Shown: one piece after another, positions 1 to 64,000 of the stretch | How positions within the stretch are numbered: the first letter of the stretch is position 1 | Layout of the letters: each line of letters starts with the position of its first letter | IMG/VR virus record: IMGVR_UViG_3300012920_000023 | Location: 1-64,000 of that record | DNA: 64,000 nt | Source of the DNA: a virus | Direction: 5' to 3' (one strand) | Program-made: the position numbers and the translations under genes | The notes under the pieces: generated by a model | Told to the model about the DNA's origin: nothing | Seen by the model: only the letters and a program-made list of their open reading frames with translations | Databases searched by the model: none

Positions 1-170
1 CGCAGATACCAAAATCACCCCCCAAAATTAAACCGGGTCTTATGGTGCTGTGTTTTCGGTGTCATCCGGGGGCGATTTTTGTTTGCACCTTATGAAGTCC
101 TATATGGTGCTGTTGACTAGTCGGCCTTAAGCCCCCTGCCCCCGTCCTCGCCCCCCCGTTTTCGCCTCCT

Positions 171-353
171 TTAGTCGATGTATTCTGGCCCCGAGGGGTC
201 TAGGGGAATCTTTTGAAGCGTATGACCCGGAAATCGGTTTTTGTAATGCTCAAGGCATTTAAGAGCCTCTTCATAGGTTGAAAAAACCCGAGGTCTAGTG
301 GCTAATAGGCCACGCTCATTGTAAAATGTTAAACAGTATACTTTAGTTTTCAT
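171..353 (-). CDS. Small hypothetical early protein
   Basis: 60-aa ORF with AAGGAGG RBS directly behind the promoter at 389-417. Confidence 0.75.
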   Translation of the reverse strand: MKTKVYCLTFYNERGLLATRPRVFSTYEEALKCLEHYKNRFPGHTLQKIPLDPSGPEYID

Positions 354-388
354 GTTGGCCTCCTTAGCCTTTACCTTAATGATGATTA

Positions 389-417
389 ACTATACCTCGC
401 CCCCTAACTATAGTCAA
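389..417 (-). promoter_or_regulatory. Early sigma70-like promoter
   Basis: TTGACT-N17-TATAGT with upstream A/T-rich UP element. Confidence 0.85.
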
Positions 418-1051
418 GTAAAAAATACATTTATTTTAAAATAATTTCAGATACTTAGGAGCACCATAGGGGGTGTCTTTCTCTTATGGTGCTCTCCTGC
501 CAACCCGGGGTGCCGATCTCTCGGTTATGGTGCTGTGTGTCCGAACGTAAATCCCGATGCGGAGCACCATAGGCATAGAACTGTGCAGTAAGGTGCTGTG
601 TGTGTGAAGCGAATCACGGCAGGATGTGACGGTTCTCACCCGGGTTGGTTAATGGTGCTGTGTGTCGAGCACCTTATAGAGTAGTCACGGCCCCGGTGGT
701 GATGTTGGTAACCCGGTGGAGATTGTTGGAAACCGTTGGTCACCCGGTGGTGAATGTTGGTGGCCCGGGTGCTCAATGGTGCTGTGTGTGTTAAGCGTGT
801 ACGCCCCGGGTGGCGTACGGAGCACCATTATGAGTTTTTTACCCCATGCGGTGGTTCCGGGGTTGTTTTTTGTAGGTCATGCCGTTGATAGTCAAAGGCC
901 GGGATTTTTGTTTTCCCCCTATAGGGAGTTTTAAAAGTTTCAGTCGCCGGGATTGTACCTAAGTTGTTGACTTTAAAACACAATCATGATGACTATCAAT
1001 CCGGGTGTAAAAAACACGTCGCTTCAAATCACCGGGTGCAAAACTTGATAG

Positions 1052-1294
1052 TCAAGAGGGCCATTGACTATCACCGAAAAACTCTACGGAGTCGGTACTG
1101 ATTCTCCAACGGCCACATGGAGATCTAAAGTTCAGTAGGGTCTCGATAATGTCTTCCGGGTGGCAGTCTGCGTCATTCATCTCTGCCCGGAGTGTGTACC
1201 GGGCGATTCGTTTAGCGGTGTCTTCGGACGGCGATACCGCAACGGCTTTCGTTTTAGTCGGAGTTATAACTGAGGTGAGGTACATTTTGATCAT
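1052..1294 (-). CDS. Hypothetical early protein
   Basis: 80-aa ORF; TTGACT-N18-TATAAA upstream at about 1334-1363. Confidence 0.65.
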   Translation of the reverse strand: MIKMYLTSVITPTKTKAVAVSPSEDTAKRIARYTLRAEMNDADCHPEDIIETLLNFRSPCGRWRISTDSVEFFGDSQWPS

Positions 1295-1372
1295 CGTGCA
1301 ACCCTTTTAGCGTTCTGCAATTCAACCTCTCATTTATAACTTGACTATCGGTCGGCAGTCAACCGTCTCGAC

Positions 1373-1762
1373 TTAATATTCCGGGTCATTCATGCAGGTC
1401 GGACACTCGCCGTTCTCGTCAAGTTGATCCTCACCACATTCGGGGCAGTCAATCTCTCCGTTTTCAAGTTGCTCTTGACGGCTCTCATCTTGACGTTGCG
1501 GTAAACATGACTGACAACATACAACCTCTGAGTGTTCCTCGACGGTTAGGTCATCGATTGAGAAATACTCATGGCATATCTCACAGTCCTGCCGAGGCTC
1601 AAGGTCTTGGTCTTCAATCATTTCTCTAGTTTGGTCGTGGTTGCAGTGATAGATGAACGCCCTTGCGACCTGCTCCCATGTCAATAAGCCCTCTTCGACC
1701 TGCTCATACAAGTAGCGTCCGGGGCTTGTTCTCCAATGTTCGTTATGTATAGCCATCTTCAC
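1373..1762 (-). CDS. Hypothetical acidic zinc-ribbon protein
   Basis: Four CxxC pairs (CEIC, CQSC, CPEC, CPTC); AGGAG RBS. Confidence 0.75.
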   Translation of the reverse strand: MKMAIHNEHWRTSPGRYLYEQVEEGLLTWEQVARAFIYHCNHDQTREMIEDQDLEPRQDCEICHEYFSIDDLTVEEHSEVVCCQSCLPQRQDESRQEQLENGEIDCPECGEDQLDENGECPTCMNDPEY

Positions 1763-1794
1763 TCTCCTTTAGAGTATTATCTTATTGATGTCTT

Positions 1795-1823
1795 ATACTA
1801 ACTCGACTTGGGCTGTTAGTCAA
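1795..1823 (-). promoter_or_regulatory. Early promoter
   Basis: TTGACT-N17-TAGTAT plus UP element; inverted repeat at 1866-1893. Confidence 0.85.
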
Positions 1824-1957
1824 GTAAAAGAAACATTTATTTTTAAGTAATCATGGGCACTTACGAGCACCTTTAGGTCGCCCTTATGGTGCTGTCATCA
1901 TTCCTCACCATTCAATGCGTCAATCTCCGGGCGTCCCCCCCCTTTTTTGGCCTGACC

Positions 1958-2293
1958 TTAGTCGTGGCACATTTGCTTATAGTGAGTCTCAACTCCTACA
2001 AAGATTTCTCGGTCGTCCATTAACTCAAGTATACGCCCGACTTGCGACGCTATCATCAAATCAAGGGTGTCCGCCTTGAAGAGAAACGGTACGGTGTAAA
2101 GCGGTTCGTAAGCGTTATAAGGGATTTGAACGCCCTCCTCGCCCCACCCGAGGTAAGTCACGCACTCATAAACGGTGAAGAACGCTATTGACCCCTCGGT
2201 CGGTCTCTCGTCCTCTAGGTAATGAAAGTTGATGTTAGCCTCGCCACCGTCTTCATTTCGTACGGTGTAGATATTATTTTCTGACATGCTCAA
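1958..2293 (-). CDS. Hypothetical early protein
   Basis: ORF behind its own promoter; AAAGGA RBS. Confidence 0.7.
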   Translation of the reverse strand: MSMSENNIYTVRNEDGGEANINFHYLEDERPTEGSIAFFTVYECVTYLGWGEEGVQIPYNAYEPLYTVPFLFKADTLDLMIASQVGRILELMDDREIFVGVETHYKQMCHD

Positions 2294-2325
2294 GTCCTTT
2301 CTGACCTGTATCTAAGTGATGATTA

Positions 2326-2354
2326 ATACTACCTCGTTATGACTCTGTAGTCAA
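2326..2354 (-). promoter_or_regulatory. Early promoter
   Basis: TTGACT-N17-TAGTAT; inverted repeat at 2397-2423. Confidence 0.85.
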
Positions 2355-2486
2355 ATAAAAAATACGCTTATTTTAAAATAATTTTAGATGTTTAGGAGCA
2401 CCATTAGTGGCCTTAAAGGTGCTGTAAGATCAATGACTTTGATTCTCCGGCTATCGATCACTTGACCTGCTCTTCAAGCGGTCATG

Positions 2487-2861
2487 TTAAAACGACATTA
2501 GCCATTCACGATTAACGACAACCGTTATCCCGTTCTCATCTTTTGGGGTTTCAAATCCCAAGGACTCAAGAAATGCGATGGCTAAATCAGAGTGCTCTTC
2601 ACATTGAGAGCCAACTTGTAGCGTATAGATTGTATCGGGATAGTCTCTTAGATCATCGCACTCTTTATAGTCATAGATAGTGAAGACGAAATCCCCGTCT
2701 AGAAGCAATGACCACTCCACTTTACTTTTGTCCATATCTTGGTAAGCAGGCTCACCTAAACGAGCCTTTAAATCGTTGAAAGTCGCTTTGATTTGATGTC
2801 CGAAATTGCAGGTCATATCTGCCCGACCTTGCTGTATTCTTTTACTCACTTGTTGACTCAT
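2487..2861 (-). CDS. Hypothetical phage protein
   Basis: GGAGG RBS; LGEP..K..EW..FTIYDYK pattern that I recall from phage hypotheticals. Confidence 0.75.
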   Translation of the reverse strand: MSQQVSKRIQQGRADMTCNFGHQIKATFNDLKARLGEPAYQDMDKSKVEWSLLLDGDFVFTIYDYKECDDLRDYPDTIYTLQVGSQCEEHSDLAIAFLESLGFETPKDENGITVVVNREWLMSF

Positions 2862-2902
2862 TGTCTTGCTCCTCCTTGAAGCGTATCTTTGTTGATATAT
2901 AT

Positions 2903-2931
2903 ACTATACCTCAACTCACCTGCTTAGTCAA
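2903..2931 (-). promoter_or_regulatory. Early promoter
   Basis: TTGACT-N17-TATAGT. Confidence 0.85.
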
Positions 2932-3049
2932 ATAAAAAATAAAAAGACTTTCAAACGGGTTTGCTACTATGGTGCAACACTTCCCGGGAGCACGTTAGAC
3001 CTATTAATGGTGCCCCCGGGAACGGACGGCCCGAATGGGCCTAGGGCTT

Positions 3050-3115
3050 TAGCCCGGCATCTAGCCCGGCCTTAGCCCGGCCCTTTGACCGCCTTTATCC
3101 CGGCTTTAGCCCGGC
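3050..3115. repeat. Short direct repeats TAGCCCGGC (4 copies)
   Basis: Seen directly, downstream of the 3123-3578 gene. Confidence 0.7.
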
Positions 3116-3122
3116 CCGTCGG

Positions 3123-3578
3123 CTAATACTCTCCGTAACAGTCCGTCCAAGTCTCGCCCGTTTCTTCACCCCATTGTGATCGGGGGGCGAGTAAACTTCC
3201 GCTTTGGTTATAGTCGGCTCCGCACTTAACGCAAGTGTTAGTGAAGCGTGACAGGCTCAAGCGTCGGCCACAACACTCAAGTGAAGCCGGTTCACGGTAG
3301 GTCATGGTCGAGGTCTTAAACTCAAGTTGACCGCCGGCGTCGAGAACCTTTTGAAGGTTGATTCCGCCGTAACCGTCCGACCACTTACTGTCGGGGCGTC
3401 CTGTGTTAGCGAGAAGCCTTGAATGATCCTCGTTGAGTTGATTGATCAAGTCATCAATGGTCGAGTCCGGCGTGAACTTATCACTTGATGTGGAGAAGTC
3501 ACTGAGACCGGCCACCGTGTGGCGGATGAACAACGTATTGAACGTCTTGGTTACTGAATGGGCCTTAATAAAGGTCAT
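3123..3578 (-). CDS. Hypothetical protein with C-terminal zinc ribbon (start revised to MTFIKA)
   Basis: The longer track ORF runs through a promoter at 3630-3658; CC..CxxC near the C-terminus. Confidence 0.7.
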   Translation of the reverse strand: MTFIKAHSVTKTFNTLFIRHTVAGLSDFSTSSDKFTPDSTIDDLINQLNEDHSRLLANTGRPDSKWSDGYGGINLQKVLDAGGQLEFKTSTMTYREPASLECCGRRLSLSRFTNTCVKCGADYNQSGSLLAPRSQWGEETGETWTDCYGEY

Positions 3579-3797
3579 AGTGAATCGCTTTCTGAGTCTC
3601 TTACTCAAGTAGGTTAGCGTGATGTACAAGAGATAGTCGATCTCTCTATGATAGTCAAGTAAAAGAAACACTTATTTTCAAAAGATGCCGGGCGTCTTGT
3701 CTGCCGGGCATCTCGTTCCCGGGAGCACCATTCGGTACATTACGGGTACTTGCGAGCACCTTATAGTCCGGTAATGGTGCTGTTAGCCGACGGTGAA

Positions 3798-3820
3798 AAG
3801 GGGGTTTTTGAGACCCCCTT
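3798..3820 (-). terminator. Probable intrinsic terminator
   Basis: AAGGGGGT-N7-ACCCCCTT hairpin with a short U-run on the minus strand, after the 3858-3989 ORF. Confidence 0.6.
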
Positions 3821-3857
3821 GGTTAAAGTAACGGAACTCGGTGAACTCGGTAAAGGC

Positions 3858-3989
3858 TTAGGCGATAGCCATCATACAGATCACGCTAGTGGTAAAGGCC
3901 ATCACGCTCGTGATAACGGTATCAACTGAGTCAACCGGCTCGGCTAAAGCGGTGATGATGATGGTTGTGGTAAGGGCTAAAATGATCAT
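3858..3989 (-). CDS. 43-aa hydrophobic peptide (not in ORF track)
   Basis: MIILALTTTIIITALAEPVDSVDTVITSVMAFTTSVICMMAIA; AGGAG RBS; own promoter at 4045-4073. Confidence 0.7.
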   Translation of the reverse strand: MIILALTTTIIITALAEPVDSVDTVITSVMAFTTSVICMMAIA

Positions 3990-4044
3990 GGTCAATCTCC
4001 TTGAATGACTATTGAGTTTTAAGGTCAACTTAACCTTATGAGGT

Positions 4045-4073
4045 ATACTAACTCGGCTTGACCCTCAAGTCAA
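4045..4073 (-). promoter_or_regulatory. Early promoter
   Basis: TTGACT-N17-TAGTAT; inverted repeat at 4116-4143. Confidence 0.85.
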
Positions 4074-4176
4074 ATAAAAATGAGGCCATTTTTAAAATAC
4101 TTTCAATGACTTAACAGCACCTTTAAGGGCTACTAATGGTGCTGTTTAAAGCGGAACTCAGTTCCTAGTTGTTCAC

Positions 4177-4192
4177 ATGCACGCATGTGCAC
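4177..4192. promoter_or_regulatory. 16-bp parS-like palindrome, copy 1
   Basis: ATGCAC-GCAT-GTGCAC inside a 41-nt alternating purine/pyrimidine tract. Confidence 0.6.
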
Positions 4193-4476
4193 ATACGCAT
4201 GTACGCATACGCATTTCATCTTATACTATCCGGATTTTTTAGGCCGTATTTTAGGGCCGAATATATTTACATGGGGTACTAAGCGACCCCTTAAAACCCT
4301 CAAATCAAGGGTTTAGTCAAAAAAAAGACAGCCCCCAAGTAGGCGTTTTTACTACACTTTTTCAACTAGTTTTAAAATAGGAGAAAGTTTTATTTTACTT
4401 TGACTATACGGTGTGCCTATACTGATTAAGTCATTAGGGCACAGCCCATTCACTATAGCAACTAAAGGAGTTGAAA

Positions 4477-5409
4477 ATGACCCCCGATAAACGCCAAAAA
4501 TTACAAGCCTTATTATCAGAGGAATCATATACGGTAGGAGTTGAGGTTGAACAACGAGGAATACCCCGTAACTCAGGTCGATGCCTCATTGAAATCAACA
4601 ACCTCATCAACGAGCATGCTGGGAGCCGATACTCGAAAAAGCGATTCAAGCAAGTATCAGACGGTTCAATCGATGGCTATGATGGCTGTGAGTTTGTAAG
4701 CGGTATCATGCATGGGCAACGTGATATGGAAGTCATTCAACAATCAGTGAGACTCATTCGTGAGCATGGCGGTCGCCCTCACATTTCATGCGGAATTCAC
4801 GTTCATGTTGACGGCTCAAGGTTTTTGGCTAACCCCAAAGCCTTAATCAGACTAGTCAAGTTGGTTGATCGTTATGAGACTCACATGTATCACGCTCTTC
4901 AAGCGGACGCTCTTACAAGCGGTCAAGACCGTTCAGTTCACTTTAGACCCTGCGGTCGTAAAGGTTGGTCAAGACCCGTTGAGGCGACCCTTATTGACCG
5001 ACTTGACGCTCTAGGTAAGAACCCGACCATAGACCAAGTAAGGGACGCTTGGTATAGTGGCCCCGAGGGCGGATCATGGCGGACTAAGTATGATGATACT
5101 AGATACCGCTTGCTCAACCTACACTCCTTATTTTATCAAGGGACTATTGAATTCCGTTGCTTCAATGCAACGGTTCATGCAGGCCGTATCAAGGCTTATA
5201 TTCAACTAGCCATGCTCATTACGGCTCAAGCCTTATTGACGAGTAGGGTTGTGAGAGGTAAGCGTTCATTTGACCCGACCAAGGCTCATTATGAAGTGAG
5301 GACTTGGTTACTCAAGTTAGGAGCCATCGGTGATGAGTACAAAACCATGCGGTTACTATTGACCCGCCACTTAGAGGGCAACGCTTCATGGCATAGAACG
5401 GCCCGTTAA
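4477..5409 (+). CDS. Putative amidoligase (COOH-NH2 ligase type 2)
   Basis: GVEVE, SDGSI, EFVS, SCGIHVHVD, RYRLLNL and GTIEFR motifs typical of the Amidoligase_2 family. Confidence 0.85.
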   Translation: MTPDKRQKLQALLSEESYTVGVEVEQRGIPRNSGRCLIEINNLINEHAGSRYSKKRFKQVSDGSIDGYDGCEFVSGIMHGQRDMEVIQQSVRLIREHGGRPHISCGIHVHVDGSRFLANPKALIRLVKLVDRYETHMYHALQADALTSGQDRSVHFRPCGRKGWSRPVEATLIDRLDALGKNPTIDQVRDAWYSGPEGGSWRTKYDDTRYRLLNLHSLFYQGTIEFRCFNATVHAGRIKAYIQLAMLITAQALLTSRVVRGKRSFDPTKAHYEVRTWLLKLGAIGDEYKTMRLLLTRHLEGNASWHRTAR

Positions 5410-5764
5410 AGGGCTTTAGCCGGATTAATAGGGCTTAAGGGCTATGATGATATAGGTTGGGTACTAAAGAGGGCACAGAGGCTAAAATAAGGCTCATTAA
5501 GTATGACTTGATAGGTTGACTTGATGAGTCATTCACTCAGTCCTACTAAACCTGACTGAACAGCACCATATAGCAATAGCCCTATCCTTATGGTGCTTTG
5601 CCGGCCCACAGCACCATTGATGTGGCCTTATTTCGGGCATATTTGCCGGTATCAAAAGGACTAGCCCCATAGAACTGACCGACTCCCGTTTCAGTGATCC
5701 GTTCTTTTAAAAAATTGCCCTTATACACCGTTCAATTTCCATGAAAAAAGGGGTTAGTTTGCAT

Positions 5765-5826
5765 GGGGTGTTGATGAGGGTGTTGATAGGGGATGTTGAT
5801 ATGGGGTGTTGATAGGGGGTGTTGAT
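5765..5826. repeat. Five tandem GGG(T/AT)GTTGAT units
   Basis: 11-13-nt units seen directly between convergent genes. Confidence 0.85.
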
Positions 5827-6218
5827 TAGGTACCGAACTTAATGGCCTTGATTAGAGTGTCTTTTAAAATCTTTTTTAAGTGCTTGGGTTGTTTGATGAA
5901 ACGCTTTGGTAATTGGTTAGCGTCGAGATGCTTCATGACTGTACGCCCATGTAGAGTGCTAGGGTCGGATGAGAAATAACGATCAGTCTGCCCAAAGGCT
6001 TTGCTTAGGTTATGTTTACTCCCGGGGTTTTGAGCGATGAGAGCGTCTTTCTTAAACTTTTCATAGTTGTTACTTAACTTGATATAGAGGTCGACTTGTT
6101 TTTGGCCATCGAGTCTATATAGCCGTTCAAGGTCATTAAGCCATGCGAGTGCTTGGCTTTTCGCATTGGTTTTCTTCTGCATAGATTCGATAAGTTGAAT
6201 ACTTTGTTCTTTATTCAT
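5826..6218 (-). CDS. Basic hypothetical protein, putative head-internal protein
   Basis: Leader MNKEQSIQLIES nearly identical to that of the 7400 ORF; Lys-rich body. Confidence 0.7.
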   Translation of the reverse strand: MNKEQSIQLIESMQKKTNAKSQALAWLNDLERLYRLDGQKQVDLYIKLSNNYEKFKKDALIAQNPGSKHNLSKAFGQTDRYFSSDPSTLHGRTVMKHLDANQLPKRFIKQPKHLKKILKDTLIKAIKFGT

Positions 6219-6371
6219 GAGTCATACTTTCTTTAAGAGAGATTAAGGTGAGTGATTAACCCGGGGGTGCTAATGGAGCCGGGTGAACATTTTTTAATTT
6301 TTGGTCGGTCGAGTGTCTTTGACTATCAGCAACACCTACAAAACCGCTAGGCTATCCGGCCTGCTTAGGGT

Positions 6372-7184
6372 TTAAAACAGTCCGCCTCTGCTGTTGTTCG
6401 ACAGAGGATTATGATCCTTATTGATCTCTCCATCTTTTCTCTGAACTTCTCTAATTTTTAGTACAAGTTCCTTGAGGGATAAGCCTTTATTTTTAGCATA
6501 CCCGATTAGGGTTTTGGACTTCCCCATCACAGACCGTGAGACTGAGAACGAGTATTTGCGGTCTCTGTCCATCTTGATTTTAAGTTTCTTTGTACTAAGA
6601 GGTCTCTCTTGAAAGAGGTAGACGAGTGTCGTTCGACTTGAATCGAAACTAGAGGGTTTGCCGAGGATTTTGTTGAGTGCGACTCTTGCAGATCTAAACC
6701 CTTTTGAGTCCACGGCGTTCGCTTCATCAAGGCTATCCATAGCCTCCACTGCTTCTAAGAGAGCATTTTCAAGGATGTTAATTGCTTCATACACACCCTC
6801 TTTTTTTGGCCCGATGTTATTCATCTTACTGTACGGGCCATTTCTTCCGGTATAGCAGAGTTGCTTTATTCGATCCATGAGGGACTGCGTGGTGAACTGT
6901 CTTCTGTCCAATCTTGTTCGGCTTTTGCGTTGTCCTTGTGCTTTGTCGATGATGATCCCTTGATCGGGTTTTGCTGTGTCTGATACGACCACACTGAGTC
7001 TGTACCCATCTTTAAAGTTATAGTTTAACCGGTTCTTGCGGTTGCCTGTGATTTGGCCTTTTCCGAAAAAACTATTCAACTCTCGCTCGATCATTCGGAC
7101 AACTGCGGAAGTTGACGAACGGTTTTGGGTTAAGTTTTTTTGATCGATAGGAATGTTCCGATTTAACGCTTCTCGAATCTGCAT
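6372..7184 (-). CDS. Basic hypothetical protein
   Basis: AAGGAG RBS; two K/R-rich halves joined by YEAINILENALLE, which resembles the N-terminus of the 8008 ORF. Confidence 0.75.
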   Translation of the reverse strand: MQIREALNRNIPIDQKNLTQNRSSTSAVVRMIERELNSFFGKGQITGNRKNRLNYNFKDGYRLSVVVSDTAKPDQGIIIDKAQGQRKSRTRLDRRQFTTQSLMDRIKQLCYTGRNGPYSKMNNIGPKKEGVYEAINILENALLEAVEAMDSLDEANAVDSKGFRSARVALNKILGKPSSFDSSRTTLVYLFQERPLSTKKLKIKMDRDRKYSFSVSRSVMGKSKTLIGYAKNKGLSLKELVLKIREVQRKDGEINKDHNPLSNNSRGGLF

Positions 7185-7399
7185 GGTCTGCTCCTTAATG
7201 GCGTAAGATTGTTCATAGTACGTTCTTTCTTGGTCAAATGGAGATTTTATTTTATTTCAACCGGGCTTGGATTTCAATCTTTTGGTTTTAGATAAGCCTT
7301 TGACTATCAGCAAATGGGTAAAATCCGAACACCTTGACGGGTGGGTGCTTGGGCGTTTAGAATCTCTCTACCTAAAAGACATGAAAGAGCAGGACTATA

Positions 7400-7756
7400 A
7401 TGAACAAGGAACAGGCAATATCTTTAGTTGAGAGTTACCTCGATGACTTAAAGCGGATCGAGAAAGATCATCCTAAGCGTGCTAAAAAGGTAAAGGCGGT
7501 GTTTGGCCGTGAACCGGATAAGACCGTTGCAGGAGGTGCGATTATTAAATATTTTGCGAAAAAAGAGGTCGGCACTCCGATGACTTTTATGCTTTTCGTA
7601 GGGCAGGATGACATAGAGATCAGCAACCCTAATCGTGCAATCAAGACTGCTTTAGGTAAGCCGACACAAGGCAACTTCCCGGCACGTGTCCCGTTTGACG
7701 ATTTCAAGAAGAGCCGAAAGATGCAGGCTACACTTAAAAAGTATTTTGGCAGATAG
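7400..7756 (+). CDS. Basic hypothetical protein, putative head-internal protein
   Basis: Leader MNKEQAISLVES; Lys-rich body. Confidence 0.75.
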   Translation: MNKEQAISLVESYLDDLKRIEKDHPKRAKKVKAVFGREPDKTVAGGAIIKYFAKKEVGTPMTFMLFVGQDDIEISNPNRAIKTALGKPTQGNFPARVPFDDFKKSRKMQATLKKYFGR

Positions 7757-7766
7757 GAGACATAAA

Positions 7767-8021
7767 GTGAGCACTCCCCCGAATGTTGCCGATTTTATAC
7801 GAGGCTTGGCACGCTTGATTAATGAAACGGATGTTGAGATTGATGCCGGTGGTGTTGACATTGGGGTCTACAGTCGTTCAAGTGGTCGCTACCTTGGAGC
7901 GGTCACCGTTGAGGACGATTCGGTTGACTTCTATGTGAGTACAGAGGACAGCAGTCCGGATGTGAGTGTCTTTCTTGATCAAAATCTAGAAAACGAGGAG
8001 GATGAAGATGAACCTGTATGA
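7767..8021 (+). CDS. Acidic hypothetical protein (GTG start)
   Basis: AGGAG RBS before GTG at 7767. Confidence 0.65.
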   Translation: MSTPPNVADFIRGLARLINETDVEIDAGGVDIGVYSRSSGRYLGAVTVEDDSVDFYVSTEDSSPDVSVFLDQNLENEEDEDEPV

Positions 8022-8319
8022 AGCAATCGAGATACTTGAGGGTCGGCGAAATGCATGGCTCAATCTCCAACAGAATATCGGTGTTATCGGGGGTCGTATG
8101 AAAAAATATGGCCCATACGGAATAAAGATCATTGGCCTATCGTTCAGTGGACTCAAGAAGTCCGTTGAGAAGATGGGTGGACAGTTTAGGCTCAAGAAAA
8201 TCAAGGGTCGCAATGTGGGCACAGTGAAGTTCGGCGGATATGACTTTAACGTCGTTCATGAGCCGGATGTCTCATCGGGCGAGGGAGAATTAATTGTGTT
8301 TTCAGACGGTACGTTGTAG
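8008..8319 (+). CDS. Basic hypothetical protein
   Basis: GAGGAGG RBS; leader MNLYEAIEILE. Confidence 0.7.
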   Translation: MNLYEAIEILEGRRNAWLNLQQNIGVIGGRMKKYGPYGIKIIGLSFSGLKKSVEKMGGQFRLKKIKGRNVGTVKFGGYDFNVVHEPDVSSGEGELIVFSDGTL

Positions 8320-8415
8320 AGTAATAAGACACATTTGAACAACAGACGGGGCGTGAGTATCTTTGCGGATGGGTTGAACAGTAGAACACCTTAACCCTTT
8401 TACAAAGGTGCTACC

Positions 8416-8679
8416 ATGAAACCAAAAAAAATGACTGTTAGGGAAATGGATAGGGTCAATACCTTGATTGATCACTCCTCTCGCATTGACCGGCTTAACC
8501 TAAGCCAAAGGGAGCGTGCCTTGGCTTACTTAATGTTCATCGTTGAACGTAATGCAAGCGAGGACTTAAAGGTATACGCTAATCGATTCGATGACCTTGT
8601 TCGCCATGCTCAAAAGACGGAGATCTTGATTAAGATAAGGGAGTGTGCCTTGGCAGTTAGGCGAGAGAATGGCTCTTAG
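8416..8679 (+). CDS. Hypothetical protein
   Basis: 87-aa ORF; AAAGGT RBS. Confidence 0.65.
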   Translation: MKPKKMTVREMDRVNTLIDHSSRIDRLNLSQRERALAYLMFIVERNASEDLKVYANRFDDLVRHAQKTEILIKIRECALAVRRENGS

Positions 8680-8990
8680 CGTTCGGGCATCCAAGTGGCG
8701 GTTTGACCTCGGTGGTAACGGGGGAGCATCCGGCCTAAGTACGTTAAACGGCTATCGCCCTCTCGCTTCATGCGGTTGACCGCTTTGCCTTGCTCTAAGC
8801 CGATAACTTTACCGTTAGGCATCTTGAATACGAGTATGTTTTTTGCGTTGCTACGGGGGACGGAGTTATTAAACATGCTCTGTAATGCTTTAACATCACG
8901 GGCTACCGATCCGTAAACTGATGGCCTCTTGATGATACGGTCGGCAAGGCTAGTTGATTCGTAAACTTCTAATAAGTGATATAGGCTCAT
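8676..8990 (-). CDS. Basic hypothetical protein
   Basis: AGGAGG RBS; leader MSLYHLLEVYES. Confidence 0.75.
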   Translation of the reverse strand: MSLYHLLEVYESTSLADRIIKRPSVYGSVARDVKALQSMFNNSVPRSNAKNILVFKMPNGKVIGLEQGKAVNRMKREGDSRLTYLGRMLPRYHRGQTATWMPER

Positions 8991-9025
8991 TGTATGCCCT
9001 CCTTTTCATTTTGCTTATTATAAGC

Positions 9026-10150
9026 CTAGGCTTTGTATTGATCAACCCTTGTCGCCGGTTCTAAGGCCGGATTATGAGTGAATGTGAACCATACCTTAAC
9101 TAGAGCCATATCTTTAGTGATTTGACCATTCTTGAGGTTTTTAGTGATAGGTTGAATGTCGATGATATCTTCATCGGGGAGAGTCTCGGCATACTCAAGG
9201 GTTACCCACCGGCGTTTAAAGTGTGATGAAGTATTTCTCGGCGTATATGTGAATGATCTAGACTCGTCTTCCGTACCCTCGGTTTGAATGGGGTCATTTT
9301 GGGGGCTTGTTTTGACCGGTGTCGCATCTTCTGAGGATTCATGATAATAAGTAGTGATTCGGTTCACACTCGGCTTAGAACGCTTAATACGTCGTTTCCT
9401 AGTTTTGCGTTTACCGGTAGCCTTGATAAAGGGTAAAGGCTCAACTGAGTTTTTCTTTTCAAACTCACCTCTTTGGATCTTCTGTAAAGCCGTTAATGCT
9501 ATGATCACCATAATCAATGGGGCTTCGCCGATACTCTTATCACGGATCATATCTGAGGTAGCCATATACTCAAAAATGTTACAGTTGTTCGGCACTTCTA
9601 AGCCAACCCAAGGGGTGTGGGCTTCATCGATTACTTGAACAAGATACCCATCTTCATGTTCCATCGGAATCAAGAGGGTTTGATCAAGGTCGGGTTGGTT
9701 TGATCGAGGGGTCATGCTGTGATCAGTGATCAAGATGCCCATAATATCGCTGTTATCTGTACCCTTTCTTTTAACTTCAAAAGAGAAGTTGCACTCGATG
9801 AAGATCTGACCGTTGGGCATCACCGGCTTGGCGATGATCGTTTCCGGATTGTCTAAACAGAGGTTTATGATGCTCTCAGTCAAGCGGATTCGTTGCCGGC
9901 TTGCGTGGACTCTTCTTATCCCCATGTAGTAATAGAATAGCGTTGTGAACGTCTTGAGGTGATTATTGTACTGCTCAGTCGTCCATCTGTTGAGTTGATC
10001 CGTCATGTACTCAATGTTCTCGGTCATCATGTGATCGGCCCACACTGAGTCATTTTTTTCCTCTAAGTTGAGGATTCCATTTTGACTCTCAATGAAGCGT
10101 TTCCACTTTTGCTGTAAGTATCGTTCTTTACTGACCTTGTTCATCTTCAC
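9026..10150 (-). CDS. Hypothetical early protein with a basic patch
   Basis: 374-aa ORF behind promoter TTGACT-N17-TACAAC (10181-10209); KRKTRKRRIKR segment. Confidence 0.8.
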   Translation of the reverse strand: MKMNKVSKERYLQQKWKRFIESQNGILNLEEKNDSVWADHMMTENIEYMTDQLNRWTTEQYNNHLKTFTTLFYYYMGIRRVHASRQRIRLTESIINLCLDNPETIIAKPVMPNGQIFIECNFSFEVKRKGTDNSDIMGILITDHSMTPRSNQPDLDQTLLIPMEHEDGYLVQVIDEAHTPWVGLEVPNNCNIFEYMATSDMIRDKSIGEAPLIMVIIALTALQKIQRGEFEKKNSVEPLPFIKATGKRKTRKRRIKRSKPSVNRITTYYHESSEDATPVKTSPQNDPIQTEGTEDESRSFTYTPRNTSSHFKRRWVTLEYAETLPDEDIIDIQPITKNLKNGQITKDMALVKVWFTFTHNPALEPATRVDQYKA

Positions 10151-10228
10151 TCCCTTTGAGTAAATATTAAATGATGATCAGTTGTACCTCGCCTTAAAGT
10201 TATAGTCAAGTAAAAAATATATTCTTTT

Positions 10229-11020
10229 TTATTTGCCTATCAACTCCCTAATAAACGGGGGGATTGCTTGAAGAAACCGCCATAACTCTTTGAAGCCCCA
10301 CCGGTCAATCACGTTAAACTCTTCTAAAATCACCAATACGATAAGTATCGCATAAAGGCCAAATATGGAGGCCGGCACAACGACGAATACATTGAAAAAT
10401 CTCTTCCACTTTTCTCTCGGAGTCATTTTGGGAGGGATTACCAATTTCACCTTGTCTGTCTCTTTGGGTCTTCTTAGATCCTCTACATTAGCACCAACGG
10501 CGTATACTTTCATTGGTGCTTTAACCCCTTTCATTTTCCAACTCCCTAGGTTCGCCATCAACATGCCACCACGGACACTACTCGCACTCGCATACTCTCC
10601 GGCAGTCTTACTGAGTAGTGTCTGTCCACCTCCTGCCAAAGACATAATCCGAGCACAGATGTTTTTGTGAATCCCATCCACCTCAACCGGCTTCGCCCCT
10701 CTCGCCACAAATGCTTTATGGTTACTGTGCATCATTACGACACCGCAGTGAATACCAACCCTTGATTTTAGTCCAACGTGTTTCTCTACGAGTGAATGAT
10801 ACTCCTTGCAGTACATTAAGGCTTCTCTCATAGACTCAAAAATCAAGAGAGCACCGTCAGTCTTATCAATCTCAAGGCCATCGTATTTTATTAAAAGACC
10901 TCTGAATATCCGGTCGTATACCCTCATTGCTTCACTCGCACGCTTGTCTCCGACCTTTTCAAAATACTTTGTCGAATTTACAAGGTCAATAATGACCAAG
11001 ATGGCAAACGTGCTGTTCAT
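10229..11020 (-). CDS. Class III adenylate/guanylate cyclase-like protein with C-terminal TM helix
   Basis: IDLVNST, DKTDG, RVGIHCG, NICARIM and GSWKMKG motifs; hydrophobic C-terminal segment. Confidence 0.85.
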   Translation of the reverse strand: MNSTFAILVIIDLVNSTKYFEKVGDKRASEAMRVYDRIFRGLLIKYDGLEIDKTDGALLIFESMREALMYCKEYHSLVEKHVGLKSRVGIHCGVVMMHSNHKAFVARGAKPVEVDGIHKNICARIMSLAGGGQTLLSKTAGEYASASSVRGGMLMANLGSWKMKGVKAPMKVYAVGANVEDLRRPKETDKVKLVIPPKMTPREKWKRFFNVFVVVPASIFGLYAILIVLVILEEFNVIDRWGFKELWRFLQAIPPFIRELIGK

Positions 11021-11362
11021 TTACGAGTCTGCTTTCTTAGACTCCAACTCTGCCTCTATTTTGGCAAGTCGAGTATAAACTTCGCTAGGTGTGATACCGG
11101 CTTGGATTGTTGTCTCTACACGGGCTAATCTTTCGCTCGCATCGTTATCTTTGGGCTTAAGTTGGTTGTTGATCACACCAAAAACTTCAATCCGACCCTG
11201 CCGGTTGCCCTCTATCAAATGCTTGCAGTCATCTAGTTGATGTTGTAGTGCCTGCAATTTGGCTTCAATCTGCGTTACCTGCTTTGAGAACGACCATAGG
11301 AGTCCTGCCCCGGCGACGAGTGCCGGCATGACCTCTTTGATAATATCTGTAAAGCCTTCCAT
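11021..11362 (-). CDS. TM plus coiled-coil protein, abutting the cyclase gene
   Basis: N-terminal hydrophobic helix then heptads; its TAA directly precedes the cyclase ATG. Confidence 0.7.
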   Translation of the reverse strand: MEGFTDIIKEVMPALVAGAGLLWSFSKQVTQIEAKLQALQHQLDDCKHLIEGNRQGRIEVFGVINNQLKPKDNDASERLARVETTIQAGITPSEVYTRLAKIEAELESKKADS

Positions 11363-11442
11363 TTCGCTCTCCTTTTTTTCTGTAGATATAATCACAGTAT
11401 ATATTAATGCGATCCATGTGCATAGAACTGATCAGTTTCTTT

Positions 11443-11458
11443 GTGCACATGCGTGCAC
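11443..11458. promoter_or_regulatory. 16-bp parS-like palindrome, copy 2
   Basis: GTGCAC-ATGC-GTGCAC, intergenic. Confidence 0.7.
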
Positions 11459-11590
11459 CGTGTGGCGACCGGGGCAAAAGCGACCCGTTAGGGACGCTGT
11501 GCCCCTGTTAGTCGTATGAAAAAGCCCAATTTTTTAAAAATTTTTTCTTAAGCGGTGTTATAGGTGTCTTTTTGTTTAGGAGTGTAAGTC

Positions 11591-11707
11591 ATGCTTGCGA
11601 TTGTCATTCTAACTGCGTTTGTGGTGGCGATTAAAATGCTTAACGATCCTATGGCCGTACTGCCGGAGGATTGCAAAGATGACCCTTGGTATGATGAAGT
11701 CGGTTGA
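11591..11707 (+). CDS. 38-aa membrane peptide (not in ORF track)
   Basis: MLAIVILTAFVVAIKMLNDPMAVLPEDCKDDPWYDEVG; AGGAG RBS. Confidence 0.55.
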   Translation: MLAIVILTAFVVAIKMLNDPMAVLPEDCKDDPWYDEVG

Positions 11708-11773
11708 AACATTGACTATATGTGTTATTATTTTGCACGTTACTTGAAATCAAAGACAATAAGGAGTGCCCAA

Positions 11774-12133
11774 ATGGCCAATCTACAGACTATTATTGAG
11801 AGTATTAAAGAGCGTCTCGTTCTTGATGAAATCTACACTATGCCCGACGCCGAGGTTGCCGAGTATCAAGCAAAGATCGACAAGGCAGGGATGAATAAGG
11901 ATCATGCCGGCGTCTTAATGTATCTTGTTCGTGGCAAACACTTTAACTCACCTCGTAAAGCGTGTCCTGCAAGAGAGTGCGAGAAGATCGCCGGTAAAAA
12001 GGCTCTTGATGATCTTATTGGCTTAAAACTTGTCGCTCCGGTAAAAGCCGGTGGTCGCACCACGGGCTATTATGCAACAATGGACGGTTTCCTCATCGGA
12101 AACGGACTCATTCGTCGTCAACTTAAAGTTTAA
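11774..12133 (+). CDS. Hypothetical protein (start MANLQ)
   Basis: AAGGAG RBS; leader MANLQTIIES..VLDE. Confidence 0.75.
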   Translation: MANLQTIIESIKERLVLDEIYTMPDAEVAEYQAKIDKAGMNKDHAGVLMYLVRGKHFNSPRKACPARECEKIAGKKALDDLIGLKLVAPVKAGGRTTGYYATMDGFLIGNGLIRRQLKV

Positions 12134-12141
12134 GAGGTCAC

Positions 12142-12432
12142 ATGAGTGAGCAAGTTGTCGTAGTTTTCTGCAAGATTGTTGGTTCAGAAGAGCAGACTGT
12201 TGAACTGTTTGACGGTACGGTCGAGTTGAGTGGTGAATACCCTAATTCGATTCATCGAGTAGAGAAAACGGGTTGGCAATGTTATACCCGACGGGCTTTT
12301 TGTCTCCCCCGGAAAGACGGCGTTTTCGCAGAAATTAACGTCTATATCCGGGAGTCAGACATTGATAAGTTTACCGACGAGAAGATACTGAACGCAATCT
12401 TTGACACATTTGACTCAGAGGCCAACATCTAA
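12142..12432 (+). CDS. Hypothetical protein
   Basis: GAGG RBS, operonic spacing. Confidence 0.7.
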   Translation: MSEQVVVVFCKIVGSEEQTVELFDGTVELSGEYPNSIHRVEKTGWQCYTRRAFCLPRKDGVFAEINVYIRESDIDKFTDEKILNAIFDTFDSEANI

Positions 12433-12448
12433 CATAGGAAAGTAGTAT

Positions 12449-12766
12449 ATGCCGTTATATAGATATAAGTGCAGAACGTGCACAAGAGAAGTTGAATTGC
12501 ATCAGAGAATGGCCGAGCGTAAGACACCCGACGAGTGTAAATACTGCGATTCGCCGGATATGTATCAAGTCATTACTGCCCCCACATTTGTCTTAAAAGG
12601 GCGTGGGTGGGCGAATGATGGATATAACTATGTGAAGACCCCGGCAGATGAATTGCCGGGATACTCCGACAAAGACAAGCAGGTGATTCTACCAAGCAGG
12701 AAGCAGGACATAAACCCTCCGGCTCCTGTGCCTGCACCATCTGTTGTAAGTGAGGATGATGCATGA
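12449..12766 (+). CDS. FmdB-family zinc-ribbon protein
   Basis: MPLYRYKCxxC...CxxC...F.LKGxGW signature. Confidence 0.85.
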   Translation: MPLYRYKCRTCTREVELHQRMAERKTPDECKYCDSPDMYQVITAPTFVLKGRGWANDGYNYVKTPADELPGYSDKDKQVILPSRKQDINPPAPVPAPSVVSEDDA

Positions 12767-13056
12767 CTTTCTTGGGAGAATATAACAACCCGACCATCCC
12801 CGGGTGGAGATCGCCACTCCGGTGGTTTTATGTGTCTATCAAGAGAGATAGTAAAGGTGCTCCTGTATTTGAAGTTCCAACGTCGGATTTCTTTAAAAAA
12901 CGCCCGGATGGGGCGAATCCGAGCCGGGGTAATCCTCATACTCCTTGGCACAGGATTGAAGAGCACATTGATACAACTCATGTGCACATATATGCCGAGA
13001 GTGAGGATCATGCTAAAACTCGGGCAAAGACACTTTACGAGCAGGAGTACCCATGA
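12763..13056 (+). CDS. Hypothetical protein
   Basis: ATGA overlaps with both neighbours. Confidence 0.7.
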   Translation: MTFLGEYNNPTIPGWRSPLRWFYVSIKRDSKGAPVFEVPTSDFFKKRPDGANPSRGNPHTPWHRIEEHIDTTHVHIYAESEDHAKTRAKTLYEQEYP

Positions 13057-13319
13057 GTGAGAAGAAATTAAGTCCGTTACAGAGCAAGAAGTTCATGGCT
13101 TACCTTATTGCCGAGGCCGGTTGGAAGATAATCTTAGGGTTTCTTCTCTACACTTATGGCAGTGGTATAGAGCATTATAGTTTTATGGTTATGATGACAC
13201 TGATTATCGTCTCCGGCTTTATACAGGTGGGTTACATACTTGGTCAGACTGCTCTTGACAAATACGTCTATCTTGCCGAGAACACACTTGATCAAGATCC
13301 AAAGAACCCGAAGCAATAG
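13053..13319 (+). CDS. Holin-like two-TM protein
   Basis: SKKF-TM-TM-GYILGQ..D pattern, similar to the 39537 ORF. Confidence 0.6.
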   Translation: MSEKKLSPLQSKKFMAYLIAEAGWKIILGFLLYTYGSGIEHYSFMVMMTLIIVSGFIQVGYILGQTALDKYVYLAENTLDQDPKNPKQ

Positions 13320-13500
13320 CGTTTGCAAGTCTTTGATAACCCTCCGGAGAAATCTCTACAACATCGATTCTTGTATGAGTCCACATAGGCTCTAGATGTT
13401 CTTTGGTACGCTCCATATTGATACGGAAATCAGAGCGTGACTCTTGCGGAGTAAGGCCAAGTTGCACGCTACTTAAGCGACCACATTTTACTTCAAACAT
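13219..13500 (-). CDS. Hypothetical protein (start MFEVK)
   Basis: AAGGAG RBS; overlaps the convergent gene by 101 nt. Confidence 0.5.
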   Translation of the reverse strand: MFEVKCGRLSSVQLGLTPQESRSDFRINMERTKEHLEPMWTHTRIDVVEISPEGYQRLANAIASGSLDLDQVCSRQDRRICQEQSDQVCNPPV

Positions 13501-13517
13501 AGTATCTCCTTGTTGAA

Positions 13518-13745
13518 ATGAACCATTATATCGTAATAACAATGACTCCGATTAGGGGAGGAAATCAAGTCTTTACAAGTGCATCAACGTCTTTTCGCAC
13601 TATGGAAGAGGCACAAGAGTACGCTAAAGGGAGTGTATCGTGCCGTGATGCCCGAGTAATACTTAAAACAACGACAACTCCGATAGATGGAGACCATGAA
13701 GTTTCAGAGGTTTTAGTGTTAGAGCGAATGCCGGCAGTTAAGTGA
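13518..13745 (+). CDS. Hypothetical protein
   Basis: 75-aa ORF. Confidence 0.55.
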   Translation: MNHYIVITMTPIRGGNQVFTSASTSFRTMEEAQEYAKGSVSCRDARVILKTTTTPIDGDHEVSEVLVLERMPAVK

Positions 13746-13851
13746 TTTAAAAAAAAGTTAAAAATAATTTTGACTTTCATTTCATCCGGAGTTATATCTT
13801 TGACTATCACTTTAACCGGCTTTTCAAAGCCATTGACAATAAGGGTTCAAG

Positions 13852-14793
13852 ATGAACGCAATTACTCCCCGACACCGCTTTTATAATACGAGCCTACGAC
13901 CTGCATGGTCGGGCATCGAAACCATCAACGCAAGAAGTGCCGACGAGGCTCTTGAGACCGCCGGACTTAATTGGGACGTAAGTGTACAACCCATGTACCT
14001 CGGGAACGGCGAGAAAGTACCCAAGGCAAACGCTATTACACGCAACGATAACGGCTCAGTCCTAGGCGTTGTTGGTAAGCAGTATCGCCCTATTCAGAAC
14101 TCCGAATCACTATCATTTTTTGATGATGTGAGACATCAACTCCCCGACTTTAAGTATGTGAGTGCAGGCTCGATTGGACTCGGCAAGCGAGTATGGTTGC
14201 TCGCCGACTTCGGTGGCTTTGATGCTCAATCCGGCGATGAAGTGAGAAAGCAGATTCTACTGTTTAACTCACATGACGGTTCATCAAGTATGAGTTATGT
14301 ATTTGTACCGGTTCGCCTGTTCTGTAACAATCAGATTGCCATGCTACTAAGCCAAGATAAACTGCTCAAGATTCGCCACTCACAGTCGGCTCAAACACGG
14401 ATTAAGCAGGCTCAAAGCGTCGCCGGTCATGCCATTGAAAATTACTCAAATGTTGAGACAGTATTCAAGACGCTCGCCAATACGCCGTTAACCACCGGCC
14501 TTATCAAGTCATCCCTTGATGTACTTTACCCTCTTGAAGAGACTGAGGGACGAACCTTAACACGCCGTGAGAATACCCGTCGTGAGATTGTACGCTTGAT
14601 TGACGAGGGGCAAGGTCAACATCATCCATCAACGGCGTTTAGCCTCTTTAATGCGTTCACTGAGTATTTTACTCACCACACGCAGGCTAACGGTGAGAAC
14701 GCTAGTGAACGCCGGTGGGATAACAACCTGTTCGGCAAGGGTATGCGTTCAGTGCAGAAAGTGACTAACCACCTCATACTGCAAGCCGGTTAA
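13852..14793 (+). CDS. DUF932 family phage/plasmid protein
   Basis: AGLNWDV, LGVVG..Y.PIQN, NSHDGS, VRLFCNNQ and IRHS motifs; promoter at 13770-13798. Confidence 0.85.
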   Translation: MNAITPRHRFYNTSLRPAWSGIETINARSADEALETAGLNWDVSVQPMYLGNGEKVPKANAITRNDNGSVLGVVGKQYRPIQNSESLSFFDDVRHQLPDFKYVSAGSIGLGKRVWLLADFGGFDAQSGDEVRKQILLFNSHDGSSSMSYVFVPVRLFCNNQIAMLLSQDKLLKIRHSQSAQTRIKQAQSVAGHAIENYSNVETVFKTLANTPLTTGLIKSSLDVLYPLEETEGRTLTRRENTRREIVRLIDEGQGQHHPSTAFSLFNAFTEYFTHHTQANGENASERRWDNNLFGKGMRSVQKVTNHLILQAG

Positions 14794-14814
14794 GTCGGTA
14801 AATATGACCTGTGA

Positions 14815-15141
14815 TCAATCCCCAAAAGGGTTATGGTCATTAAGGTCATAAGCGTCTGCGATCTGAAAGTCAAAGCATTCACAGATGATGGCTCGGTCAG
14901 AGTCAAGGCAGTCGCAAGGTACGACATCTAAGTCTGTTGCACCTATATCATTGGGTAATGGTGCAATCTCGGCATCACTATCCGAGTTGAGATCGGCATC
15001 TCCTCCGGGATCAACGTCAGAATCGACTCCGATATCAGACCTGTCTATCTCTTGATCTTTTCGATTCCGGCTATGTTCATCGCCCTTACAGGCAGACATT
15101 GTGATTGTGAGTGTTAAGAATGCTAAGGCTATTTTCTTCAT
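14815..15141 (-). CDS. Asp-rich lipoprotein
   Basis: MKKIALAFLTLTITMSA-C lipobox; DSDVD..DAD..DSDA tract and Cys pairs. Confidence 0.7.
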   Translation of the reverse strand: MKKIALAFLTLTITMSACKGDEHSRNRKDQEIDRSDIGVDSDVDPGGDADLNSDSDAEIAPLPNDIGATDLDVVPCDCLDSDRAIICECFDFQIADAYDLNDHNPFGD

Positions 15142-15284
15142 GGTTCCCCCTTTAAAATTGTACCTAAAAAGACATTTAGCAGTCCTCTTTAAACAGGTCA
15201 ATCGCCATAAAATAATATTTTATTTTACTTGACTATCAACCGGATAAGTTTAATAATAATCTAGGTTTAAAAAGGAGGGTTGAT

Positions 15285-15371
15285 ATGCCCATAGCATACA
15301 TTATGATTGCCATTTATGTTTACGTTGTGTTCCCATTGATCCTGCTTGCTTTATCTTGTGCAATTTTTTAG
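15285..15371 (+). CDS. 28-aa single-TM peptide (not in ORF track)
   Basis: MPIAYIMIAIYVYVVFPLILLALSCAIF; AAGGAGG RBS; TTGACT promoter at 15229. Confidence 0.6.
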   Translation: MPIAYIMIAIYVYVVFPLILLALSCAIF

Positions 15372-15381
15372 GAGACGATGT

Positions 15382-15660
15382 ATGCAGAGTATTACATACG
15401 AAGTTCGTGTGACCGATTCGGTTCAAGACCAAGTCGAGAGAGCCATTCCCTGTTGGAGTATGACCGAAGCCGGGAGGGTTAAAACCTTTCTTTTAAGGCA
15501 GATGATTCTTGAGACTGAATCTGAGAGAGAGGGTACACCGCTCCCCTCAAGTGAGGATATTGAGTCCATCATGTACGACAAATATCAAAAATCTGTCGTG
15601 ATTGTTGAGGTCGAAAGGGCGATGGAGTCGCCGACTTTCTCCGACATTCTAAAGCCTTAA
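15382..15660 (+). CDS. Hypothetical protein (start MQSIT)
   Basis: AGGAG RBS. Confidence 0.7.
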   Translation: MQSITYEVRVTDSVQDQVERAIPCWSMTEAGRVKTFLLRQMILETESEREGTPLPSSEDIESIMYDKYQKSVVIVEVERAMESPTFSDILKP

Positions 15661-15747
15661 AAAGAAAGAGTTTTTTTATCTTGACTTTTGGTTTAGCAAG
15701 CCACAAATTGCTAACACTTAATATATTACCTTAAAGGAGGGTAAAAA

Positions 15748-16392
15748 ATGAAAAATGACTTTGATGCCTTTACTGAAAAAGTGGGCAACCGGTTGATCAA
15801 GAACGTAAAAGATTTGAGTGACGCACTCGAGTGCAGTGCCTATAATCGTCTGCTCCCAAACTTACAGGTGGCGGTGACAAACCTACCTAAGTATTTGGGC
15901 GATAGGGCTTATGAGAAAATGGAGAAAATGGAATCATCTGCATGGAGGGACTTTTCCGGAGTAAAAGCGAGTCCTATGATTTCACCTAATCTGCTGTTTG
16001 ACTTGGGGAGTAAGATCATTAGTTACCCATTTGTAATGAGTGATTTCATCGAAGCCTTAGAAGCCGGCCATGAATACGGTTGCAGGTGTCTATATGAGTC
16101 CGAAGCAAAGGGCGATTGGGTCAACGGAGTAACCGATAAATATGAAGTTGATTTAATCAAGCCTAGAGGTGATTTAAGCAAGCGTTTTAAGGTCAGAGTA
16201 AGCGTTAGAGGGTGCGAGTGGACATACTCATCTCATGACGATAATGATTCGGCAGAGTCTCATAGGCAGGCGATACTGACTCGTTTCCTTGATTGGAAAG
16301 AGGAGTACCCGGCGACTTTTGATCAATGGGATTATGCAGAGGCATTTTTAGAGGACATTAACATCACTGCCGAGGTGATTGAGTATCATTAA
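15748..16392 (+). CDS. Hypothetical protein
   Basis: 214-aa ORF; AAGGAGG RBS. Confidence 0.8.
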   Translation: MKNDFDAFTEKVGNRLIKNVKDLSDALECSAYNRLLPNLQVAVTNLPKYLGDRAYEKMEKMESSAWRDFSGVKASPMISPNLLFDLGSKIISYPFVMSDFIEALEAGHEYGCRCLYESEAKGDWVNGVTDKYEVDLIKPRGDLSKRFKVRVSVRGCEWTYSSHDDNDSAESHRQAILTRFLDWKEEYPATFDQWDYAEAFLEDINITAEVIEYH

Positions 16393-16472
16393 AACTCCGG
16401 GGTTGCAGGTGGGTTTGCAAAACCTCAGATTTTAAAGTAGACTATGATGTATACTTAAAAGGAGTGTGCATT

Positions 16473-17252
16473 ATGGTTAGTTCATTGGGCGGTGATTATA
16501 CCGAGTTAGAAATCGATTTGATTGACCACAACCCGTGGAACCCAAATCAAATGAACGATAAGCAGTTTGAACGGCTCATGAGAGAGATCGGCGAGTCCGG
16601 CATGATAGCACCTATACAGGTTGTTCCGATGGATGGCCGGTATAGGATCATCGGAGGTGCACATCGTTTTCAAGTCTGTCAACTATTAGAGTATGAACGC
16701 ATTCCTGCGGTGATTTTGACCGATGAGAAATGGCAAGATGAGGGTCTTCAAAAGTTAGAAACGGTCAGATTGAACATCATTAAAGGCGGTCTAAATGCTG
16801 AAAAGATGATTAACCTTTATAATGACGTTTCCGATCAGTTTGGCGACGAGGCTATGTCAGACCTATTGGGCTTTACAGACGAGCGTGCATTGGCCAAAAT
16901 AATAGGCGACGTTAAGCGTAGTATGAAAGACGCCGGACTGCCTGCGGAGGCTATTGAGCAACTAGAGCATGAAGCGGACAAGATAAAAGACTCTAGTAAG
17001 TTCCTTGACCGCTTAGGGGCTATTCTAGAAAAGATATATGCACAGTATGGTGACTCAGTTGACAACCGTTTTATCTATTTTGATTGGGGTGGGAAAAAGC
17101 ACCTTTATTTGGAAACCACCGGGCCGACTTTTAAGCGAGTTCAGAAAGTGATGGCACACATTAAAGATAACGATCTGAACGCAGACAAGTTCTTTAGAGA
17201 CTTGATGGACAAAGCCCTCCGAGACTTAGAGCAGGAGTCCGACGATGGGTAA
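16473..17252 (+). CDS. ParB/Srx-domain protein
   Basis: IDHNPWNPN, G.IAPIQV, YRIIGGAHRF and LN.IKG motifs; HTH-like EAMSDLLGFTDERAL. Confidence 0.85.
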   Translation: MVSSLGGDYTELEIDLIDHNPWNPNQMNDKQFERLMREIGESGMIAPIQVVPMDGRYRIIGGAHRFQVCQLLEYERIPAVILTDEKWQDEGLQKLETVRLNIIKGGLNAEKMINLYNDVSDQFGDEAMSDLLGFTDERALAKIIGDVKRSMKDAGLPAEAIEQLEHEADKIKDSSKFLDRLGAILEKIYAQYGDSVDNRFIYFDWGGKKHLYLETTGPTFKRVQKVMAHIKDNDLNADKFFRDLMDKALRDLEQESDDG

Positions 17253-17904
17253 CAGAGACATACCGGTAGACGTTCAGCATATAAGACATAAAAAGTTTAA
17301 GGTGCTTCCCTTTTACCAAGAGATTCTTACTATGTTTGAAGAGGGTCAATCGCTCCGCACAGTGGCAAAGTTCTGTCGTGCGAGGGGCTTTTTCGTTGAG
17401 GATGGAGACAGTACTCTACTTTCGGGCTTAAGTCGCCTTAGATCAGATGAAGTCACCGGCTACAACAAGGAGTTTAAAGCACCTCAGAGAGCCAAGGAAA
17501 ATCAAGATTTGATTGATCCGAAGTCTTTGATTGAAATAGACACGACCGATGAGTTGGAACGCTTATATCGATTGCAGTTAGGTCGGGTCAACATGGCGGT
17601 TAAGTTTGAACGCAAGATGAAAGTCCTCAACAGAAATATCGTCCGTGAGGTCGAGGCTTGTGCCTCTATTCTTCAAAGGAAACATGAGGTCGAGAATGTT
17701 GATGGAAACAATGGCATTGTAAATAATCTTACAGTTCGCCCGGAGATAGAGTTAAACTTAGGGGAACAGAGCACTAAGGCTTTAAGTAGTCCGGAGAGTG
17801 CGAGTAGAGTCCTCTCCGTAGCGAAAGGGTTAGCACGTCTTGGCTTGGGTGCTCCAACTGAGTCGGGCACTATTGATGTGCTTGACGAAACTAAGGAGAC
17901 TTAA
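17245..17904 (+). CDS. Putative terminase small subunit
   Basis: Position directly before TerL; N-terminal HTH-like GQSLRTVAKF; helical body. Confidence 0.55.
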   Translation: MGNRDIPVDVQHIRHKKFKVLPFYQEILTMFEEGQSLRTVAKFCRARGFFVEDGDSTLLSGLSRLRSDEVTGYNKEFKAPQRAKENQDLIDPKSLIEIDTTDELERLYRLQLGRVNMAVKFERKMKVLNRNIVREVEACASILQRKHEVENVDGNNGIVNNLTVRPEIELNLGEQSTKALSSPESASRVLSVAKGLARLGLGAPTESGTIDVLDETKET

Positions 17905-17905
17905 A

Positions 17906-19966
17906 ATGTCGGTCATAGTGAACAGCAACGGTCGGGCACATAGTCAACGCTCTAGTGAAGAAGAGTTGGCCTTAGTTATGGCCGAGTTAGAAAACCTATC
18001 TCCCGAAGAACGTGCTCTTTTAGAAGCGACGATGAAAGAGTTGCACTCCGGACAGAATGAGATCGTTAAAGCAATCTCAAAACAGAGATGGCGATGGACT
18101 CCGGTTGACATGGACACATTTCTCGATGATCCCTATTACCTAGGCGAGTCCTCAAAGACACTTTATCCGAAAATTAGAGCCGATTTGAAAGAAGCCTTAA
18201 CCTCCGGTCGGTATCGTGAGATGGTACTCACCGGCGGTATAGGGTACGGGAAAACAACCTTTATTTCATTTGCAGTCGCCCGGATGCTATATGAGATATC
18301 CTGCTTAAGAAACCCACAGGAATCTTATGGTCTGAGTGCAGGGTCTGAGGTCGTTGTGGCTCTTATTTCAAAGAGTCTGCACGTTGCTCGTCAAGTCATG
18401 AAAACTGCTGTAGAAGATAAGTTAAAAATAAGCCCATACTTTCAACAGCATTTTAAAGGCCGGGCAAACCGTGATGTTACGTCATTCCCACACAACGTCA
18501 TGTTAGTAATAGGCTCATGCAACTCCGAGCGTGTCTTAGGTATGAATGTTATCGGAGGTGCGATGGACGAGGCCAACTTTATGACCACTAAAGGACAGGT
18601 GATCAAAGGGCAGGCCGGGGCTAAAAAAAGCATTGCTCAGTATGATTTGGCCGAAAAGGTTTATGCGTCGATTGTTCGTCGTATCAAGTCTCGTTTTTTA
18701 AAGTCTGCAAATGACCTGCCCGGACTTATGGTGCTTGCTTCATCGGCGACTACTGTAAACTCTTTCACAGACAGAAAAATTAAGGCTTCGACAAGTGATC
18801 CCACGGTATTTGTTAGGGATTATGCGAATTGGGAGGTAAAACCGCAGGAGAATTTCTCCGGAGAGAGGTTTGAAGTAGTGGTCGGAAATGGTGGTTTACG
18901 CTCAAAAATACTGAACCCGGATGCCACAGACTCAGAGCGTCGATACTATACAGAGGCCGGGTGTCGTATAATCAATGTGCCTATAGAGTATGTAGAGGAC
19001 TTTGAACGTGATCTAGAATCGGCGATAAGAGACATTGCCGGTATCGCCACACATGCCATATCTGCCTACATACACAGGCTTGAAAAGATTGAAGATGCGG
19101 TGGTGAGATACGATCATGTCCAAGGTTATCAAGCGATTGGCCATCCCTGTACGTCTGATGAATACACAATGAACACTAACTTTGATTTCATGTGGGGTCG
19201 TTTCTGCCGTAAGGGTAAACGCCGTCTCAAAGGGGGGCATGAGGAATATGTTTGGCGTCCTAAGAACGCACCGGGGAAAGCAAGATATATTCACATAGAC
19301 ACTTCTCTGTCCGGTGACTCAACGGGCTTTGTTATGGGTCATATAGACAGACATATTGAAGTAATTCGACGGAATGAGAGTGGTGAAGAGTACTCTGATG
19401 TTGCACCTTTTATAGTTATTGATCTTCTTTTGAGAGTAAACCCACCCGACGGCGATCAAATATTCCTCCCGGACGTTCGACGTATGGTTTATGAACTGCA
19501 AGAGCATGGGTTTCATATTGCAGGCATGTCCTGTGATTCTTATCAGAGTGCAGAGATGATCCAACAGATGAAGAGGCGTGGGGTTAAAGCAGATGTTTTG
19601 TCTGTTGATAGAACCACTGATCCTTATGACGCTTTGAAGTCTGCACTCTATGAGGATAGAATCGCATTTTATGAGTATGCTCCTTTAATCAACGAACTTA
19701 AAACCCTTGAATATGACTCAATAAGACGTAAAGTAGATCACCCGGTTGCCGGCTCCAAAGATGTGGCCGATGCTCTCGCAGGTGTAGTTTATGGCCTTAT
19801 GCAGATGAGACAATCTGCACCTCTTTTAATCAATCAGAGTAAAGGGAGAGTTGAAAATATTTCGTGGATAATGGAAGATAACAAAGTTCCTTGGAAAGCA
19901 GGCAACCCTTTGCCTGCAAAATATGACAATGACGCTAACTCTCCACTCCCAATTATAATAGGTTAA
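17906..19966 (+). CDS. terL: Terminase large subunit
   Basis: Walker A GGIGYGKT, Walker B MDEANF, nuclease motifs HIDTS..D.TG and GSKDVADA. Confidence 0.92.
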   Translation: MSVIVNSNGRAHSQRSSEEELALVMAELENLSPEERALLEATMKELHSGQNEIVKAISKQRWRWTPVDMDTFLDDPYYLGESSKTLYPKIRADLKEALTSGRYREMVLTGGIGYGKTTFISFAVARMLYEISCLRNPQESYGLSAGSEVVVALISKSLHVARQVMKTAVEDKLKISPYFQQHFKGRANRDVTSFPHNVMLVIGSCNSERVLGMNVIGGAMDEANFMTTKGQVIKGQAGAKKSIAQYDLAEKVYASIVRRIKSRFLKSANDLPGLMVLASSATTVNSFTDRKIKASTSDPTVFVRDYANWEVKPQENFSGERFEVVVGNGGLRSKILNPDATDSERRYYTEAGCRIINVPIEYVEDFERDLESAIRDIAGIATHAISAYIHRLEKIEDAVVRYDHVQGYQAIGHPCTSDEYTMNTNFDFMWGRFCRKGKRRLKGGHEEYVWRPKNAPGKARYIHIDTSLSGDSTGFVMGHIDRHIEVIRRNESGEEYSDVAPFIVIDLLLRVNPPDGDQIFLPDVRRMVYELQEHGFHIAGMSCDSYQSAEMIQQMKRRGVKADVLSVDRTTDPYDALKSALYEDRIAFYEYAPLINELKTLEYDSIRRKVDHPVAGSKDVADALAGVVYGLMQMRQSAPLLINQSKGRVENISWIMEDNKVPWKAGNPLPAKYDNDANSPLPIIIG

Positions 19967-19969
19967 ATC

Positions 19970-21517
19970 ATGGGTCTAAGTAAGAACGCATTACAGAAAT
20001 TAAAAGGGTGGTACTCCGGAGAGTCCAACACTGCCGACTTAAAACGTGGTGAGGATAGCGTAAAGCCATCTGTTACGGGTTACCATGCGTTTGGTGCTAC
20101 CGGGTATGACAACCTTTCCTCAACGCTTAAACTTGAAAACAGTATGCTAGAGCGATACGCAGACTATGAAGAGATGGACGATTATCCGGAGATATCGTCT
20201 GCCTTAGATATTTATGCTGATGACGCTACTGTGCCGGATAGTCTCACCGGGTTTACCGTTAACGTAAAGAGTAAGTCTGACGAAGTAAACACACTTCTGA
20301 ATACGATGCTTCATAAAAAAGTAAAAATTGATGAGCAGATTTGGCCCATAACAAGGACTCTAACTAAATATGGAAACGCTTATGCCGAGTTGTTGGTTGA
20401 CGATACCGGGGTTGTTGGCATAAACCCCTTGCCATCTCCGACTGTAAGAAGAATAGAGACAAAAAAAGGCTCCCTTTTAGGTTTTGTTCAAGATTCGTCC
20501 GGCAAGTTTTCTGTTGATAAAGGTATGATCATAAAGGCTCTGAAAGATCCGGATGGCCCTAGGTTGGTCAAGGGTTCAGAGACAGTTATATTTGAGAGGT
20601 CAGAGGTTGTTCATTGGCGTTTAATAGGCAAGAACTTAGCGAGTGAATATGGGTATAGCGTTTTAGATTCGGCGAGGTGGATTTGGCGTCGTCTTGTTAT
20701 GGCCGAGGACTCAGCATTAGTATACAAATTGACACGATCTCCTAGCCGGTTTGCCTTTTACATTGATGTAGGAGATCTCCCATCGGGGCAAGCGATGGCA
20801 TACGTCAATCAAGTCAAACAGCAGTTTAAGAAAAAGAAACTGTACAACCCGGGTACAGGTAAACTTGATTTTAGAATCAACCCTCTTGCTCCCGATGAGG
20901 ACTTTTTTATACCCACCCGTGGAGGGCAGGAGTCAACTCGTATTGATATAATGCAGGGAGCAGACAGTCAGTCAGTTGCTGATCTACAGTATTTTAGAAA
21001 TAAACTATTTTCTGCGTTGAAAGTACCGAAATCATATTTGGGTGCGGACGGTGCGACTAATCGTGCTTCTCTCTCACAGGAGGACGTAAGATTCGCTCGT
21101 ACAGTTATGAGGATTCAGAGAGAGGTCAGAAATGGACTTAAGCGTATGTGTGAGGTTCATTTGGCGATCAATGGTATCGATCCGGCGAGCGTTCAGTTTG
21201 ATATAAAGATGAGTAACCCATCGAGTATTTTTGAGATGGCACAGATTGAACTGCGTAACGCACAGGCAGACAATGCACGTTCTCTACTTGAGTTCTTCCC
21301 GAGGACTTATGTTATGAGCCGGGTATTTGATCTTCCGAGAGAAGAGGCAGAATCTCTCTTAGATCAAAAGGCACAGGAATCGACAGACAAGATGAAAGCA
21401 TTGGCACAACGACAACTAGAGTTAAGAAAAGAATTCCCGACAGTTGACCCTGCGTTATTGCCTGTTATAGAATCTTATACAAAGCACAAACATGAAGAGG
21501 ACTCAGATGTTGATTGA
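19970..21517 (+). CDS. Portal protein (T4 gp20-like)
   Basis: YEEMD.YPEISSALDIYADD, EDSALVYKL.RSP.R.AFYIDVG, EDFFIP, LKVPKSYL. Confidence 0.93.
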   Translation: MGLSKNALQKLKGWYSGESNTADLKRGEDSVKPSVTGYHAFGATGYDNLSSTLKLENSMLERYADYEEMDDYPEISSALDIYADDATVPDSLTGFTVNVKSKSDEVNTLLNTMLHKKVKIDEQIWPITRTLTKYGNAYAELLVDDTGVVGINPLPSPTVRRIETKKGSLLGFVQDSSGKFSVDKGMIIKALKDPDGPRLVKGSETVIFERSEVVHWRLIGKNLASEYGYSVLDSARWIWRRLVMAEDSALVYKLTRSPSRFAFYIDVGDLPSGQAMAYVNQVKQQFKKKKLYNPGTGKLDFRINPLAPDEDFFIPTRGGQESTRIDIMQGADSQSVADLQYFRNKLFSALKVPKSYLGADGATNRASLSQEDVRFARTVMRIQREVRNGLKRMCEVHLAINGIDPASVQFDIKMSNPSSIFEMAQIELRNAQADNARSLLEFFPRTYVMSRVFDLPREEAESLLDQKAQESTDKMKALAQRQLELRKEFPTVDPALLPVIESYTKHKHEEDSDVD

Positions 21518-22277
21518 CCCCAAGCAGGCCGAACGAGTGTTTGAAGACACTTATGAAGACAGAATTCGTGCACTCGTGTGCACATGTAATGAAAAAGGTT
21601 GGTCTTTAGTATCAACTAAAGCGGACTCTGCTCATGTAATAGAGTCGGATGGTCGTTTGGCAAAACGGAGTTATACTTTCACCGAATCGGGTATTGATTG
21701 GGGCAGAGCATATTACTTGGAAACTTTCCCATCATCGGATGCTGTAGGTTTAGTGTCCAAGACGATCAGAGATTTGGCTAAGAATATACTTGAAAGCGAT
21801 GATCCTAAAATAAACCGGGAGAGCCTAGGTCAACTTAGTCAACACGCCAAAGACTATATGTCAGTTCCGAGTGCTATGAGTGTACTCTCCGGCGGAGAGA
21901 TGGTCGAGTTCTATGAAGAGAACAAGGAATCAGTCCGAAAATCATGCCGGGGAAACCTTGGTGACATAGAGGCTTCAATCAAGATTACTTACTATACTAA
22001 TATGAGTCAAAAAAGAATGGTTGAGCATCTTGATGAGATCAAGGCGACTTTAACTACTTGTGCAAAGGCTCTTGACACATTAGAATGTCATGGCGACGGC
22101 AATATCTTTTCACATATCGCAAACTTTAAGGAGAATGCGATTAAGGCTTCCGCTATAATCAAGCACTCCGGGTGTAGTCCGGAAAATATGGCGAAATCTG
22201 CCGATTACTTTTCAAGATCTTTATTAACTGCTAATATTTTAAAGGACTACGCTGTCCGAACAAACGAAGGGAATTAA
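21507..22277 (+). CDS. Hypothetical head-region protein
   Basis: Lies between portal and core genes. Confidence 0.7.
   Translation: MLIDPKQAERVFEDTYEDRIRALVCTCNEKGWSLVSTKADSAHVIESDGRLAKRSYTFTESGIDWGRAYYLETFPSSDAVGLVSKTIRDLAKNILESDDPKINRESLGQLSQHAKDYMSVPSAMSVLSGGEMVEFYEENKESVRKSCRGNLGDIEASIKITYYTNMSQKRMVEHLDEIKATLTTCAKALDTLECHGDGNIFSHIANFKENAIKASAIIKHSGCSPENMAKSADYFSRSLLTANILKDYAVRTNEGN
21568..21583. promoter_or_regulatory. 16-bp parS-like palindrome, copy 3 (intragenic)
   Basis: GTGCAC-TCGT-GTGCAC. Confidence 0.65.
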
Positions 22278-22281
22278 CACC

Positions 22282-23292
22282 ATGTTACCATTCAAGCAAT
22301 TCCGAGGTAACCTTGCGGAAGACCTAGATTTCTTAGGTTTAAGCACACAAGCCACAAACGCTCTTGCAGAGAGCCGTATTTCAGAAGAGACTTATGCTCC
22401 TATTTCTGAAAGCACCGAGTTGTCTTACTCAGAGGGAGAGTCTCCTTATGTGTCTGAGTCAACTTTGGAGCAGATCGGTGCTCTCGTCGACACTGATTCT
22501 CTCACTGCGGAAGAGGCAAATAGTATCATTGAGGGTCTTATGTCAAAGGCTCCGGAAGCCGACTGCGGTGACCTTTTTGATGCTGTTTTTGAGAGCCTAC
22601 AGGCCATCGCCGAGGGCAATGAGATCGCAGAAAGCAACTTTGAAGCCGGTGACATTGAGAGTGCTCTTTTGACCATTCTTGAGTCAATCGAAAATAATGA
22701 CATCACAGGTTTAGAGGCTATCCGAGTTCTTAATGCTATCATCGACGCACCTCTTGATGAAGATCTAGGCGGTCTGCGTGACGAGGTTGTTGAGGAACTT
22801 TCTCAACTTACTGAGTTGCGTAAGATCTTGAAAAAGGTCGGTGGATCGATCAAGAGAGTTACGGTAAAGAGAATGTCTTCCTCAGATCGAGCAAAGGCTC
22901 GTCAACGCTATCGCAAGAATCGGGCGAAGATCAAAAGACAACGAATCAAGCGTGGCAAGAAAGCAGTCGTAAAGCGAGCAAAGGAACTTATGGATCGGGC
23001 ACGCAAGAAATTCAAGCGAGAGTCTAATGAGTTGGCTCAACGCCTCCGCAATCGTGCTCTTGCAGAGTCAACCGCATTCGCAGACGACACTCATATCGTT
23101 GAACGCATTGGTCGTGTCTTCTATGAGTTGACCTACCATGTGAATGAAGATGTTATTGCAGTGATGGAAGATCAATTTGACATTCTCTGCACTTCACTTT
23201 GCGAGTCTCAAGAGGAACTCGAGTTGGCAGTACGACCTTGTGTAGCGATTATCGCCGAATGCATGAGGGATATTGAACAGGGAAACTGCTAA
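22282..23292 (+). CDS. Prohead core/scaffold protein
   Basis: Acidic with many (L/I)xE sites plus a K/R-rich block like T4-type core proteins; precedes the protease. Confidence 0.7.
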   Translation: MLPFKQFRGNLAEDLDFLGLSTQATNALAESRISEETYAPISESTELSYSEGESPYVSESTLEQIGALVDTDSLTAEEANSIIEGLMSKAPEADCGDLFDAVFESLQAIAEGNEIAESNFEAGDIESALLTILESIENNDITGLEAIRVLNAIIDAPLDEDLGGLRDEVVEELSQLTELRKILKKVGGSIKRVTVKRMSSSDRAKARQRYRKNRAKIKRQRIKRGKKAVVKRAKELMDRARKKFKRESNELAQRLRNRALAESTAFADDTHIVERIGRVFYELTYHVNEDVIAVMEDQFDILCTSLCESQEELELAVRPCVAIIAECMRDIEQGNC

Positions 23293-23489
23293 ACGAGTAT
23301 GGGCGTAAAAGACGTATGCATTATCGCTCCGAGCGACGTTATCGTACTTTGCTCGACGTACTTCGCCCATACTTTCCCTCTCGAAATGGCAATAAGACAA
23401 AGCGACGTGTGAAAACTCCCTTGTCTAAAAAAGTATTAACTACTATGATAGACCCTAACTTAAAATACAAATCGTGGAATAGGCATTAG
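23280..23489 (+). CDS. -1 frameshift extension of the core protein (68 codons, basic)
   Basis: G GGA AAC at 23280-23286; stem 23296-23305/23364-23373; -1 frame open to TAG ending 23489. Confidence 0.65.
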   Translation, partial: GKLLNEYGRKRRMHYRSERRYRTLLDVLRPYFPSRNGNKTKRRVKTPLSKKVLTTMIDPNLKYKSWNRH

Positions 23490-23493
23490 TATA

Positions 23494-24987
23494 ATGAGCA
23501 CTAAACTCTTAATCGACGCTATGCCCATCATGCTGACTCTTGATGAGTCAAGTAAGGATGGCAAAGTTATCGCCCGAGGCGAGTTTGCACGGTGCGATAT
23601 CCCGACGCAGAATGGTCGCAAATACTCTCGTGCATTATATGAAAGAGAAATCACAAGACTGCAAGAGACGATTAAGCGTCGTCGTTGTTTTGGAGAACTC
23701 GATCATCCGGCAGACGGTAAGACCATGCTCCAACGTGTAAGTCACTTAGTAACTGACCTAAAATTGGAAGATGATGGACGGGTTGTTGGCGAAGCGGAGA
23801 TTCTTGACACTCCTGCCGGCAAAACACTCAAGGCTATTTTGAGTGCCGGAGCAGAGGCAGGCGTATCAAGCCGAGGGTTTGGCTCAACTAAGCCTAACAA
23901 AGACGGATCTATGGATGTAGGTTCTGATTTTGTTTTAAGGACATTCGATTTCGTGGCAGACCCTGCCATGAAGACGGCCTATCCGGACGTATTTACTGAG
24001 GACACCGATACCCCGGAGTTTACAGTCGAAGACCTTGAAAACTCATTCCCGGAGTTAGTAGCGGAGGCACAGACTCGTTCAAAGATGGCTCAAGATGAGA
24101 TCAATGATATTGTCGAGAAAGAACGCCAACGTGTTAGAGAGTCAATGGAAGAGGATTTTGCTCAAAAACTTGCGACGGCACTTACCGGGATCAGAGATGA
24201 TCTTAAAGAGGATGTGCGTCAAGAGTATGAGCAGGCCGAATCCGCACAAGCACATGTTGCCCTGCATAAAATCGCCCAAATTGTCGGCCCAATGGTGAGC
24301 AGTGCTTCACCGGACGAGCAGACTATGAGAGACGCTTTAGAGTCAACTCAAATGCAAGTGGTTGAACTTGAAAACCAACTGCAAGAAGCCAAGGACTTAT
24401 TACAAGTATCCGGGTTTGCTATGCACGTTGAGAGTAAAATCGGGGGTCACCCCAAGCGAGACGCTATTAAACGCCTTTTAGGTAAAGTGTCTCACTATCA
24501 AAACACGGAAGAACTCGACGCACGCATTGATGAAATTACCGAGGAATTTCATGTAGTGTTAGAAGCCGAACGTGCGAAAGAGCAAGTGGTCAATGAAGAC
24601 TTGGAGCATGAAGTTATTCGCTTAACTGAGGAAACCGAGTCTTTACATGAGCAGATTGATACCCTTAAAGCCCAATTGAAACGGGCTTTAAATGAGGGGC
24701 ATGACGCAAAAGTGACTGCTTACAAACAGAAGAAAGCATCCGGCTATACTAACAGTCAAGAGTTGATGAACTTGTTAGAAAACGCAGGAAACGAATCTCA
24801 AATTGATAAGGTTGTTGACCAATTTGGTCGCCGTTCGGTCTCTGATGATAGTCTAGAGTCCTTGCGTCAACGTCTGCAACGTGGCAACCTTAGAAAAGAG
24901 ACAGCAACATTGGAAGAGGACTCTAGTTCTCCATCCCGAACATTAGACGTATCATTCTCTGAAATTAAAGCCTTAGCAGGCATCTAA
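23494..24987 (+). CDS. Prohead protease (gp21-like) fused to a coiled-coil scaffold
   Basis: NGRKY, GELDHP, LDTPAG, GVSSRGFGS, FDFVADP; acidic coiled-coil C-terminus. Confidence 0.92.
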   Translation: MSTKLLIDAMPIMLTLDESSKDGKVIARGEFARCDIPTQNGRKYSRALYEREITRLQETIKRRRCFGELDHPADGKTMLQRVSHLVTDLKLEDDGRVVGEAEILDTPAGKTLKAILSAGAEAGVSSRGFGSTKPNKDGSMDVGSDFVLRTFDFVADPAMKTAYPDVFTEDTDTPEFTVEDLENSFPELVAEAQTRSKMAQDEINDIVEKERQRVRESMEEDFAQKLATALTGIRDDLKEDVRQEYEQAESAQAHVALHKIAQIVGPMVSSASPDEQTMRDALESTQMQVVELENQLQEAKDLLQVSGFAMHVESKIGGHPKRDAIKRLLGKVSHYQNTEELDARIDEITEEFHVVLEAERAKEQVVNEDLEHEVIRLTEETESLHEQIDTLKAQLKRALNEGHDAKVTAYKQKKASGYTNSQELMNLLENAGNESQIDKVVDQFGRRSVSDDSLESLRQRLQRGNLRKETATLEEDSSSPSRTLDVSFSEIKALAGI

Positions 24988-25003
24988 GAAAAAGGACATT
25001 ATC

Positions 25004-26587
25004 ATGGAAGCAAGACGACTTCTTTCTGAGGGCGGTCAACGAACCGCAATCGACGCATCTTATGTGAACCAAGTATCACAAAAATGGCAACCACTTTTAG
25101 AGGGTATTCAGAATCCCTATCAACGTGGTGTTATGGCTATGGTTTTTGAGAACCAAATGGATCACTTACGCAGTCTCAATGAAGAGACTCTGAGTACCGG
25201 AGTAGGTTCTTTCACTAAGTACATCTTCCCGATTCTACGACGAGTCTTCCCTAACTTGATCGCTAACAACATTGTTAGTGTTCAACCTATGACTGCTCCT
25301 ATCGGCGGTGTGTTCACTTACGAGCATAAGTACGGTGCAAGCAAAGGACTTGCGACTGAGGGCAATAATCTTCTTGAGGATTTCCAAAAGAACTACTCAA
25401 GCGAGTACATTGACTTTCAAACTATCGTCGCTTCCGGAAATGTTGATGGAGCCAAGGTTAAATGGGACAACCAAACTAACCAAGACGAGCGTATCCCTGT
25501 TAAATGGTTGCCGGTAGCAGTACCTAACACTGCTAAAGGTGTCACCGCACTAACGGTTTCTTGGAAGAGTGGTGGTGCAGACAAATCTCGTACTGCGAGT
25601 GCCACTAACTCAAACGGAGCCGGTGATGGTACTTCATTCAAAGTCAACTTTAACACAGGTACTTGGGAACTCGATGCCACAAATGATGTTCCCGACGCAG
25701 GAACCGCAATCTCTATCGCTTATTACTACGATTCAGAGCGTGTAGGTTCTAACAAACTCGGCGGTGCATTATCATCAACTGATTATGCTTCTGATGATCG
25801 TGTCTCTGCTATTCCCGACGTTAATCTCGACATTCAACTTGTCACCATTGAAGCGATCACTCGTAAACTCAAGGCTCGATGGAGTGCTGAAGCGGTTGAC
25901 GATCTTCGTGCGTTCCACGGTCTTAATGCAGAAGCAGAACTCGTTGCAGGTATCTCTAACGAAATCGCTCTTGAACTTGATCGTGAAATCATCGATGACC
26001 TCGTTGCCGGTTCTAAGTTCTCTACAACTTACGACCTAGGTTCAACAGGTCTTATCGGTGGTGTGAATTCTGCGAGCGAGTTACAAGTTATTCGTGGTCT
26101 TCTCACTGCGATTGACTCTGTGTCTGCTAACATTCACCGTCATTCTTTGCGTGCTCCTGCTAACTTCGTCGTTGTTAGCCCGGAGATCGGTGCACTTCTT
26201 GGTCAACTTACTTCACACGGTGACTTCATGATGGTTAACCGTCTTCATGACCAAGTGACTGCTCCATCATACGGCCCAATGACTTCAAACTTTGGTGTAC
26301 AACGACTCGGTACTTTGATGAACAAATATGCGGTTTACCAAGACCCATTCTTGTCAGCAGGTTCATCAAACAAAGACATTCTTGTCGGTCTTAAGGGACA
26401 AAACTTCTTGGATGCCGGTTATGTGTACGCACCTTATGTACCTCTCCAAGTTACTCCTACTTTCCTTGACCCCGACGATTTCACTTTCCGCAAGGGACTC
26501 CGTACTCGCTATGCAACCAAGATGCTCCGCAACGAGTTCTATGGTCGTGTAAGCGTAACGGGCATGCCTAATATCACCGGAGCATAA
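25004..26587 (+). CDS. Major capsid protein (gp23-like)
   Basis: VSVQPMTAP, TRKLKARWS, EIALELDREII, YAPYVPL, KGLRTRYA. Confidence 0.96.
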   Translation: MEARRLLSEGGQRTAIDASYVNQVSQKWQPLLEGIQNPYQRGVMAMVFENQMDHLRSLNEETLSTGVGSFTKYIFPILRRVFPNLIANNIVSVQPMTAPIGGVFTYEHKYGASKGLATEGNNLLEDFQKNYSSEYIDFQTIVASGNVDGAKVKWDNQTNQDERIPVKWLPVAVPNTAKGVTALTVSWKSGGADKSRTASATNSNGAGDGTSFKVNFNTGTWELDATNDVPDAGTAISIAYYYDSERVGSNKLGGALSSTDYASDDRVSAIPDVNLDIQLVTIEAITRKLKARWSAEAVDDLRAFHGLNAEAELVAGISNEIALELDREIIDDLVAGSKFSTTYDLGSTGLIGGVNSASELQVIRGLLTAIDSVSANIHRHSLRAPANFVVVSPEIGALLGQLTSHGDFMMVNRLHDQVTAPSYGPMTSNFGVQRLGTLMNKYAVYQDPFLSAGSSNKDILVGLKGQNFLDAGYVYAPYVPLQVTPTFLDPDDFTFRKGLRTRYATKMLRNEFYGRVSVTGMPNITGA

Positions 26588-26662
26588 GTGATTTGAGTCT
26601 GTAAAGCCCTCGGGCTAAAGCAGTCAACGTCACACAAAAATATCGCCACTGACGGCTGTGTG

Positions 26663-26703
26663 AGCCGAGGCACAGGCCGGAGAATCGGTTCTGTACCTCG
26701 GCT
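26663..26703 (+). terminator. Long hairpin downstream of the capsid gene
   Basis: AGCCGAGG..ACAG..CTGT..CCTCGGCT stem followed by TTCATCATTT. Confidence 0.5.
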
Positions 26704-26728
26704 TTCATCATTTATGGAGCAAGAAAAA

Positions 26729-27307
26729 ATGAGTAGTAATAAGATTTGGCACTTAACCCTAACCCGAGCGACACACGCTACTAAGTTGACCTTTAGAGGT
26801 GACGGCGGTGGCGAGGTCACACTTGAGAGGGGAAAGATCACCATAACAAGTGTGAATCTAGGAGCAAACCTTGGATCACCGTTAGTGCGTGTAATCAGAG
26901 TCGAAGATAGGCACAAAGTGATTTCCGGTGCAGAAAGTAGACTTGATGCGGTTCAAAAAGCAGTTAAACCTCTCCCACGCCCTAAGCCTGCTAAGGTTGT
27001 GGAAGAGATCCCTGTCATTGAAGCCCCGGTTCCTGTAGTCGAAACTCCTGCCCCCGTCGTTGAAGCCCCGGCTCCTGCTGTCGAGGCAGAGCCTGTAAAG
27101 GTAGAAGTCGAGGAGCCTGCGGTCAGTCAACCATCAGAGGATTCTGCTAGTGAAGAAGAACCCTCTTCTGTTGAGCCTGTGGCGAAAGAAGAGCCTAAGT
27201 CTAAGCCCAAGCCTAGACCTCGTAAGAAAGCGACAACAACACGCAAGAAAACGGCTTCTAAGGCAACGGCTTCAAAAACTAGACGTTCAACTAAGAAATC
27301 TGACTGA
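26729..27307 (+). CDS. Hypothetical protein with Pro/Glu linker and basic tail
   Basis: PAPVVE repeats; K/R/T-rich C-terminus. Confidence 0.7.
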   Translation: MSSNKIWHLTLTRATHATKLTFRGDGGGEVTLERGKITITSVNLGANLGSPLVRVIRVEDRHKVISGAESRLDAVQKAVKPLPRPKPAKVVEEIPVIEAPVPVVETPAPVVEAPAPAVEAEPVKVEVEEPAVSQPSEDSASEEEPSSVEPVAKEEPKSKPKPRPRKKATTTRKKTASKATASKTRRSTKKSD

Positions 27308-27315
27308 TAAAGGAG

Positions 27316-27795
27316 TTGGCGATGACCCACGTTAATGTGAAAACTAAGTTGAGTGCACCGCTTTTCGATGGTGTCGTTGTCAATGAGTGGATTGATGAAA
27401 GTGGTTTCAGTTGTGTGCAGATAAGGAAAGACGACGACTCTTTGACTGTTGTGTCGGAGCGTTACTACGATATTGAGTTGAGTGAAGATCTCATGGGGGA
27501 ACAGGAGAATGTTCCTCCGAAAGATCAAGCCCCGGTCGAGCCAACGGCTCCTGTGGGTGCAGAGCCGGCAGGAGGGATGGGTGCAGTTGCCCCTATGCCT
27601 GTCGTTAAAGCAAAATCTAAGGAGACACTCAGTAGTGAAGACATAGAACGTGTCATTACTAAGGTTTCGGACGTGTCTTTGACTACTCTTAAGTCGATTG
27701 GCTTAAAGAGTGGCGAACTCTACCCACTTATGATTAAAATAAATGACGCTCTCCGGGCGACTTTATCTCACAAAAAGGAAAAGAAAGATGGCTAA
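27316..27795 (+). CDS. Hypothetical protein
   Basis: AAGGAG RBS, operonic. Confidence 0.7.
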   Translation: MAMTHVNVKTKLSAPLFDGVVVNEWIDESGFSCVQIRKDDDSLTVVSERYYDIELSEDLMGEQENVPPKDQAPVEPTAPVGAEPAGGMGAVAPMPVVKAKSKETLSSEDIERVITKVSDVSLTTLKSIGLKSGELYPLMIKINDALRATLSHKKEKKDG

Positions 27796-30124
27796 ACAAC
27801 AGGACAATTTATTATTTGTCAGCAATCTCTCCGGGCGACACACCCGTCTAGGATCATCAAATAGTATTGCTATCACTAAAGACTTAGAAATCGGCGGTAA
27901 CCTCACGGTTTTAGGTACGATGACTTACGTCGATAGTGAGATCTTGACCTCTGACAACTACTTATTCATGAATGGTGAATACACCGGGTCAACAACCTCA
28001 AAAGGCGGTTTGATTCTTAACGCATCAATCGATAACCTCAAGAGGGGATCATTGAATAGTATCACCGCATCGACTCGTACAATTGTTATTGGCAGTCATA
28101 CCTCATTTGATGAGGGTGACATTATCGCAGTGGTTGGATCATCCGATAAACTAAATGACGGTCTATATGAGGTGGCACAGGCGTCCTCTAATCCCGATAA
28201 CTCGTCAACGGCGATTGTGCTTAAGAGTGCTCTCAAGTCGGGCTTTGAGGATATGTTTAAAGTTAGTCTTCTCGATGAGAGCAACACTAGCGGTTGCATA
28301 GTGGGGTTATGTAACATCTCTGTAATCCGTTCAGACTCTAGTGCCGGAACTTTTGAAACCGGCTTTGGGAGCAACACAACCGGTGGTACTAACCTTATTT
28401 CATTCAATGATCTAGCAGGGGCAGGCGGTGCGAGTCTTCAAACTGCGTATGGCGTGAGTAACTCGATCTCAATGACTGCAAGCGATGGTTCACTTACTGT
28501 TGCACCATCGGGAACAACCGGAAGTGAAGAAGTAGTCGGGTTCTCAATCAGTGGTAATACGGCATCGACGGTACAGACACTCAATGCGAACGCACTTAAT
28601 TTGAAGACTAACTCCGGTGAGTTAAACATCGAGTCAAGTGCAGGTAATGTGAATGTTAAGACAGCAAATACCCAAGACATTAAGTTGCTCACCGGTACAA
28701 GTGAGTCGAGCAACACTGATGTTTTTGGCCGTCTCCTATTAGACGGAAATGTTGTAAGTTTACGGGCTAATGGAAGTGCCGGTACATGTAACGTTTCCTC
28801 GGAGGGCACTCTTTCACTCATCTCAGACACAGGTGCTTTTATCGCTAACAGTTCTGCCGGGAATATGTTCTTAACCGCCACAGGAGGCAACAATGCTTTG
28901 AGTGCGGTAGGTTCGTCTGCGGATGTCTCTATCAGTGCAGGGGATAACCTTACTATTGATTCGGGAGCAGACACTAGTTCAACCGGCAAGGATATGACCT
29001 TAACTGCGACAGGCGGTGCGATTGCGATTACTACCGTTTTGCAGAGCACTGCTAGAGATGACATTGATCTTACTTCTGCAAAAGACATCGGTCTATCTGC
29101 AACAGAAGCGATTGCAGTATCTGCGAATGACGGTGCTATCTCAATCTCTGCGGTGACCGGTTCAAATAATACGGGTGGAATAACCATTGATGCAGAGCAC
29201 AACCTAACGGCAACGTCGAATGCGACGGCTGTTTTCGGCAATGCGACACAGAATCAAATTACCAAGATTACCACGTTAGGTACAGGCACACCGTTCGGAA
29301 CCGGCACATCAAAGTTGCAGTTGCTGACAGATGAGTTGACTGCGGAAGCACAGAGTTTCTTCTCAATCGAATCAGAGGGATCTTCTGCATCTAATGAGAT
29401 TAAGGCGACCGGCAGTAATAGTACAATAGAGATCAACTCTACCGGTGACCTCACTCTTGAGACTGATGCTCAACTTATCGCACAAGGTGACTCTCTTTAC
29501 CTCAAGGCAACTAAGACGGGCAGTGGAGAGTTGCTACAGTTAGTGGATGGCAGTAGTAACGAAATTGTCGCCTTAAATGATGAGCGTATTCGGACTAAGA
29601 GAACTCTGCTTTTAGGCGAAGATGTACTTCATAATGGGGCTTTGATTAGTGGTACAGGTACTGCGAAAACTGTGGGAGTAGGCATCAACGTGACTGTTGA
29701 AGCGAATGTTGAGATCGGAAATATCTTAGCGGTGACCACTTCTGCTCAGTTTGGCAAAGCACAGGCATCTCGCAGTGGGAATAGCACGACTGAAGAGTTA
29801 AAGCAAAACCCTCTAGGTGTGGCTATGGGCAATGGTAGCACCGGGGCAACAGCAACTGTGGCGATGAATACAGTTTTCGGTGCTGTAAGCCTTATTCAAA
29901 TGGACGGTTCTGTAAGTAGCACAGACGTAGGCTTGCCGGTGTACTTGTCTGCAACCGCAGGTAAGGGTAGCACGGCATTTCCGACCGGTAACGGCGATGG
30001 GTTGACCCGAGTTACACAGATTGGCACACTACTATCACACAACGGCAGTTCTGTTACCGGACTGAGTGGTAGTATCACCCTCTATCCTGTACTATGGAAT
30101 GTTGATTACGTCGTTGATAGATAA
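27788..30124 (+). CDS. Head/neck fibre or decoration-like structural protein
   Basis: G/S/T-rich beta repeats; GNLTVLGT..YVD segment resembles the long fibre; C-terminal VYLSATAG. Confidence 0.65.
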   Translation: MAKQQDNLLFVSNLSGRHTRLGSSNSIAITKDLEIGGNLTVLGTMTYVDSEILTSDNYLFMNGEYTGSTTSKGGLILNASIDNLKRGSLNSITASTRTIVIGSHTSFDEGDIIAVVGSSDKLNDGLYEVAQASSNPDNSSTAIVLKSALKSGFEDMFKVSLLDESNTSGCIVGLCNISVIRSDSSAGTFETGFGSNTTGGTNLISFNDLAGAGGASLQTAYGVSNSISMTASDGSLTVAPSGTTGSEEVVGFSISGNTASTVQTLNANALNLKTNSGELNIESSAGNVNVKTANTQDIKLLTGTSESSNTDVFGRLLLDGNVVSLRANGSAGTCNVSSEGTLSLISDTGAFIANSSAGNMFLTATGGNNALSAVGSSADVSISAGDNLTIDSGADTSSTGKDMTLTATGGAIAITTVLQSTARDDIDLTSAKDIGLSATEAIAVSANDGAISISAVTGSNNTGGITIDAEHNLTATSNATAVFGNATQNQITKITTLGTGTPFGTGTSKLQLLTDELTAEAQSFFSIESEGSSASNEIKATGSNSTIEINSTGDLTLETDAQLIAQGDSLYLKATKTGSGELLQLVDGSSNEIVALNDERIRTKRTLLLGEDVLHNGALISGTGTAKTVGVGINVTVEANVEIGNILAVTTSAQFGKAQASRSGNSTTEELKQNPLGVAMGNGSTGATATVAMNTVFGAVSLIQMDGSVSSTDVGLPVYLSATAGKGSTAFPTGNGDGLTRVTQIGTLLSHNGSSVTGLSGSITLYPVLWNVDYVVDR

Positions 30125-30134
30125 TAAAGGATAA

Positions 30135-30425
30135 ATGATGAAGAATAAGCAGTTAACGATAGGATTGGGCGATGCCCTTTCACGCATTTTGAACGTGGAG
30201 TTGGACAGGCGTGCTCGCATGAGATCACCTACTGAGTCAATCGAGGAGGTGAAGATGATTGTCGAGGCATTAAATGTTCACGAAATTCCTTTAAATATGT
30301 CATGCGAAATCGACCCCGGTGAGGGCGTCGGCGTGTTTGAAACGTCAGTTAAAACCTCCTGTTGCCGTATTAATAACGGTGGCCGGGTGCACACGAGTGC
30401 ACCAATAGGAGGGAGTCGGTCATGA
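30135..30425 (+). CDS. Hypothetical protein
   Basis: Operonic ORF; contains palindrome copy 4. Confidence 0.65.
   Translation: MMKNKQLTIGLGDALSRILNVELDRRARMRSPTESIEEVKMIVEALNVHEIPLNMSCEIDPGEGVGVFETSVKTSCCRINNGGRVHTSAPIGGSRS
30387..30402. promoter_or_regulatory. 16-bp parS-like palindrome, copy 4 (intragenic)
   Basis: GTGCAC-ACGA-GTGCAC, the exact reverse complement of copy 3. Confidence 0.65.
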
Positions 30426-30736
30426 GCGTCATTATGCTTTTGCTCGCCTGTTATGGCGTGTGTTTTACTTTGATAAATAAAGCAAAGTTTCTCCGCAGAA
30501 TCTCATTCTTCAATAAGATGTTTGACTGCGTTTTCTGTACCGGTTTCCATGCCGGGTGGATAACCCATTTGTTGGCGGTTTCATTCTACCTGCAAACCTC
30601 TATAGACTACGCAGACATCTTTATAATGGCTTTCTCATCGGCCTCTTTCTGTTATACTTTAGATACTGCGATCATTTATCTAGAGTATAAAACTGCTCAA
30701 CTAAAGAGCGGTAATAATAATACTCTACTAGGTTAG
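30422..30736 (+). CDS. DUF1360-like membrane protein
   Basis: TM helices around CVFCTGF. Confidence 0.55.
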   Translation: MSVIMLLLACYGVCFTLINKAKFLRRISFFNKMFDCVFCTGFHAGWITHLLAVSFYLQTSIDYADIFIMAFSSASFCYTLDTAIIYLEYKTAQLKSGNNNTLLG

Positions 30737-30744
30737 GAGGAAGC

Positions 30745-31482
30745 ATGGTCTCTCAGTCAACACAGGACATAAAAGATTACATAACACGGACTCTTGGAGA
30801 GGGTGTTGTTGCTGTAGAGATGACAGATGCACAGTTGCAAGATGCAGTTGATTCCTCCGCATTGCTTTATCATCAAATTATAGGCGTTTATGCGTATACA
30901 ACCGTAAGTGTTTCTAGTGGAGCCGGAGAGTATACTATGCCGGCAGATTGTATCTCAGTCGCAGAGGTATATTTCGACATAAGCAAGTCCGGCATTTATG
31001 AGTCGTTTGATTGGGCAGGAGTAGAACTCGGGCCAATGTCTTTTGGCATGTATGGTGGTTATAGAGATAGTAGCGGAGCAGGTGGAGGGTACTCTTATCT
31101 TGTTCAAGCACTTAACTATCGAGATCAATCAAAACGTATTCTCTCAGTTGATGAAGATTGGTTTTGGGACAGGGAGCGTCGACTCCTGTGTCTTACGCCT
31201 AAGAGCACTTCTGCTTCTGAGATTGGAGTGCGATACCAAACAAATAGTGTTGATTGGGCAAGGCTCTATCCACACGAGTATCAGATTTTTAGACGATATG
31301 CTCTTGCAGAGGCGATGCTTACATTGGGTAACATCCGAACAAAATATGGCACTATCCCATCGGCTCAAGGTGATCTCACTCTTAACGGAGAGGGCTTAAA
31401 GGGAGAAGCCGATGGAATCAAAATGAATCTAAGAGAGCAGATGAAATCAATCCGGCCACCATTGCCGGTGACTACTATGTGA
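30745..31482 (+). CDS. Neck/head-tail adaptor (gp13-like)
   Basis: YI.RTLG..VV.VEM...QL, RYALA...LG.IR.KY..IP...LTLNG. Confidence 0.85.
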   Translation: MVSQSTQDIKDYITRTLGEGVVAVEMTDAQLQDAVDSSALLYHQIIGVYAYTTVSVSSGAGEYTMPADCISVAEVYFDISKSGIYESFDWAGVELGPMSFGMYGGYRDSSGAGGGYSYLVQALNYRDQSKRILSVDEDWFWDRERRLLCLTPKSTSASEIGVRYQTNSVDWARLYPHEYQIFRRYALAEAMLTLGNIRTKYGTIPSAQGDLTLNGEGLKGEADGIKMNLREQMKSIRPPLPVTTM

Positions 31483-31528
31483 TTTATATGTTATTAAGTA
31501 ACAGACATACCCTCAAAGGAGAAGAACT

Positions 31529-32386
31529 ATGCTTTCAAGCAGTTTAGGCGATTTGCTCGCCACTATGGAGACAGTCCGTCAGATCGATGGAGTCCAAGAA
31601 TATGACAGTGCAATTGTCGAAGCCCGTCAAGAGCAAGAGAATCGCTTTTTAGACCAAGTTTTAGACTTAGCCGGGCAAGATGTTGTAGAACGTCAGCAAC
31701 GAACACCAACTAAGTACAGTGACGGTCAACTTACCTTTTCATTTGACAATGAAAACTATGCTAAGGCCATCATGGATTTGGCCAAAGCCAATGGTGTAGC
31801 AGATGGGGAGATTGTTCCTGACCGAAGCAACGGTATGATCAATCTACACATTATGCCCCATGTCTTTGCAAGTGAGCAGATGGAAGATGTGCGTCACGTT
31901 ATTTCTCTTGGCTTAGACGAAGATTCATATCGTGATTATGTCAAGATGGAAAAGGCTCTTAAAGAGGCGAATCCTAATCATGACGCACAGGGTCTGTTTA
32001 TGAAAGACTCTGCGATTAAGAAAGCGAGTGGCAAAGAGGGTTCAAGGTCTTTTCAGTTCTCCGCACCCAAGGATAATAAAGACCATAAACGCAATCGTCC
32101 ACATGCCCACGTTAATCCGGCGAATAATAAACGACAGACCTTTAACAGCCCTCAGTTTAAGTACAATAATCGACAGTATCGTTTGCGTGCAAAACAGGCT
32201 TGTGGTCGAAACGCAAGAAACTATTTCCGAGCGAAGATGGGGCGTGCACCGTTAAAGAGCAAAGACCTTTACCGTCGATGCCGTGACGGTAAGATTCCTA
32301 CTTGGGCCGAGTCGGTAACAGACGCATATACTGCAACAAAAGAGTATCTTGTTGGAAGACTGCGTCAGAGCAAACAAGGTAAATAA
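31529..32386 (+). CDS. Putative head-internal protein
   Basis: Acidic N-half, then LKE-ANPNHDAQGLF, then a very basic C-half. Confidence 0.55.
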   Translation: MLSSSLGDLLATMETVRQIDGVQEYDSAIVEARQEQENRFLDQVLDLAGQDVVERQQRTPTKYSDGQLTFSFDNENYAKAIMDLAKANGVADGEIVPDRSNGMINLHIMPHVFASEQMEDVRHVISLGLDEDSYRDYVKMEKALKEANPNHDAQGLFMKDSAIKKASGKEGSRSFQFSAPKDNKDHKRNRPHAHVNPANNKRQTFNSPQFKYNNRQYRLRAKQACGRNARNYFRAKMGRAPLKSKDLYRRCRDGKIPTWAESVTDAYTATKEYLVGRLRQSKQGK

Positions 32387-32389
32387 TCG

Positions 32390-32872
32390 ATGGCTGTTTA
32401 TACTCCCACTCAAGGCGAAGTTGGACTCCACCACTTTTATGAAGATGAACGAATCGGATTGAGTGGACAAGAGGGGGAGTATTATACAGTCAATCGTGCA
32501 CGCAATGTTGACCCTCTGTACAATGAACCTACTGCAAATGCCGGTGGGTGGGGTTTTGAACCTGTATTTAAAGCGATATTTGCAGTCGAGTTTGAGACAG
32601 CAGATAACGTAGAAATCGAGGTTCAAGACCGGGGTTATCATGAGGACGCAAATGTGAAGATCACGGTCTCCTACCTTGAATGGCAGAGGAAGTCTCCGGA
32701 CTTAGCAAAGTATCCTCAACCTAAAGAGGGCGATATCGTTTACGTTATGGGCCGTTATTTTGACATTGTGAAAGCCAAGGATAAAGGGCGTCTTGTTCAT
32801 TCAAATACTCCATCGGGCTATGTTATAGAGGGCCGACAGAGAACTAAGCATTTACCGCAGAGAAGAATCTAA
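32390..32872 (+). CDS. Head closure/neck protein (gp14-like)
   Basis: DPLYNE and PKEGDIVY motifs; position. Confidence 0.7.
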   Translation: MAVYTPTQGEVGLHHFYEDERIGLSGQEGEYYTVNRARNVDPLYNEPTANAGGWGFEPVFKAIFAVEFETADNVEIEVQDRGYHEDANVKITVSYLEWQRKSPDLAKYPQPKEGDIVYVMGRYFDIVKAKDKGRLVHSNTPSGYVIEGRQRTKHLPQRRI

Positions 32873-33241
32873 ATGATACCTGTTGAGTTGGTAAAGAAAG
32901 CCACAGACAGTGGGGTGGTTTTTACATGTGCTATGTGCTTAAACTTTTGGCGTGCAAAGGCGAGCAACTTAAATGAGTGTAGGCCATTACTCAGTAGCGA
33001 GTGCTCCGGGCCACTCCGGGGTAAAGGTTATCCTCATTATGACGGGGTTTTAAAAGGGAACTTACACACGGCCTGTTTTGTGTGTGGGTGTAAACCCGAT
33101 GGAGTTTTAAAGACTCACGACGGGGTTATGGTTGGTGTCTGCAACAAGCATCGAGATGCTCTTTTTGATTTCAGTGGGCCGGTAGATGGTCGCCCCGAGA
33201 CTGCCGATTCATTGAAAGTAGAAGAGAAGACAGATGCCTAA
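32873..33241 (+). CDS. Cys-rich hypothetical protein
   Basis: CxxC, CFVCG and CxxH motifs. Confidence 0.65.
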   Translation: MIPVELVKKATDSGVVFTCAMCLNFWRAKASNLNECRPLLSSECSGPLRGKGYPHYDGVLKGNLHTACFVCGCKPDGVLKTHDGVMVGVCNKHRDALFDFSGPVDGRPETADSLKVEEKTDA

Positions 33242-34073
33242 CTATAAGTCGTCACGCACAAGTATATCGCCGATGATTCTCCCGGATAGAAAGACAGAGA
33301 GAGCCTACAAGGAAATTGAAGTCATGCCGGAGAGGGTTACTGAGGGGTATAAACTTGTCGCACTTGAAGCGACTACAATCGTTCTTGATTTTATAAAAAG
33401 GAACGCACCGATAATAGATAATGATGATTACTCTGCAAGGCTTGAGCCGGTCTATTCAGTCAGTAGTGATGGGACTGTAAATGTCTCTATCATAGGTAAA
33501 AACTTGGATCGAAAGACGAACGCCGAGGACGCTACTTCAATCGCTTTCCTTTATGCCAAAGGTATGCTTGAACCTAAGACAGCAAAGGCTTATGAGGTGC
33601 TTAGGAAGTATCAACCTTGGCCGGTAGGATTATATCCCTTACCCACGGGTGGCAGTAATGGCATTGGCCTTACGATAAGAAAAGTATCCGGACTTGAGTA
33701 TCAAACCCAAACTCTTAGGATTAATAAGAGTAAGAGTCGTATTGAGGGCACTTTGAGAAGTCTAGGGTTTGATGTAAATATAGCGACGAGTTCAGAGCCG
33801 AAAACTGTGCAGACAGACTTGGCTTTTGCTATCTTGCAGGTTGAGTATGGAATCGGTAGGAAAGCAGATTCTCATTGGAGGACTGCTATCTCCCGGCTAA
33901 AACGAGAGATCGGAGTACTCCAAGGCAAGTTTAAGCGTTTTATTGCCGAGGGACGGGAATCAATTTTTGTTATTGACAACACCATTGTAGAAGTGTCAAA
34001 AATAAAAGACTTAGACTCGCAATTACAAGAGCGTGTTGCTCAAAGTACCGGTTTAAAAGTTGAAAAACAATAA
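33234..34073 (+). CDS. Hypothetical neck/tail-completion region protein
   Basis: Position; ILQVEYG..HWR segment. Confidence 0.6.
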   Translation: MPNYKSSRTSISPMILPDRKTERAYKEIEVMPERVTEGYKLVALEATTIVLDFIKRNAPIIDNDDYSARLEPVYSVSSDGTVNVSIIGKNLDRKTNAEDATSIAFLYAKGMLEPKTAKAYEVLRKYQPWPVGLYPLPTGGSNGIGLTIRKVSGLEYQTQTLRINKSKSRIEGTLRSLGFDVNIATSSEPKTVQTDLAFAILQVEYGIGRKADSHWRTAISRLKREIGVLQGKFKRFIAEGRESIFVIDNTIVEVSKIKDLDSQLQERVAQSTGLKVEKQ

Positions 34074-34094
34074 CAATCAGAGGAGAGAAGTAAG

Positions 34095-34277
34095 ATGAGT
34101 AATGAGAATCTGCAAAAAATGGCCTTGGCTCTTTCAGACGTAGAAGCAGAGTTAAAACGGCGTCGAGAGGCAGAAACGATGGGTGAGCCATCAGAGGAAT
34201 TTCTTGATGCGTTCGATGATCTTGAAGACCTTGAAGATTATTTTGATGATGAGGTGGTCGACAACGACGACGAGTAA
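34095..34277 (+). CDS. Small acidic protein
   Basis: GAGGAG RBS; D/E-rich C-terminus. Confidence 0.65.
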   Translation: MSNENLQKMALALSDVEAELKRRREAETMGEPSEEFLDAFDDLEDLEDYFDDEVVDNDDE

Positions 34278-34321
34278 CGATAAACTCTATTCTACCTATG
34301 GTTTTTCATAAAGGTAGATAG

Positions 34322-35032
34322 ATGGCCACTCTCTATACAATCGATCTGCGTGCTTTTGATAAAGGTGTCTTTGAGACACTAGGGGCTAGTCTCGCCGATT
34401 ATACTGTAGACGGTGAAACCCGTAAGGTATATGGGCGAGAGTTCCCGGGCTTGCAGACCAATATCGATGGCATGGGAGGTAGAGTGCCATATTTTTTCGC
34501 TATGCCGGAGGATGTCTATCAGTCATTCGTTTTGCCTTGTGTCTTAATAAGGCGAACTTCAATGACAACCGCATTTGAGAGATCACCTTATTTCGGGTAT
34601 GAGAGAGTGCCCGATGTAAATGCGAATCCAATAACAGTAACTCGCCCGGATGGGACGGTACTACAAGGGTTCGATAAGTATGCCCAAAAGATAACCTCCA
34701 CGCCGATGAATATCGGATATGATGTTCAGATATTCGCTCGCACGCAGAGAGATTTTCTGATCATCTTCCAAAACTTAATGATGGGCATGAGACCGCCATT
34801 TTTTACATTCGGTGCTGTAGACACGGGCAACTGTAGACGTTTATATGATGCAGGCCCGGTTACGATTGCAGACAGTTCGGAACTTTCCGAGGTTGGAGAT
34901 AGGACAATGTCTGCAACAATCTCATTTGAGGTTCAAGGGGAGATAGATTATCGTTATGAAAACAATAGTCTGCCACCGCTAACTGATTTGCCGAATATTG
35001 AACTATCACCACCAATCTTACGAAGAGGATAA
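34322..35032 (+). CDS. Tail terminator/sheath stabiliser (gp15-like)
   Basis: LPCV...R and P.NIGYDVQIFAR motifs; position before the sheath. Confidence 0.7.
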   Translation: MATLYTIDLRAFDKGVFETLGASLADYTVDGETRKVYGREFPGLQTNIDGMGGRVPYFFAMPEDVYQSFVLPCVLIRRTSMTTAFERSPYFGYERVPDVNANPITVTRPDGTVLQGFDKYAQKITSTPMNIGYDVQIFARTQRDFLIIFQNLMMGMRPPFFTFGAVDTGNCRRLYDAGPVTIADSSELSEVGDRTMSATISFEVQGEIDYRYENNSLPPLTDLPNIELSPPILRRG

Positions 35033-35037
35033 AAGTT

Positions 35038-35313
35038 ATGGGCTTTTATAAAAATCAATCGGGACGTCCTATTAGTGTCACACATGGTATCGATGACGCT
35101 TGTGTGGTTCCACCGAATCATTATGTCGAGATAGACCCTAGAGTCGAAAGACAGTATGATACTAAACGACTCGTCCGATTGGGGATACTCGTTCGTTGCG
35201 GAACACCATCAAGTAAAACCAATGTGATTAGGCCACAAGAAGTAGCCCGAAAAGTAGTATCTGTTGCTCCGTCGCACTTTGCAGAGTCATTGATTGAATA
35301 CAAAAAGAACTAG
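35038..35313 (+). CDS. Hypothetical protein
   Basis: Operonic ORF. Confidence 0.65.
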   Translation: MGFYKNQSGRPISVTHGIDDACVVPPNHYVEIDPRVERQYDTKRLVRLGILVRCGTPSSKTNVIRPQEVARKVVSVAPSHFAESLIEYKKN

Positions 35314-35344
35314 ACGTTAATTTTTCACTTAGGAGCATATAACC

Positions 35345-37807
35345 ATGTCTACTTATACTTATCCCGGGGTCTATATTAAAGAAGTACCCAAAGGGCCGGG
35401 GCCGGTGCAGGGCGTTTCAGCAAGCACTTGTGCGATGATCGGCTTTACCGAAGAGGGGGTTGTTGATCAACCAACATTAGTTACAAGTTTCCCCGAGTTT
35501 GTAGCATCTTTCGGTAACTTTACCACTTCAAGTCGTTTACCGACTTCTGCTTTTGCGTTTTTTCAAAACGGAGGACAGAACCTAGTCGTTGTTCGCACTG
35601 TAGGTGATAACGCAGAGGAAGCGAAAGGGATTATCGACGAGCCATACGCTAACTTAACCTCAGATGTAGCACCGGCTCCAAACGGTAATGCAGGAACCTT
35701 TACATTTAACCTTGAGCACACTCCGATTGTTCCCGGTTCATTGACGTTCACCTTTAATGGTAATAACTATACATCAGATGCAAGCGGTGTTCTCACGTTC
35801 CTCAATCAACCGCAAGGGAATAGTGGGTCAGTAAACTATCAAACCGGTGCGGTCTCGCTCACTGTCACTGCCAATGTTCCTCTCCTTGCACAGGTTCAAA
35901 CGATTACCTATAAGAACGCAAACATTACATTCTGTGCGTCATCACCCGGCATTTGGGGGAATGGCTTACAGGTTGTTCTTGAGGGCGATGATAACTCAGT
36001 CGATGCAAACGACGAATACACCTTATTCAATCTGATTGTAGAACGCTTAGATGACGATGGCAATTATGTACCCGTTGAGGTGATTAACGGAATTAATTTT
36101 GATGAGGACTCCGCTTCATTCATTCAAACGCTTGTTAATGACGACCGACGAGGGAGTGATCTCATCACTATTGTCGCAGGAAGTTCTCCAAAGACTCCTG
36201 CCGGATTAAGAGACAGACAGAAGACAGCACTTAAGAACTCTGCTCCTGCTATCGACGGAACTTCTCAGCAGTTGACTTATACACTAGGTGAACCTGTTAA
36301 CTCGAACACACTTCGTGGCGAGATTGTGATCGGTGACACTTTTGTTGATGCGATTAATAACAATCAATCATCCGGGTTTACTATTCCAAACTTTAGAGAT
36401 GTGACCGGTCAAACGAGTATCAATGCTCTGATTACCTACAGCGACAATTCAACAGAGTTGCTCACTTTTAATCAAGCACAGGCCGGAACAGCAATGACGG
36501 CAGGTTTTGAGAAGGACGCAGATGCGAATAATGCCCAAGAGGGTCTTCTTAAGGGTAACATCGTTATTCAAGCAAATGATGGCTCTTATGCTATTAATCT
36601 CTCCAATAATGAAGCGAATGCCCCAACCATCGCAAACATTACTTGGTCGTGGATACGTGCAGACAAACTCATTGTAGAAGATGATGGCACTAATGAGTTA
36701 GTGGTCGTTTCCGCCCCGGTAGGCTTGTCACTCAATCCTAATGGTGAAAACAAGATCGACCTAGCGACGGGTGAGGTTAAGTTACACCCGACCTTTGCAC
36801 AAGTAGGCAGTCTGCCCGAACGTGGCCCTGCTCCTGTCCTTGGTCTTACCGGAGAAATGTCTTTTACATATACCGTTGACACCGTTGCGACTCAGTTGAG
36901 CGTTGCTTTGACCGGTGGTGCCGACGGCGGTGCTTTGACAAGGGGGAATGTTTCAAATCCTACTTTGGCAGGGGATGAAAAGGGCTTATATTCACTAAAC
37001 AAAACCGAGGCTTTGTTGAATGTTTGTATCCCGGACTTTGCATCGAACACGGTTGTCTCTCAAGACCTCATTGATTACTGCGAGACTCGTAAAGATCGAT
37101 TTGCGATCATCTCAGTACCGGAGGGTTTCACTTATAAAGAGGCTATTGAATACAAGCGAAACACTTTACTGCGAAACAGCAATCGTTGTGCGATCTACTA
37201 TCCGCATTTGAAGTTGATTGATCCCATCTCCGAGAACGAGATCAACTTCCCGGCGGTGGGTCACATGGCAGGTATTTATGCACGAACAGACTCAACCCGA
37301 AATGTGTCTAAAGCACCTGCCGGTACTGTGGATGGTCGTTTAGCATTTGCGAGTGGAGTTGAGGTTGAGTTGACTCCGCAACAAGCCGGTTTTGTAAATA
37401 CCGCACACATTAACAACCTCGTCTCTTGGCCATTCACCGGCTTAGTGGCTTGGGGTGCTCGCACCTTAGAAGCAAACGGCGACTTCCCTTACATTCAAAT
37501 GCGACGCCTGTTCATGTTTGTCGAGAAGTCAGTGTTCAACGCTACTCAAGGTTTTGTGTTTGAGTCTAATACAGCAGGTCTGCGTGCAAGCATTAAACTT
37601 CAAATTGAAGCGTTCTTATTGAGTCTTCATCGCAGTGGTCACTTTGCCGGTACATCACCTGCACAGTCATTCTTTGTGATTTGTGACACATCTAACAATC
37701 CTCAGAACTTGATCGATCAAGGTCAACTTACTGTGGATGTTGGTATCGCTCCGACTAAGCCTGCCGAGTTTATCATCTTCCGTTTCCAACAGAAGACCAT
37801 ATCCTAG
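35345..37807 (+). CDS. Tail sheath protein
   Basis: YPGVYIKE, FFQNGG, ARTD..R.V.KAPAG, WGARTL, FESN, KPAEFIIFRF. Confidence 0.96.
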   Translation: MSTYTYPGVYIKEVPKGPGPVQGVSASTCAMIGFTEEGVVDQPTLVTSFPEFVASFGNFTTSSRLPTSAFAFFQNGGQNLVVVRTVGDNAEEAKGIIDEPYANLTSDVAPAPNGNAGTFTFNLEHTPIVPGSLTFTFNGNNYTSDASGVLTFLNQPQGNSGSVNYQTGAVSLTVTANVPLLAQVQTITYKNANITFCASSPGIWGNGLQVVLEGDDNSVDANDEYTLFNLIVERLDDDGNYVPVEVINGINFDEDSASFIQTLVNDDRRGSDLITIVAGSSPKTPAGLRDRQKTALKNSAPAIDGTSQQLTYTLGEPVNSNTLRGEIVIGDTFVDAINNNQSSGFTIPNFRDVTGQTSINALITYSDNSTELLTFNQAQAGTAMTAGFEKDADANNAQEGLLKGNIVIQANDGSYAINLSNNEANAPTIANITWSWIRADKLIVEDDGTNELVVVSAPVGLSLNPNGENKIDLATGEVKLHPTFAQVGSLPERGPAPVLGLTGEMSFTYTVDTVATQLSVALTGGADGGALTRGNVSNPTLAGDEKGLYSLNKTEALLNVCIPDFASNTVVSQDLIDYCETRKDRFAIISVPEGFTYKEAIEYKRNTLLRNSNRCAIYYPHLKLIDPISENEINFPAVGHMAGIYARTDSTRNVSKAPAGTVDGRLAFASGVEVELTPQQAGFVNTAHINNLVSWPFTGLVAWGARTLEANGDFPYIQMRRLFMFVEKSVFNATQGFVFESNTAGLRASIKLQIEAFLLSLHRSGHFAGTSPAQSFFVICDTSNNPQNLIDQGQLTVDVGIAPTKPAEFIIFRFQQKTIS

Positions 37808-37817
37808 GAGAACTTAA

Positions 37818-38300
37818 ATGCCGAATATCATCGTCCATGAGGTGTTAAACGCCACCACTATAAACGGGGAATTGCCCGATGTTACTGCGACCACTCAAGT
37901 TAGCACTAAGCCAACTTATGGTGGGATTACTGAGTTCTTTGCAGGCTGTTCCAAGGCCGGACGTGTTGATGCAGGCATACAAGGAAACAGTCTAGTCGGT
38001 ATAGGTGCAAACTTGTCCGGGATTGCTAGTTTCAAGGTAATCATTAGGGATCGAGACACAGTGTACTCTACCGGTGCAGTTCCTGCGTTTGAGGTACTTG
38101 ATAGCACAGAGAACGAGTTTACAGACCGTGTCAAAGACGTAAACTCATTTTATTATCAGTTCAGAGATCCTGTTATGATACCGCCAAACCATAGCGTTGA
38201 GTTTGTAACGGCTCAAGCATCCGGCGTTGGCAGACTGTTTTTCGTACTTGGCTCCGGGTTTCAACGTGGAGCAGGCTTTGTGAGTGTAATTTCAAATTAA
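37818..38300 (+). CDS. Hypothetical protein
   Basis: Between sheath and tube; AGGAG RBS. Confidence 0.7.
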   Translation: MPNIIVHEVLNATTINGELPDVTATTQVSTKPTYGGITEFFAGCSKAGRVDAGIQGNSLVGIGANLSGIASFKVIIRDRDTVYSTGAVPAFEVLDSTENEFTDRVKDVNSFYYQFRDPVMIPPNHSVEFVTAQASGVGRLFFVLGSGFQRGAGFVSVISN

Positions 38301-38314
38301 AAGGAGAGACTATT

Positions 38315-38881
38315 ATGGCTCGTGCAATAACAGAAGATTTTTTACAAAACTTTAGATTCCAAGTAGAGATGGCTAACCAAGCAGGTAGTTTTAACTACTT
38401 TACCGGAGACTCTGCTTCCAATGCAGATCGCCCGGGTGGTGTAGCAGGCTTTCAGTCGTGCACGCTCCCCGAGATTAGTTCGGAAGCGACTGAGTACCGT
38501 GAGGGGACGTTTAAATACACACGCAAATTCAACGGTGTAGCATCGGTCACAGATGTATCGCTTATGCGTGGTTTAGCCCTAAACGACAGTGCATTGTTCT
38601 CGTGGATGATGGATGCTATCGGTGGCGGTGAGTCTCGTGCCGACATTGCAATCAAGCAGTTTAGCCGTGGTGCTTTAACTGTTCTTGAAAACGGTGTAAG
38701 CGTTCCCGGTGAGGGAGACTACGCAGAGGCAGACGGGGCACAGACTCGTATCTATACCTGCTTTAATGCTATTCCGATTCGGTATAAACCGGGAGCAGAT
38801 CTTGACGCTACATCTTCGGAAGTGTCTGTTCAAGAACTTGACCTCGCCATAGAGTTTTTCACGATCTCCGTCGGAACTTAA
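38315..38881 (+). CDS. Tail tube protein (gp19-like)
   Basis: NFRFQVE, AGFQSC..PE, EYREG, DLDATSSEVSVQEL. Confidence 0.92.
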   Translation: MARAITEDFLQNFRFQVEMANQAGSFNYFTGDSASNADRPGGVAGFQSCTLPEISSEATEYREGTFKYTRKFNGVASVTDVSLMRGLALNDSALFSWMMDAIGGGESRADIAIKQFSRGALTVLENGVSVPGEGDYAEADGAQTRIYTCFNAIPIRYKPGADLDATSSEVSVQELDLAIEFFTISVGT

Positions 38882-38901
38882 GTGATAGAGGGATTCTCCA
38901 A

Positions 38902-39528
38902 ATGTCTAGAAAACGGTTTTTCGATTATCTACAGAACTATGCTTTTCATGTAGCAGATGTAACGCCTAGTCTTAGGCCACCGTTTTTTACGATGGGGACT
39001 CCCTTTCCGTACTCATTTAACTCCTGCTCTATGCCGGAGATACAACTTGAGATCGAATCATTTCGACAGGTCTGCTCTATGTATCAGACTCATGTCGTTA
39101 ATGGGGCATCAGTCTCCCCGATAAGTATGTCTCGTGGAGTCCTCTCCACAGACAGTAGTCTTTACCGTTGGATGTCTCGTTCTATAACGGGAGAGGACAG
39201 AGTTCACCGGGATTTAGTCCTGTTGCACTCATCAAGTTTCTCACTCTTCCATAACTTAGGTCAAGAGTACAAAGATGGTGAAAAGCCGGCATCCGGCAGT
39301 AATAAGTTAGGCCATGCTCCTGCAACTTTGAGTGCCACGGGGGCAACTTATGGAATGGTCAGAATGATGGGCAAAGGTTATATATTACATAACTGTTTGC
39401 CAACACGTTATAAGGCAGGTGGTGACCTCGATGCATCTGATAGCGAGGTTTCCATTGCCGAACTTGAGGTACAACCGGAGTATGTTACCGAGTTCAGTAC
39501 CGACCCGTTACAACTTACAGACTTTTAA
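38902..39528 (+). CDS. Second tail tube-like protein
   Basis: Paralog of 38315: F.SC.MPEI, SRG, P.RYK.G.DLDA..SEVS..EL. Confidence 0.85.
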   Translation: MSRKRFFDYLQNYAFHVADVTPSLRPPFFTMGTPFPYSFNSCSMPEIQLEIESFRQVCSMYQTHVVNGASVSPISMSRGVLSTDSSLYRWMSRSITGEDRVHRDLVLLHSSSFSLFHNLGQEYKDGEKPASGSNKLGHAPATLSATGATYGMVRMMGKGYILHNCLPTRYKAGGDLDASDSEVSIAELEVQPEYVTEFSTDPLQLTDF

Positions 39529-39536
39529 AAGGTAAG

Positions 39537-39812
39537 ATGATGATTAAAAGCAGAAAAATGGTGGTATTTACGGTATCCTTAGTGATGTTTCTTGGGAACT
39601 ATCTACTTGGTTCTCCGCTTCCGGAGGATCAAGTACAGCAGTTTTTAGTGTTGATCGTAGGTTGGTTAGTTGCACAAGGTGTTGCTGATGCAGGCACGCA
39701 GGGGCAGGTGAATTCTGCCCTCCGGGCCTCTAAGCAAGGACAGCAGATTATAGAAACAGTTAAAAGCCTTAAGAACGAGCAAGAATCTATCGATGCGTCC
39801 AAAGACAAGTGA
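39537..39812 (+). CDS. Holin-like protein
   Basis: KSRK, two TM segments, GWLVAQGVAD. Confidence 0.6.
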   Translation: MMIKSRKMVVFTVSLVMFLGNYLLGSPLPEDQVQQFLVLIVGWLVAQGVADAGTQGQVNSALRASKQGQQIIETVKSLKNEQESIDASKDK

Positions 39813-39827
39813 CGCACACATGTGCAC
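39812..39827. promoter_or_regulatory. 16-bp parS-like palindrome, copy 5 (2 mismatches)
   Basis: ACGCAC-ACAT-GTGCAC, just upstream of the MTase. Confidence 0.55.
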
Positions 39828-39844
39828 ACCGACAGGAGTCAACC

Positions 39845-40741
39845 ATGAATCTAGTAGAGCAGTTGGAATTTTTATTAACTGACGTGGGAGGGATTACCTC
39901 CCTTTTAGAAGATCACGTTAGACCACCATATTCATCACCGGCAGGAAAGATGAGGATGGCAAAATCAATCGTGAGTATTATCCCGGATCACAAGATTTAT
40001 GTTGAACCTTTCGCCGGTTCTGCGTCTGTGCTTTTCGCCAAGCCACCGGCAGAAAAAGAAGTGCTTAACGATCTAGATACAGACATTGCCGACGCTCTAA
40101 AGACTCTTAGTAGAATGAGCAAGAGTGATCTTGATCGGCTTATGAATAAAGATTGGCATGGTGACGAGCATAAATACAAGCGTCTTTATTCAATGAGATC
40201 ATCAGATGCAATCGAGCGTCTTTACCGCTTCTTATACCTCGCTAAAATGGCCTTTGGCAGTGTTCGTGGCCCCGGTAATTTCTGCAAGCGAGAAGCAACG
40301 AGGGATCATAGCCCTTACTTTAAGAGAAGATTGCCCCCGGCGGTGGAGCGAATGAGGGGTGTTAAGGTTTATAATAAGGATTATGAGTCTGTCTGCCGTC
40401 AGTATGATAGCCCACAAACATTCTTTTTCCTTGATCCTCCTTATGCCGGATATAGTGCCCTCGATGCGAGTGCTAAAAGCGGTCAAAAGACAGGCGAGAA
40501 AGACTTTGATGAGACTAAGTTTTTCAACATGCTTAGAAGCCTTAAAGGTAAATGGTTTTTAAACTATGGTGAGCGTGGAGAGTTGCCCGGTATGTTAAAG
40601 CAGGCCGGATACACCACAAGGATTGTCCATAAGAATCGTGACTTCCGACACATCTTGAAGAAAGGTGGAGACAAGGATGGGCCGAAAACAGTAGGACACT
40701 TGATCGCCTCCAATTACGGTGCGAACCTGTCGGGGTTTTAA
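39845..40741 (+). CDS. Dam-like (D12 class) N6-adenine DNA methyltransferase 1
   Basis: PAGK, YVEPFAGS, LNDLD and FFLDPPY motifs. Confidence 0.92.
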   Translation: MNLVEQLEFLLTDVGGITSLLEDHVRPPYSSPAGKMRMAKSIVSIIPDHKIYVEPFAGSASVLFAKPPAEKEVLNDLDTDIADALKTLSRMSKSDLDRLMNKDWHGDEHKYKRLYSMRSSDAIERLYRFLYLAKMAFGSVRGPGNFCKREATRDHSPYFKRRLPPAVERMRGVKVYNKDYESVCRQYDSPQTFFFLDPPYAGYSALDASAKSGQKTGEKDFDETKFFNMLRSLKGKWFLNYGERGELPGMLKQAGYTTRIVHKNRDFRHILKKGGDKDGPKTVGHLIASNYGANLSGF

Positions 40742-40742
40742 G

Positions 40743-41576
40743 ATGTTATACGCTAAACTAGAATCTCTTTTGCAGAGCACTTTTCTCAACGAAGAGTTTG
40801 CCGTTATCAGACCGCCGTTTGCATCGCCTGCCGGTAAGATGCGAATGGCAGTGAGTTTAGCGTCGAAAATTCCGACTCATAGCACTTATGTAGAGCCATT
40901 CGCCGGTTCATCGGCGGTGTTTTTTGCGAAGCCAAAGGCAAGTGTTGAGGTGTTGAATGACCTCGATAGTGATGTCAGTAATGCTTTGAAGTCTCTCGCT
41001 ACTCTTTCTCCTGCCGAGTTAAAGCAACTTACCTCTATGGATTTTACCGGTTCGCAGGCGAAGTATCATCAAGTGTTTGATAGCAGTCCGACAAGTAAAG
41101 TGGGCAAACTGTATCGGTTCTTATACTTGACGAGGTTCTCTATGAACTCCGGGCGTGGACGCAGTCAGTTTAATCATTTTCAAGCGATCACCACTCCTTA
41201 TTTAGCGAGGCGTGTACCTCCTGCGGTTGAACGCTTAAAGGGCGTAAAGGTACACAATGAAGATTATGAAAGTGTGTGCCGAAAGTATGACTCACCTCAG
41301 ACTTTTTTCTTTCTTGACCCTCCTTATTCCGGCTTTAGTGCCCTCAAGGGCAAGGCTTCTGAAAAAGGGTTTGATGAGGAACGCTTTTTTGACCTTTTAA
41401 GGTCGCTAAAGGGCAAATGGCTACTCAACTATGGAACCAAGGGCAAACTGCCCGGTATGCTTAAACAGGCCGGCTTCAAGGTGAGACATGACACGAGATC
41501 AAGTACGGCCAATATAATGAAGCATGGTAAGGCCAATGGTAATAAACTCACTCACATTATTGCTTCAAATTATTAA
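40743..41576 (+). CDS. Dam-like N6-adenine DNA methyltransferase 2 (tandem paralog)
   Basis: Same motifs; long stretches near-identical to MTase 1. Confidence 0.92.
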   Translation: MLYAKLESLLQSTFLNEEFAVIRPPFASPAGKMRMAVSLASKIPTHSTYVEPFAGSSAVFFAKPKASVEVLNDLDSDVSNALKSLATLSPAELKQLTSMDFTGSQAKYHQVFDSSPTSKVGKLYRFLYLTRFSMNSGRGRSQFNHFQAITTPYLARRVPPAVERLKGVKVHNEDYESVCRKYDSPQTFFFLDPPYSGFSALKGKASEKGFDEERFFDLLRSLKGKWLLNYGTKGKLPGMLKQAGFKVRHDTRSSTANIMKHGKANGNKLTHIIASNY

Positions 41577-41587
41577 GGAGTTTAGAT

Positions 41588-41881
41588 ATGCCCGGTAAGA
41601 AATCAATGCACCCCTCTTATATGAGACGATGTGTAGCAAGTGTCGCTAAGTCAAACGATTTGAAGTCGGCTTTTGCTATATGCACATCTGCGATGCAAAA
41701 GGCCGGGTACTTAGAACCCGGAACAAGAACACAGACTAAGGACGGCATTAAGCGTGCTCGTCATTATTCGGCTCGTAAAGATTTTAAAGATAAAGAGTTG
41801 GAATATGAGAAAGCCTTGAGTCAAACTGAAGAAGAACTATTTAGTCAGTATTTTTATGAGCACATCATAAAGGAGAATTAA
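41588..41881 (+). CDS. Hypothetical protein
   Basis: RCV..V...AFAICT pattern; AAGGAG RBS. Confidence 0.7.
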   Translation: MPGKKSMHPSYMRRCVASVAKSNDLKSAFAICTSAMQKAGYLEPGTRTQTKDGIKRARHYSARKDFKDKELEYEKALSQTEEELFSQYFYEHIIKEN

Positions 41882-41882
41882 G

Positions 41883-42329
41883 ATGAGCCTGTCACAGAAA
41901 ATTGAAAACTTAATCCAAGAGCGTGTTGCGGTACTTCCTATACCTATGGTGGGGATGAATCCTAACTCAGTCTCCATGCCGGTTATTGATCCGAAATCAT
42001 TTAGTGGACAGGCCGGTCTGTCTCCATCTGTTAATAAGGGCTGTTGTGATGATTGCGACCGGGCAGAAACTGTTGAAAATAAGCAACCGACTCTGCGTTA
42101 TCAGTTCGTCGGAAAAATGCCTACAGGTGCAGACAAGGACTTAGCACACGGATATCACCACACCGCCTTTATGAGTAAGTTGCAGAAGATGGTTGCCCCA
42201 CTGCCCATTGTCAATAAACCTAGCGGTATTGAAGTGGTTGCCTCGCCGGCTCTCAAGCGTGGCTTGATGGCTTTAGCCAAGCGGTCGGGCATGAAGTGTA
42301 ATGTTATGAAAGAGGGGCATTGTAACTAA
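41883..42329 (+). CDS. Hypothetical protein
   Basis: Leader MSLSQKIENLIQE. Confidence 0.7.
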   Translation: MSLSQKIENLIQERVAVLPIPMVGMNPNSVSMPVIDPKSFSGQAGLSPSVNKGCCDDCDRAETVENKQPTLRYQFVGKMPTGADKDLAHGYHHTAFMSKLQKMVAPLPIVNKPSGIEVVASPALKRGLMALAKRSGMKCNVMKEGHCN

Positions 42330-42820
42330 TGAACCTGTCGGAGATCACCACATCGGCTAACATAGCGAAAGTTCCTATGCCGTTCATTATGATTAACAAG
42401 ATGCCGTGGCCCTATGCAGGCAAGGTTCTTCTCCCGACGTACAGAGGTGTGTCTTACGTTCGCTTAAACAAGGCTAACCGGGTACAGGTTTCTGAAAGCA
42501 CGTCTAAGGCTCTCAAGACTAGCCTAGAGAAGAAACACGGAGTGAAACTATCTTACTCCGTATCCGGTGATCTTATGGATCTGTATTCCATAGTTGTTCC
42601 TAAAGACAAGCGTGGGCAGGGCTTAGGTTCTAGGGTTATGAAAGAGATTATCTCTTGGGCCGATCAGAATGACGTTATCATTTCGCTTACTCCGAGTGGC
42701 GATCTTGGCTCGTCAGTCTCACGGCTCAAGAAGTTTTATTCCGGGCTAGGCTTCAAGTTGAACAAAGGCAGGAATAAAGATTTTCGCACACAGAACACGA
42801 TGATTAGATATCCCACTTAA
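42329..42820 (+). CDS. GNAT acetyltransferase-like protein
   Basis: IVVPKDKRGQGLGS acetyl-CoA motif; LKKFY..LGF. Confidence 0.85.
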   Translation: MNLSEITTSANIAKVPMPFIMINKMPWPYAGKVLLPTYRGVSYVRLNKANRVQVSESTSKALKTSLEKKHGVKLSYSVSGDLMDLYSIVVPKDKRGQGLGSRVMKEIISWADQNDVIISLTPSGDLGSSVSRLKKFYSGLGFKLNKGRNKDFRTQNTMIRYPT

Positions 42821-42838
42821 ACTAAAAAGGAATGGATT

Positions 42839-43231
42839 ATGTTTTTACATGAACATTTAGAAGATCTCTTAAATGAAAGAGACTACAAATTAAAGGGCAC
42901 AGAGCGTACGCTAATGAAAGCCTTAACAAACGCCGGACTAAAGGTTAGCGTAACCACTAGACAGAGAGGCAGGGACTCTGAGGAATCGCTCGTTGCAGAC
43001 AAGCCTATTGAGAATCCCTCGATTCTGTATAATGCACTCAAGAAATCCGGGGTCAAAAATCCCATTGTCATGTACAGTACCGTTGGATTCACAGGTAAGC
43101 AGGCCAACCAAGATTATCAGTTCCGTTTCGCAGGGAACACGTTTGAGGTCTACCGTGGGAAAACAATCTACTTTATTGGCCGTGGTGACAAATTGTCCGG
43201 CAAATTAAGCCTTTACGATCCTAACGCATAA
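42839..43231 (+). CDS. Basic hypothetical protein
   Basis: Leader MFLHEHLEDLLNE. Confidence 0.7.
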   Translation: MFLHEHLEDLLNERDYKLKGTERTLMKALTNAGLKVSVTTRQRGRDSEESLVADKPIENPSILYNALKKSGVKNPIVMYSTVGFTGKQANQDYQFRFAGNTFEVYRGKTIYFIGRGDKLSGKLSLYDPNA

Positions 43232-43240
43232 AAGGCTCTC

Positions 43241-43260
43241 AACGAGCCTTCGCTCGTTTT
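43241..43260. terminator. Terminator between convergent genes
   Basis: AACGAGC-CTTC-GCTCGTT followed by Ts. Confidence 0.65.
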
Positions 43261-43261
43261 G

Positions 43262-44200
43262 TTACCAAATCTGATCCCACCAACAGGCACAATCCCATTT
43301 CTTAGGGCTAATATGATGGTGGCCTATCACGCCGGTGAACTCATTCAAGAGAAAGTTCTTATCAACAACACCATGATAGATATCGCCGGTGTCGGACTCA
43401 CCCTTTGGCCCTCTAGGGCAAACTTTCGGGATGTTCAAAGCCACGCAGAGTGTGTTTATGGCGTGCCGGGTTGCTTTTGCGACGCCCGGGTCAATGCTTA
43501 AGATCTCTCTTGGCCCTCTGTCTGTGGGGTTATCTATCCGACTGACGTCGTATGGTGCTTTAGAGTATCGGCTCTCCCACTTCAAACCGGGTTGTTGGCA
43601 AATATCAATACCCACAGAACTGCCGTTAGCCCATCCTGCATGCCATGACTTGTGATTGAGATCAAGGTATTGATAAATGGTAGGCTCTCCGGTATCAGAT
43701 AGACCGATACCTGCATGGCTTGAAACCTTACGGTTTGGGTCACTGAACACACGATAACAGTGATGAGGATTAAGACCACCCCAATGTACGACGATTAATC
43801 GTATCGGCTTGCCCTTTCGACTTGAAAAGTGTCCGAATCGATGTAGGTCTAGCCCACCGGGTTGGTCAAAATTAACGAACTCAACCTCCGGGTTTGAGAA
43901 GCATGAATGTCTGCGGTCATCTATAGTCCAAAACGAGTCTGAGTCTTCGACCGGTTCATACTGCTTTAAGATTGCAGTCCAAGTACCCCGTCCGAGTTTA
44001 CCATCTGCGGTTAAGCCTAGGTCTTTTTGCACCTTTTTAACCCCTTTAACAAAGTCTTTTGACTCATGAAAGTTGGCTAATCCGGGATAGTCGAGGGTCA
44101 AGTTAGGGACATTAATCAAGTCTCGCCCCCAAATAGATCTAGAGGCTTTCTCGTTGAACCTTTGGGCAGACTTTATACTATGTTGTGTTAAGGTTGACAT
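43262..44200 (-). CDS. Endolysin: PG-binding domain plus N-acetylmuramoyl-L-alanine amidase
   Basis: Q..LGLTADGKLG..TW; IVVHW, VSSH, SWHAG, GHHHI..K.D. Confidence 0.85.
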   Translation of the reverse strand: MSTLTQHSIKSAQRFNEKASRSIWGRDLINVPNLTLDYPGLANFHESKDFVKGVKKVQKDLGLTADGKLGRGTWTAILKQYEPVEDSDSFWTIDDRRHSCFSNPEVEFVNFDQPGGLDLHRFGHFSSRKGKPIRLIVVHWGGLNPHHCYRVFSDPNRKVSSHAGIGLSDTGEPTIYQYLDLNHKSWHAGWANGSSVGIDICQQPGLKWESRYSKAPYDVSRIDNPTDRGPREILSIDPGVAKATRHAINTLCVALNIPKVCPRGPKGESDTGDIYHGVVDKNFLLNEFTGVIGHHHISPKKWDCACWWDQIW

Positions 44201-44239
44201 GTTAATGGTGCCTTAGAGTGAGTGGGTAGTGTTATTAGA

Positions 44240-45376
44240 TTAATTTTCATCGCTTTGATCTGCAAATGAAAAATGATCGATACGTTCACATGCCGTGTCA
44301 TAGTATTCAGTTGAGATTTCAATACCTTTGAAGTTGAAACCCTCTTTTCCGCAGGCAATCCCGGTGGTTCCCGATCCCATAAAAGGGTCTAGGACTGTGC
44401 CGTTTGCCGGGGTAACTAATCGCACAAGATATTCCATTAATGCTATAGGTTTAACTGTTTTGTGTGTGTTTGGGTCTGATAGCCCGGCCTGCTTTTCTTT
44501 CTTGCTTGCTTTTGGACAGTAGAAAAAGCGTGTTGCTCCACTGCTCTGCCGTTCAAGCGTCTCAAGTGTCTCTGAGTTAGAGAAGATAATGTTTGAGGGA
44601 AACCTGCCTAGCGGATGACTCTCCACAGTTCTTAGTTTAGTTTTAAACGTACCTATTGAGTCATTTGGTTGATGAGTTGATTTCCATGACTCATCGCTCT
44701 CAATCCGGCAGGCATCAATGTTAAGGCCACCGGTTTTATGCTTAAGCACGTTTTTTACCACCGTACCCTCTAAGGGTTTACGCATAACCAAAATAGGCTC
44801 ATAGGCCGGCTTAAGGGTTGTGCCCCATCCCTCAAACTCAGTATGCCCTTTAGTTATGTATGCGGTCTTACCGACTGTGCCGGACTCATACAACGTGTTG
44901 CTCTTATCACATTTTTCCCGGCTATTAGGATTTCGTCCGATAATTTCACGCTCATTTCCGAGTTTTTTGTCTACCATTTTTCCAATATCTTGGCTCTTAG
45001 GGAAGCCACTCCCATAGACCCAATGTAGGCAGTCTCTGCTTTCAAAGTTTGCGATCCTCATAGATAAGCCCATAAGGTCTTGTGTTCTTGAGCCGGCGAA
45101 CACTAGAGCATGACCTCCGGGCTTTAATACTCGATAAACTTCTTTCCATAACGCAGGAGGGGGGACAAATCCGTCCCAAGATTCACCCATGAACCCTTTT
45201 TTATTCGGGGGCACATAGGAATCATCACCATTTGACCATTCAGTCAGTACCTTAATAAACTCTTTAGTTTTTAGTTGCGACAGGCCATAAGGGGGATCGG
45301 TGACAACAGCGTCTATGGTGTTGCTCTGTATCTCTTTAAGAGCCTGCAAGGCTTCTCCGTTGATTAGTTCATTCAT
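44240..45376 (-). CDS. N4/N6 (beta-class) DNA methyltransferase
   Basis: VTDPPY, RVLKPGG, H.TVKP and VLDPFMGSGTTG motifs. Confidence 0.93.
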   Translation of the reverse strand: MNELINGEALQALKEIQSNTIDAVVTDPPYGLSQLKTKEFIKVLTEWSNGDDSYVPPNKKGFMGESWDGFVPPPALWKEVYRVLKPGGHALVFAGSRTQDLMGLSMRIANFESRDCLHWVYGSGFPKSQDIGKMVDKKLGNEREIIGRNPNSREKCDKSNTLYESGTVGKTAYITKGHTEFEGWGTTLKPAYEPILVMRKPLEGTVVKNVLKHKTGGLNIDACRIESDESWKSTHQPNDSIGTFKTKLRTVESHPLGRFPSNIIFSNSETLETLERQSSGATRFFYCPKASKKEKQAGLSDPNTHKTVKPIALMEYLVRLVTPANGTVLDPFMGSGTTGIACGKEGFNFKGIEISTEYYDTACERIDHFSFADQSDEN

Positions 45377-45382
45377 TTAAAA

Positions 45383-45769
45383 TCAATTCTCCCTTAACAA
45401 TCTCTCATCCCTATAAGCGGATATTTCGGCCTGTAGTTTTTCTTTCTGCTCAGTAGTGAGCATGCCTGCCCATTTTCTTGCCGTGTAAAGGACTGCCGGC
45501 ATATCCTCAGTCTTAGCCCGTTCTTCTAACAATGAGATCATGTTTATCTTTTGTGGTTCGGATAACTCCTGTGCATAGTGATAACCGACAGGACGCTCCG
45601 TATAGTAGCGTCGTCCGCATGCTCTTGTCTTGCGGAGTTCAACCTTGATGATTGACCCCTTAAGGCCATTATCATCGTCTTCTTCTACCCTTAGAAGAGC
45701 GTGAATGATTTCGCTTCCCTCTGAGTGGTCAACTTCATTCTCTCCGTAAATTGCTTTCCATCTTGCCAT
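45383..45769 (-). CDS. Hypothetical protein
   Basis: AAGGA RBS; TTGACT upstream. Confidence 0.7.
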   Translation of the reverse strand: MARWKAIYGENEVDHSEGSEIIHALLRVEEDDDNGLKGSIIKVELRKTRACGRRYYTERPVGYHYAQELSEPQKINMISLLEERAKTEDMPAVLYTARKWAGMLTTEQKEKLQAEISAYRDERLLREN

Positions 45770-45841
45770 CTTGTTATCCTTTTGATTTTTATCTGAAATT
45801 ACTTTGTCACTCTATTTTTAGAGAGTCAAGTCTAAAATAGA

Positions 45842-46303
45842 TTAACAGTTTTGATCTTTATAGACTTGAATATCGTCTAAACGGTTCTCAAGGTTTTCAC
45901 CCTTGAGCCATTTGTTAAACTGCTCTTCATTACCTCTAAACTTGTGAATCTCTAGCCTGTCACTCTCAAGGGGATAGCCCTCAACTTGCCATTCAATTTG
46001 TGCACTCGTGTGCAGGCGTTTCATAAGATCATTGCGGTACTTAATCTGACCGGCGGTCAACATGGACTTCATGTGGTTGAACGTATATTCGGTCACAGTC
46101 GTTTCGATTCCTCCGTGAGCGTTCTTATAGACTTGCGTCTCTTTAATATCTCCCGTCTTTGAGCAGACGGTGTATCTTGACGAGATATAAACCTCATCCG
46201 GTTCGCAGTTGCAGGCATAGCCCTCGCTTGCATGTGTTCGCTCTCCACATTCATAGCAGAATCTGTAGTAAGAGTTCCAATCGTCGGGTACGTTGTATGG
46301 CAT
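45842..46303 (-). CDS. Hypothetical early protein (start MPYNV), Cys-rich N-terminus
   Basis: The track ORF overlaps the promoter at 46338-46366; AAAGGA RBS. Confidence 0.7.
   Translation of the reverse strand: MPYNVPDDWNSYYRFCYECGERTHASEGYACNCEPDEVYISSRYTVCSKTGDIKETQVYKNAHGGIETTVTEYTFNHMKSMLTAGQIKYRNDLMKRLHTSAQIEWQVEGYPLESDRLEIHKFRGNEEQFNKWLKGENLENRLDDIQVYKDQNC
46000..46015. promoter_or_regulatory. 16-bp parS-like palindrome, copy 6 (1 mismatch, intragenic)
   Basis: GTGCAC-TCGT-GTGCAG. Confidence 0.6.
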
Positions 46304-46308
46304 CTTTA

Positions 46309-46551
46309 GTTCCTTTCTGAACCATATTGGTGAATACAACATAACTCTCCCGTTGATGATAGTCAAGATAAAAATAAAAAAACTTTTAATCACGGGCCTT
46401 TAATGGTGCTCTATATTTTGGAGCACCAATAGGGCTTATATAAGTGTTCTCAAGCCGGTTCGATTATTTGATTCTTATCTTATTTTTTACTTGACTAACA
46501 TGGGGGAAAGAGTTATATTTGATCATCAATCAATATGGTTCAGAAAGGAAC
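46309..46551. promoter_or_regulatory. Divergent pair of early promoters with identical 21-nt leaders
   Basis: TTGACT-N17-TATGTT (-) and TTGACT-N17-TATATT (+); CAATATGGTTCAGAAAGGAAC at 46309-46329 (-) and 46531-46551 (+). Confidence 0.8.
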
Positions 46552-46556
46552 CCATC

Positions 46557-46943
46557 ATGACAAAAGAAGCCAACTCTAAAAAGGTAAAAACTGAGGTTGA
46601 ACTCTCTTACTCAGTAACCGCTTTCATCAACCTTGACGAACGAATGAAAGAGGCCGATACAACCTACACCCCTCTTGACGTGGTGGGGCTACACGCTAAA
46701 TATGACTCGCTTTTTCTTGAGATGAGTGACGGTGAACAACTTGAGTTAAATATCGGGGATGAGATTTGTAATATGCAAACATGTACCAAATACCCGTCAA
46801 CTATTGGAGTCTTTGAAGTCAAGGTTGATCCGGCCAATAATATCTATTCAACGGACACTTTGGCCGAGGAAAATAAGTACGGTTACGGCGTAGAGTTTGA
46901 CGCTAGAAATCAAAGCGAGGGTCAATCAGAAACCGATGACTAG
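46557..46943 (+). CDS. Hypothetical early protein (start MTKEAN)
   Basis: AAAGGA RBS after the promoter. Confidence 0.7.
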   Translation: MTKEANSKKVKTEVELSYSVTAFINLDERMKEADTTYTPLDVVGLHAKYDSLFLEMSDGEQLELNIGDEICNMQTCTKYPSTIGVFEVKVDPANNIYSTDTLAEENKYGYGVEFDARNQSEGQSETDD

Positions 46944-46946
46944 CCC

Positions 46947-49900
46947 TTAGAGGATCACAAAGTTAAACGTGATATTCGATCCGTCGGCTATCGGTGACCC
47001 GGATTGGTTCGTATAGGTAAACTGAAACGAGCCGTCGGCGACGGTGTGAGGGTGAACATCAACGTGAGCCGAAGCCGTACCCATGATCACGGAGGTGGCT
47101 TTACATAGCGTATTTGAAACGGTGATCGACGTACCCTTTCTAGCACCGTTGCCTAGAGCACCATTAGTAGTCACGGTCACGCTTACACTATGTGTGTTAG
47201 AAGTGAAGTTCCCACTGCTCGTACTCTCATTGGTGCTAGTAGTAGGCTTGCCGAGAATACGCACACCATTACAGTCTAGCGTTGCAAGTGCGGTGTCGGC
47301 AATCGTCGCAGTTGTATCACTATCACTAATGTTAGTTGCATGTCTGTCAAACAACTTGTAAGTGCCGGTATCAGAGCCGTTTGGTTGATATAGGAAGCCG
47401 GCAAACACATCGCTCGATGACGAGTCCTCATACTTGCAGTAAAACCCAATGTTGTTTGTCTGCGGTGAAGTTGCGTTGAGTCCGAGTTGGATCATGGGGT
47501 CTTTGAACTTTACTACAGTCCCTGTTCCCTTAATGGTGCCGGCAACAGTAAGGTCAGCACCTACATCAAGGTCTGTACCGACATCGAGGTCATTACCAAC
47601 CTCAAGGTCTTGAACGATAGAGACATCATCATCAAGTTTAATCGACACGACATTGCTTGAGTTAGTAATATCGATATTGTTATCGGTATTATTAAGCGTA
47701 AGAATCGCAGGACTCGCACCTTGAGTGAAGTTATATTGCCCGGCAGTTCCGGTGGTATCAGTCTTGAGAGTGAACAGTGTGTCGTTCTGCAAGAGGATAT
47801 TCTGTGCACCATTACCGTCGCCACGATCTGCCTGCCAAAGACTACCTGTCTCGTTATAAGCAAGAGTGGCATTAGCACTGTCTCCACGCTCTATAGAGAT
47901 GCCGACAGTATGACTAGGTGTGCCGGTTTGATCACTATTAAGTGTGATAGCAGTAAGCCCCTCGCCGGTAACATTCAATGAAGTCACAGTCGTTACGCCT
48001 GCACCCAAAGTGCCGGTTGTGGACAGATTCTCATCGCCGAATGAAATGGCTCCGGTTGTGTCAGTGATAGACCCGGTGGTGAAAGCCAACGTGCTGTCTA
48101 CAGTCAGATTCCCGAGGATCTTGACATTTCCGACGTCTGCAAACTCCCAATTTGTCTCACTCTCATCCCAAAAGAACTTAGCGTCTGTCGCAGACCCACG
48201 GTTCACGGTCAGACCGAAATCGTCAGTGCTCGCCGGAGCCACACCGCCGGCTAGGTCTGAGTTAAACGTAATCGCTCCTGCGTTCGCAGTTGTGAAGTTA
48301 AGGTTTGAAGTCAGAGTCGTGGCTTGATGGAGTGTAATAGTCTCAGCAAGAGAGTTTATGGTGAGGTAATCTTCGTTTGCGTCCCCTTGTTGAATATGGA
48401 ACGCAGATGCCCGGCCATCGCCTACATTGACGGTAATATCGTTAGTCTTGGGGGAGATCGTAGTAAGTGCAATGTCTGCAACATCTCCAATGTTACCGGC
48501 GTTGTCCATAGAGACACTGCCTGTTACGGTCAGAGATTCAAGGGTTGTCGCTCCTGCGGTTAGAGTACCGGTTGTGGTGATGTTGTCATTGTCAAAACTG
48601 ATCTCTCCTGTGTCGGAGGTGATCTGTAAGTTTGAAGCCCCAAACGTGATGCTTCCACTTGTGCATGAGATTGATCCGTCGGAAATCGTGATGGCATCGG
48701 TTGAACCGCTATCCACAATCAAATCGTTATTAATTTGAACTTTACCGGCGTTATTGAACAACCATGAAAGTTCACCCTCATCCCAATGGAAAATGGCGTT
48801 AGTGCCCGATCCACGGTTGACTGTGATCCCAAAGTCGTCGTTTACATTAGGAGCACTGCCACCGGCGAGGTCAGAGTTGAATACAATCGCCCCTTGTGAA
48901 GCCGTTGGGAAGTTTAAGATACCCTCGGTGGTAATGTTACCGTTTGAAGATGCAATCGTTACTTTCTGTGAGCCAAGAGTAGCACCAATGTGGAGATCGG
49001 CCTGCGAAACTAGTTTAGTGTCAAACGCAAAAGAAGCGTTACTTTGATCCCATTTGAACTTAGCGTTCGTCAGTTCTCCACGCTCCACCTCAATCAAGGT
49101 TGCATCGGCATCTTGACCGCTTCCTGTACGGTCAGAGTTGGCCACAATCAAAGACGCAGTAGCGTCATATTTGAGATTAACGATTCCACCGTGAGTCGTT
49201 GCCTTGGAAAAGGCCACCGGCTCATTGTGTAACACATCCTTTTTAAACTGAATCTCTTCCGAAGAGTCCGTGGTGACGAAAACGAGGTACTCATTAGTGC
49301 TTTCAGTGATTGACAGAGCAGATGGTTGGTTGTCTGCTAGTGAAATCACCATCCCATCACCGGTTTGGTCAGTGATAGAGTCTAGAGCGATGCTTCCTAC
49401 ACCCGAGACATTACCCACTTGAGTAAGACCGCCACTGCTAAAGTCGGCACTTGATACGGTTAGCATACCACCCGTAGTGATCTTTGCGGTTGTAGTGCCG
49501 GCACTCGTTGTGTCTCCGATAGTAAGAGCATTTCCACTTACTCCGGCTTTACCTTGAATGTGCAGACTACCCTGTGGATTGAGGTTAAACTCGCCGGGAT
49601 CTTCATCCCATGAAATGATCGCATTTGTGTCTGTACCACGCTCCACAGTTAGCAGAGTTGCGTCGGCATTATCACCGGCGTTCGTATCATTTGAGTTGAA
49701 CACGATACCGCCACAAGTATCATCTAGGTTAAGAGTGTCGCCTAAAGTTGTAACGCCGGTTACGGCAAGTGTGCTCGTGACTGCGAGAGTACCTGCGATG
49801 GCAGTGTTGCCACTTGAAGCGGTGACATTGAACTTGTTCGCTCCAACAATAAAGTTTCCGGTAGACTTAAGTGCATTAGACAACGCCCAATGGCCATTAG

Positions 49901-52790
49901 TCTCGTCCCACTTGATGCTTGCGTTAGTCTCATCGCCACGCTCTACCTCAATGATTGCGTCTCGCTCTTGGCTTGTGCCTACATCACTGTTGAGCACAAG
50001 CATTGCACTCTGAGAGGCATTACTTAAGTCGCTCGCTTGAATGTTAAGACGGCCTGCCTGCGTAGTCGCACCTGTGGAAGAAACGACAGTGTACTTAGTT
50101 GATCCAACAGCACCTACAGTGAGATTCCCGGTTGAGTTAAGTGCATGACTGAAATCAAACACACCGGGATTAGTGTCCCACTTAATGGTTTTATAAGCCG
50201 GGCCTGCACCGCCGTCATTGACACGGATAAGTGTTGCGTCTCCGGCACTTCCATTTGAAGCGATATCAGAACGGAAGGTGATACCGTCGGATATGCCGTC
50301 CTTGATGTTCAACGCATCTGCAAACGTTGTTGCTCCTGCAATCGAGACAACGCCTGCTGTGCTGACGGTAAACTTGTCGGTGTTGACAGCAAATGTGCCG
50401 TTAGTTGCGATGTTACCGCTAGTGTGTGCGACTGTGAAAGCACCACTGCTCACATTGATTCCACCGTTAGGACTGAGTAGTCCGGAGAAAGACCCGACTC
50501 CAAAACTGCTTGTGGATGTAGATGATGCTGTGAAACCGCCCGATGAACCTGTGCAGGTCATAGAGTCGGCCTTTAACTCATTCCCTCCGAAACTCGTCTC
50601 ACCACTTGCCGAGGTAATCTGTCCGCTTGCGAATGTTAGGTTGGCGATCTTTGACGATGCCGGTAATTCGGTAATCTCATGGAACTGAATCTTGTGTGCA
50701 CTCGTCGTTGTCACAAAAGTGGCGAACCCGTCGGTGTCTGCGGAGGTTCCAATCGTTAAGGCAGAGGGCTTGTTGGCATCTAGGAGAATGTTGAGGTTTG
50801 ACCCATCATCACTCTTCAAAATGTCTGCGGAGAGTGAGCCTACATTAACAATGTTGAAATCACCAACGTCTAGGTTTGCTCCGAGGGTAGTAACTCCCGT
50901 TACTGCTAGTGTACCGGCGATGGCCGTATTACCACTCGCCTGTGCGACTGTAAACTTATTCGTACCGACTGCTGTACCGACTGAGAAGTCTGTGTTTGAG
51001 TGAAGTTTCCCACCGTTTACTGCAAACGTGCTATTGACATCATCCCAAAAAATATAGCCCTCATCGGCATTGCCCGATCCGGCTTCTACAGTGATCAATT
51101 TCACATCGAAGTCAGAACTTTTATTTTGTGCACCACGATCTGAGTTAAAGACGATTCCGAAATCATCGTCCGGTTGGCTTTGAATGAACAGGGTGTCTTT
51201 TACGGTCAACTCTGCGTTTACAAACCCGTTCCTTGTGATGATCAAGTCTTGGCCTACAGTTACATCGGTTGAAACTGAGAGGTTGTGGCTAAACGCCCAA
51301 GTTGTCTCATCATGTTGCCAAGTAATCGTTGAATAAGTATCGCCCATGTCAACGGCAATCACTGCGTTCTGACCCTGCCCTGTGCCTGTATCGGCATTAA
51401 GGATGATCAACTTATCGGATTCAGTAGACTTCTTATTTATACTTAGTGTGGAGTCTGCTCCAAGCGTAGCACCGCCCGTTAGAGTTGACAGTCCGGCTAC
51501 TGAGAGAGTACCGGTTCCTGTCGCACTAATGTTGCCGGAGGTGGTAAGGTTCTCGCTTCCAAAACTAATTTGAGCACCACCGCAGACAATACTTCCATCT
51601 GAGATTGTGATGTCGCCAATGCTTGATCCGGACTTAAAACTAGATACGTCGTTTGTAGCGGTAATCCCACCGTCTGTGTTTACCACGAAGTCATCATTTA
51701 CGTTGATTCCCCCGTCTAGTGAAGCCAAGCCCGTTACGTTGACTTCTCCGGATGCGGTCAAATCTTTAAGAGACAGGTCTGCGTCCGTTGTGTTACCGGT
51801 GGTGAAGTCGGATGCTGTGTGTGCTTCTGTGGTTAGCCCGAATCTAAATGCACTTGCGGAGTCGTCAAAGTACAAGATAGCGTCGTTCCCACTGTTACCA
51901 CGCTCCATCAGAATACCGATATCGTTTGAGTTAGCACCTCCTGCCACCGAGTGGTTCAAGCGAATAACCGGATCTTTAACCTCTAGGGTTGTTGTGTTAA
52001 CCGTTGTGGCAGTTCCGCTAATCAACAGGTCGCCGGTTATTACAACCTTACTGCCTGTACCACCAAGAGTAATGGTGTGTGGGTTATTGCTTCCGTCTTT
52101 AGTAACGGTCGCTCCGATAGAGACATTTCCGTTAGTGAAGTCTAAGCCTGTAAGCCCGGTAAATGCAGTTTCTGTGGCTCCGAGGGCTACAGAAGTCGCC
52201 CCGATAGTCACTGTACTGTTAGTCAGTTTGGCATTTGAGATTGCACTATTATTAATAATGTCGATTTTAGCCGATGTGATAGCACCGCTTTGAAGCGTCG
52301 CCACACCCTCGTTATTGATGTTTAAGTCGCCGGAGATGGGCTTATTTCTAAACTGATTTGCCCCGGTACTCCCGTCGGAGTCAGTATTAAAGATAAGAAA
52401 ATCTGCGTCTGAGAGTGCGTCCTCAGTGCCACCGTCTACTCCTAGGGTGACGTTTGACAGTGAGCCGATCTCAATCGATGAAGCACCACCGGAGTCAACG
52501 TATCCTTTAGTCGCCACGTCGGAGGATTCGGCAGGTTCTTCAACACCTCTTAGCCTAACGGTCGCATTACCTGCACTATCTAGGAACGAAACAACTTGAC
52601 CTGCGGAAAGGACGTTAGAACCGAGGTTGTCCAAGTCGGCTCTGAGTGTCTCACGGCCACCGTTGGTTGTGCCGTCATGGACACGGATAGAACTGTTCGT
52701 AGTGTCTACCGTGATTTCACCGATAGCCCCTGCAAAGGCATCATTTTGCGTGTGTGTACCACGCCTTAGTTTTACTCGTCTTACTGACAT
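46947..52790 (-). CDS. Long fibre protein with Mtd-like N-terminal domain and internal repeats
   Basis: LRRGT...F.GA.GEITVDT....RVHDG.T.GG; about 10 (E/N)RG...NA...WD repeats. Confidence 0.8.
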   Translation of the reverse strand: MSVRRVKLRRGTHTQNDAFAGAIGEITVDTTNSSIRVHDGTTNGGRETLRADLDNLGSNVLSAGQVVSFLDSAGNATVRLRGVEEPAESSDVATKGYVDSGGASSIEIGSLSNVTLGVDGGTEDALSDADFLIFNTDSDGSTGANQFRNKPISGDLNINNEGVATLQSGAITSAKIDIINNSAISNAKLTNSTVTIGATSVALGATETAFTGLTGLDFTNGNVSIGATVTKDGSNNPHTITLGGTGSKVVITGDLLISGTATTVNTTTLEVKDPVIRLNHSVAGGANSNDIGILMERGNSGNDAILYFDDSASAFRFGLTTEAHTASDFTTGNTTDADLSLKDLTASGEVNVTGLASLDGGINVNDDFVVNTDGGITATNDVSSFKSGSSIGDITISDGSIVCGGAQISFGSENLTTSGNISATGTGTLSVAGLSTLTGGATLGADSTLSINKKSTESDKLIILNADTGTGQGQNAVIAVDMGDTYSTITWQHDETTWAFSHNLSVSTDVTVGQDLIITRNGFVNAELTVKDTLFIQSQPDDDFGIVFNSDRGAQNKSSDFDVKLITVEAGSGNADEGYIFWDDVNSTFAVNGGKLHSNTDFSVGTAVGTNKFTVAQASGNTAIAGTLAVTGVTTLGANLDVGDFNIVNVGSLSADILKSDDGSNLNILLDANKPSALTIGTSADTDGFATFVTTTSAHKIQFHEITELPASSKIANLTFASGQITSASGETSFGGNELKADSMTCTGSSGGFTASSTSTSSFGVGSFSGLLSPNGGINVSSGAFTVAHTSGNIATNGTFAVNTDKFTVSTAGVVSIAGATTFADALNIKDGISDGITFRSDIASNGSAGDATLIRVNDGGAGPAYKTIKWDTNPGVFDFSHALNSTGNLTVGAVGSTKYTVVSSTGATTQAGRLNIQASDLSNASQSAMLVLNSDVGTSQERDAIIEVERGDETNASIKWDETNGHWALSNALKSTGNFIVGANKFNVTASSGNTAIAGTLAVTSTLAVTGVTTLGDTLNLDDTCGGIVFNSNDTNAGDNADATLLTVERGTDTNAIISWDEDPGEFNLNPQGSLHIQGKAGVSGNALTIGDTTSAGTTTAKITTGGMLTVSSADFSSGGLTQVGNVSGVGSIALDSITDQTGDGMVISLADNQPSALSITESTNEYLVFVTTDSSEEIQFKKDVLHNEPVAFSKATTHGGIVNLKYDATASLIVANSDRTGSGQDADATLIEVERGELTNAKFKWDQSNASFAFDTKLVSQADLHIGATLGSQKVTIASSNGNITTEGILNFPTASQGAIVFNSDLAGGSAPNVNDDFGITVNRGSGTNAIFHWDEGELSWLFNNAGKVQINNDLIVDSGSTDAITISDGSISCTSGSITFGASNLQITSDTGEISFDNDNITTTGTLTAGATTLESLTVTGSVSMDNAGNIGDVADIALTTISPKTNDITVNVGDGRASAFHIQQGDANEDYLTINSLAETITLHQATTLTSNLNFTTANAGAITFNSDLAGGVAPASTDDFGLTVNRGSATDAKFFWDESETNWEFADVGNVKILGNLTVDSTLAFTTGSITDTTGAISFGDENLSTTGTLGAGVTTVTSLNVTGEGLTAITLNSDQTGTPSHTVGISIERGDSANATLAYNETGSLWQADRGDGNGAQNILLQNDTLFTLKTDTTGTAGQYNFTQGASPAILTLNNTDNNIDITNSSNVVSIKLDDDVSIVQDLEVGNDLDVGTDLDVGADLTVAGTIKGTGTVVKFKDPMIQLGLNATSPQTNNIGFYCKYEDSSSSDVFAGFLYQPNGSDTGTYKLFDRHATNISDSDTTATIADTALATLDCNGVRILGKPTTSTNESTSSGNFTSNTHSVSVTVTTNGALGNGARKGTSITVSNTLCKATSVIMGTASAHVDVHPHTVADGSFQFTYTNQSGSPIADGSNITFNFVIL

Positions 52791-52817
52791 TTAAGTCTCC
52801 TTAAAATTAAATAGAAA

Positions 52818-55196
52818 TTAAACAACTAGGCAACCGTAGTCCTCTTCACAGTATATAAGCGTATCTGTAATAGATCCAAAGTCTACTTCAAAATGAGTAC
52901 CCTCCACAAAGGTTGTGGCCACTGAACCGTAATCTATGGTCTCTAAAACACGTCCAAATATGATGAGATCACCGGACTCAATGGCGACTGTGCTTGATAG
53001 ATAGTGGTCGCTTATAACAGGAACACTTCCGGACGTTGTTCCGGTGTCTTTTGTTGACGCAGTTCCTAGAGAGACAGGCTTATACTTATTAAGACTTGAG
53101 TCTGTAGTAAACTGTAATACCTGCCCGTTAGATGGAGCAGTTGAGTCCACGTCGGTTAGGTTTGCGGTAGAAACGCTTAGAGAGAGACTGATTTCATTAG
53201 CGGTATCATCATGGGCAAATGTAACCGAATCAACCCCTCCACTGCCATCGCTAGTGTTTCCACTTATCAAGGCGTTAGCCACGGCATCTCTAGCCTCTTC
53301 ATCGGTATAACTAGTCACATCTCCGGGTACAAACTTTGAGGTTCCGTCCCACACTAATGACTGCCCCGATGTAGGTGCAACAGAGGTGATGTCAACGTCA
53401 GAGAGTTTATCAATAGAGGGGAGTGCAGTGAGGTTGACTCCGGAAACCGCCGGTAGACCGCTTGAGACCAATTTGACCACGTTGTCTGTGTTTGTGCCGG
53501 TATCGAGTGATGCCGAAGTTCCGAGAGTTGGAAGCCCGGATAAATCACTGTAAGCGAGCGTTGCGTTTACAAAAGCAGACCCACTATACCGGAGGACTTG
53601 CCCTGCATTTGACACGCTAAGTGTTGAAAGCGTTACATCGTTTAACTCGCCGACTGACTCGTTGCCCAAATTGACCTCAGATGGAGCGTTAACCCAAGTG
53701 GCCGTTCCGTTAGAGTTGGCCTGTAGCAGTTGCCCTGCGGAGCCGTTTGAGGATGGGAGTGTCCATGCGTCGCTAATCTTCACAGCCCCGGAGTAAATCT
53801 CAAGTCCGGTTGTTTCTGTGCCATTTACGGGAACTTTAAGTTTGATTGATCCGTCTGTGCTTGAAGCGGTGGTGTCCGATGCACATGACTCAATAACACC
53901 GTATGATACTAACGTGCTCCCTCCGGAGTCCTTTCCGGTGAACTTTATCTGACCTACAACCTCGTCTGTGGAGACAGTTGCGTCTGTCTGTAGATCAAGG
54001 GTTGGCCCCGTTGTGTTTGACGCTTCTGTGCTCTTAAGCGTGAGGGTTGGCTCTGTGTTACCCTCAGAGGACATATTTAAAACTAAGCCCACTCCTGCCA
54101 CGCTATCAAGCGAGATATCGGATGCTCCGAAGTATATTTTCCCTCCGGACTTCAAGTAAAGATCTTGCCAAACTGAACTTGAAGAACCGAGTGTGTTGGT
54201 TCCTGCGTTTGGCAAAAGGTTTCCTGTCGTTAAGGCGTTTGAAGTGCTTGCTCCACGCCCGGTGACAGAGTCAAGGGTGTCTGAAAGTGCAGTTTTATCT
54301 GCCCAAGAAGTTGTGCCACTTCCATTTGTAGTTAATACCTGCCCGTCGCTTCCCGAATCTGTGGGCAGAGTCCATGTATTGCTAATTTTAACGACTGCAT
54401 CCGATGACCCTACTGAATAGACAGACAGGGCAACTAGACTGCCTGCTGTACCTAGGACGTTTAGATCAATTTGACCCGATTCAAGATCTTCACCAACATC
54501 TTTTGCTTTGGCAGTTAGGCTTGCAAATGTCTTGGTTGTGCCTCCGTCATTATCTCCCTTAAAGTTTAAGATACTAACGGAGTCATTGTCGCTTAAAGTA
54601 GCAGAGTTATATATCTCAATCGTATGACCGCTAATTTTTATTCGGCCACTTGTATCTGTGTTTCTAAGCCCTTTATAGAAGTAGACTTCACCGTCACTAA
54701 GAGCCACATCTAAAATATTGGTGATGGTCGCACCGTTGCCGGCTTGCAGAAAGAATGAATCGTTTCTAGGGTTCGCTAGACCGCCCGAAGCGACAGAGTT
54801 TGTGTGTGCACTTACTGCACAGAAGCCTAGCCTAAATCCCTCAATGCCGGATTCGCCTATTTGAGTGTTTGATGTACCGTGATTAAACTGCACGACGCTA
54901 CTTGTAGGGTCATTTCCCCGGAGGGTTAGGCGATTCCATGTAGAACCACCTGTTCTTGAGACTCTGATCTCTTGTCCGTCGATAACTGTTGCACCATCGC
55001 CTCTAGTGGCGGTGATCTTACCGGCATCTCCATCACTGACTCCGTTTGTATGAATAGAGTCTGTAACTTTGAGACCGCCCACCTCAGTTGTGGCCTTAAA
55101 CGTATGTGCAGAGTTCAGAGTATTTACGTCGCCGGAGTTCAAAATGAACCGTCGGCTTTGACTGCCCTGTAACCCCTTGTCTGTATAATTCGCCAT
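52818..55196 (-). CDS. Fibre-like structural protein (start MANYTD)
   Basis: GGAGGAG RBS; repeated TLP...G..GQVL...G.G...W and L.DV.......GQVL.Y motifs. Confidence 0.75.
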   Translation of the reverse strand: MANYTDKGLQGSQSRRFILNSGDVNTLNSAHTFKATTEVGGLKVTDSIHTNGVSDGDAGKITATRGDGATVIDGQEIRVSRTGGSTWNRLTLRGNDPTSSVVQFNHGTSNTQIGESGIEGFRLGFCAVSAHTNSVASGGLANPRNDSFFLQAGNGATITNILDVALSDGEVYFYKGLRNTDTSGRIKISGHTIEIYNSATLSDNDSVSILNFKGDNDGGTTKTFASLTAKAKDVGEDLESGQIDLNVLGTAGSLVALSVYSVGSSDAVVKISNTWTLPTDSGSDGQVLTTNGSGTTSWADKTALSDTLDSVTGRGASTSNALTTGNLLPNAGTNTLGSSSSVWQDLYLKSGGKIYFGASDISLDSVAGVGLVLNMSSEGNTEPTLTLKSTEASNTTGPTLDLQTDATVSTDEVVGQIKFTGKDSGGSTLVSYGVIESCASDTTASSTDGSIKLKVPVNGTETTGLEIYSGAVKISDAWTLPSSNGSAGQLLQANSNGTATWVNAPSEVNLGNESVGELNDVTLSTLSVSNAGQVLRYSGSAFVNATLAYSDLSGLPTLGTSASLDTGTNTDNVVKLVSSGLPAVSGVNLTALPSIDKLSDVDITSVAPTSGQSLVWDGTSKFVPGDVTSYTDEEARDAVANALISGNTSDGSGGVDSVTFAHDDTANEISLSLSVSTANLTDVDSTAPSNGQVLQFTTDSSLNKYKPVSLGTASTKDTGTTSGSVPVISDHYLSSTVAIESGDLIIFGRVLETIDYGSVATTFVEGTHFEVDFGSITDTLIYCEEDYGCLVV

Positions 55197-55295
55197 GACG
55201 AACTCCTCCAAAAGACAGTTTAATGGTGTTTGGCTAAAGATTGTACCACTCGGCACATTGAAAGTTAAACCTATAAAGTTTTATTTTATTTTTAC

Positions 55296-55324
55296 TTGAC
55301 TATACGAGTGTCTTAATATAGTAT
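55296..55324 (+). promoter_or_regulatory. Early promoter
   Basis: UP element plus TTGACT-N17-TAGTAT. Confidence 0.8.
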
Positions 55325-55364
55325 AACCAAAGTTGATTGAGATAAAAAATCCAAGGAGGGTTTT

Positions 55365-56162
55365 ATGAGTAAGAGAAAATCACATAACGACGAATGGTAT
55401 GAAGAGTTTGAGGGCACAGAAGATACCGGATTCGATCCGGATTACTGCTACGAGTGCGACTCATTCCGATGCGAATGTTATGAACTTCTTGACGGTGATT
55501 ACAACCAAAGAGGTCGGCAACAGAACTTGTTTGATGGCCTTTTTGATAGTTATCAAAGTGATGATTACAATCAAGATTATGGCTATGATGAAGATGATGA
55601 ATATGATGAACAGCCGGATAACGACTACAGTCAAGTTGTAGAGTATCAACGCAGACCGTTGAGTCAACCTTTATGGAGTCAGAACTCATTCAGACGCTAT
55701 AGCATCAAGCCTTTAAATAGAGTTGATCCTAATGAACGGGTTTTATACTTCGCATTTGGCTCAAATATGGAAAAGAGCCAAATGTTAAAGCGTTGTCCAT
55801 CGGCTCAAGAGGTTGAGGGCAAGTATACACTTGATGGTTATCGATTGACTTTCTGCGGTCATTCAAACAAGTGGGGTGGTGGAGTAGCCACAATCATAAA
55901 AGAGCGTTTTGATATAGTCCTAGGTCGGTTATTTAGCCTAACTTGGAGCGATGTATATAAACTAGATGGCTTTGAGGGTCATCCATACGTTTATAAGCGT
56001 CAGTATGTCACTCTTACCGACGGTCAAAGGGCATTAACTTACATCAAGCCGGTTAAGAATAATGAGTCTAAACCAAGCCTTTCATATTTCACAACAATCG
56101 CAAGGGGCTATCAACAAGTGGGGTATGAGTTAGATAAACTTGTTGACTCATCTAGCAAGTAA
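55365..56162 (+). CDS. Gamma-glutamylcyclotransferase (AIG2-like) with acidic N-terminal extension
   Basis: LYFAFGSNM..QM..RCPSA, GVATI, LDGFEGHP..YKR. Confidence 0.88.
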   Translation: MSKRKSHNDEWYEEFEGTEDTGFDPDYCYECDSFRCECYELLDGDYNQRGRQQNLFDGLFDSYQSDDYNQDYGYDEDDEYDEQPDNDYSQVVEYQRRPLSQPLWSQNSFRRYSIKPLNRVDPNERVLYFAFGSNMEKSQMLKRCPSAQEVEGKYTLDGYRLTFCGHSNKWGGGVATIIKERFDIVLGRLFSLTWSDVYKLDGFEGHPYVYKRQYVTLTDGQRALTYIKPVKNNESKPSLSYFTTIARGYQQVGYELDKLVDSSSK

Positions 56163-56234
56163 GACGCATACTCTCTTCTGCTTTTAGATAAAATGCAGTC
56201 AATGTTGAAAAGCGAGAGAAAGGTCTAACTTATT

Positions 56235-56501
56235 ATGAGTGCAAGTTTCTACGAAAATGCCGATATAACCGTATTTGGAGTACAATTTTCAAACTCCACA
56301 CCTCTTCAAATAATCCAATACTTTATGGATAAATCGATTTTTAAAAAGTATAACACCATTGAAGAATATATGGTTCATCTTGAGAGGTTTATGGAAGTTC
56401 CGGAGCGAGTAGAGGGCGAATCAGATCGTGATTTTGTGGAGCGACTTTTTGATGAGTTCTACAGACTTGGCATTCTAAAGATAGACGAAGTAATACATTA
56501 A
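56235..56501 (+). CDS. Hypothetical protein
   Basis: 88-aa ORF. Confidence 0.65.
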   Translation: MSASFYENADITVFGVQFSNSTPLQIIQYFMDKSIFKKYNTIEEYMVHLERFMEVPERVEGESDRDFVERLFDEFYRLGILKIDEVIH

Positions 56502-56504
56502 TCA

Positions 56505-56520
56505 GTGCACACGTGTGCAC
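56505..56520. promoter_or_regulatory. 16-bp parS-like palindrome, copy 7 (perfect)
   Basis: GTGCACACGTGTGCAC, intergenic, upstream of the RNR gene. Confidence 0.7.
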
Positions 56521-56563
56521 ACGTTTAGGGAGTTGGGCAACCACCCATCTCTCCGGAGGCTCT

Positions 56564-58651
56564 ATGATATTTTCCGGCGAAAATGAGGGGCGAAAGGTAC
56601 GTTCTTTTGTCCTGCCTAGTTCATTTATTGATCAATATAAAGAAAGGCAACCCAAGTGGGGGCCATTAGGTTACATAACTTATAAGCGAACTTATGCTCG
56701 GCCTAAGCCGGATGGAAGTTCAGAAGAGTTCTATGAGACTGCTCAAAGAGTAGTTGAGGGTGTGTACAATGTCCAAAAGATACACTGTAGAAGACTCGGA
56801 CTTCCTTGGGATGATCGTAAGGCTCAAAAATCTGCTCAAGAAATGTACCGCCGTATGTGGGAGTTTAAGTTCCTCCCACCGGGGCGTGGTCTATGGATGA
56901 TGGGCACAGAGCAGGTTTACAAGAACGGCAGTGCAAGCCTTAATAACTGTGCGTTTGTATCAACGAAAGACATAGCCACTGATTTTGCATCTCCGTTCAC
57001 CTTTTTGATGGATATGTCTATGCTAGGAGTTGGCGTCGGGGGTGACTGTAAAGGTGCAGGATTAGTACGGATTGTTGAGCCATCCATTGATGAAGAAACT
57101 TATAAAGTAGAGGATAGCCGGGAGGGGTGGGTTGGACTTCTGAGGGTTATTTTAAACGCCTATGTAGGAAAGGGCAGTCTCCCGGCAGAGGTTGATTACA
57201 GTGATGTCCGGCCTTACGGTACACCTATTAAGGGCTTTGGTGGTGTAGCAAGTGGCCCTAAGCCTTTGATTGAACTTACTGATAAAGTTAAAGAAGTCCT
57301 TAATACTCCCGGTGAGTTAATCACGACCTCGCAGATCGTAGACATATTCAACCTTATCGGTGTGTGTGTTGTAGCAGGCAATGTTCGGCGTACTGCCGAG
57401 ATTATGTTCGGTGAGCCGGACGACGAGGTTTTCGCAAAACTAAAAGACCCATCTGAACTCAATGAACTTTATCGCCGGCAACAAGAACTTGAGAGCGATT
57501 ATACGTTTCCCGATGAAAGTGTAGAGTCTAAGATCGAAGAGGTTAAGAGACAAATCTCAAATCACCCTCTGCGAACTCACCGGTGGGCTTCAAATAACTC
57601 AATATTTGCCGAGATAGGAATGGACTACAGCACGATAGCCGAGTCAATAAAGGCGAACGGAGAACCGGGCTTGGTTTGGTTAGACACAATGAGAGATTGG
57701 GGCCGGCTCATTGATCATAAACCTAACGGTAAAGATTATCGTGCGATGGGTTCAAACCCATGTGCAGAGCAGACTCTTGAGTCCTTTGAGTTGTGCTGTT
57801 TAGTAGAGACATTCCCGGCTCATCATGATGATCTAGATGATTATTTAGACACATTAAAATACGCATATCTGTATGCAAAAACCGTGACCCTCATTCCGAC
57901 TCATGACCCCCGGACAAACACTGTTATGAACAGGAATCGTCGTATAGGTTGCAGTCAATCGGGGATTGTACAAGCGATGAACAAGTTAGGCAGAAGAACT
58001 TATCTTAATTGGTGCAACATCGGTTACAATCGCATTAAGACTCTTGATAGGAAATACTCAGAGTGGCTAGGCATCCCGAAGTCGATTAAGACAACCTCAG
58101 TAAAGCCGTCCGGCACTGTCTCACTTCTGTGTGGTGCGACTCCGGGCATCCACTTCCCTCACAGTGAATACTATATACGTCGCATTCGTATCGCCGAGGG
58201 ATCACCTTTAGTCGAAATGTGTGCTAATGCCGGTTACCCCGTTGAAACCGATGTTTATGATCAGACCGGCAAGACTATGGTTGTGTCTTTTCCTGTCAAA
58301 GAGGAGCATTACACTAAAGGGAAGAGTGAAGCCACTATATGGGAGCAGGTTGTCAATGCCGTTGACTTACAGCACTATTGGGCCGATAATCAAGTTAGTG
58401 TGACTGTTACTTTTAGCAAAGATGAGGGAAATCAGATTGTGCCGGTGTTAGAGTCATTTGAGAACCGACTTAAGAGCATATCATTCCTACCAATATCGGA
58501 ACACGGATATGCTCAAGCACCTTATGAGACAATCAGTGAGTCGGATTACAACACGCTTATAGAGAATATAAAGCCCATGTTGTTGACTATTGATGGCCAT
58601 GATGTAGAAGATAAATTCTGCGACGGTGACAGTTGCGAAATAAACTTTTAA
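56564..58651 (+). CDS. nrdJ: Class II (B12-dependent, monomeric-type) ribonucleotide reductase
   Basis: PPGRGLW, LNNCAF, GNVRRTA, NPCAEQ, VKPSGTVS and C-terminal FCDGDSC; GGAGG RBS. Confidence 0.93.
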   Translation: MIFSGENEGRKVRSFVLPSSFIDQYKERQPKWGPLGYITYKRTYARPKPDGSSEEFYETAQRVVEGVYNVQKIHCRRLGLPWDDRKAQKSAQEMYRRMWEFKFLPPGRGLWMMGTEQVYKNGSASLNNCAFVSTKDIATDFASPFTFLMDMSMLGVGVGGDCKGAGLVRIVEPSIDEETYKVEDSREGWVGLLRVILNAYVGKGSLPAEVDYSDVRPYGTPIKGFGGVASGPKPLIELTDKVKEVLNTPGELITTSQIVDIFNLIGVCVVAGNVRRTAEIMFGEPDDEVFAKLKDPSELNELYRRQQELESDYTFPDESVESKIEEVKRQISNHPLRTHRWASNNSIFAEIGMDYSTIAESIKANGEPGLVWLDTMRDWGRLIDHKPNGKDYRAMGSNPCAEQTLESFELCCLVETFPAHHDDLDDYLDTLKYAYLYAKTVTLIPTHDPRTNTVMNRNRRIGCSQSGIVQAMNKLGRRTYLNWCNIGYNRIKTLDRKYSEWLGIPKSIKTTSVKPSGTVSLLCGATPGIHFPHSEYYIRRIRIAEGSPLVEMCANAGYPVETDVYDQTGKTMVVSFPVKEEHYTKGKSEATIWEQVVNAVDLQHYWADNQVSVTVTFSKDEGNQIVPVLESFENRLKSISFLPISEHGYAQAPYETISESDYNTLIENIKPMLLTIDGHDVEDKFCDGDSCEINF

Positions 58652-58663
58652 GGAGATAAAGAG

Positions 58664-59440
58664 ATGTCCCTAGATATAATGGACGCAAGAAGCGGTACTC
58701 TCAGTGGTAACTTGGCAAGTGGAGTTCAACTTGAGGACTCAATGTGCCATGATTATGTTGTTCAAGAGATGACCGGTGTCGAAGAGGACTTATTGGCCGG
58801 AAAAGGCCCGATAATGCCAAGGCTTAATCAAGTGATTCTTAACTGCACAGTTTCTATAGGAGGTGTTGCAGACAAGAAAACTTTAGCCGGCATGATACGG
58901 AAATTAACGTCAGTTGATCGTATGATTATGCTTGTGTCTATTCGGCGAGCATCGCTCGGAGACCACTATCGGGTTAAGTATAACTGCCCATCATGCACTT
59001 CAAGTAATAATGCGAGCGTTGACCTCAGTCAACTTGAAATCACTAGAGCGAGAAGTGAATCCGAAACACATGAAGCCCAATTAAGTAGCGGTTGTGTTAT
59101 CGAATGGCATACTATGACCGGGCTAGACGAAGAGTGGTTGTCCACTCAAACTAAGCGTCAAGAAAAAACCGGACGGGCAGACATGTTGACCTTGGCCATT
59201 TTAACAAGAGTTGACTCGATTGACGGTGAAAAGATTGACCGCCGAAAGGATCTTAACTCTGCTCTTAAAACCGTTAAAGGGCTTAGACTTTCTGAGAGAA
59301 ACGAACTCCGGAGTATATTCAAGGAAGAGGAGGGCTCTTATGATACAGAGATTGAATACGAGTGTGCCCATTGTGGACATGAGTTTAAAGCCGACCTTGA
59401 TGTAGGCCAAGCAACCTTTTTTTTCCCCTCGGGAATATAG
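58664..59440 (+). CDS. Tail/baseplate-hub assembly chaperone
   Basis: EMTG.EED.L, DR..MLV.IR, two CxxC pairs; sits upstream of the tape measure. Confidence 0.8.
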   Translation: MSLDIMDARSGTLSGNLASGVQLEDSMCHDYVVQEMTGVEEDLLAGKGPIMPRLNQVILNCTVSIGGVADKKTLAGMIRKLTSVDRMIMLVSIRRASLGDHYRVKYNCPSCTSSNNASVDLSQLEITRARSESETHEAQLSSGCVIEWHTMTGLDEEWLSTQTKRQEKTGRADMLTLAILTRVDSIDGEKIDRRKDLNSALKTVKGLRLSERNELRSIFKEEEGSYDTEIEYECAHCGHEFKADLDVGQATFFFPSGI

Positions 59441-59610
59441 TGGCTTATGAGTCTGAGGTTTTCTATTTATCCGAACTGTGGCATACTAGCCCTTGCGAGA
59501 TAAGTAAAATCCCCTATTCCCTGCGAAAGCGACTATGTGATCAGAAAGACGACCTCGAGAGGAGGAGACAGGCACACAATAGAAGCGGAAGCACCCGGAA
59601 AGTTCGCTAA
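59419..59610 (+). CDS. -1 frameshift extension of the tail chaperone
   Basis: T TTT TTC at 59419-59425; -1 frame reads ..YESEVFYLSELWHTSPCEISKIPYSLRKR.. to TAA ending 59610. Confidence 0.75.
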   Translation, partial: FFPLGNIVAYESEVFYLSELWHTSPCEISKIPYSLRKRLCDQKDDLERRRQAHNRSGSTRKVR

Positions 59611-59624
59611 ACGGAGAATGCCAA

Positions 59625-62441
59625 ATGTCACTACTAGGTTTTAACTTTTCTTTTGGTGCTAGGGATGATGGTTTTGCGTCGGCCTTAACAAGAGCCGGTT
59701 CCGGCATTCAAAACGTCTCGGCCAAGTTTGATGGTTTAGCCAAGCAGGTGAGCAGTGGAAACTTCTTCAATGCGATGAACACTCTACAACTTGATCGGAT
59801 TGGCGATCAGTTAGCAGGATTGAAAGGTCAAAGCACTCAACTAGAGACAAGTCTAGAGGGTACGTTCAGAGGTATGTCTGCCGAAATAAGGCCGGCATTG
59901 GCTCAAATGAATCTGACTCAAAAAGAGTTCAGTAGAGCCAACTCTCAAATTGTGTCTACAGCAGACGCTTTAAATGTGGGTGCAGGGGAAGTTGCTTCGT
60001 CATTTCGGGCGATAAGTCGTACCGGAGAAAGCACTAAAAAAGTGCTGAAAAGCATGGGCATCGGGATGAAAGAGTTGACCTTAATCCAAAAGGCAACGGG
60101 GATGGAGTCTGAACAGTTCACGGCCTTAGTCACAAACCTTACTGACTCCTATGGCTTCAATACAGAAGAGACCAAGAGTTTCCTAAACAACTTTACAAAC
60201 TTAAGTCAAGGTTTAGGCATTGCAGACATAGCCTTTGGTTCGCTCCAAGAAACAATGGGGACACTAGACGAAACTTTATCTTCAAACACACAGTTTATGG
60301 CGATGAGTCGTGAAGAGCAGGCGAAGCACGTTGAAGAACAGGTCATGGGCGTGCAGAGGCTAACCAAGTCGTTTATGACGCTAGGTAAAACGCCACAAGA
60401 GGCTCAAGCGTCGGCACTCCAATTCTTTAAGACGATTAGTCAAGAACGCAAAAGCATTAATGGTATGACTATTGGTATAGGAGATATGGGGGAGACGTTT
60501 AAGTCATTGGCAGAAGAAGCCGGTTTTCAGAACGTGGATAAACTGTTTAGCAATATATCTTCTGATCCGGTGCAGGCACTCCAACAGATAATGGAGATGC
60601 AGGAGGAATTGGCTAAAGCCGGTGATCCTGCGAAACTAGCCCGTTTCAACTCAAAATTGCAGGACATGATGGGCGGTTTGGCATTTATGAAAGATGCCGG
60701 CAAAGGGTTTAGAGACTCTCTCGGAAAGGTAAATGAAGCCACATCAAAGACGGGCGATGGATTAGTAGGCATGGCCAAAAGGGCACACACCACGAATCGT
60801 GGTCTCGATGAGGTGCTTACTAGGATGGAAGACCGGTTTGAAAGGAACTTGATGAAGTTGACCGGTAACACCCGTACGATGTTTGTTCGGCAACAGAGAG
60901 ACATGTATAAGGTTGTTGGTAAAGAAGCGAAGAACCTTGCCGGTAATGAGACTTGGGGGCCACTCTTCAAGCAGTTTGTGTCTGCAAGAAAGATTGGAGC
61001 ATCGGCATTCTTCTTACCAATGCAACGAGATGCCAAGCAGACAAAAAAGGCTCTTGCCGGAATTGACGAGGCTGTGGGTCAAGGTGGGCTTTTGGGTCGG
61101 TTTAAGGCGATACAGTCGGCAGGTATAGCAGGGTTCTTTATGGACTTAGACGGGGCTTTTAAGTCAAACGCAGACAGGCTTAAGGACGCAGAGGACAAGG
61201 CTTTAAAATACTATGCAAGACTTGAAGCGATTGGGTTGACAACGGAGACATTAAAGCCGGCTCTCATGGCTCTCGGGACAGCGTTTGCAAGTCTGTTTGT
61301 AGTGACTAAGGTTGTCAGTTCTCTTGCTACATTAGTATCTATAGGTGGTTCTGTAGCCGGGGTGCTTACTTCAATCGCCGGGGGAATAGCGTCGGCAATC
61401 GGGGCAATAGCGTCTGCCCCGGCGGTCATTGCGGTGGCACTCGCCGGATTAATATACGGCATCGGTGAGGGGATAAAGTTTCTCGCAAACGCCCCTCAAG
61501 AGTTCTTCGACGGCATAGCAGACACGATTGACAATGCCACAATATATTTAAGTGATGCGTTTGATGCGATCATGGACATAGATGTATTTATGATGGTGAC
61601 AACAATGCTAGATAAACTAGAGGATTGGATATTTTCTGTATTTAAAGGCTTGGCTTCGTTTTTTAGCAACCCGTCTAAGTTTATGGTTGTTATAAATGCG
61701 ATAGGTCGTTTCGGCATAAAACTTGGAATGGTTGCTGTCGCAGTTTTAGGAAAACTAGGTGAAGTGTTCGTTGCTATAGGGCTTAAAGCAGTTTCAAACT
61801 TGCAGAGAGGATTTCAATTCGGCATGAATCTTCTTGACGAATATGTGGGGAAGCCTCTCAGATCGTTAGGCCGTAAGATTAGTAAGGCATGGAACGAAAG
61901 GATAGTCGAGCCGGTAGCCAAGGCAGGCACTTATCTGTACGATGCTTTTACAAAGCCTTTTGAATATATCTCCGAATGGTGGGCAGGCTTCTCGTTAGTT
62001 GATAAGTTTAAGGAGAACGTGTGGTTCCCATTGGCGAGGTTCATAATAACGATTGGAAAATCGATCATGATCTTCTTTAATGATGTACTGATTAAACCGT
62101 TTCAAGGTCTTATCAACATGCTCATTAAAGTGTTCAACAGTGTAAATGACCTCTTACCTAAGAGTCTTCAGTTAGCAAGAAAAGAGTACGTTAATTTCTC
62201 ACTTACTGATGAAAACATGGGTGATGTCCTCATGGGTCGGGTGACTTCTGATTACGGTAAAGAGCCGGCAGGAAAAGATGTAAAAGTTGCTGTTGATCAG
62301 ACTAAGGTCGAGCGTTTACTCGCAGATGGCATCAAGATAAATAAAGAAATGCTTGAAGAGGCGAAACGATCCCGTGGAACCCCCAAAGGTGGCACATCGC
62401 CACATAATACCGGAACCACACAAGTAGCACTTAGGAGATAG
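59625..62441 (+). CDS. Tape measure protein
   Basis: 938 aa, helical, A/G-rich hydrophobic block; follows the chaperone. Confidence 0.85.
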   Translation: MSLLGFNFSFGARDDGFASALTRAGSGIQNVSAKFDGLAKQVSSGNFFNAMNTLQLDRIGDQLAGLKGQSTQLETSLEGTFRGMSAEIRPALAQMNLTQKEFSRANSQIVSTADALNVGAGEVASSFRAISRTGESTKKVLKSMGIGMKELTLIQKATGMESEQFTALVTNLTDSYGFNTEETKSFLNNFTNLSQGLGIADIAFGSLQETMGTLDETLSSNTQFMAMSREEQAKHVEEQVMGVQRLTKSFMTLGKTPQEAQASALQFFKTISQERKSINGMTIGIGDMGETFKSLAEEAGFQNVDKLFSNISSDPVQALQQIMEMQEELAKAGDPAKLARFNSKLQDMMGGLAFMKDAGKGFRDSLGKVNEATSKTGDGLVGMAKRAHTTNRGLDEVLTRMEDRFERNLMKLTGNTRTMFVRQQRDMYKVVGKEAKNLAGNETWGPLFKQFVSARKIGASAFFLPMQRDAKQTKKALAGIDEAVGQGGLLGRFKAIQSAGIAGFFMDLDGAFKSNADRLKDAEDKALKYYARLEAIGLTTETLKPALMALGTAFASLFVVTKVVSSLATLVSIGGSVAGVLTSIAGGIASAIGAIASAPAVIAVALAGLIYGIGEGIKFLANAPQEFFDGIADTIDNATIYLSDAFDAIMDIDVFMMVTTMLDKLEDWIFSVFKGLASFFSNPSKFMVVINAIGRFGIKLGMVAVAVLGKLGEVFVAIGLKAVSNLQRGFQFGMNLLDEYVGKPLRSLGRKISKAWNERIVEPVAKAGTYLYDAFTKPFEYISEWWAGFSLVDKFKENVWFPLARFIITIGKSIMIFFNDVLIKPFQGLINMLIKVFNSVNDLLPKSLQLARKEYVNFSLTDENMGDVLMGRVTSDYGKEPAGKDVKVAVDQTKVERLLADGIKINKEMLEEAKRSRGTPKGGTSPHNTGTTQVALRR

Positions 62442-62449
62442 GAGTAAGT

Positions 62450-62797
62450 ATGCCTAAAACTATAGGATCAAAACCAAATCGAAACTCTTGGCTAAACTTC
62501 TGTGAACCTACCGAAATAAAGTTAATCAAAGGATCATTCAAAAACCCGGAGAGGACGGGGTATTTTGAGTTGTTCATCCCCCCCACTATCCCAAGTTCTG
62601 AGAATGACATAAGGCATATTGTGTCTGTACATGAACGAGTCGACTTGATTGCACACAAGTATTATGGAACGTCAGAACTTTGGTGGGTCATTGCGGAGCG
62701 TAACAATATTGATCTCCCCATAGCAGAATTAAGAAGAGGGATGGAGTTGATCATTCCTGCAAGAAGTGTCGTTGAACTAGTTATTTCAAAGGTGTAA
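62450..62797 (+). CDS. Baseplate wedge LysM-like (gp53/tail X-like) protein
   Basis: RVDLIAHKYYG..ELWWVIA..N. Confidence 0.85.
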   Translation: MPKTIGSKPNRNSWLNFCEPTEIKLIKGSFKNPERTGYFELFIPPTIPSSENDIRHIVSVHERVDLIAHKYYGTSELWWVIAERNNIDLPIAELRRGMELIIPARSVVELVISKV

Positions 62798-62802
62798 AAA
62801 TT

Positions 62803-64000
62803 ATGGCCGGAAGTTCTCATTTTAATGCTCTCTGTCAGATCACGATTCATACCGTTAATGGTCAAGATGTCGCTATGGGTGTCGGTACTGACTACCCATT
62901 TGTTACGTCCGTACAGGTCACTCGTGTCTTTGAGAGGTCGTCGGATATTAGCGTCACGATTGAAGCACCGTTCAACGAGGGTCGTGAAATGATGAATAGT
63001 GATCTGTTTCATAGTGGAAATAAGATCACCATAAGAATGAGTTATCCGGACGATTCAAAGGCTCAATTTGAAGTGCAGGGCGTTATTCTCAAGGGGGGAG
63101 TCGGGTTGTCTGTCACCCCAAATGGGATCAGTGGTTCTCTTTCTGTCCGTGGCACAAGTATAACATCGGAGCAGAAGAAGCCTATGGTGCAACCCGGTGA
63201 AAACTATGATGCCTTTGTTTGGCTCAAAGCGGTGGTTGTAGAGGCCGGGTATATTGATCTTATAGCATCTGAGAGAATAAAGAATGATCTCAGTATCATC
63301 GATACGCAGTTTAATGGAGCGAATAGTCTAGAGGGGCATTTAGAGGATTTCTGTATGATGAACGGCTTCCGATGGGTTGAGAACTACGATATGGACAGGG
63401 GAGGCAACATCATTGAAATCCTAGACGATGAAGAGATCGATATAAAGCCGGTGTCTAGAATATTTGTAATGAGAGATTCATTTATGGACACGGCGTATCT
63501 TGCTAACAATGAGTTTATCAAGAACGCAGGAGCAGAAAAGGCCACTGCCTATCCAATTATCTCTTATTCTCCGGAGTTATCCGGGGGATTCTTCGCTAAT
63601 ACAGAGACTATGAAATCAAGTTTAAGAGGTATAGATGGTGATGGTAAAACGGAAGTGAAAGACGAGACCGCCAAGTCTGTAAGGTCGGTTAAGCAGGGGA
63701 TAAAGGGGGGAGACCCGTCAGATGGCACAGAGGATCAACAGGCAGGTGGAACGACAACGGTCAAGGCGGTAGACGAAAAGACCACCGGCGAGGTCATAAG
63801 TCCGCTTTATCCGGAGACTAAAGATAGAGATGTAGACAAAAAGAGACTCGTTAGAGTCATGAGTAGGAATTTGATATCGTACAATGCGAGCCTTACCACT
63901 TTTGGTGTGCCGGATCTCGTACCGTCAGAGAGGATTGCTGTTGTCGGATTAGGTGCTCTCCTTGATGGAATCTTTACAGTCAAAGAGGTTACTCAAGTTT
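62803..64000 (+). CDS. Baseplate hub/late-control D-like protein (runs off the window; not in ORF track)
   Basis: ATG at 62803 (MAGSSHFNA..); the end of the window reads GVPDLVPSERIAVVGLGALLDGIFTVKEV, typical of hub proteins. Confidence 0.7.
   Translation, partial: MAGSSHFNALCQITIHTVNGQDVAMGVGTDYPFVTSVQVTRVFERSSDISVTIEAPFNEGREMMNSDLFHSGNKITIRMSYPDDSKAQFEVQGVILKGGVGLSVTPNGISGSLSVRGTSITSEQKKPMVQPGENYDAFVWLKAVVVEAGYIDLIASERIKNDLSIIDTQFNGANSLEGHLEDFCMMNGFRWVENYDMDRGGNIIEILDDEEIDIKPVSRIFVMRDSFMDTAYLANNEFIKNAGAEKATAYPIISYSPELSGGFFANTETMKSSLRGIDGDGKTEVKDETAKSVRSVKQGIKGGDPSDGTEDQQAGGTTTVKAVDEKTTGEVISPLYPETKDRDVDKKRLVRVMSRNLISYNASLTTFGVPDLVPSERIAVVGLGALLDGIFTVKEVTQV

Follow-up and report, generated by a model that had tools for sequence, protein, structure and literature searches.

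Loss of GCNGC and of the alanine-alanine dipeptide from the genome of an uncultured marine T4-like phage

The genome of an uncultured marine T4-like myovirus phage contains no copy of the DNA word GCNGC, and its proteins contain no Ala-Ala dipeptide. The ban on GCNGC acts at the level of the DNA word: it spans every frame and both strands and extends to non-coding DNA. The purge is not confined to GCNGC and covers about 16 words across the whole record. We consider it likely that the phage has been under long selection to carry no target of sequence-specific DNA-cutting defences, most likely the Type II enzymes of marine hosts.

Results

Source record and gene content

The window, by which we mean the whole stretch of DNA that was analysed, is 64,000 bp long and opens a single record of 113,463 bp, IMGVR_UViG_3300012920_000023. 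CheckV estimates this record to be 63% complete. Its virion genes encode a T4-type portal, a prohead protease, the major capsid protein, a tail sheath and baseplate proteins, and its replication and recombination genes encode DnaB, a primase, a helicase and a bacterial-type RecA. Further genes were found for the large terminase, class II ribonucleotide reductase, ThyX, MazG, PhoH and ParB. Most of the large proteins have no match in PHROGs or Pfam, and no tRNA genes were found in the phage during the host search. Among the isolates in phage collections none is close, the best capsid identity being 33%. DNA of the phage is present in marine metagenomes from three studies, the runs being labelled only 'marine metagenome', and one of these runs contains a 122.6-kb sister contig that is about 96% identical.

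GCNGC and Ala-Ala are absent

Exact counting returned no GCNGC in the 64,000-bp window and none in the 113,463-bp record, with each of the four variants (GCAGC, GCTGC, GCGGC and GCCGC) at zero in both. From base composition, the window should hold about 168 copies and the record 285; the roughly 150 estimated in a first-pass annotation, made from the sequence alone, was therefore fair. We also permuted synonymous codons within each gene of the record, a null that keeps codon usage and the proteins (already without Ala-Ala) fixed. This shuffle predicts 101 ± 10 copies of GCNGC, with a minimum of 82 in 100 shuffles. In the 10.6 kb of non-coding DNA the count is again zero, where about 19 copies are expected.

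The same annotation had reported no Ala-Ala in any ORF, which the dipeptide count bears out: 149.7 pairs are expected from 159 ORFs (34,383 aa, 6.6% Ala) and none is seen. Both the word and the dipeptide thus lie far below expectation. Alanine itself is not avoided, since A-x-A occurs at 1.29 times its expectation. Because GCN GCN always contains GCNGC, and because GCNGC is its own reverse complement, Ala-Ala cannot be encoded in any frame on either strand. Accordingly, no Ala-Ala codon pair is found in any of the six frames of the window, and the antisense ORFs are free of the dipeptide, as had been noticed at first reading. The absence extends to two long Ala-rich proteins that had been singled out there:

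46947..52790, minus strand: 1947-aa fibre, 9.2% Ala, Ala-Ala 0 against 16.5 expected
59625..62441, plus strand: 938-aa Ala-rich protein, 10.2% Ala, Ala-Ala 0 against 9.8 expected; no family match ('tape measure' is the label given by the first-pass annotation)

The coincidence of the two absences could in principle be read the other way round, with selection on protein or translation acting against Ala-Ala and GCNGC lost as a by-product. Beyond this coincidence nothing favours such a reading. In proteins without Ala-Ala, the 101 ± 10 copies of the shuffle are still expected in the other two reading frames and at codon junctions, and words that have no dipeptide consequence are purged equally completely. 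As GCNGC is also missing from non-coding DNA, the target is DNA and not protein or translation. The frame and non-coding counts refute protein-level selection, and we give it practically no weight.

About 16 words are purged together

Measured against the same shuffle of the whole record, GCGC (0 observed, 180 expected), CGCG (0, 156), AGCT (0, 305) and GGWCC (0, 101) are gone, and CCAG/CTGG is reduced to 3 copies from an expected 545. GCGGG/CCCGC occurs twice in the record, compared with 108 expected. Ten longer palindromes are each at zero where the shuffle gives 10–25 copies; long words at zero in the whole record are CTGCAG, CATATG, CCATGG, AGGCCT, GGATCC, TTCGAA, TACGTA, GCTAGC, CCTNAGG, TAATTA and GGGCCC. 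Overall, 22 of the 64 palindromic hexamers are missing from the record. The words at zero in the window are GCNGC, GCGC, CGCG, AGCT, CCAG, GGWCC and CTGCAG. GATC is not avoided (527 copies, 495 expected from the shuffle), GGCC is likewise normal, and CCGG is nearly twice as common as expected (810 against 445). The three CTGG copies that survive in the record are:

185..188, plus strand: surviving CTGG
4619..4622, plus strand: surviving CTGG inside an amidoligase-like gene (placed by annotation and exact word location)
genome position 85548, outside the window: surviving CTGG

Given the whole set of banned words, Ala-Ala is the only dipeptide left without a permitted codon pair. The only further unencodable tripeptides are Trp-Asp-Pro and Met-Asp-Pro, and Gly-Pro, half of whose codon pairs are banned, is found 43 times where 98 are expected.

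Nearly all of the purged words are palindromes familiar as Type II targets. The corresponding enzymes would be Fnu4HI, HhaI, FnuDII, AluI, AvaII and PstI, together with others. Since GCNGC is only one of about 16 such words, the pressure appears to come from a whole repertoire rather than from one enzyme. One host rarely carries so many specificities, and the pattern may therefore sum many hosts over time. To our knowledge no enzyme recognises CCAG, and a literature search found none; the purge of this word may thus reflect another kind of nuclease or a DNA-binding factor.

Residues that replace Ala-Ala

We aligned the proteins of the window with those of related contigs. In total, 138 positions of the window align with an Ala-Ala of one or more of seven non-redundant relatives, and one Ala is kept at 68 of them. 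The partner residue at these 68 positions is most frequently Ser (14), Thr (10) or Gly (6), and in 44 of the 68 it is a single base change away from GCN. At 22 positions Ala-Ala is the majority state among the relatives, and the window differs at every one of them, in agreement with the earlier proposal that Ala-Ala had been substituted. Three genes illustrate this:

17840..19966, plus strand: large terminase (family match and alignment to relatives)
19970..21517, plus strand: T4-type portal, gp20 (family match and alignment to relatives)
25004..26587, plus strand: T4-type major capsid protein, gp23 (family match and alignment to relatives)

Terminase residues 303-304 are AT, where eight of nine GCNGC-carrying relatives have AA, and residues 329-330 are AN, where seven of the nine have AA. 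The portal carries AI at residues 399-400, opposite AA in 10 of 11 relatives. In the capsid protein, residues 14-17 read TAID and more distant relatives have TAAD. The capsid motif WSAEAVDDL had also been put forward as a substitution of Ala-Ala. This does not hold, because the motif is invariant across the family, being unchanged in 13 of 13 relatives whatever their GCNGC content, the GCNGC-rich ones included.

The N-terminus of the fibre resembles Mtd of Bordetella phage BPP-1, and GAIGEITVD (nt 52704-52730) aligns with GAAREITVD of Mtd. For DVATKGYVD of the fibre, no aligned homologue was found among the loci of the relatives or in S-TIP37, and the family match of the cyclase that carries the NICAR motif is weak (E=0.007).

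Methyltransferase motifs

Three DNA methyltransferase genes lie in the window:

39809..40741, plus strand: D12-class (Dam-like) adenine methyltransferase 1, motif I FAGSASV at nt 40010-40030 with codons TCT GCG TCT
40719..41576, plus strand: D12-class adenine methyltransferase 2, the tandem paralogue, motif I FAGSSAV at nt 40899-40919 with codons TCA TCG GCG
44240..45376, minus strand: N6_N4 DNA methyltransferase with a DPPY motif (family match)

In the Dam family, motif I reads EPFxG followed by SAA, GAA or AAA (usually SAA) and V, and 105 of the 166 instances contain AA. At this place the two paralogues have SAS and SSA, so that the same constraint has been met in two ways. Both motifs had been named as substitutions that avoid Ala-Ala, and comparison with the family supports this.

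The unavoided GATC and the three adenine or N4-cytosine methyltransferases suggest that the phage may methylate some sites and purge those that it cannot protect. Most of the purged sites are classical C5-methylated targets, and the record, itself estimated as 63% complete, yielded no C5 methyltransferase. A check for hypermodification of about 60 proteins from this incomplete record yielded ThyX, MazG and the class II ribonucleotide reductase as nucleotide-metabolism genes, and no hydroxymethylase or similar modified-base gene.

A conserved RecA motif is rewritten

RecA is encoded outside the window:

genome 104458-105651: RecA

The strand that follows the Walker B aspartate reads DSIASL here. 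E. coli has DSVAAL at this place, and most homologues have DS(I/L/V)AA(L/M). The AS codons are GCT TCT, one base from Ala-Ala. Among the 28 closest RecA homologues, the four with AS are exactly the four whose whole protein is free of Ala-Ala; with the motif itself left out of the Ala-Ala count, a Fisher test gives a P of about 7e-4. For the homologues P0002, P0007 and P0014, which lack Ala-Ala, and for P0003 and P0004, which have AA, GCNGC status was judged from the protein only: AA in a RecA homologue means that GCNGC is present, and its absence only suggests that GCNGC is absent too.

On a tree of 43 RecA sequences, the AS/AA state requires at least three changes, with P0014 as an independent case. 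The AU test rejects monophyly of the three close AS forms (p=0.03), a group that was chosen post hoc from the tree. P0003 and P0004, which carry AAL, are nested among the AS forms, and this placement suggests that AA may have been regained once the GCNGC ban lapsed.

The first-pass annotation had concluded that host restriction pressure was strong enough to force amino-acid changes. The forced changes themselves stand, in RecA, the two Dam paralogues, the terminase, the portal and the N-terminus of the fibre. As an account of the pressure this conclusion was incomplete, because about 16 words are purged and not the target of one enzyme.

A mosaic of banned words among relatives

About 30 related contigs were collected by searches with the capsid, terminase, sheath and RecA. 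Scans of IMG/VR with RecA, terminase and sheath gave no additional close relatives. Three of the contigs, L001, L020 and L002, share about 82% capsid identity with the window. The words missing from L001 are those missing from the window. L020 is without GCNGC, GCGC, CCAG, GGWCC and CTGCAG and carries 13-20 copies each of AGCT and CGCG. All four variants of GCNGC are absent from L001 and L020 as well. In L002 (56% GC), GCNGC, GCGC and CGCG are normal, AGCT and GGWCC are absent and CCAG is almost absent. More distant clades, at about 62% capsid identity, purge AGCT, CCAG and AATT, or AGCT, GGWCC and CCGG, or nothing. Where a relative carries GCNGC, Ala-Ala in the same orthologues reaches 0.5-1.06 of its expectation, whereas it is zero in the window and L001.

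Given this mosaic, each word behaves as a separate pressure. Independent gain and loss of words would be predicted if the restriction systems of the hosts change, and fits poorly with one conserved cause borne by the phage. Such a cause is the core of one alternative, in which nucleases of the phage cut these words in host DNA and its own genome must therefore be free of them. The purge of AGCT and CCAG does reach many relatives whose capsids are only about 60% identical, which a conserved phage factor could explain. Self-avoidance would, however, need about 16 specificities. Among the roughly 60 proteins scanned from the incomplete record there is no restriction-endonuclease or HNH family and only one PD-(D/E)XK protein, which is RecB/Cas4-like. 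In addition, close relatives differ in the words they miss, a better fit to changing hosts. We regard self-avoidance as improbable.

The ban is also old. Mean amino acid identity among the window, L001 and L020 is 70-73%, yet the three have replacements in common at ancestral AA sites: the AT and AN of the terminase recur in L020, and the AI of the portal in both L001 and L020. The ban on GCNGC therefore predates their split and has held since. It is likewise visible between strains. Of about 950 differences from the sister strain (~96% identical), 40 are listed, and none of these 40 creates a banned word where about 4 would be expected (P≈0.015).

Words could also be lost by mutation without selection, if the host or the phage methylates them at C5 and deamination of 5-methylcytosine then erodes them. 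Most purged words are classical C5-methylation targets, and transitions dominate the strain differences (the 40 listed of ~950), as such decay would have it. On its own, though, decay is not expected to reach exactly zero from 100-500 expected sites, would not keep that zero across about 30% protein divergence and would not override conserved residues of RecA and Dam. CTGCAG, CATATG and TTCGAA are typically adenine-methylated targets, and the record shows no C5 methyltransferase. Mutational decay is to our minds no more probable than self-avoidance.

Base-calling or assembly errors at modified motifs, by which the words would have been erased from the consensus, have to be considered as well, since methylated motifs can give systematic errors in some long-read assemblies. 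Against this stand L001 and L020, independently assembled from other samples with other pipelines and showing the same absence, the ~96%-identical 122.6-kb contig in other runs, and the RecA homologues from other sources that also lack Ala-Ala. The record keeps a coding density of 91% with intact long ORFs, and the replacements are conservative and common to relatives. The chance of such an artefact appears very small.

A candidate host was rejected

L020 sits in a 0.9-Mb MAG, 'bacterium ARS1290', which at 44% GC matches the contig. The RpoB of this MAG is 82% identical to proteins of Jorgensenbacteria/Parcubacteria (Patescibacteria). Word counts are normal in its other contigs, and a search of the MAG for a C5 methyltransferase found none; one is present in only 4 of 41 related genomes. 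We rejected this MAG as a supported host, because composition-based binning could explain the association of L020 with it.

Discussion

The data show that the words are banned, that the ban reaches into protein sequence, that it is old and that it varies within the family; we infer restriction enzymes to be the selecting agent. Restriction avoidance accounts better than any of the four alternatives, namely selection on the protein, self-avoidance, mutational decay and artefact, for the frame and non-coding counts, the mosaic and the independent assemblies. Under restriction avoidance, each surviving site would expose the incoming unmodified genome to cutting by the host. Sites would be lost one at a time, and newly arising ones would be purged. 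For most words the choice of synonymous codons suffices. GCNGC is the exception, since purging this word also purges the Ala-Ala dipeptide; one Ala usually stays and the adjacent position changes to Ser, Thr, Gly or a different residue, also within conserved motifs of catalytic cores. Self-methylation would then be a second anti-restriction route, running in parallel to the purge.

Restriction avoidance can thus outweigh protein conservation: a dipeptide is gone, and a recombinase and two methyltransferases have had conserved motifs altered. The main interest of the case lies in this clean, family-level evidence of DNA-level defence overriding conserved protein motifs. Dipeptides missing from a viral proteome can serve to spot strong restriction pressure quickly. 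The purged words predict, in a testable way, which defences an uncultured host possesses, and the phage family supplies natural replicates in which the protein cost of word bans can be measured.

A wider reading can be put forward tentatively, and we hold it at rather below even confidence. Evasion of DNA-level defence might be a measurable and recurrent constraint on phage proteins, with a nearly invariant core motif of RecA moving repeatedly from AA to AS and regaining AA when the ban lapses. The purged set might then be a fingerprint of host defences that includes an undescribed nuclease specific for CCAG, an asymmetric tetramer.

Comparison with known systems

Restriction-site avoidance in virulent dsDNA phages is well established, as set out in the survey of Rusinov et al. 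(2018; PMC6286503) and in a review (PMC8410138). In the papers searched, avoidance is treated as an effect on synonymous codons and is measured against null models in which the protein does not change (PMC8410138, PMC7320823). From the present case it follows that standard statistics of this kind will put the pressure too low and overlook GCNGC. According to Rusinov et al., avoidance of GCNGC is uncommon, with CB<1 for just 22.5% of the cases (PMC6286503). The rarity of its avoidance in that survey is probably due to the coding of Ala-Ala. Our literature search found no description of a dipeptide lost through restriction avoidance.

The purge described here resembles phage restriction-site avoidance in that short palindromic, Type II-like words are wholly or almost wholly lost on both strands of a non-temperate-looking tailed phage, and in that different relatives lose different words. 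Unlike in the surveyed cases, GCNGC is gone, a dipeptide is abolished, conserved motifs are changed and about 16 words are purged together. All four 5-mer variants of GCNGC are missing, as a single enzyme of the Fnu4HI type reading GCNGC predicts, although a TseI-like (GCWGC) and a TauI-like (GCSGC) enzyme acting as a pair would give the same pattern. With two D12-class and one N6_N4 enzyme and an unavoided GATC, the phage is also similar to those that methylate their own DNA with orphan Dam-like methyltransferases. In contrast to such self-methylation systems, methylation cannot explain the words purged here, and it represents a parallel strategy. The case represents known restriction-site avoidance with an extreme effect at the protein level.

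Depletion and excess of tetramers

The asymmetric tetramer CCAG/CTGG is purged from the phage, with only 3 copies observed across the whole genome against 545 expected. The survivors are located at:

185 (window), CCAG/CTGG copy
4619 (window), CCAG/CTGG copy
85548 (genome), CCAG/CTGG copy

The same purge is seen in many relatives with a capsid identity of only ~60%. To our knowledge, no restriction enzyme of this 4-bp specificity has been described, and a literature search for an enzyme reading CCAG/CTGG found none. CCGG is present in 1.8-fold excess over the synonymous null in the whole genome (810 vs 445), and is almost wholly purged in one related clade (L003, L013, L035 and L037). AATT reaches 0.42 of expectation in the genome and is close to zero in several relatives.

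Relatives of the phage

A strain ~96% identical to window positions 17840-37807 lies on a 122.6-kb contig and is present in 2025 marine runs. Three short stretches of it have diverged or been replaced:

29085-29219 (window), diverged or replaced
29696-29795 (window), diverged or replaced
36687-36811 (window), diverged or replaced

Binning places a close relative of the 113-kb myovirus (L020/L032, 81% capsid identity) in a Patescibacteria MAG of 0.9 Mb; the two have the same GC content. If true, this link would suggest a large phage infecting a CPR bacterium; nothing that we tested supported it. The same MAG includes a 27-kb contig, in whose first 20,000 positions (L031) AGCT (5) and GGCC (3) are low and CTGCAG is absent, whereas the MAG's other contigs differ. 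The contig probably represents another phage or mobile element, one that has undergone a separate purge.

Unusual gene set, RecA and fibre

Three window genes form a combination that is unusual for a T4-like phage:

4471-5409, Amidoligase_2 protein
13852-14793, DUF932 protein
55365-56162, GGACT (gamma-glutamyl cyclotransferase-like) protein

The RecA (L017:6458-7651, genome 104458-105651) is of the bacterial type, not UvsX. Downstream of its Walker A region it carries an insert of ~68 residues holding CxxC and CxC pairs, a pattern that could possibly represent a zinc ribbon; homologue lengths suggest that the insert is kept across the family.

46947-52790 (-), fibre

The first ~130 residues of the fibre resemble the N-terminus of Mtd of Bordetella phage BPP-1. 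They also resemble the N-terminal part of tail fibres in marine Synechococcus and Pelagibacter phages; the alignment with S-TIP37 spans 132 aa at 41% identity.

Follow-up and report, generated by a model that had tools for sequence, protein, structure and literature searches.

Evenly spaced 16-bp palindromes in the genome of an uncultured marine phage and its relatives, putative docking sites for a phage-encoded DNA-binding protein

The closest published case to the palindrome described here is the 17-bp repeat of the Cluster O mycobacteriophages (Corndog and its relatives), TGTTCGG-N3-CCGAACA, which is present in 34 copies (PMC4351075). Its authors predict a dimeric DNA-binding protein with a role other than transcription initiation (PMC4351075). 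The OB sites of KorB, from the IncP plasmid RK2, lie 4-10 bp from promoters or far off, and act over kilobases via a ParB-family sliding clamp (PMC11790492). In Bacillus subtilis, Noc (PDB 7ol9, 7nfu) is a ParB paralogue that works without ParA on many palindromes (NBS) dispersed chromosome-wide. Noc is a cellular, membrane-tethering division regulator, and its NBS sites do not form an even lattice. The PeSL cassettes of T4-type phages are units of a promoter and a stem-loop, and are confined to early regions. Cluster A mycobacteriophages carry stoperators, which lack symmetry and follow the direction of transcription (PMC4351075). Phage ParB-like proteins are described as activators of DNA-modifying enzymes that have no obvious DNA-binding domain (PMC13229309).

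The window analyzed here covers positions 1 to 64,000 of a 113,463-bp contig from an uncultured marine phage. A preliminary description of the window reported perfect copies of GTGCAC-N4-GTGCAC at positions 11443, 21568, 30387 and 56505, copies with one mismatch at 4177 and 46000, and one with two mismatches at 39812. A rescan recovered all of these; perfect copies were found in 0 of 100 dinucleotide-preserving shuffles. With up to two mismatches there are 8 matches (1.83 expected), and the additional match at 1855, which has two mismatches, looks like chance. When the full contig was scanned, the series was found to continue past the window, at 65890, 77738, 88880, 96855, 102823 and 105779. 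Over the whole contig, the consensus RYGCAC-N4-GTGCRY describes site variation better than the original motif, with 11 exact matches (0.07 expected) and 15 with at most one mismatch (2.1 expected). The centre first proposed as ideal was symmetric, whereas the one seen most often, ACGA, is asymmetric; it occurs in 8 of 13 sites, where independent halves would predict about 3.4. ACGA is on the sense strand in seven of the eight orientable cases and, together with its excess, this bias hints at a strand-specific component.

The sites are distributed far more evenly than a random model predicts (CV 0.26-0.33, P ~5e-5). Gaps within the window are as originally given (CV 0.19, P = 4e-4). Over the whole contig, the CV is 0.26 for the 11 exact sites (P = 5e-5) and 0.33 for the 15 sites with at most one mismatch (P = 4e-5), with a largest gap in the latter set of 11.8 kb (P = 0.007). 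The evenness holds under a null that keeps the mix of intergenic and coding sites (0 of 20,000 draws). Mean density is one site per ~8.5 kb, compared with about one copy per 2 kb in Cluster O, where the sequence differs and the geometry is 7-N3-7 rather than 6-N4-6. As in Cluster O, whose phages are not apparently temperate, one invariant dyad-symmetric repeat spans the whole genome; copies are intergenic, intragenic or close to gene starts, and few are at promoters (PMC4351075). The Cluster O paper did not analyze evenness and reported no core shared across distant phage lineages (PMC4351075). The 16-bp site also resembles OB in recurring as a palindrome around a mobile replicon (PMC11790492). 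As with stoperators and PeSL cassettes, a single short site is repeated many times along the phage genome, frequently where the gap between genes is short, but the site here is symmetric, often intragenic and evenly spaced.

Two sites are in divergent intergenic regions: ATGCAC-GCAT-GTGCAC (4177..4192), followed by further ACGCAT repeats, and GTGCAC-ATGC-GTGCAC (11443..11458). The fully symmetric GTGCAC-ACGT-GTGCAC (56505..56520) is intergenic, upstream of a class II ribonucleotide reductase gene. Three copies were originally placed in coding sequence. The ORF map puts two well inside genes, GTGCAC-TCGT-GTGCAC (21568..21583), in codons 26-31 of the gene following the portal gene, and GTGCAC-TCGT-GTGCAG (46000..46015), inside the minus-strand gene 45842-46393. 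Two more are at gene ends: GTGCAC-ACGA-GTGCAC (30387..30402) falls within the final 40 nt of a gene, with the next ATG 19 nt on, and ACGCAC-ACAT-GTGCAC (39812..39827) overlaps a stop codon, with the next ATG 17 nt on. In the relative L062, at 70% nucleotide identity, the 21568 copy is retained. Within the window the sites do not adjoin -35 boxes, unlike some OB sites. The earlier view that these are not ordinary operators is upheld; a protein docking grid, with sites kept inside coding sequence, fits better.

Relatives, found using the large terminase (TerL; 17840..19966, + strand) as the query, carry symmetric respellings of the site. The motif is RYGCAA-N4-TTGCRY in relatives from freshwater and in a phage with a complete 106.6-kb genome; positions 6 and 11 change together from C..G to A..T (GTGCAA-N4-TTGCAC). 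Positions 4 and 13 are altered in G009 (GCGAAA-TCGA-TTTCGC), and L094 has 13 copies of TTGCAC-ACGT-GTGCAA in 16 kb. Consensus centres are palindromic (ACGT, TCGA, TTAA) and half-sites vary independently (e.g., AYRT in G013), which fits a dimer on double-stranded DNA rather than an RNA hairpin loop. Spacing is even in G011, a complete genome of a phage that is not cultured (GCAA core, 23-37 sites, P = 0.014 to 9e-4), and not clearly so in G001 (CV 0.70, P = 0.07).

The motif could also form a 6-bp stem with a 4-nt loop in RNA or single-stranded DNA, and so might act like a PeSL stem-loop, by stabilizing transcripts between cistrons, by terminating or insulating transcription, or by being bound by an RNA-binding protein. 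Several placements suit such a hairpin. Seven of the 13 L094 copies are placed precisely in the gap between genes, with a stop codon 3-58 nt upstream (mostly 3-15) and the next start codon 2-12 nt downstream. Copies in G013 have a stop codon on one side and a GC-rich terminator on the other, and the window sites at 30387, 39812 and 56505 are 17-42 nt upstream of start codons. Seven G011 copies are flanked by A5/T5 runs and TTGACA boxes, and resemble bidirectional terminators in early-gene cassettes. The sense-strand bias of the ACGA loop is likewise compatible, and the phage encodes a KH-domain protein. We nevertheless consider a hairpin function very improbable, given the palindromic centres and independent half-sites, and because 33-65% of copies are deep within genes, despite enrichment in non-coding DNA. 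Elements tied to the ends of genes would not be expected to space evenly. No T runs follow the copies in the window. Furthermore, the degenerate arm often introduces A/C mismatches that break the sense-strand stem (39812, 65890, 77738), and G-U pairs are possible only on the antisense strand.

Lattices with a GCAA core (17-38 copies) were identified in the complete genomes of five cultured phages of Vibrio, Agrobacterium, Rhizobium, Stenotrophomonas and Pseudomonas. Spacing is even in three of the five: VH2_2019 (Vibrio; 36 sites, CV 0.42, P<2e-5), JP1 (Agrobacterium; 33 sites, CV 0.55, P = 2e-5) and DLP5 (Stenotrophomonas; 31 sites, CV 0.48, P<2e-5). Rhizobium phage RHph_Y1_11 has 29 sites (count only). 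Pseudomonas phage BHU-17 has 17 core copies (1.6 expected) that are uneven (CV ~1.0). In VH2_2019, 17 of 36 sites are non-coding, in a genome with 6.9% non-coding DNA. Three further Vibrio phages (29Fa.3, vB_VhaS-a and PJ32), of which two are deposited as complete genomes, carry YGCAATTAATTGCR in 17-26 copies.

The ParB-like protein reported near the terminase genes (16473..17252, + strand) is real, with matches to Pfam PF02195 (ParB_N, 7e-11) and phrog_26387 (2e-44). It was proposed to load at each palindrome, as occurs at parS, OB and NBS, and to slide or spread until it coats the genome. We find this possible but doubtful. The sites have a suitable form, as parS, NBS and OB are all palindromic and about 16 bp long (16 bp in the case of OB; PMC11790492). 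The noted likeness to parS holds for length and dyad symmetry, whereas the CACGTG centre is particular to this phage (TCGA, TTAA or TCAA in relatives). Noc and ParB are the best sequence and fold matches of the protein; its AF2 model (pLDDT 82) matches Noc, ParB and KorB with Z of 12-13, and residues 1-135 superpose at 2.6-3.3 Å, including the first helices of the DNA-binding region. Arguing against loading on the candidate target GTGCACACGTGTGCAC, the motifs for CTP binding and hydrolysis are replaced (QPR by NPN, GERRxR by GGAHRF, and ENxQRE by LNIIKG), the TIGR00180 score is below cut-off (39 vs 58), and a domain search did not detect HTH_ParB. The protein also differs from Noc in its TIGR04285 score (44 bits vs a cut-off of 315). 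KorB, in contrast, has canonical CTP motifs, an HTH domain and the partner KorA. The putative recognition helix of the phage protein is acidic, and its residues do not correlate cleanly with motif class.

The distribution of this protein supports part of the proposed pairing. Homologues accompany GCAA or GCAC lattices in ~8 lineages (G000, a GC-rich clade, G011, L094, VH2_2019, JP1 with RHph_Y1_11, DLP5 and BHU-17). A site is located 11-12 nt upstream of the ParB ATG in L094 and in the GC-rich relatives G001, G003, G004 and G010, and at an equal offset before the ParB match in L010, L057 and L058. Colly_1 and Anamika, which belong to the same TerL clade and lack ParB, also lack the lattice. 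The other part of the pairing fails, in that each partner occurs alone. Arthrobacter phage Kitkat has ParB and no lattice, and ParB is absent from the syntenic place in G005 and L064. No ParB fold was found in 29Fa.3, vB_VhaS-a and PJ32 (PF02195, E<=1), nor by hhalign in the gene occupying the ParB slot of these phages, and unfiltered searches of the whole 29Fa.3 genome with custom ParB profiles found nothing. As 29Fa.3 and VH2_2019 share only ~6 kb of nucleotide similarity, at 67% identity, the absence is not a recent loss. The neighboring ParB-like protein is needless for keeping the grid, and the pairing is not obligatory. This, and the lack of an identified KorA-like partner, separates the phage lattices from KorB/OB. 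Within the window there is no strong site near the ParB-like gene; a weak copy, ACGCAC-TCGA-GTGCAG (15821..15836; one mismatch to the consensus), is in the gene upstream.

In each of the five cultured phages in which the surroundings of ParB were inspected, the gene of this subfamily follows a glycosyltransferase gene, which fits the enzyme-activator role of phage ParB-like proteins (PMC13229309). Activators of 5mYOX enzymes (thymine dioxygenases) are likewise orphan ParB-fold proteins of phages, with genes close to those of glycosyltransferases and terminases; residues of their NTP motifs are dispensable, and that work reports no dispersed palindromes (PMC13229309). A Tet_JBP gene was not found in G000, G011, G001, G003 or the five cultured phages searched. 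Cluster O phages, too, have glycosyltransferases and a protein with a ParB-like domain (PMC4351075).

None of the predicted sequence-specific DNA-binding proteins is shared by every motif genome. Besides the ParB-like protein, a candidate but not required reader, we name as a candidate a small Xis/MerR-type HTH protein (contig positions 102949-103383). A site precedes its start by 126 nt; JP1, RHph_Y1_11 and G011 lack this protein. A minor candidate is the 219-aa protein encoded between the ParB-like gene and TerL (17245..17904, + strand). It has no family match and an HTH-like segment read by eye; from its position, which is conserved in cultured phages, it may be the small terminase. The motif phages all fall in one TerL clade, with an unannotated 190-270-aa gene directly before TerL that in 29Fa.3 gives weak, sub-threshold HTH matches.

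The palindromes might instead serve DNA transactions of co-inherited modules, as small-terminase sites that provide many packaging start points, or as direction-independent signals controlling recombination or resection, for instance a Chi-like palindrome or the site of a dimeric PD-(D/E)XK nuclease, from which recombination-dependent replication would be seeded. In a panel of genomes, an SF2 helicase and UvsX are present in 7/7 motif genomes and 0/4 others, and a small PD-(D/E)XK nuclease and DnaB in 6/7 motif genomes. The module also has a Cas4-like exonuclease and RuvC-like and RusA-like resolvases, and even spacing would suit a signal that is needed soon from any random end. The shared TerL clade, with its gene directly before TerL, also counts in favor of this reading. 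Because the panel is small and the lineages are related, the perfect co-occurrence of helicase and UvsX may reflect only shared descent. Against this reading, signals of the Chi type are short and lack symmetry, the sites of small terminases usually cluster, and Colly_1 and Anamika lack the motif despite the shared TerL clade. We therefore judge this explanation improbable.

On balance, and from comparison of the sequences, we read the palindromes as putative double-stranded DNA docking sites for a phage-encoded homodimeric DNA-binding protein, the same reading given by the Cluster O authors for their 17-bp dyad repeat (PMC4351075). Each subunit would read one 8-bp half-site (RYGCAC plus two bases), and the reader may travel with the replication-recombination module (SF2 helicase, UvsX, DnaB and PD-(D/E)XK nuclease). 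Selection would maintain one site per ~8.5 kb, with no gap above 11.8 kb, by using cheap intergenic positions where present and otherwise writing the site into genes. By analogy with KorB/OB and Noc/NBS, the most likely logic is that each site nucleates a complex that would spread, slide or bridge across adjacent kilobases of the replicating phage chromosome. The KorB parallel extends to G011 and G013, in which many palindromes are 1-12 bp upstream of a TTGACA -35 box. Even coverage, intergenic or intragenic as needed, suggests that the function depends on coverage of the whole genome and not on single promoters. The purpose of this coverage may be silencing or timing, organization, or self-marking.

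We identified a 16-bp palindrome that recurs at regular intervals along this viral genome. The preliminary description gave perfect copies of GTGCAC-N4-GTGCAC at 11443, 21568, 30387 and 56505 and mismatched copies at 4177, 46000 and 39812, and all of these are present where it placed them. Dinucleotide-preserving shuffles contain zero perfect copies. With up to two mismatches there are 8 matches versus 1.83 expected, including 4177, 46000 and 39812; the match at 1855 is probably a chance occurrence. The IMG/VR virus contig that begins with the window is 113,463 bp long (estimated completeness 63%), and the series goes on past the first 64 kb, at contig positions 65890, 77738, 88880, 96855, 102823 and 105779. 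Only the outer two positions (transitions) and the 4-nt centre vary among copies, so the motif is RYGCAC-N4-GTGCRY. On the whole contig it has 11 exact copies (0.07 expected) and 15 with up to one mismatch (2.1 expected), and the bare core GCAC-N4-GTGC has 16 copies (1.7 expected). The even spread first seen in the window holds for the contig: the CV of the gaps is 0.26-0.33 (P about 5e-5), where random points would give approximately 0.93, no gap exceeds 11.8 kb (P = 0.007), and the evenness stands under a null model with matched numbers of intergenic and coding sites.

According to a simple ORF map, the copies at 4177, 11443, 88880 and 96855 fall in divergent intergenic regions, those at 30387, 39812 and 56505 lie 17-42 nt upstream of start codons, and those at 21568, 46000, 65890, 77738, 102823 and 105779 are within genes. 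Within the window, over half of the copies lie in a gene or overlap one. The flanks of the copies have nothing conserved, and no T run was seen after them. The 4177 copy is followed by a run of short related repeats (ACGCAT and GTACGCAT units, window 4177-4235) in the divergent intergenic region beside an amidoligase gene, possibly an extra half-site cluster. Of 13 strong copies, 8 have the asymmetric centre ACGA (21568, 30387 and 46000 in the window; 65890, 88880, 96855, 102823 and 105779 on the contig), where independent variation of the halves would give approximately 3.4. This centre is on the sense strand in seven of the eight orientable cases, a weak strand bias of the centre. A purely symmetric dimer model does not explain this over-representation and bias.

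The phage is apparently a myovirus, with weak PHROG tail matches only. Annotated genes encode TerL, a ParB_N protein, class II ribonucleotide reductase, a DnaC-like loader, DnaB-like helicase, Toprim primase, SF2 helicase, UvsX, resolvases, a Cas4-like exonuclease and a KH-domain protein. The latter (92 aa, contig 95481-95759, minus strand; 11481-11759 of locus L052) is of the KhpA/KhpB type (PF13083, 2.7e-15), an RNA- or single-strand-binding fold, and is conserved in the relative G003 (50% identity). Searches for family annotation of four further genes (g88030, g100589, g17245 and g15748, named by contig start) found none. The phage is present in marine metagenomes of three studies (public runs), and a nucleotide search of 20 kb of the window against a phage collection gave no match. 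The palindromic hexamers TTCGAA and TGCGCA have zero occurrences in the 113 kb, versus 80 for TTTAAA, which looks like restriction-site avoidance.

The palindrome is spelled GTGCACACGAGTGCAC and GTGCACACGTGTGCAC in this phage and GTGCAATCGATTGCAC in relatives. The exact 16-mer GTGCACACGAGTGCAC gave only 7 single matches in IMG/VR, and relatives were not found by this route. A scan of relatives for the motif instead revealed symmetric respellings. In freshwater TerL relatives (55-60% identity, GC approximately 56%) the palindrome is RYGCAA-YCRR-TTGCRY, with 19 exact copies in 54 kb of contig G001. It is GCGAAA-TCGA-TTTCGC in contig G009, and TTGCAC-ACGT-GTGCAA (TTGCACACGTGTGCAA) in the 15.9-kb metagenome contig L094, with 13 copies in 16 kb. 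The complete 106.6-kb phage G011 has RTGCAA-N4-TTGCAY. Its 23 exact copies have a CV of 0.64 (P = 0.014); allowing one mismatch gives 37 copies (P = 9e-4), with 6 kb as the largest gap (P = 6e-4). Changes among relatives are always in both arms (positions 6/11 and 4/13) and the consensus centres are palindromic, the pattern to be expected of duplex DNA bound by two identical protein subunits. Near-relative comparison was with locus L062 only (9 kb; portal 81% identical, DNA approximately 70%); it retains the intragenic 21568 copy as GTGCAC-TCGC-GTGCGT, inside a conserved coding stretch.

A second palindrome family, GCGACC-AYRT-GGTCGC, was found in G013 (loci L231-L239; also in G012 and G014-G016), a 179-kb contig with 42 copies. 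G013 has the structural module, but not the replication module, in common with the phage studied here, and ParB_N is absent from it. Its copies precede TTGACA -35 boxes by 2-12 nt, or stand immediately between stop codon and GC-rich terminator.

At the RNA level, some relatives may put intergenic copies to secondary use. In L094, 7 copies exactly occupy the gap from a stop codon, 3-58 nt (mostly 3-15 nt) upstream, to a start codon, 2-12 nt downstream, including those before the ParB and TerL genes, and some of the copies there lie between the stop codon and the Shine-Dalgarno sequence. Copies occur within A5/T5 terminator-like cassettes in G011 and between stop codon and terminator in G013. 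However, reading as RNA does not account for intragenic copies, palindromic centres, independent half-sites or stems broken on the sense strand. The hairpin and T run of intrinsic terminators or PeSL stem-loops, in intergenic early-gene cassettes, are found only in 7 copies of G011. The sites also differ from stoperators, which are asymmetric and fixed in orientation relative to transcription, in being palindromic.

Using a de novo palindrome search, we identified arrays with the same core as the uncultured relatives in cultured phages. Vibrio phage VH2_2019 has 36 copies of TTGCAATTAATTGCAA with up to one mismatch (CV 0.42, P<2e-5), Agrobacterium phage JP1 has 33 copies of TTGCAAACGTTTGCAA (CV 0.55, P = 2e-5), Stenotrophomonas phage DLP5 has 31 copies of xTGCAATCAATTGCAx (CV 0.48, P<2e-5) and Rhizobium phage RHph_Y1_11 has 29 copies of TGCAA-CAAA-TTGCA with up to one mismatch. 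Pseudomonas phage BHU-17 has 17 core copies of GTGCAAGCGCTTGCAC versus 1.6 expected, not evenly spaced (CV about 1.0). Non-coding DNA is enriched for sites, yet 33-65% are deep within genes. The JP1 motif TTGCAAACGTTTGCAA and the PurR operator of E. coli (ACGCAAACGTTTGCGT) have a 12-bp core in common; a LacI/PurR-type reader or mimicry of a host factor is a possibility. A literature search found no paper on these cultured-phage arrays.

The preliminary description assigned the reading of the sites to the ParB-like protein encoded at 16473-17252, upstream of TerL (17840-19966), with bacterial parS as the model. In favour of this, the protein has the N-terminal ParB/Srx fold (PF02195, 7e-11), and its AF2 model resembles Noc, ParB and KorB (Z 12-13, rmsd 1.8-3.3 Å over 92-126 residues). 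Palindromes of 16 bp are typical of ParB-family sites. ParB and the lattice of sites are found together in about 8 lineages, in L094 and the GC-rich clade a palindrome precedes the start codon of ParB by 11-12 nt, and two TerL relatives without ParB are also without the lattice. Homologues P0007 and P0013, encoded on 116-117 kb contigs, are 78-82% identical to the protein, and homologues at approximately 30% identity occur in cultured phages.

However, the canonical motifs for CTP binding and hydrolysis (QPR, GERRxR and ENxQRE) are replaced by NPN, GGAHRF and LNIIKG in the alignment to 4umk, and W-N-P-N and H-R are conserved instead within the phage ParB family. An HTH_ParB domain was not identified using Pfam, and the TIGR00180 score is 39.2, under the cut-off of 58.45, with the match covering the N-terminal part only. 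The AF2 model has a helix-turn-helix-like pair (109-131 and 137-153) that superposes on ParB DNA-binding domains only at rmsd >8 Å, and the putative DNA-reading helix has no consistent co-variation with the motif. Residues of helix 137-153 were considered as tracking motif class (Ala in this phage and L094, Arg in most GCAA phages), but locus L059, homologues P0016-P0019 and others break the pattern.

The distribution of ParB also argues against it as the reader. Vibrio phages 29Fa.3, vB_VhaS-a and PJ32 have 17-26 copies of YGCAATTAATTGCR and no ParB fold detectable in any of the three using Pfam at E<=1. Two unfiltered profile searches of every ORF of 29Fa.3, which did recover the weak ParB_N copies of BHU-17, found no ParB fold, and hhalign of the gene that occupies the syntenic slot was negative in all three phages. 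The gene in this slot in 29Fa.3 (239 aa) was rejected as a ParB, as its GHHR-like string is unconserved in two homologues and the hhalign probability is approximately 1%. ParB is absent from the syntenic place in G005 and L064, and Arthrobacter phage Kitkat has ParB and no lattice. ParB-less portal loci had no motif and were not counted as evidence, because at this density few copies are to be expected in 20 kb and a different palindrome is present twice in some of them. The pairing of motif and ParB extends over many lineages but is broken in both directions. Of the original proposal, a docking grid on duplex DNA with its function tied to spacing is partly supported; ParB as the reader and parS as the model are not.

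Gene neighborhood may point to another role for ParB. In all five cultured phages inspected (VH2_2019, JP1, DLP5, Kitkat and RHph_Y1_11; loci L240-L244) the ParB homologue follows a glycosyltransferase of approximately 500 aa, either immediately or with one small gene in between, and in four of the five it is one gene before TerL. Such an arrangement resembles a DNA-modification cassette and would fit the activation of DNA-modifying enzymes published for phage ParB-like proteins (PMC13229309), rather than the reading of sites; yet Tet_JBP dioxygenase was not identified in the 9 genomes searched.

The lattice goes together with replication genes. Among 11 genomes compared, the seven with a GCAA/GCAC lattice all encode SF2 helicase and UvsX and the four others encode neither; a small PD-(D/E)XK nuclease and DnaB are found in six of the seven. 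Between helicase and UvsX, the phage studied here encodes a small Xis/MerR-type HTH protein (contig 102949-103383, phrog_19880), with one palindrome 126 nt upstream. It is also present in the GC-rich clade (including ParB-less G005), VH2_2019, 29Fa.3 and DLP5. As a universal reader it was rejected, being absent from JP1, RHph_Y1_11 and G011, also in the syntenic place. One or both of the candidates, ParB-like and HTH protein, are encoded by each of the lattice genomes examined, and neither is universal.

The best explanation is that the lattice provides docking sites for a predicted phage-encoded dimeric DNA-binding protein. This reader would be co-inherited with the replication-recombination module, and ParB may be a partner, although a dispensable one. 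As in the KorB/OB grid (as defined in PMC11790492), a palindrome of approximately 16 bp occurs in several copies round the replicon, both adjacent to promoters and distant from them. A parallel in the literature is found in Cluster O mycobacteriophages, in the form of a 17-bp dyad repeat left without explanation (PMC4351075): as there, one invariant repeat is spread genome-wide through intergenic and coding DNA, mostly away from promoters, although the density here (15 copies per 113 kb) is lower.

We tentatively propose, at slightly less than even confidence, a widespread and previously undescribed system for tiling phage chromosomes. A phage-encoded reader, co-inherited with the SF2-helicase/UvsX module, would dock on 16-bp palindromes with a conserved GCAA/GCAC core, kept evenly spaced by selection even through genes. 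The orphan ParB-fold protein may cooperate with it in most lineages, and the docked reader would coat, organize or mark the whole replicating genome.

Dispersed dyad repeats in phages have one earlier report in print (Cluster O, 2015; PMC4351075). Beyond this, the array described here is statistically even and retained within genes, and its recognizable core is common to phages that differ widely in host and tail type, five of them cultured. ParB should not be named the reader automatically, as one lineage keeps the lattice without any ParB fold; VH2_2019 (with ParB) and 29Fa.3 (without), only distantly related, both have the lattice and provide a natural contrast. If the proposal is true, the tiling system spans marine myoviruses to cultured Vibrio, Agrobacterium, Rhizobium, Stenotrophomonas and Pseudomonas siphoviruses and is directly testable: with existing phages, bench experiments can address what reads a genome-wide lattice and why a virus needs one.
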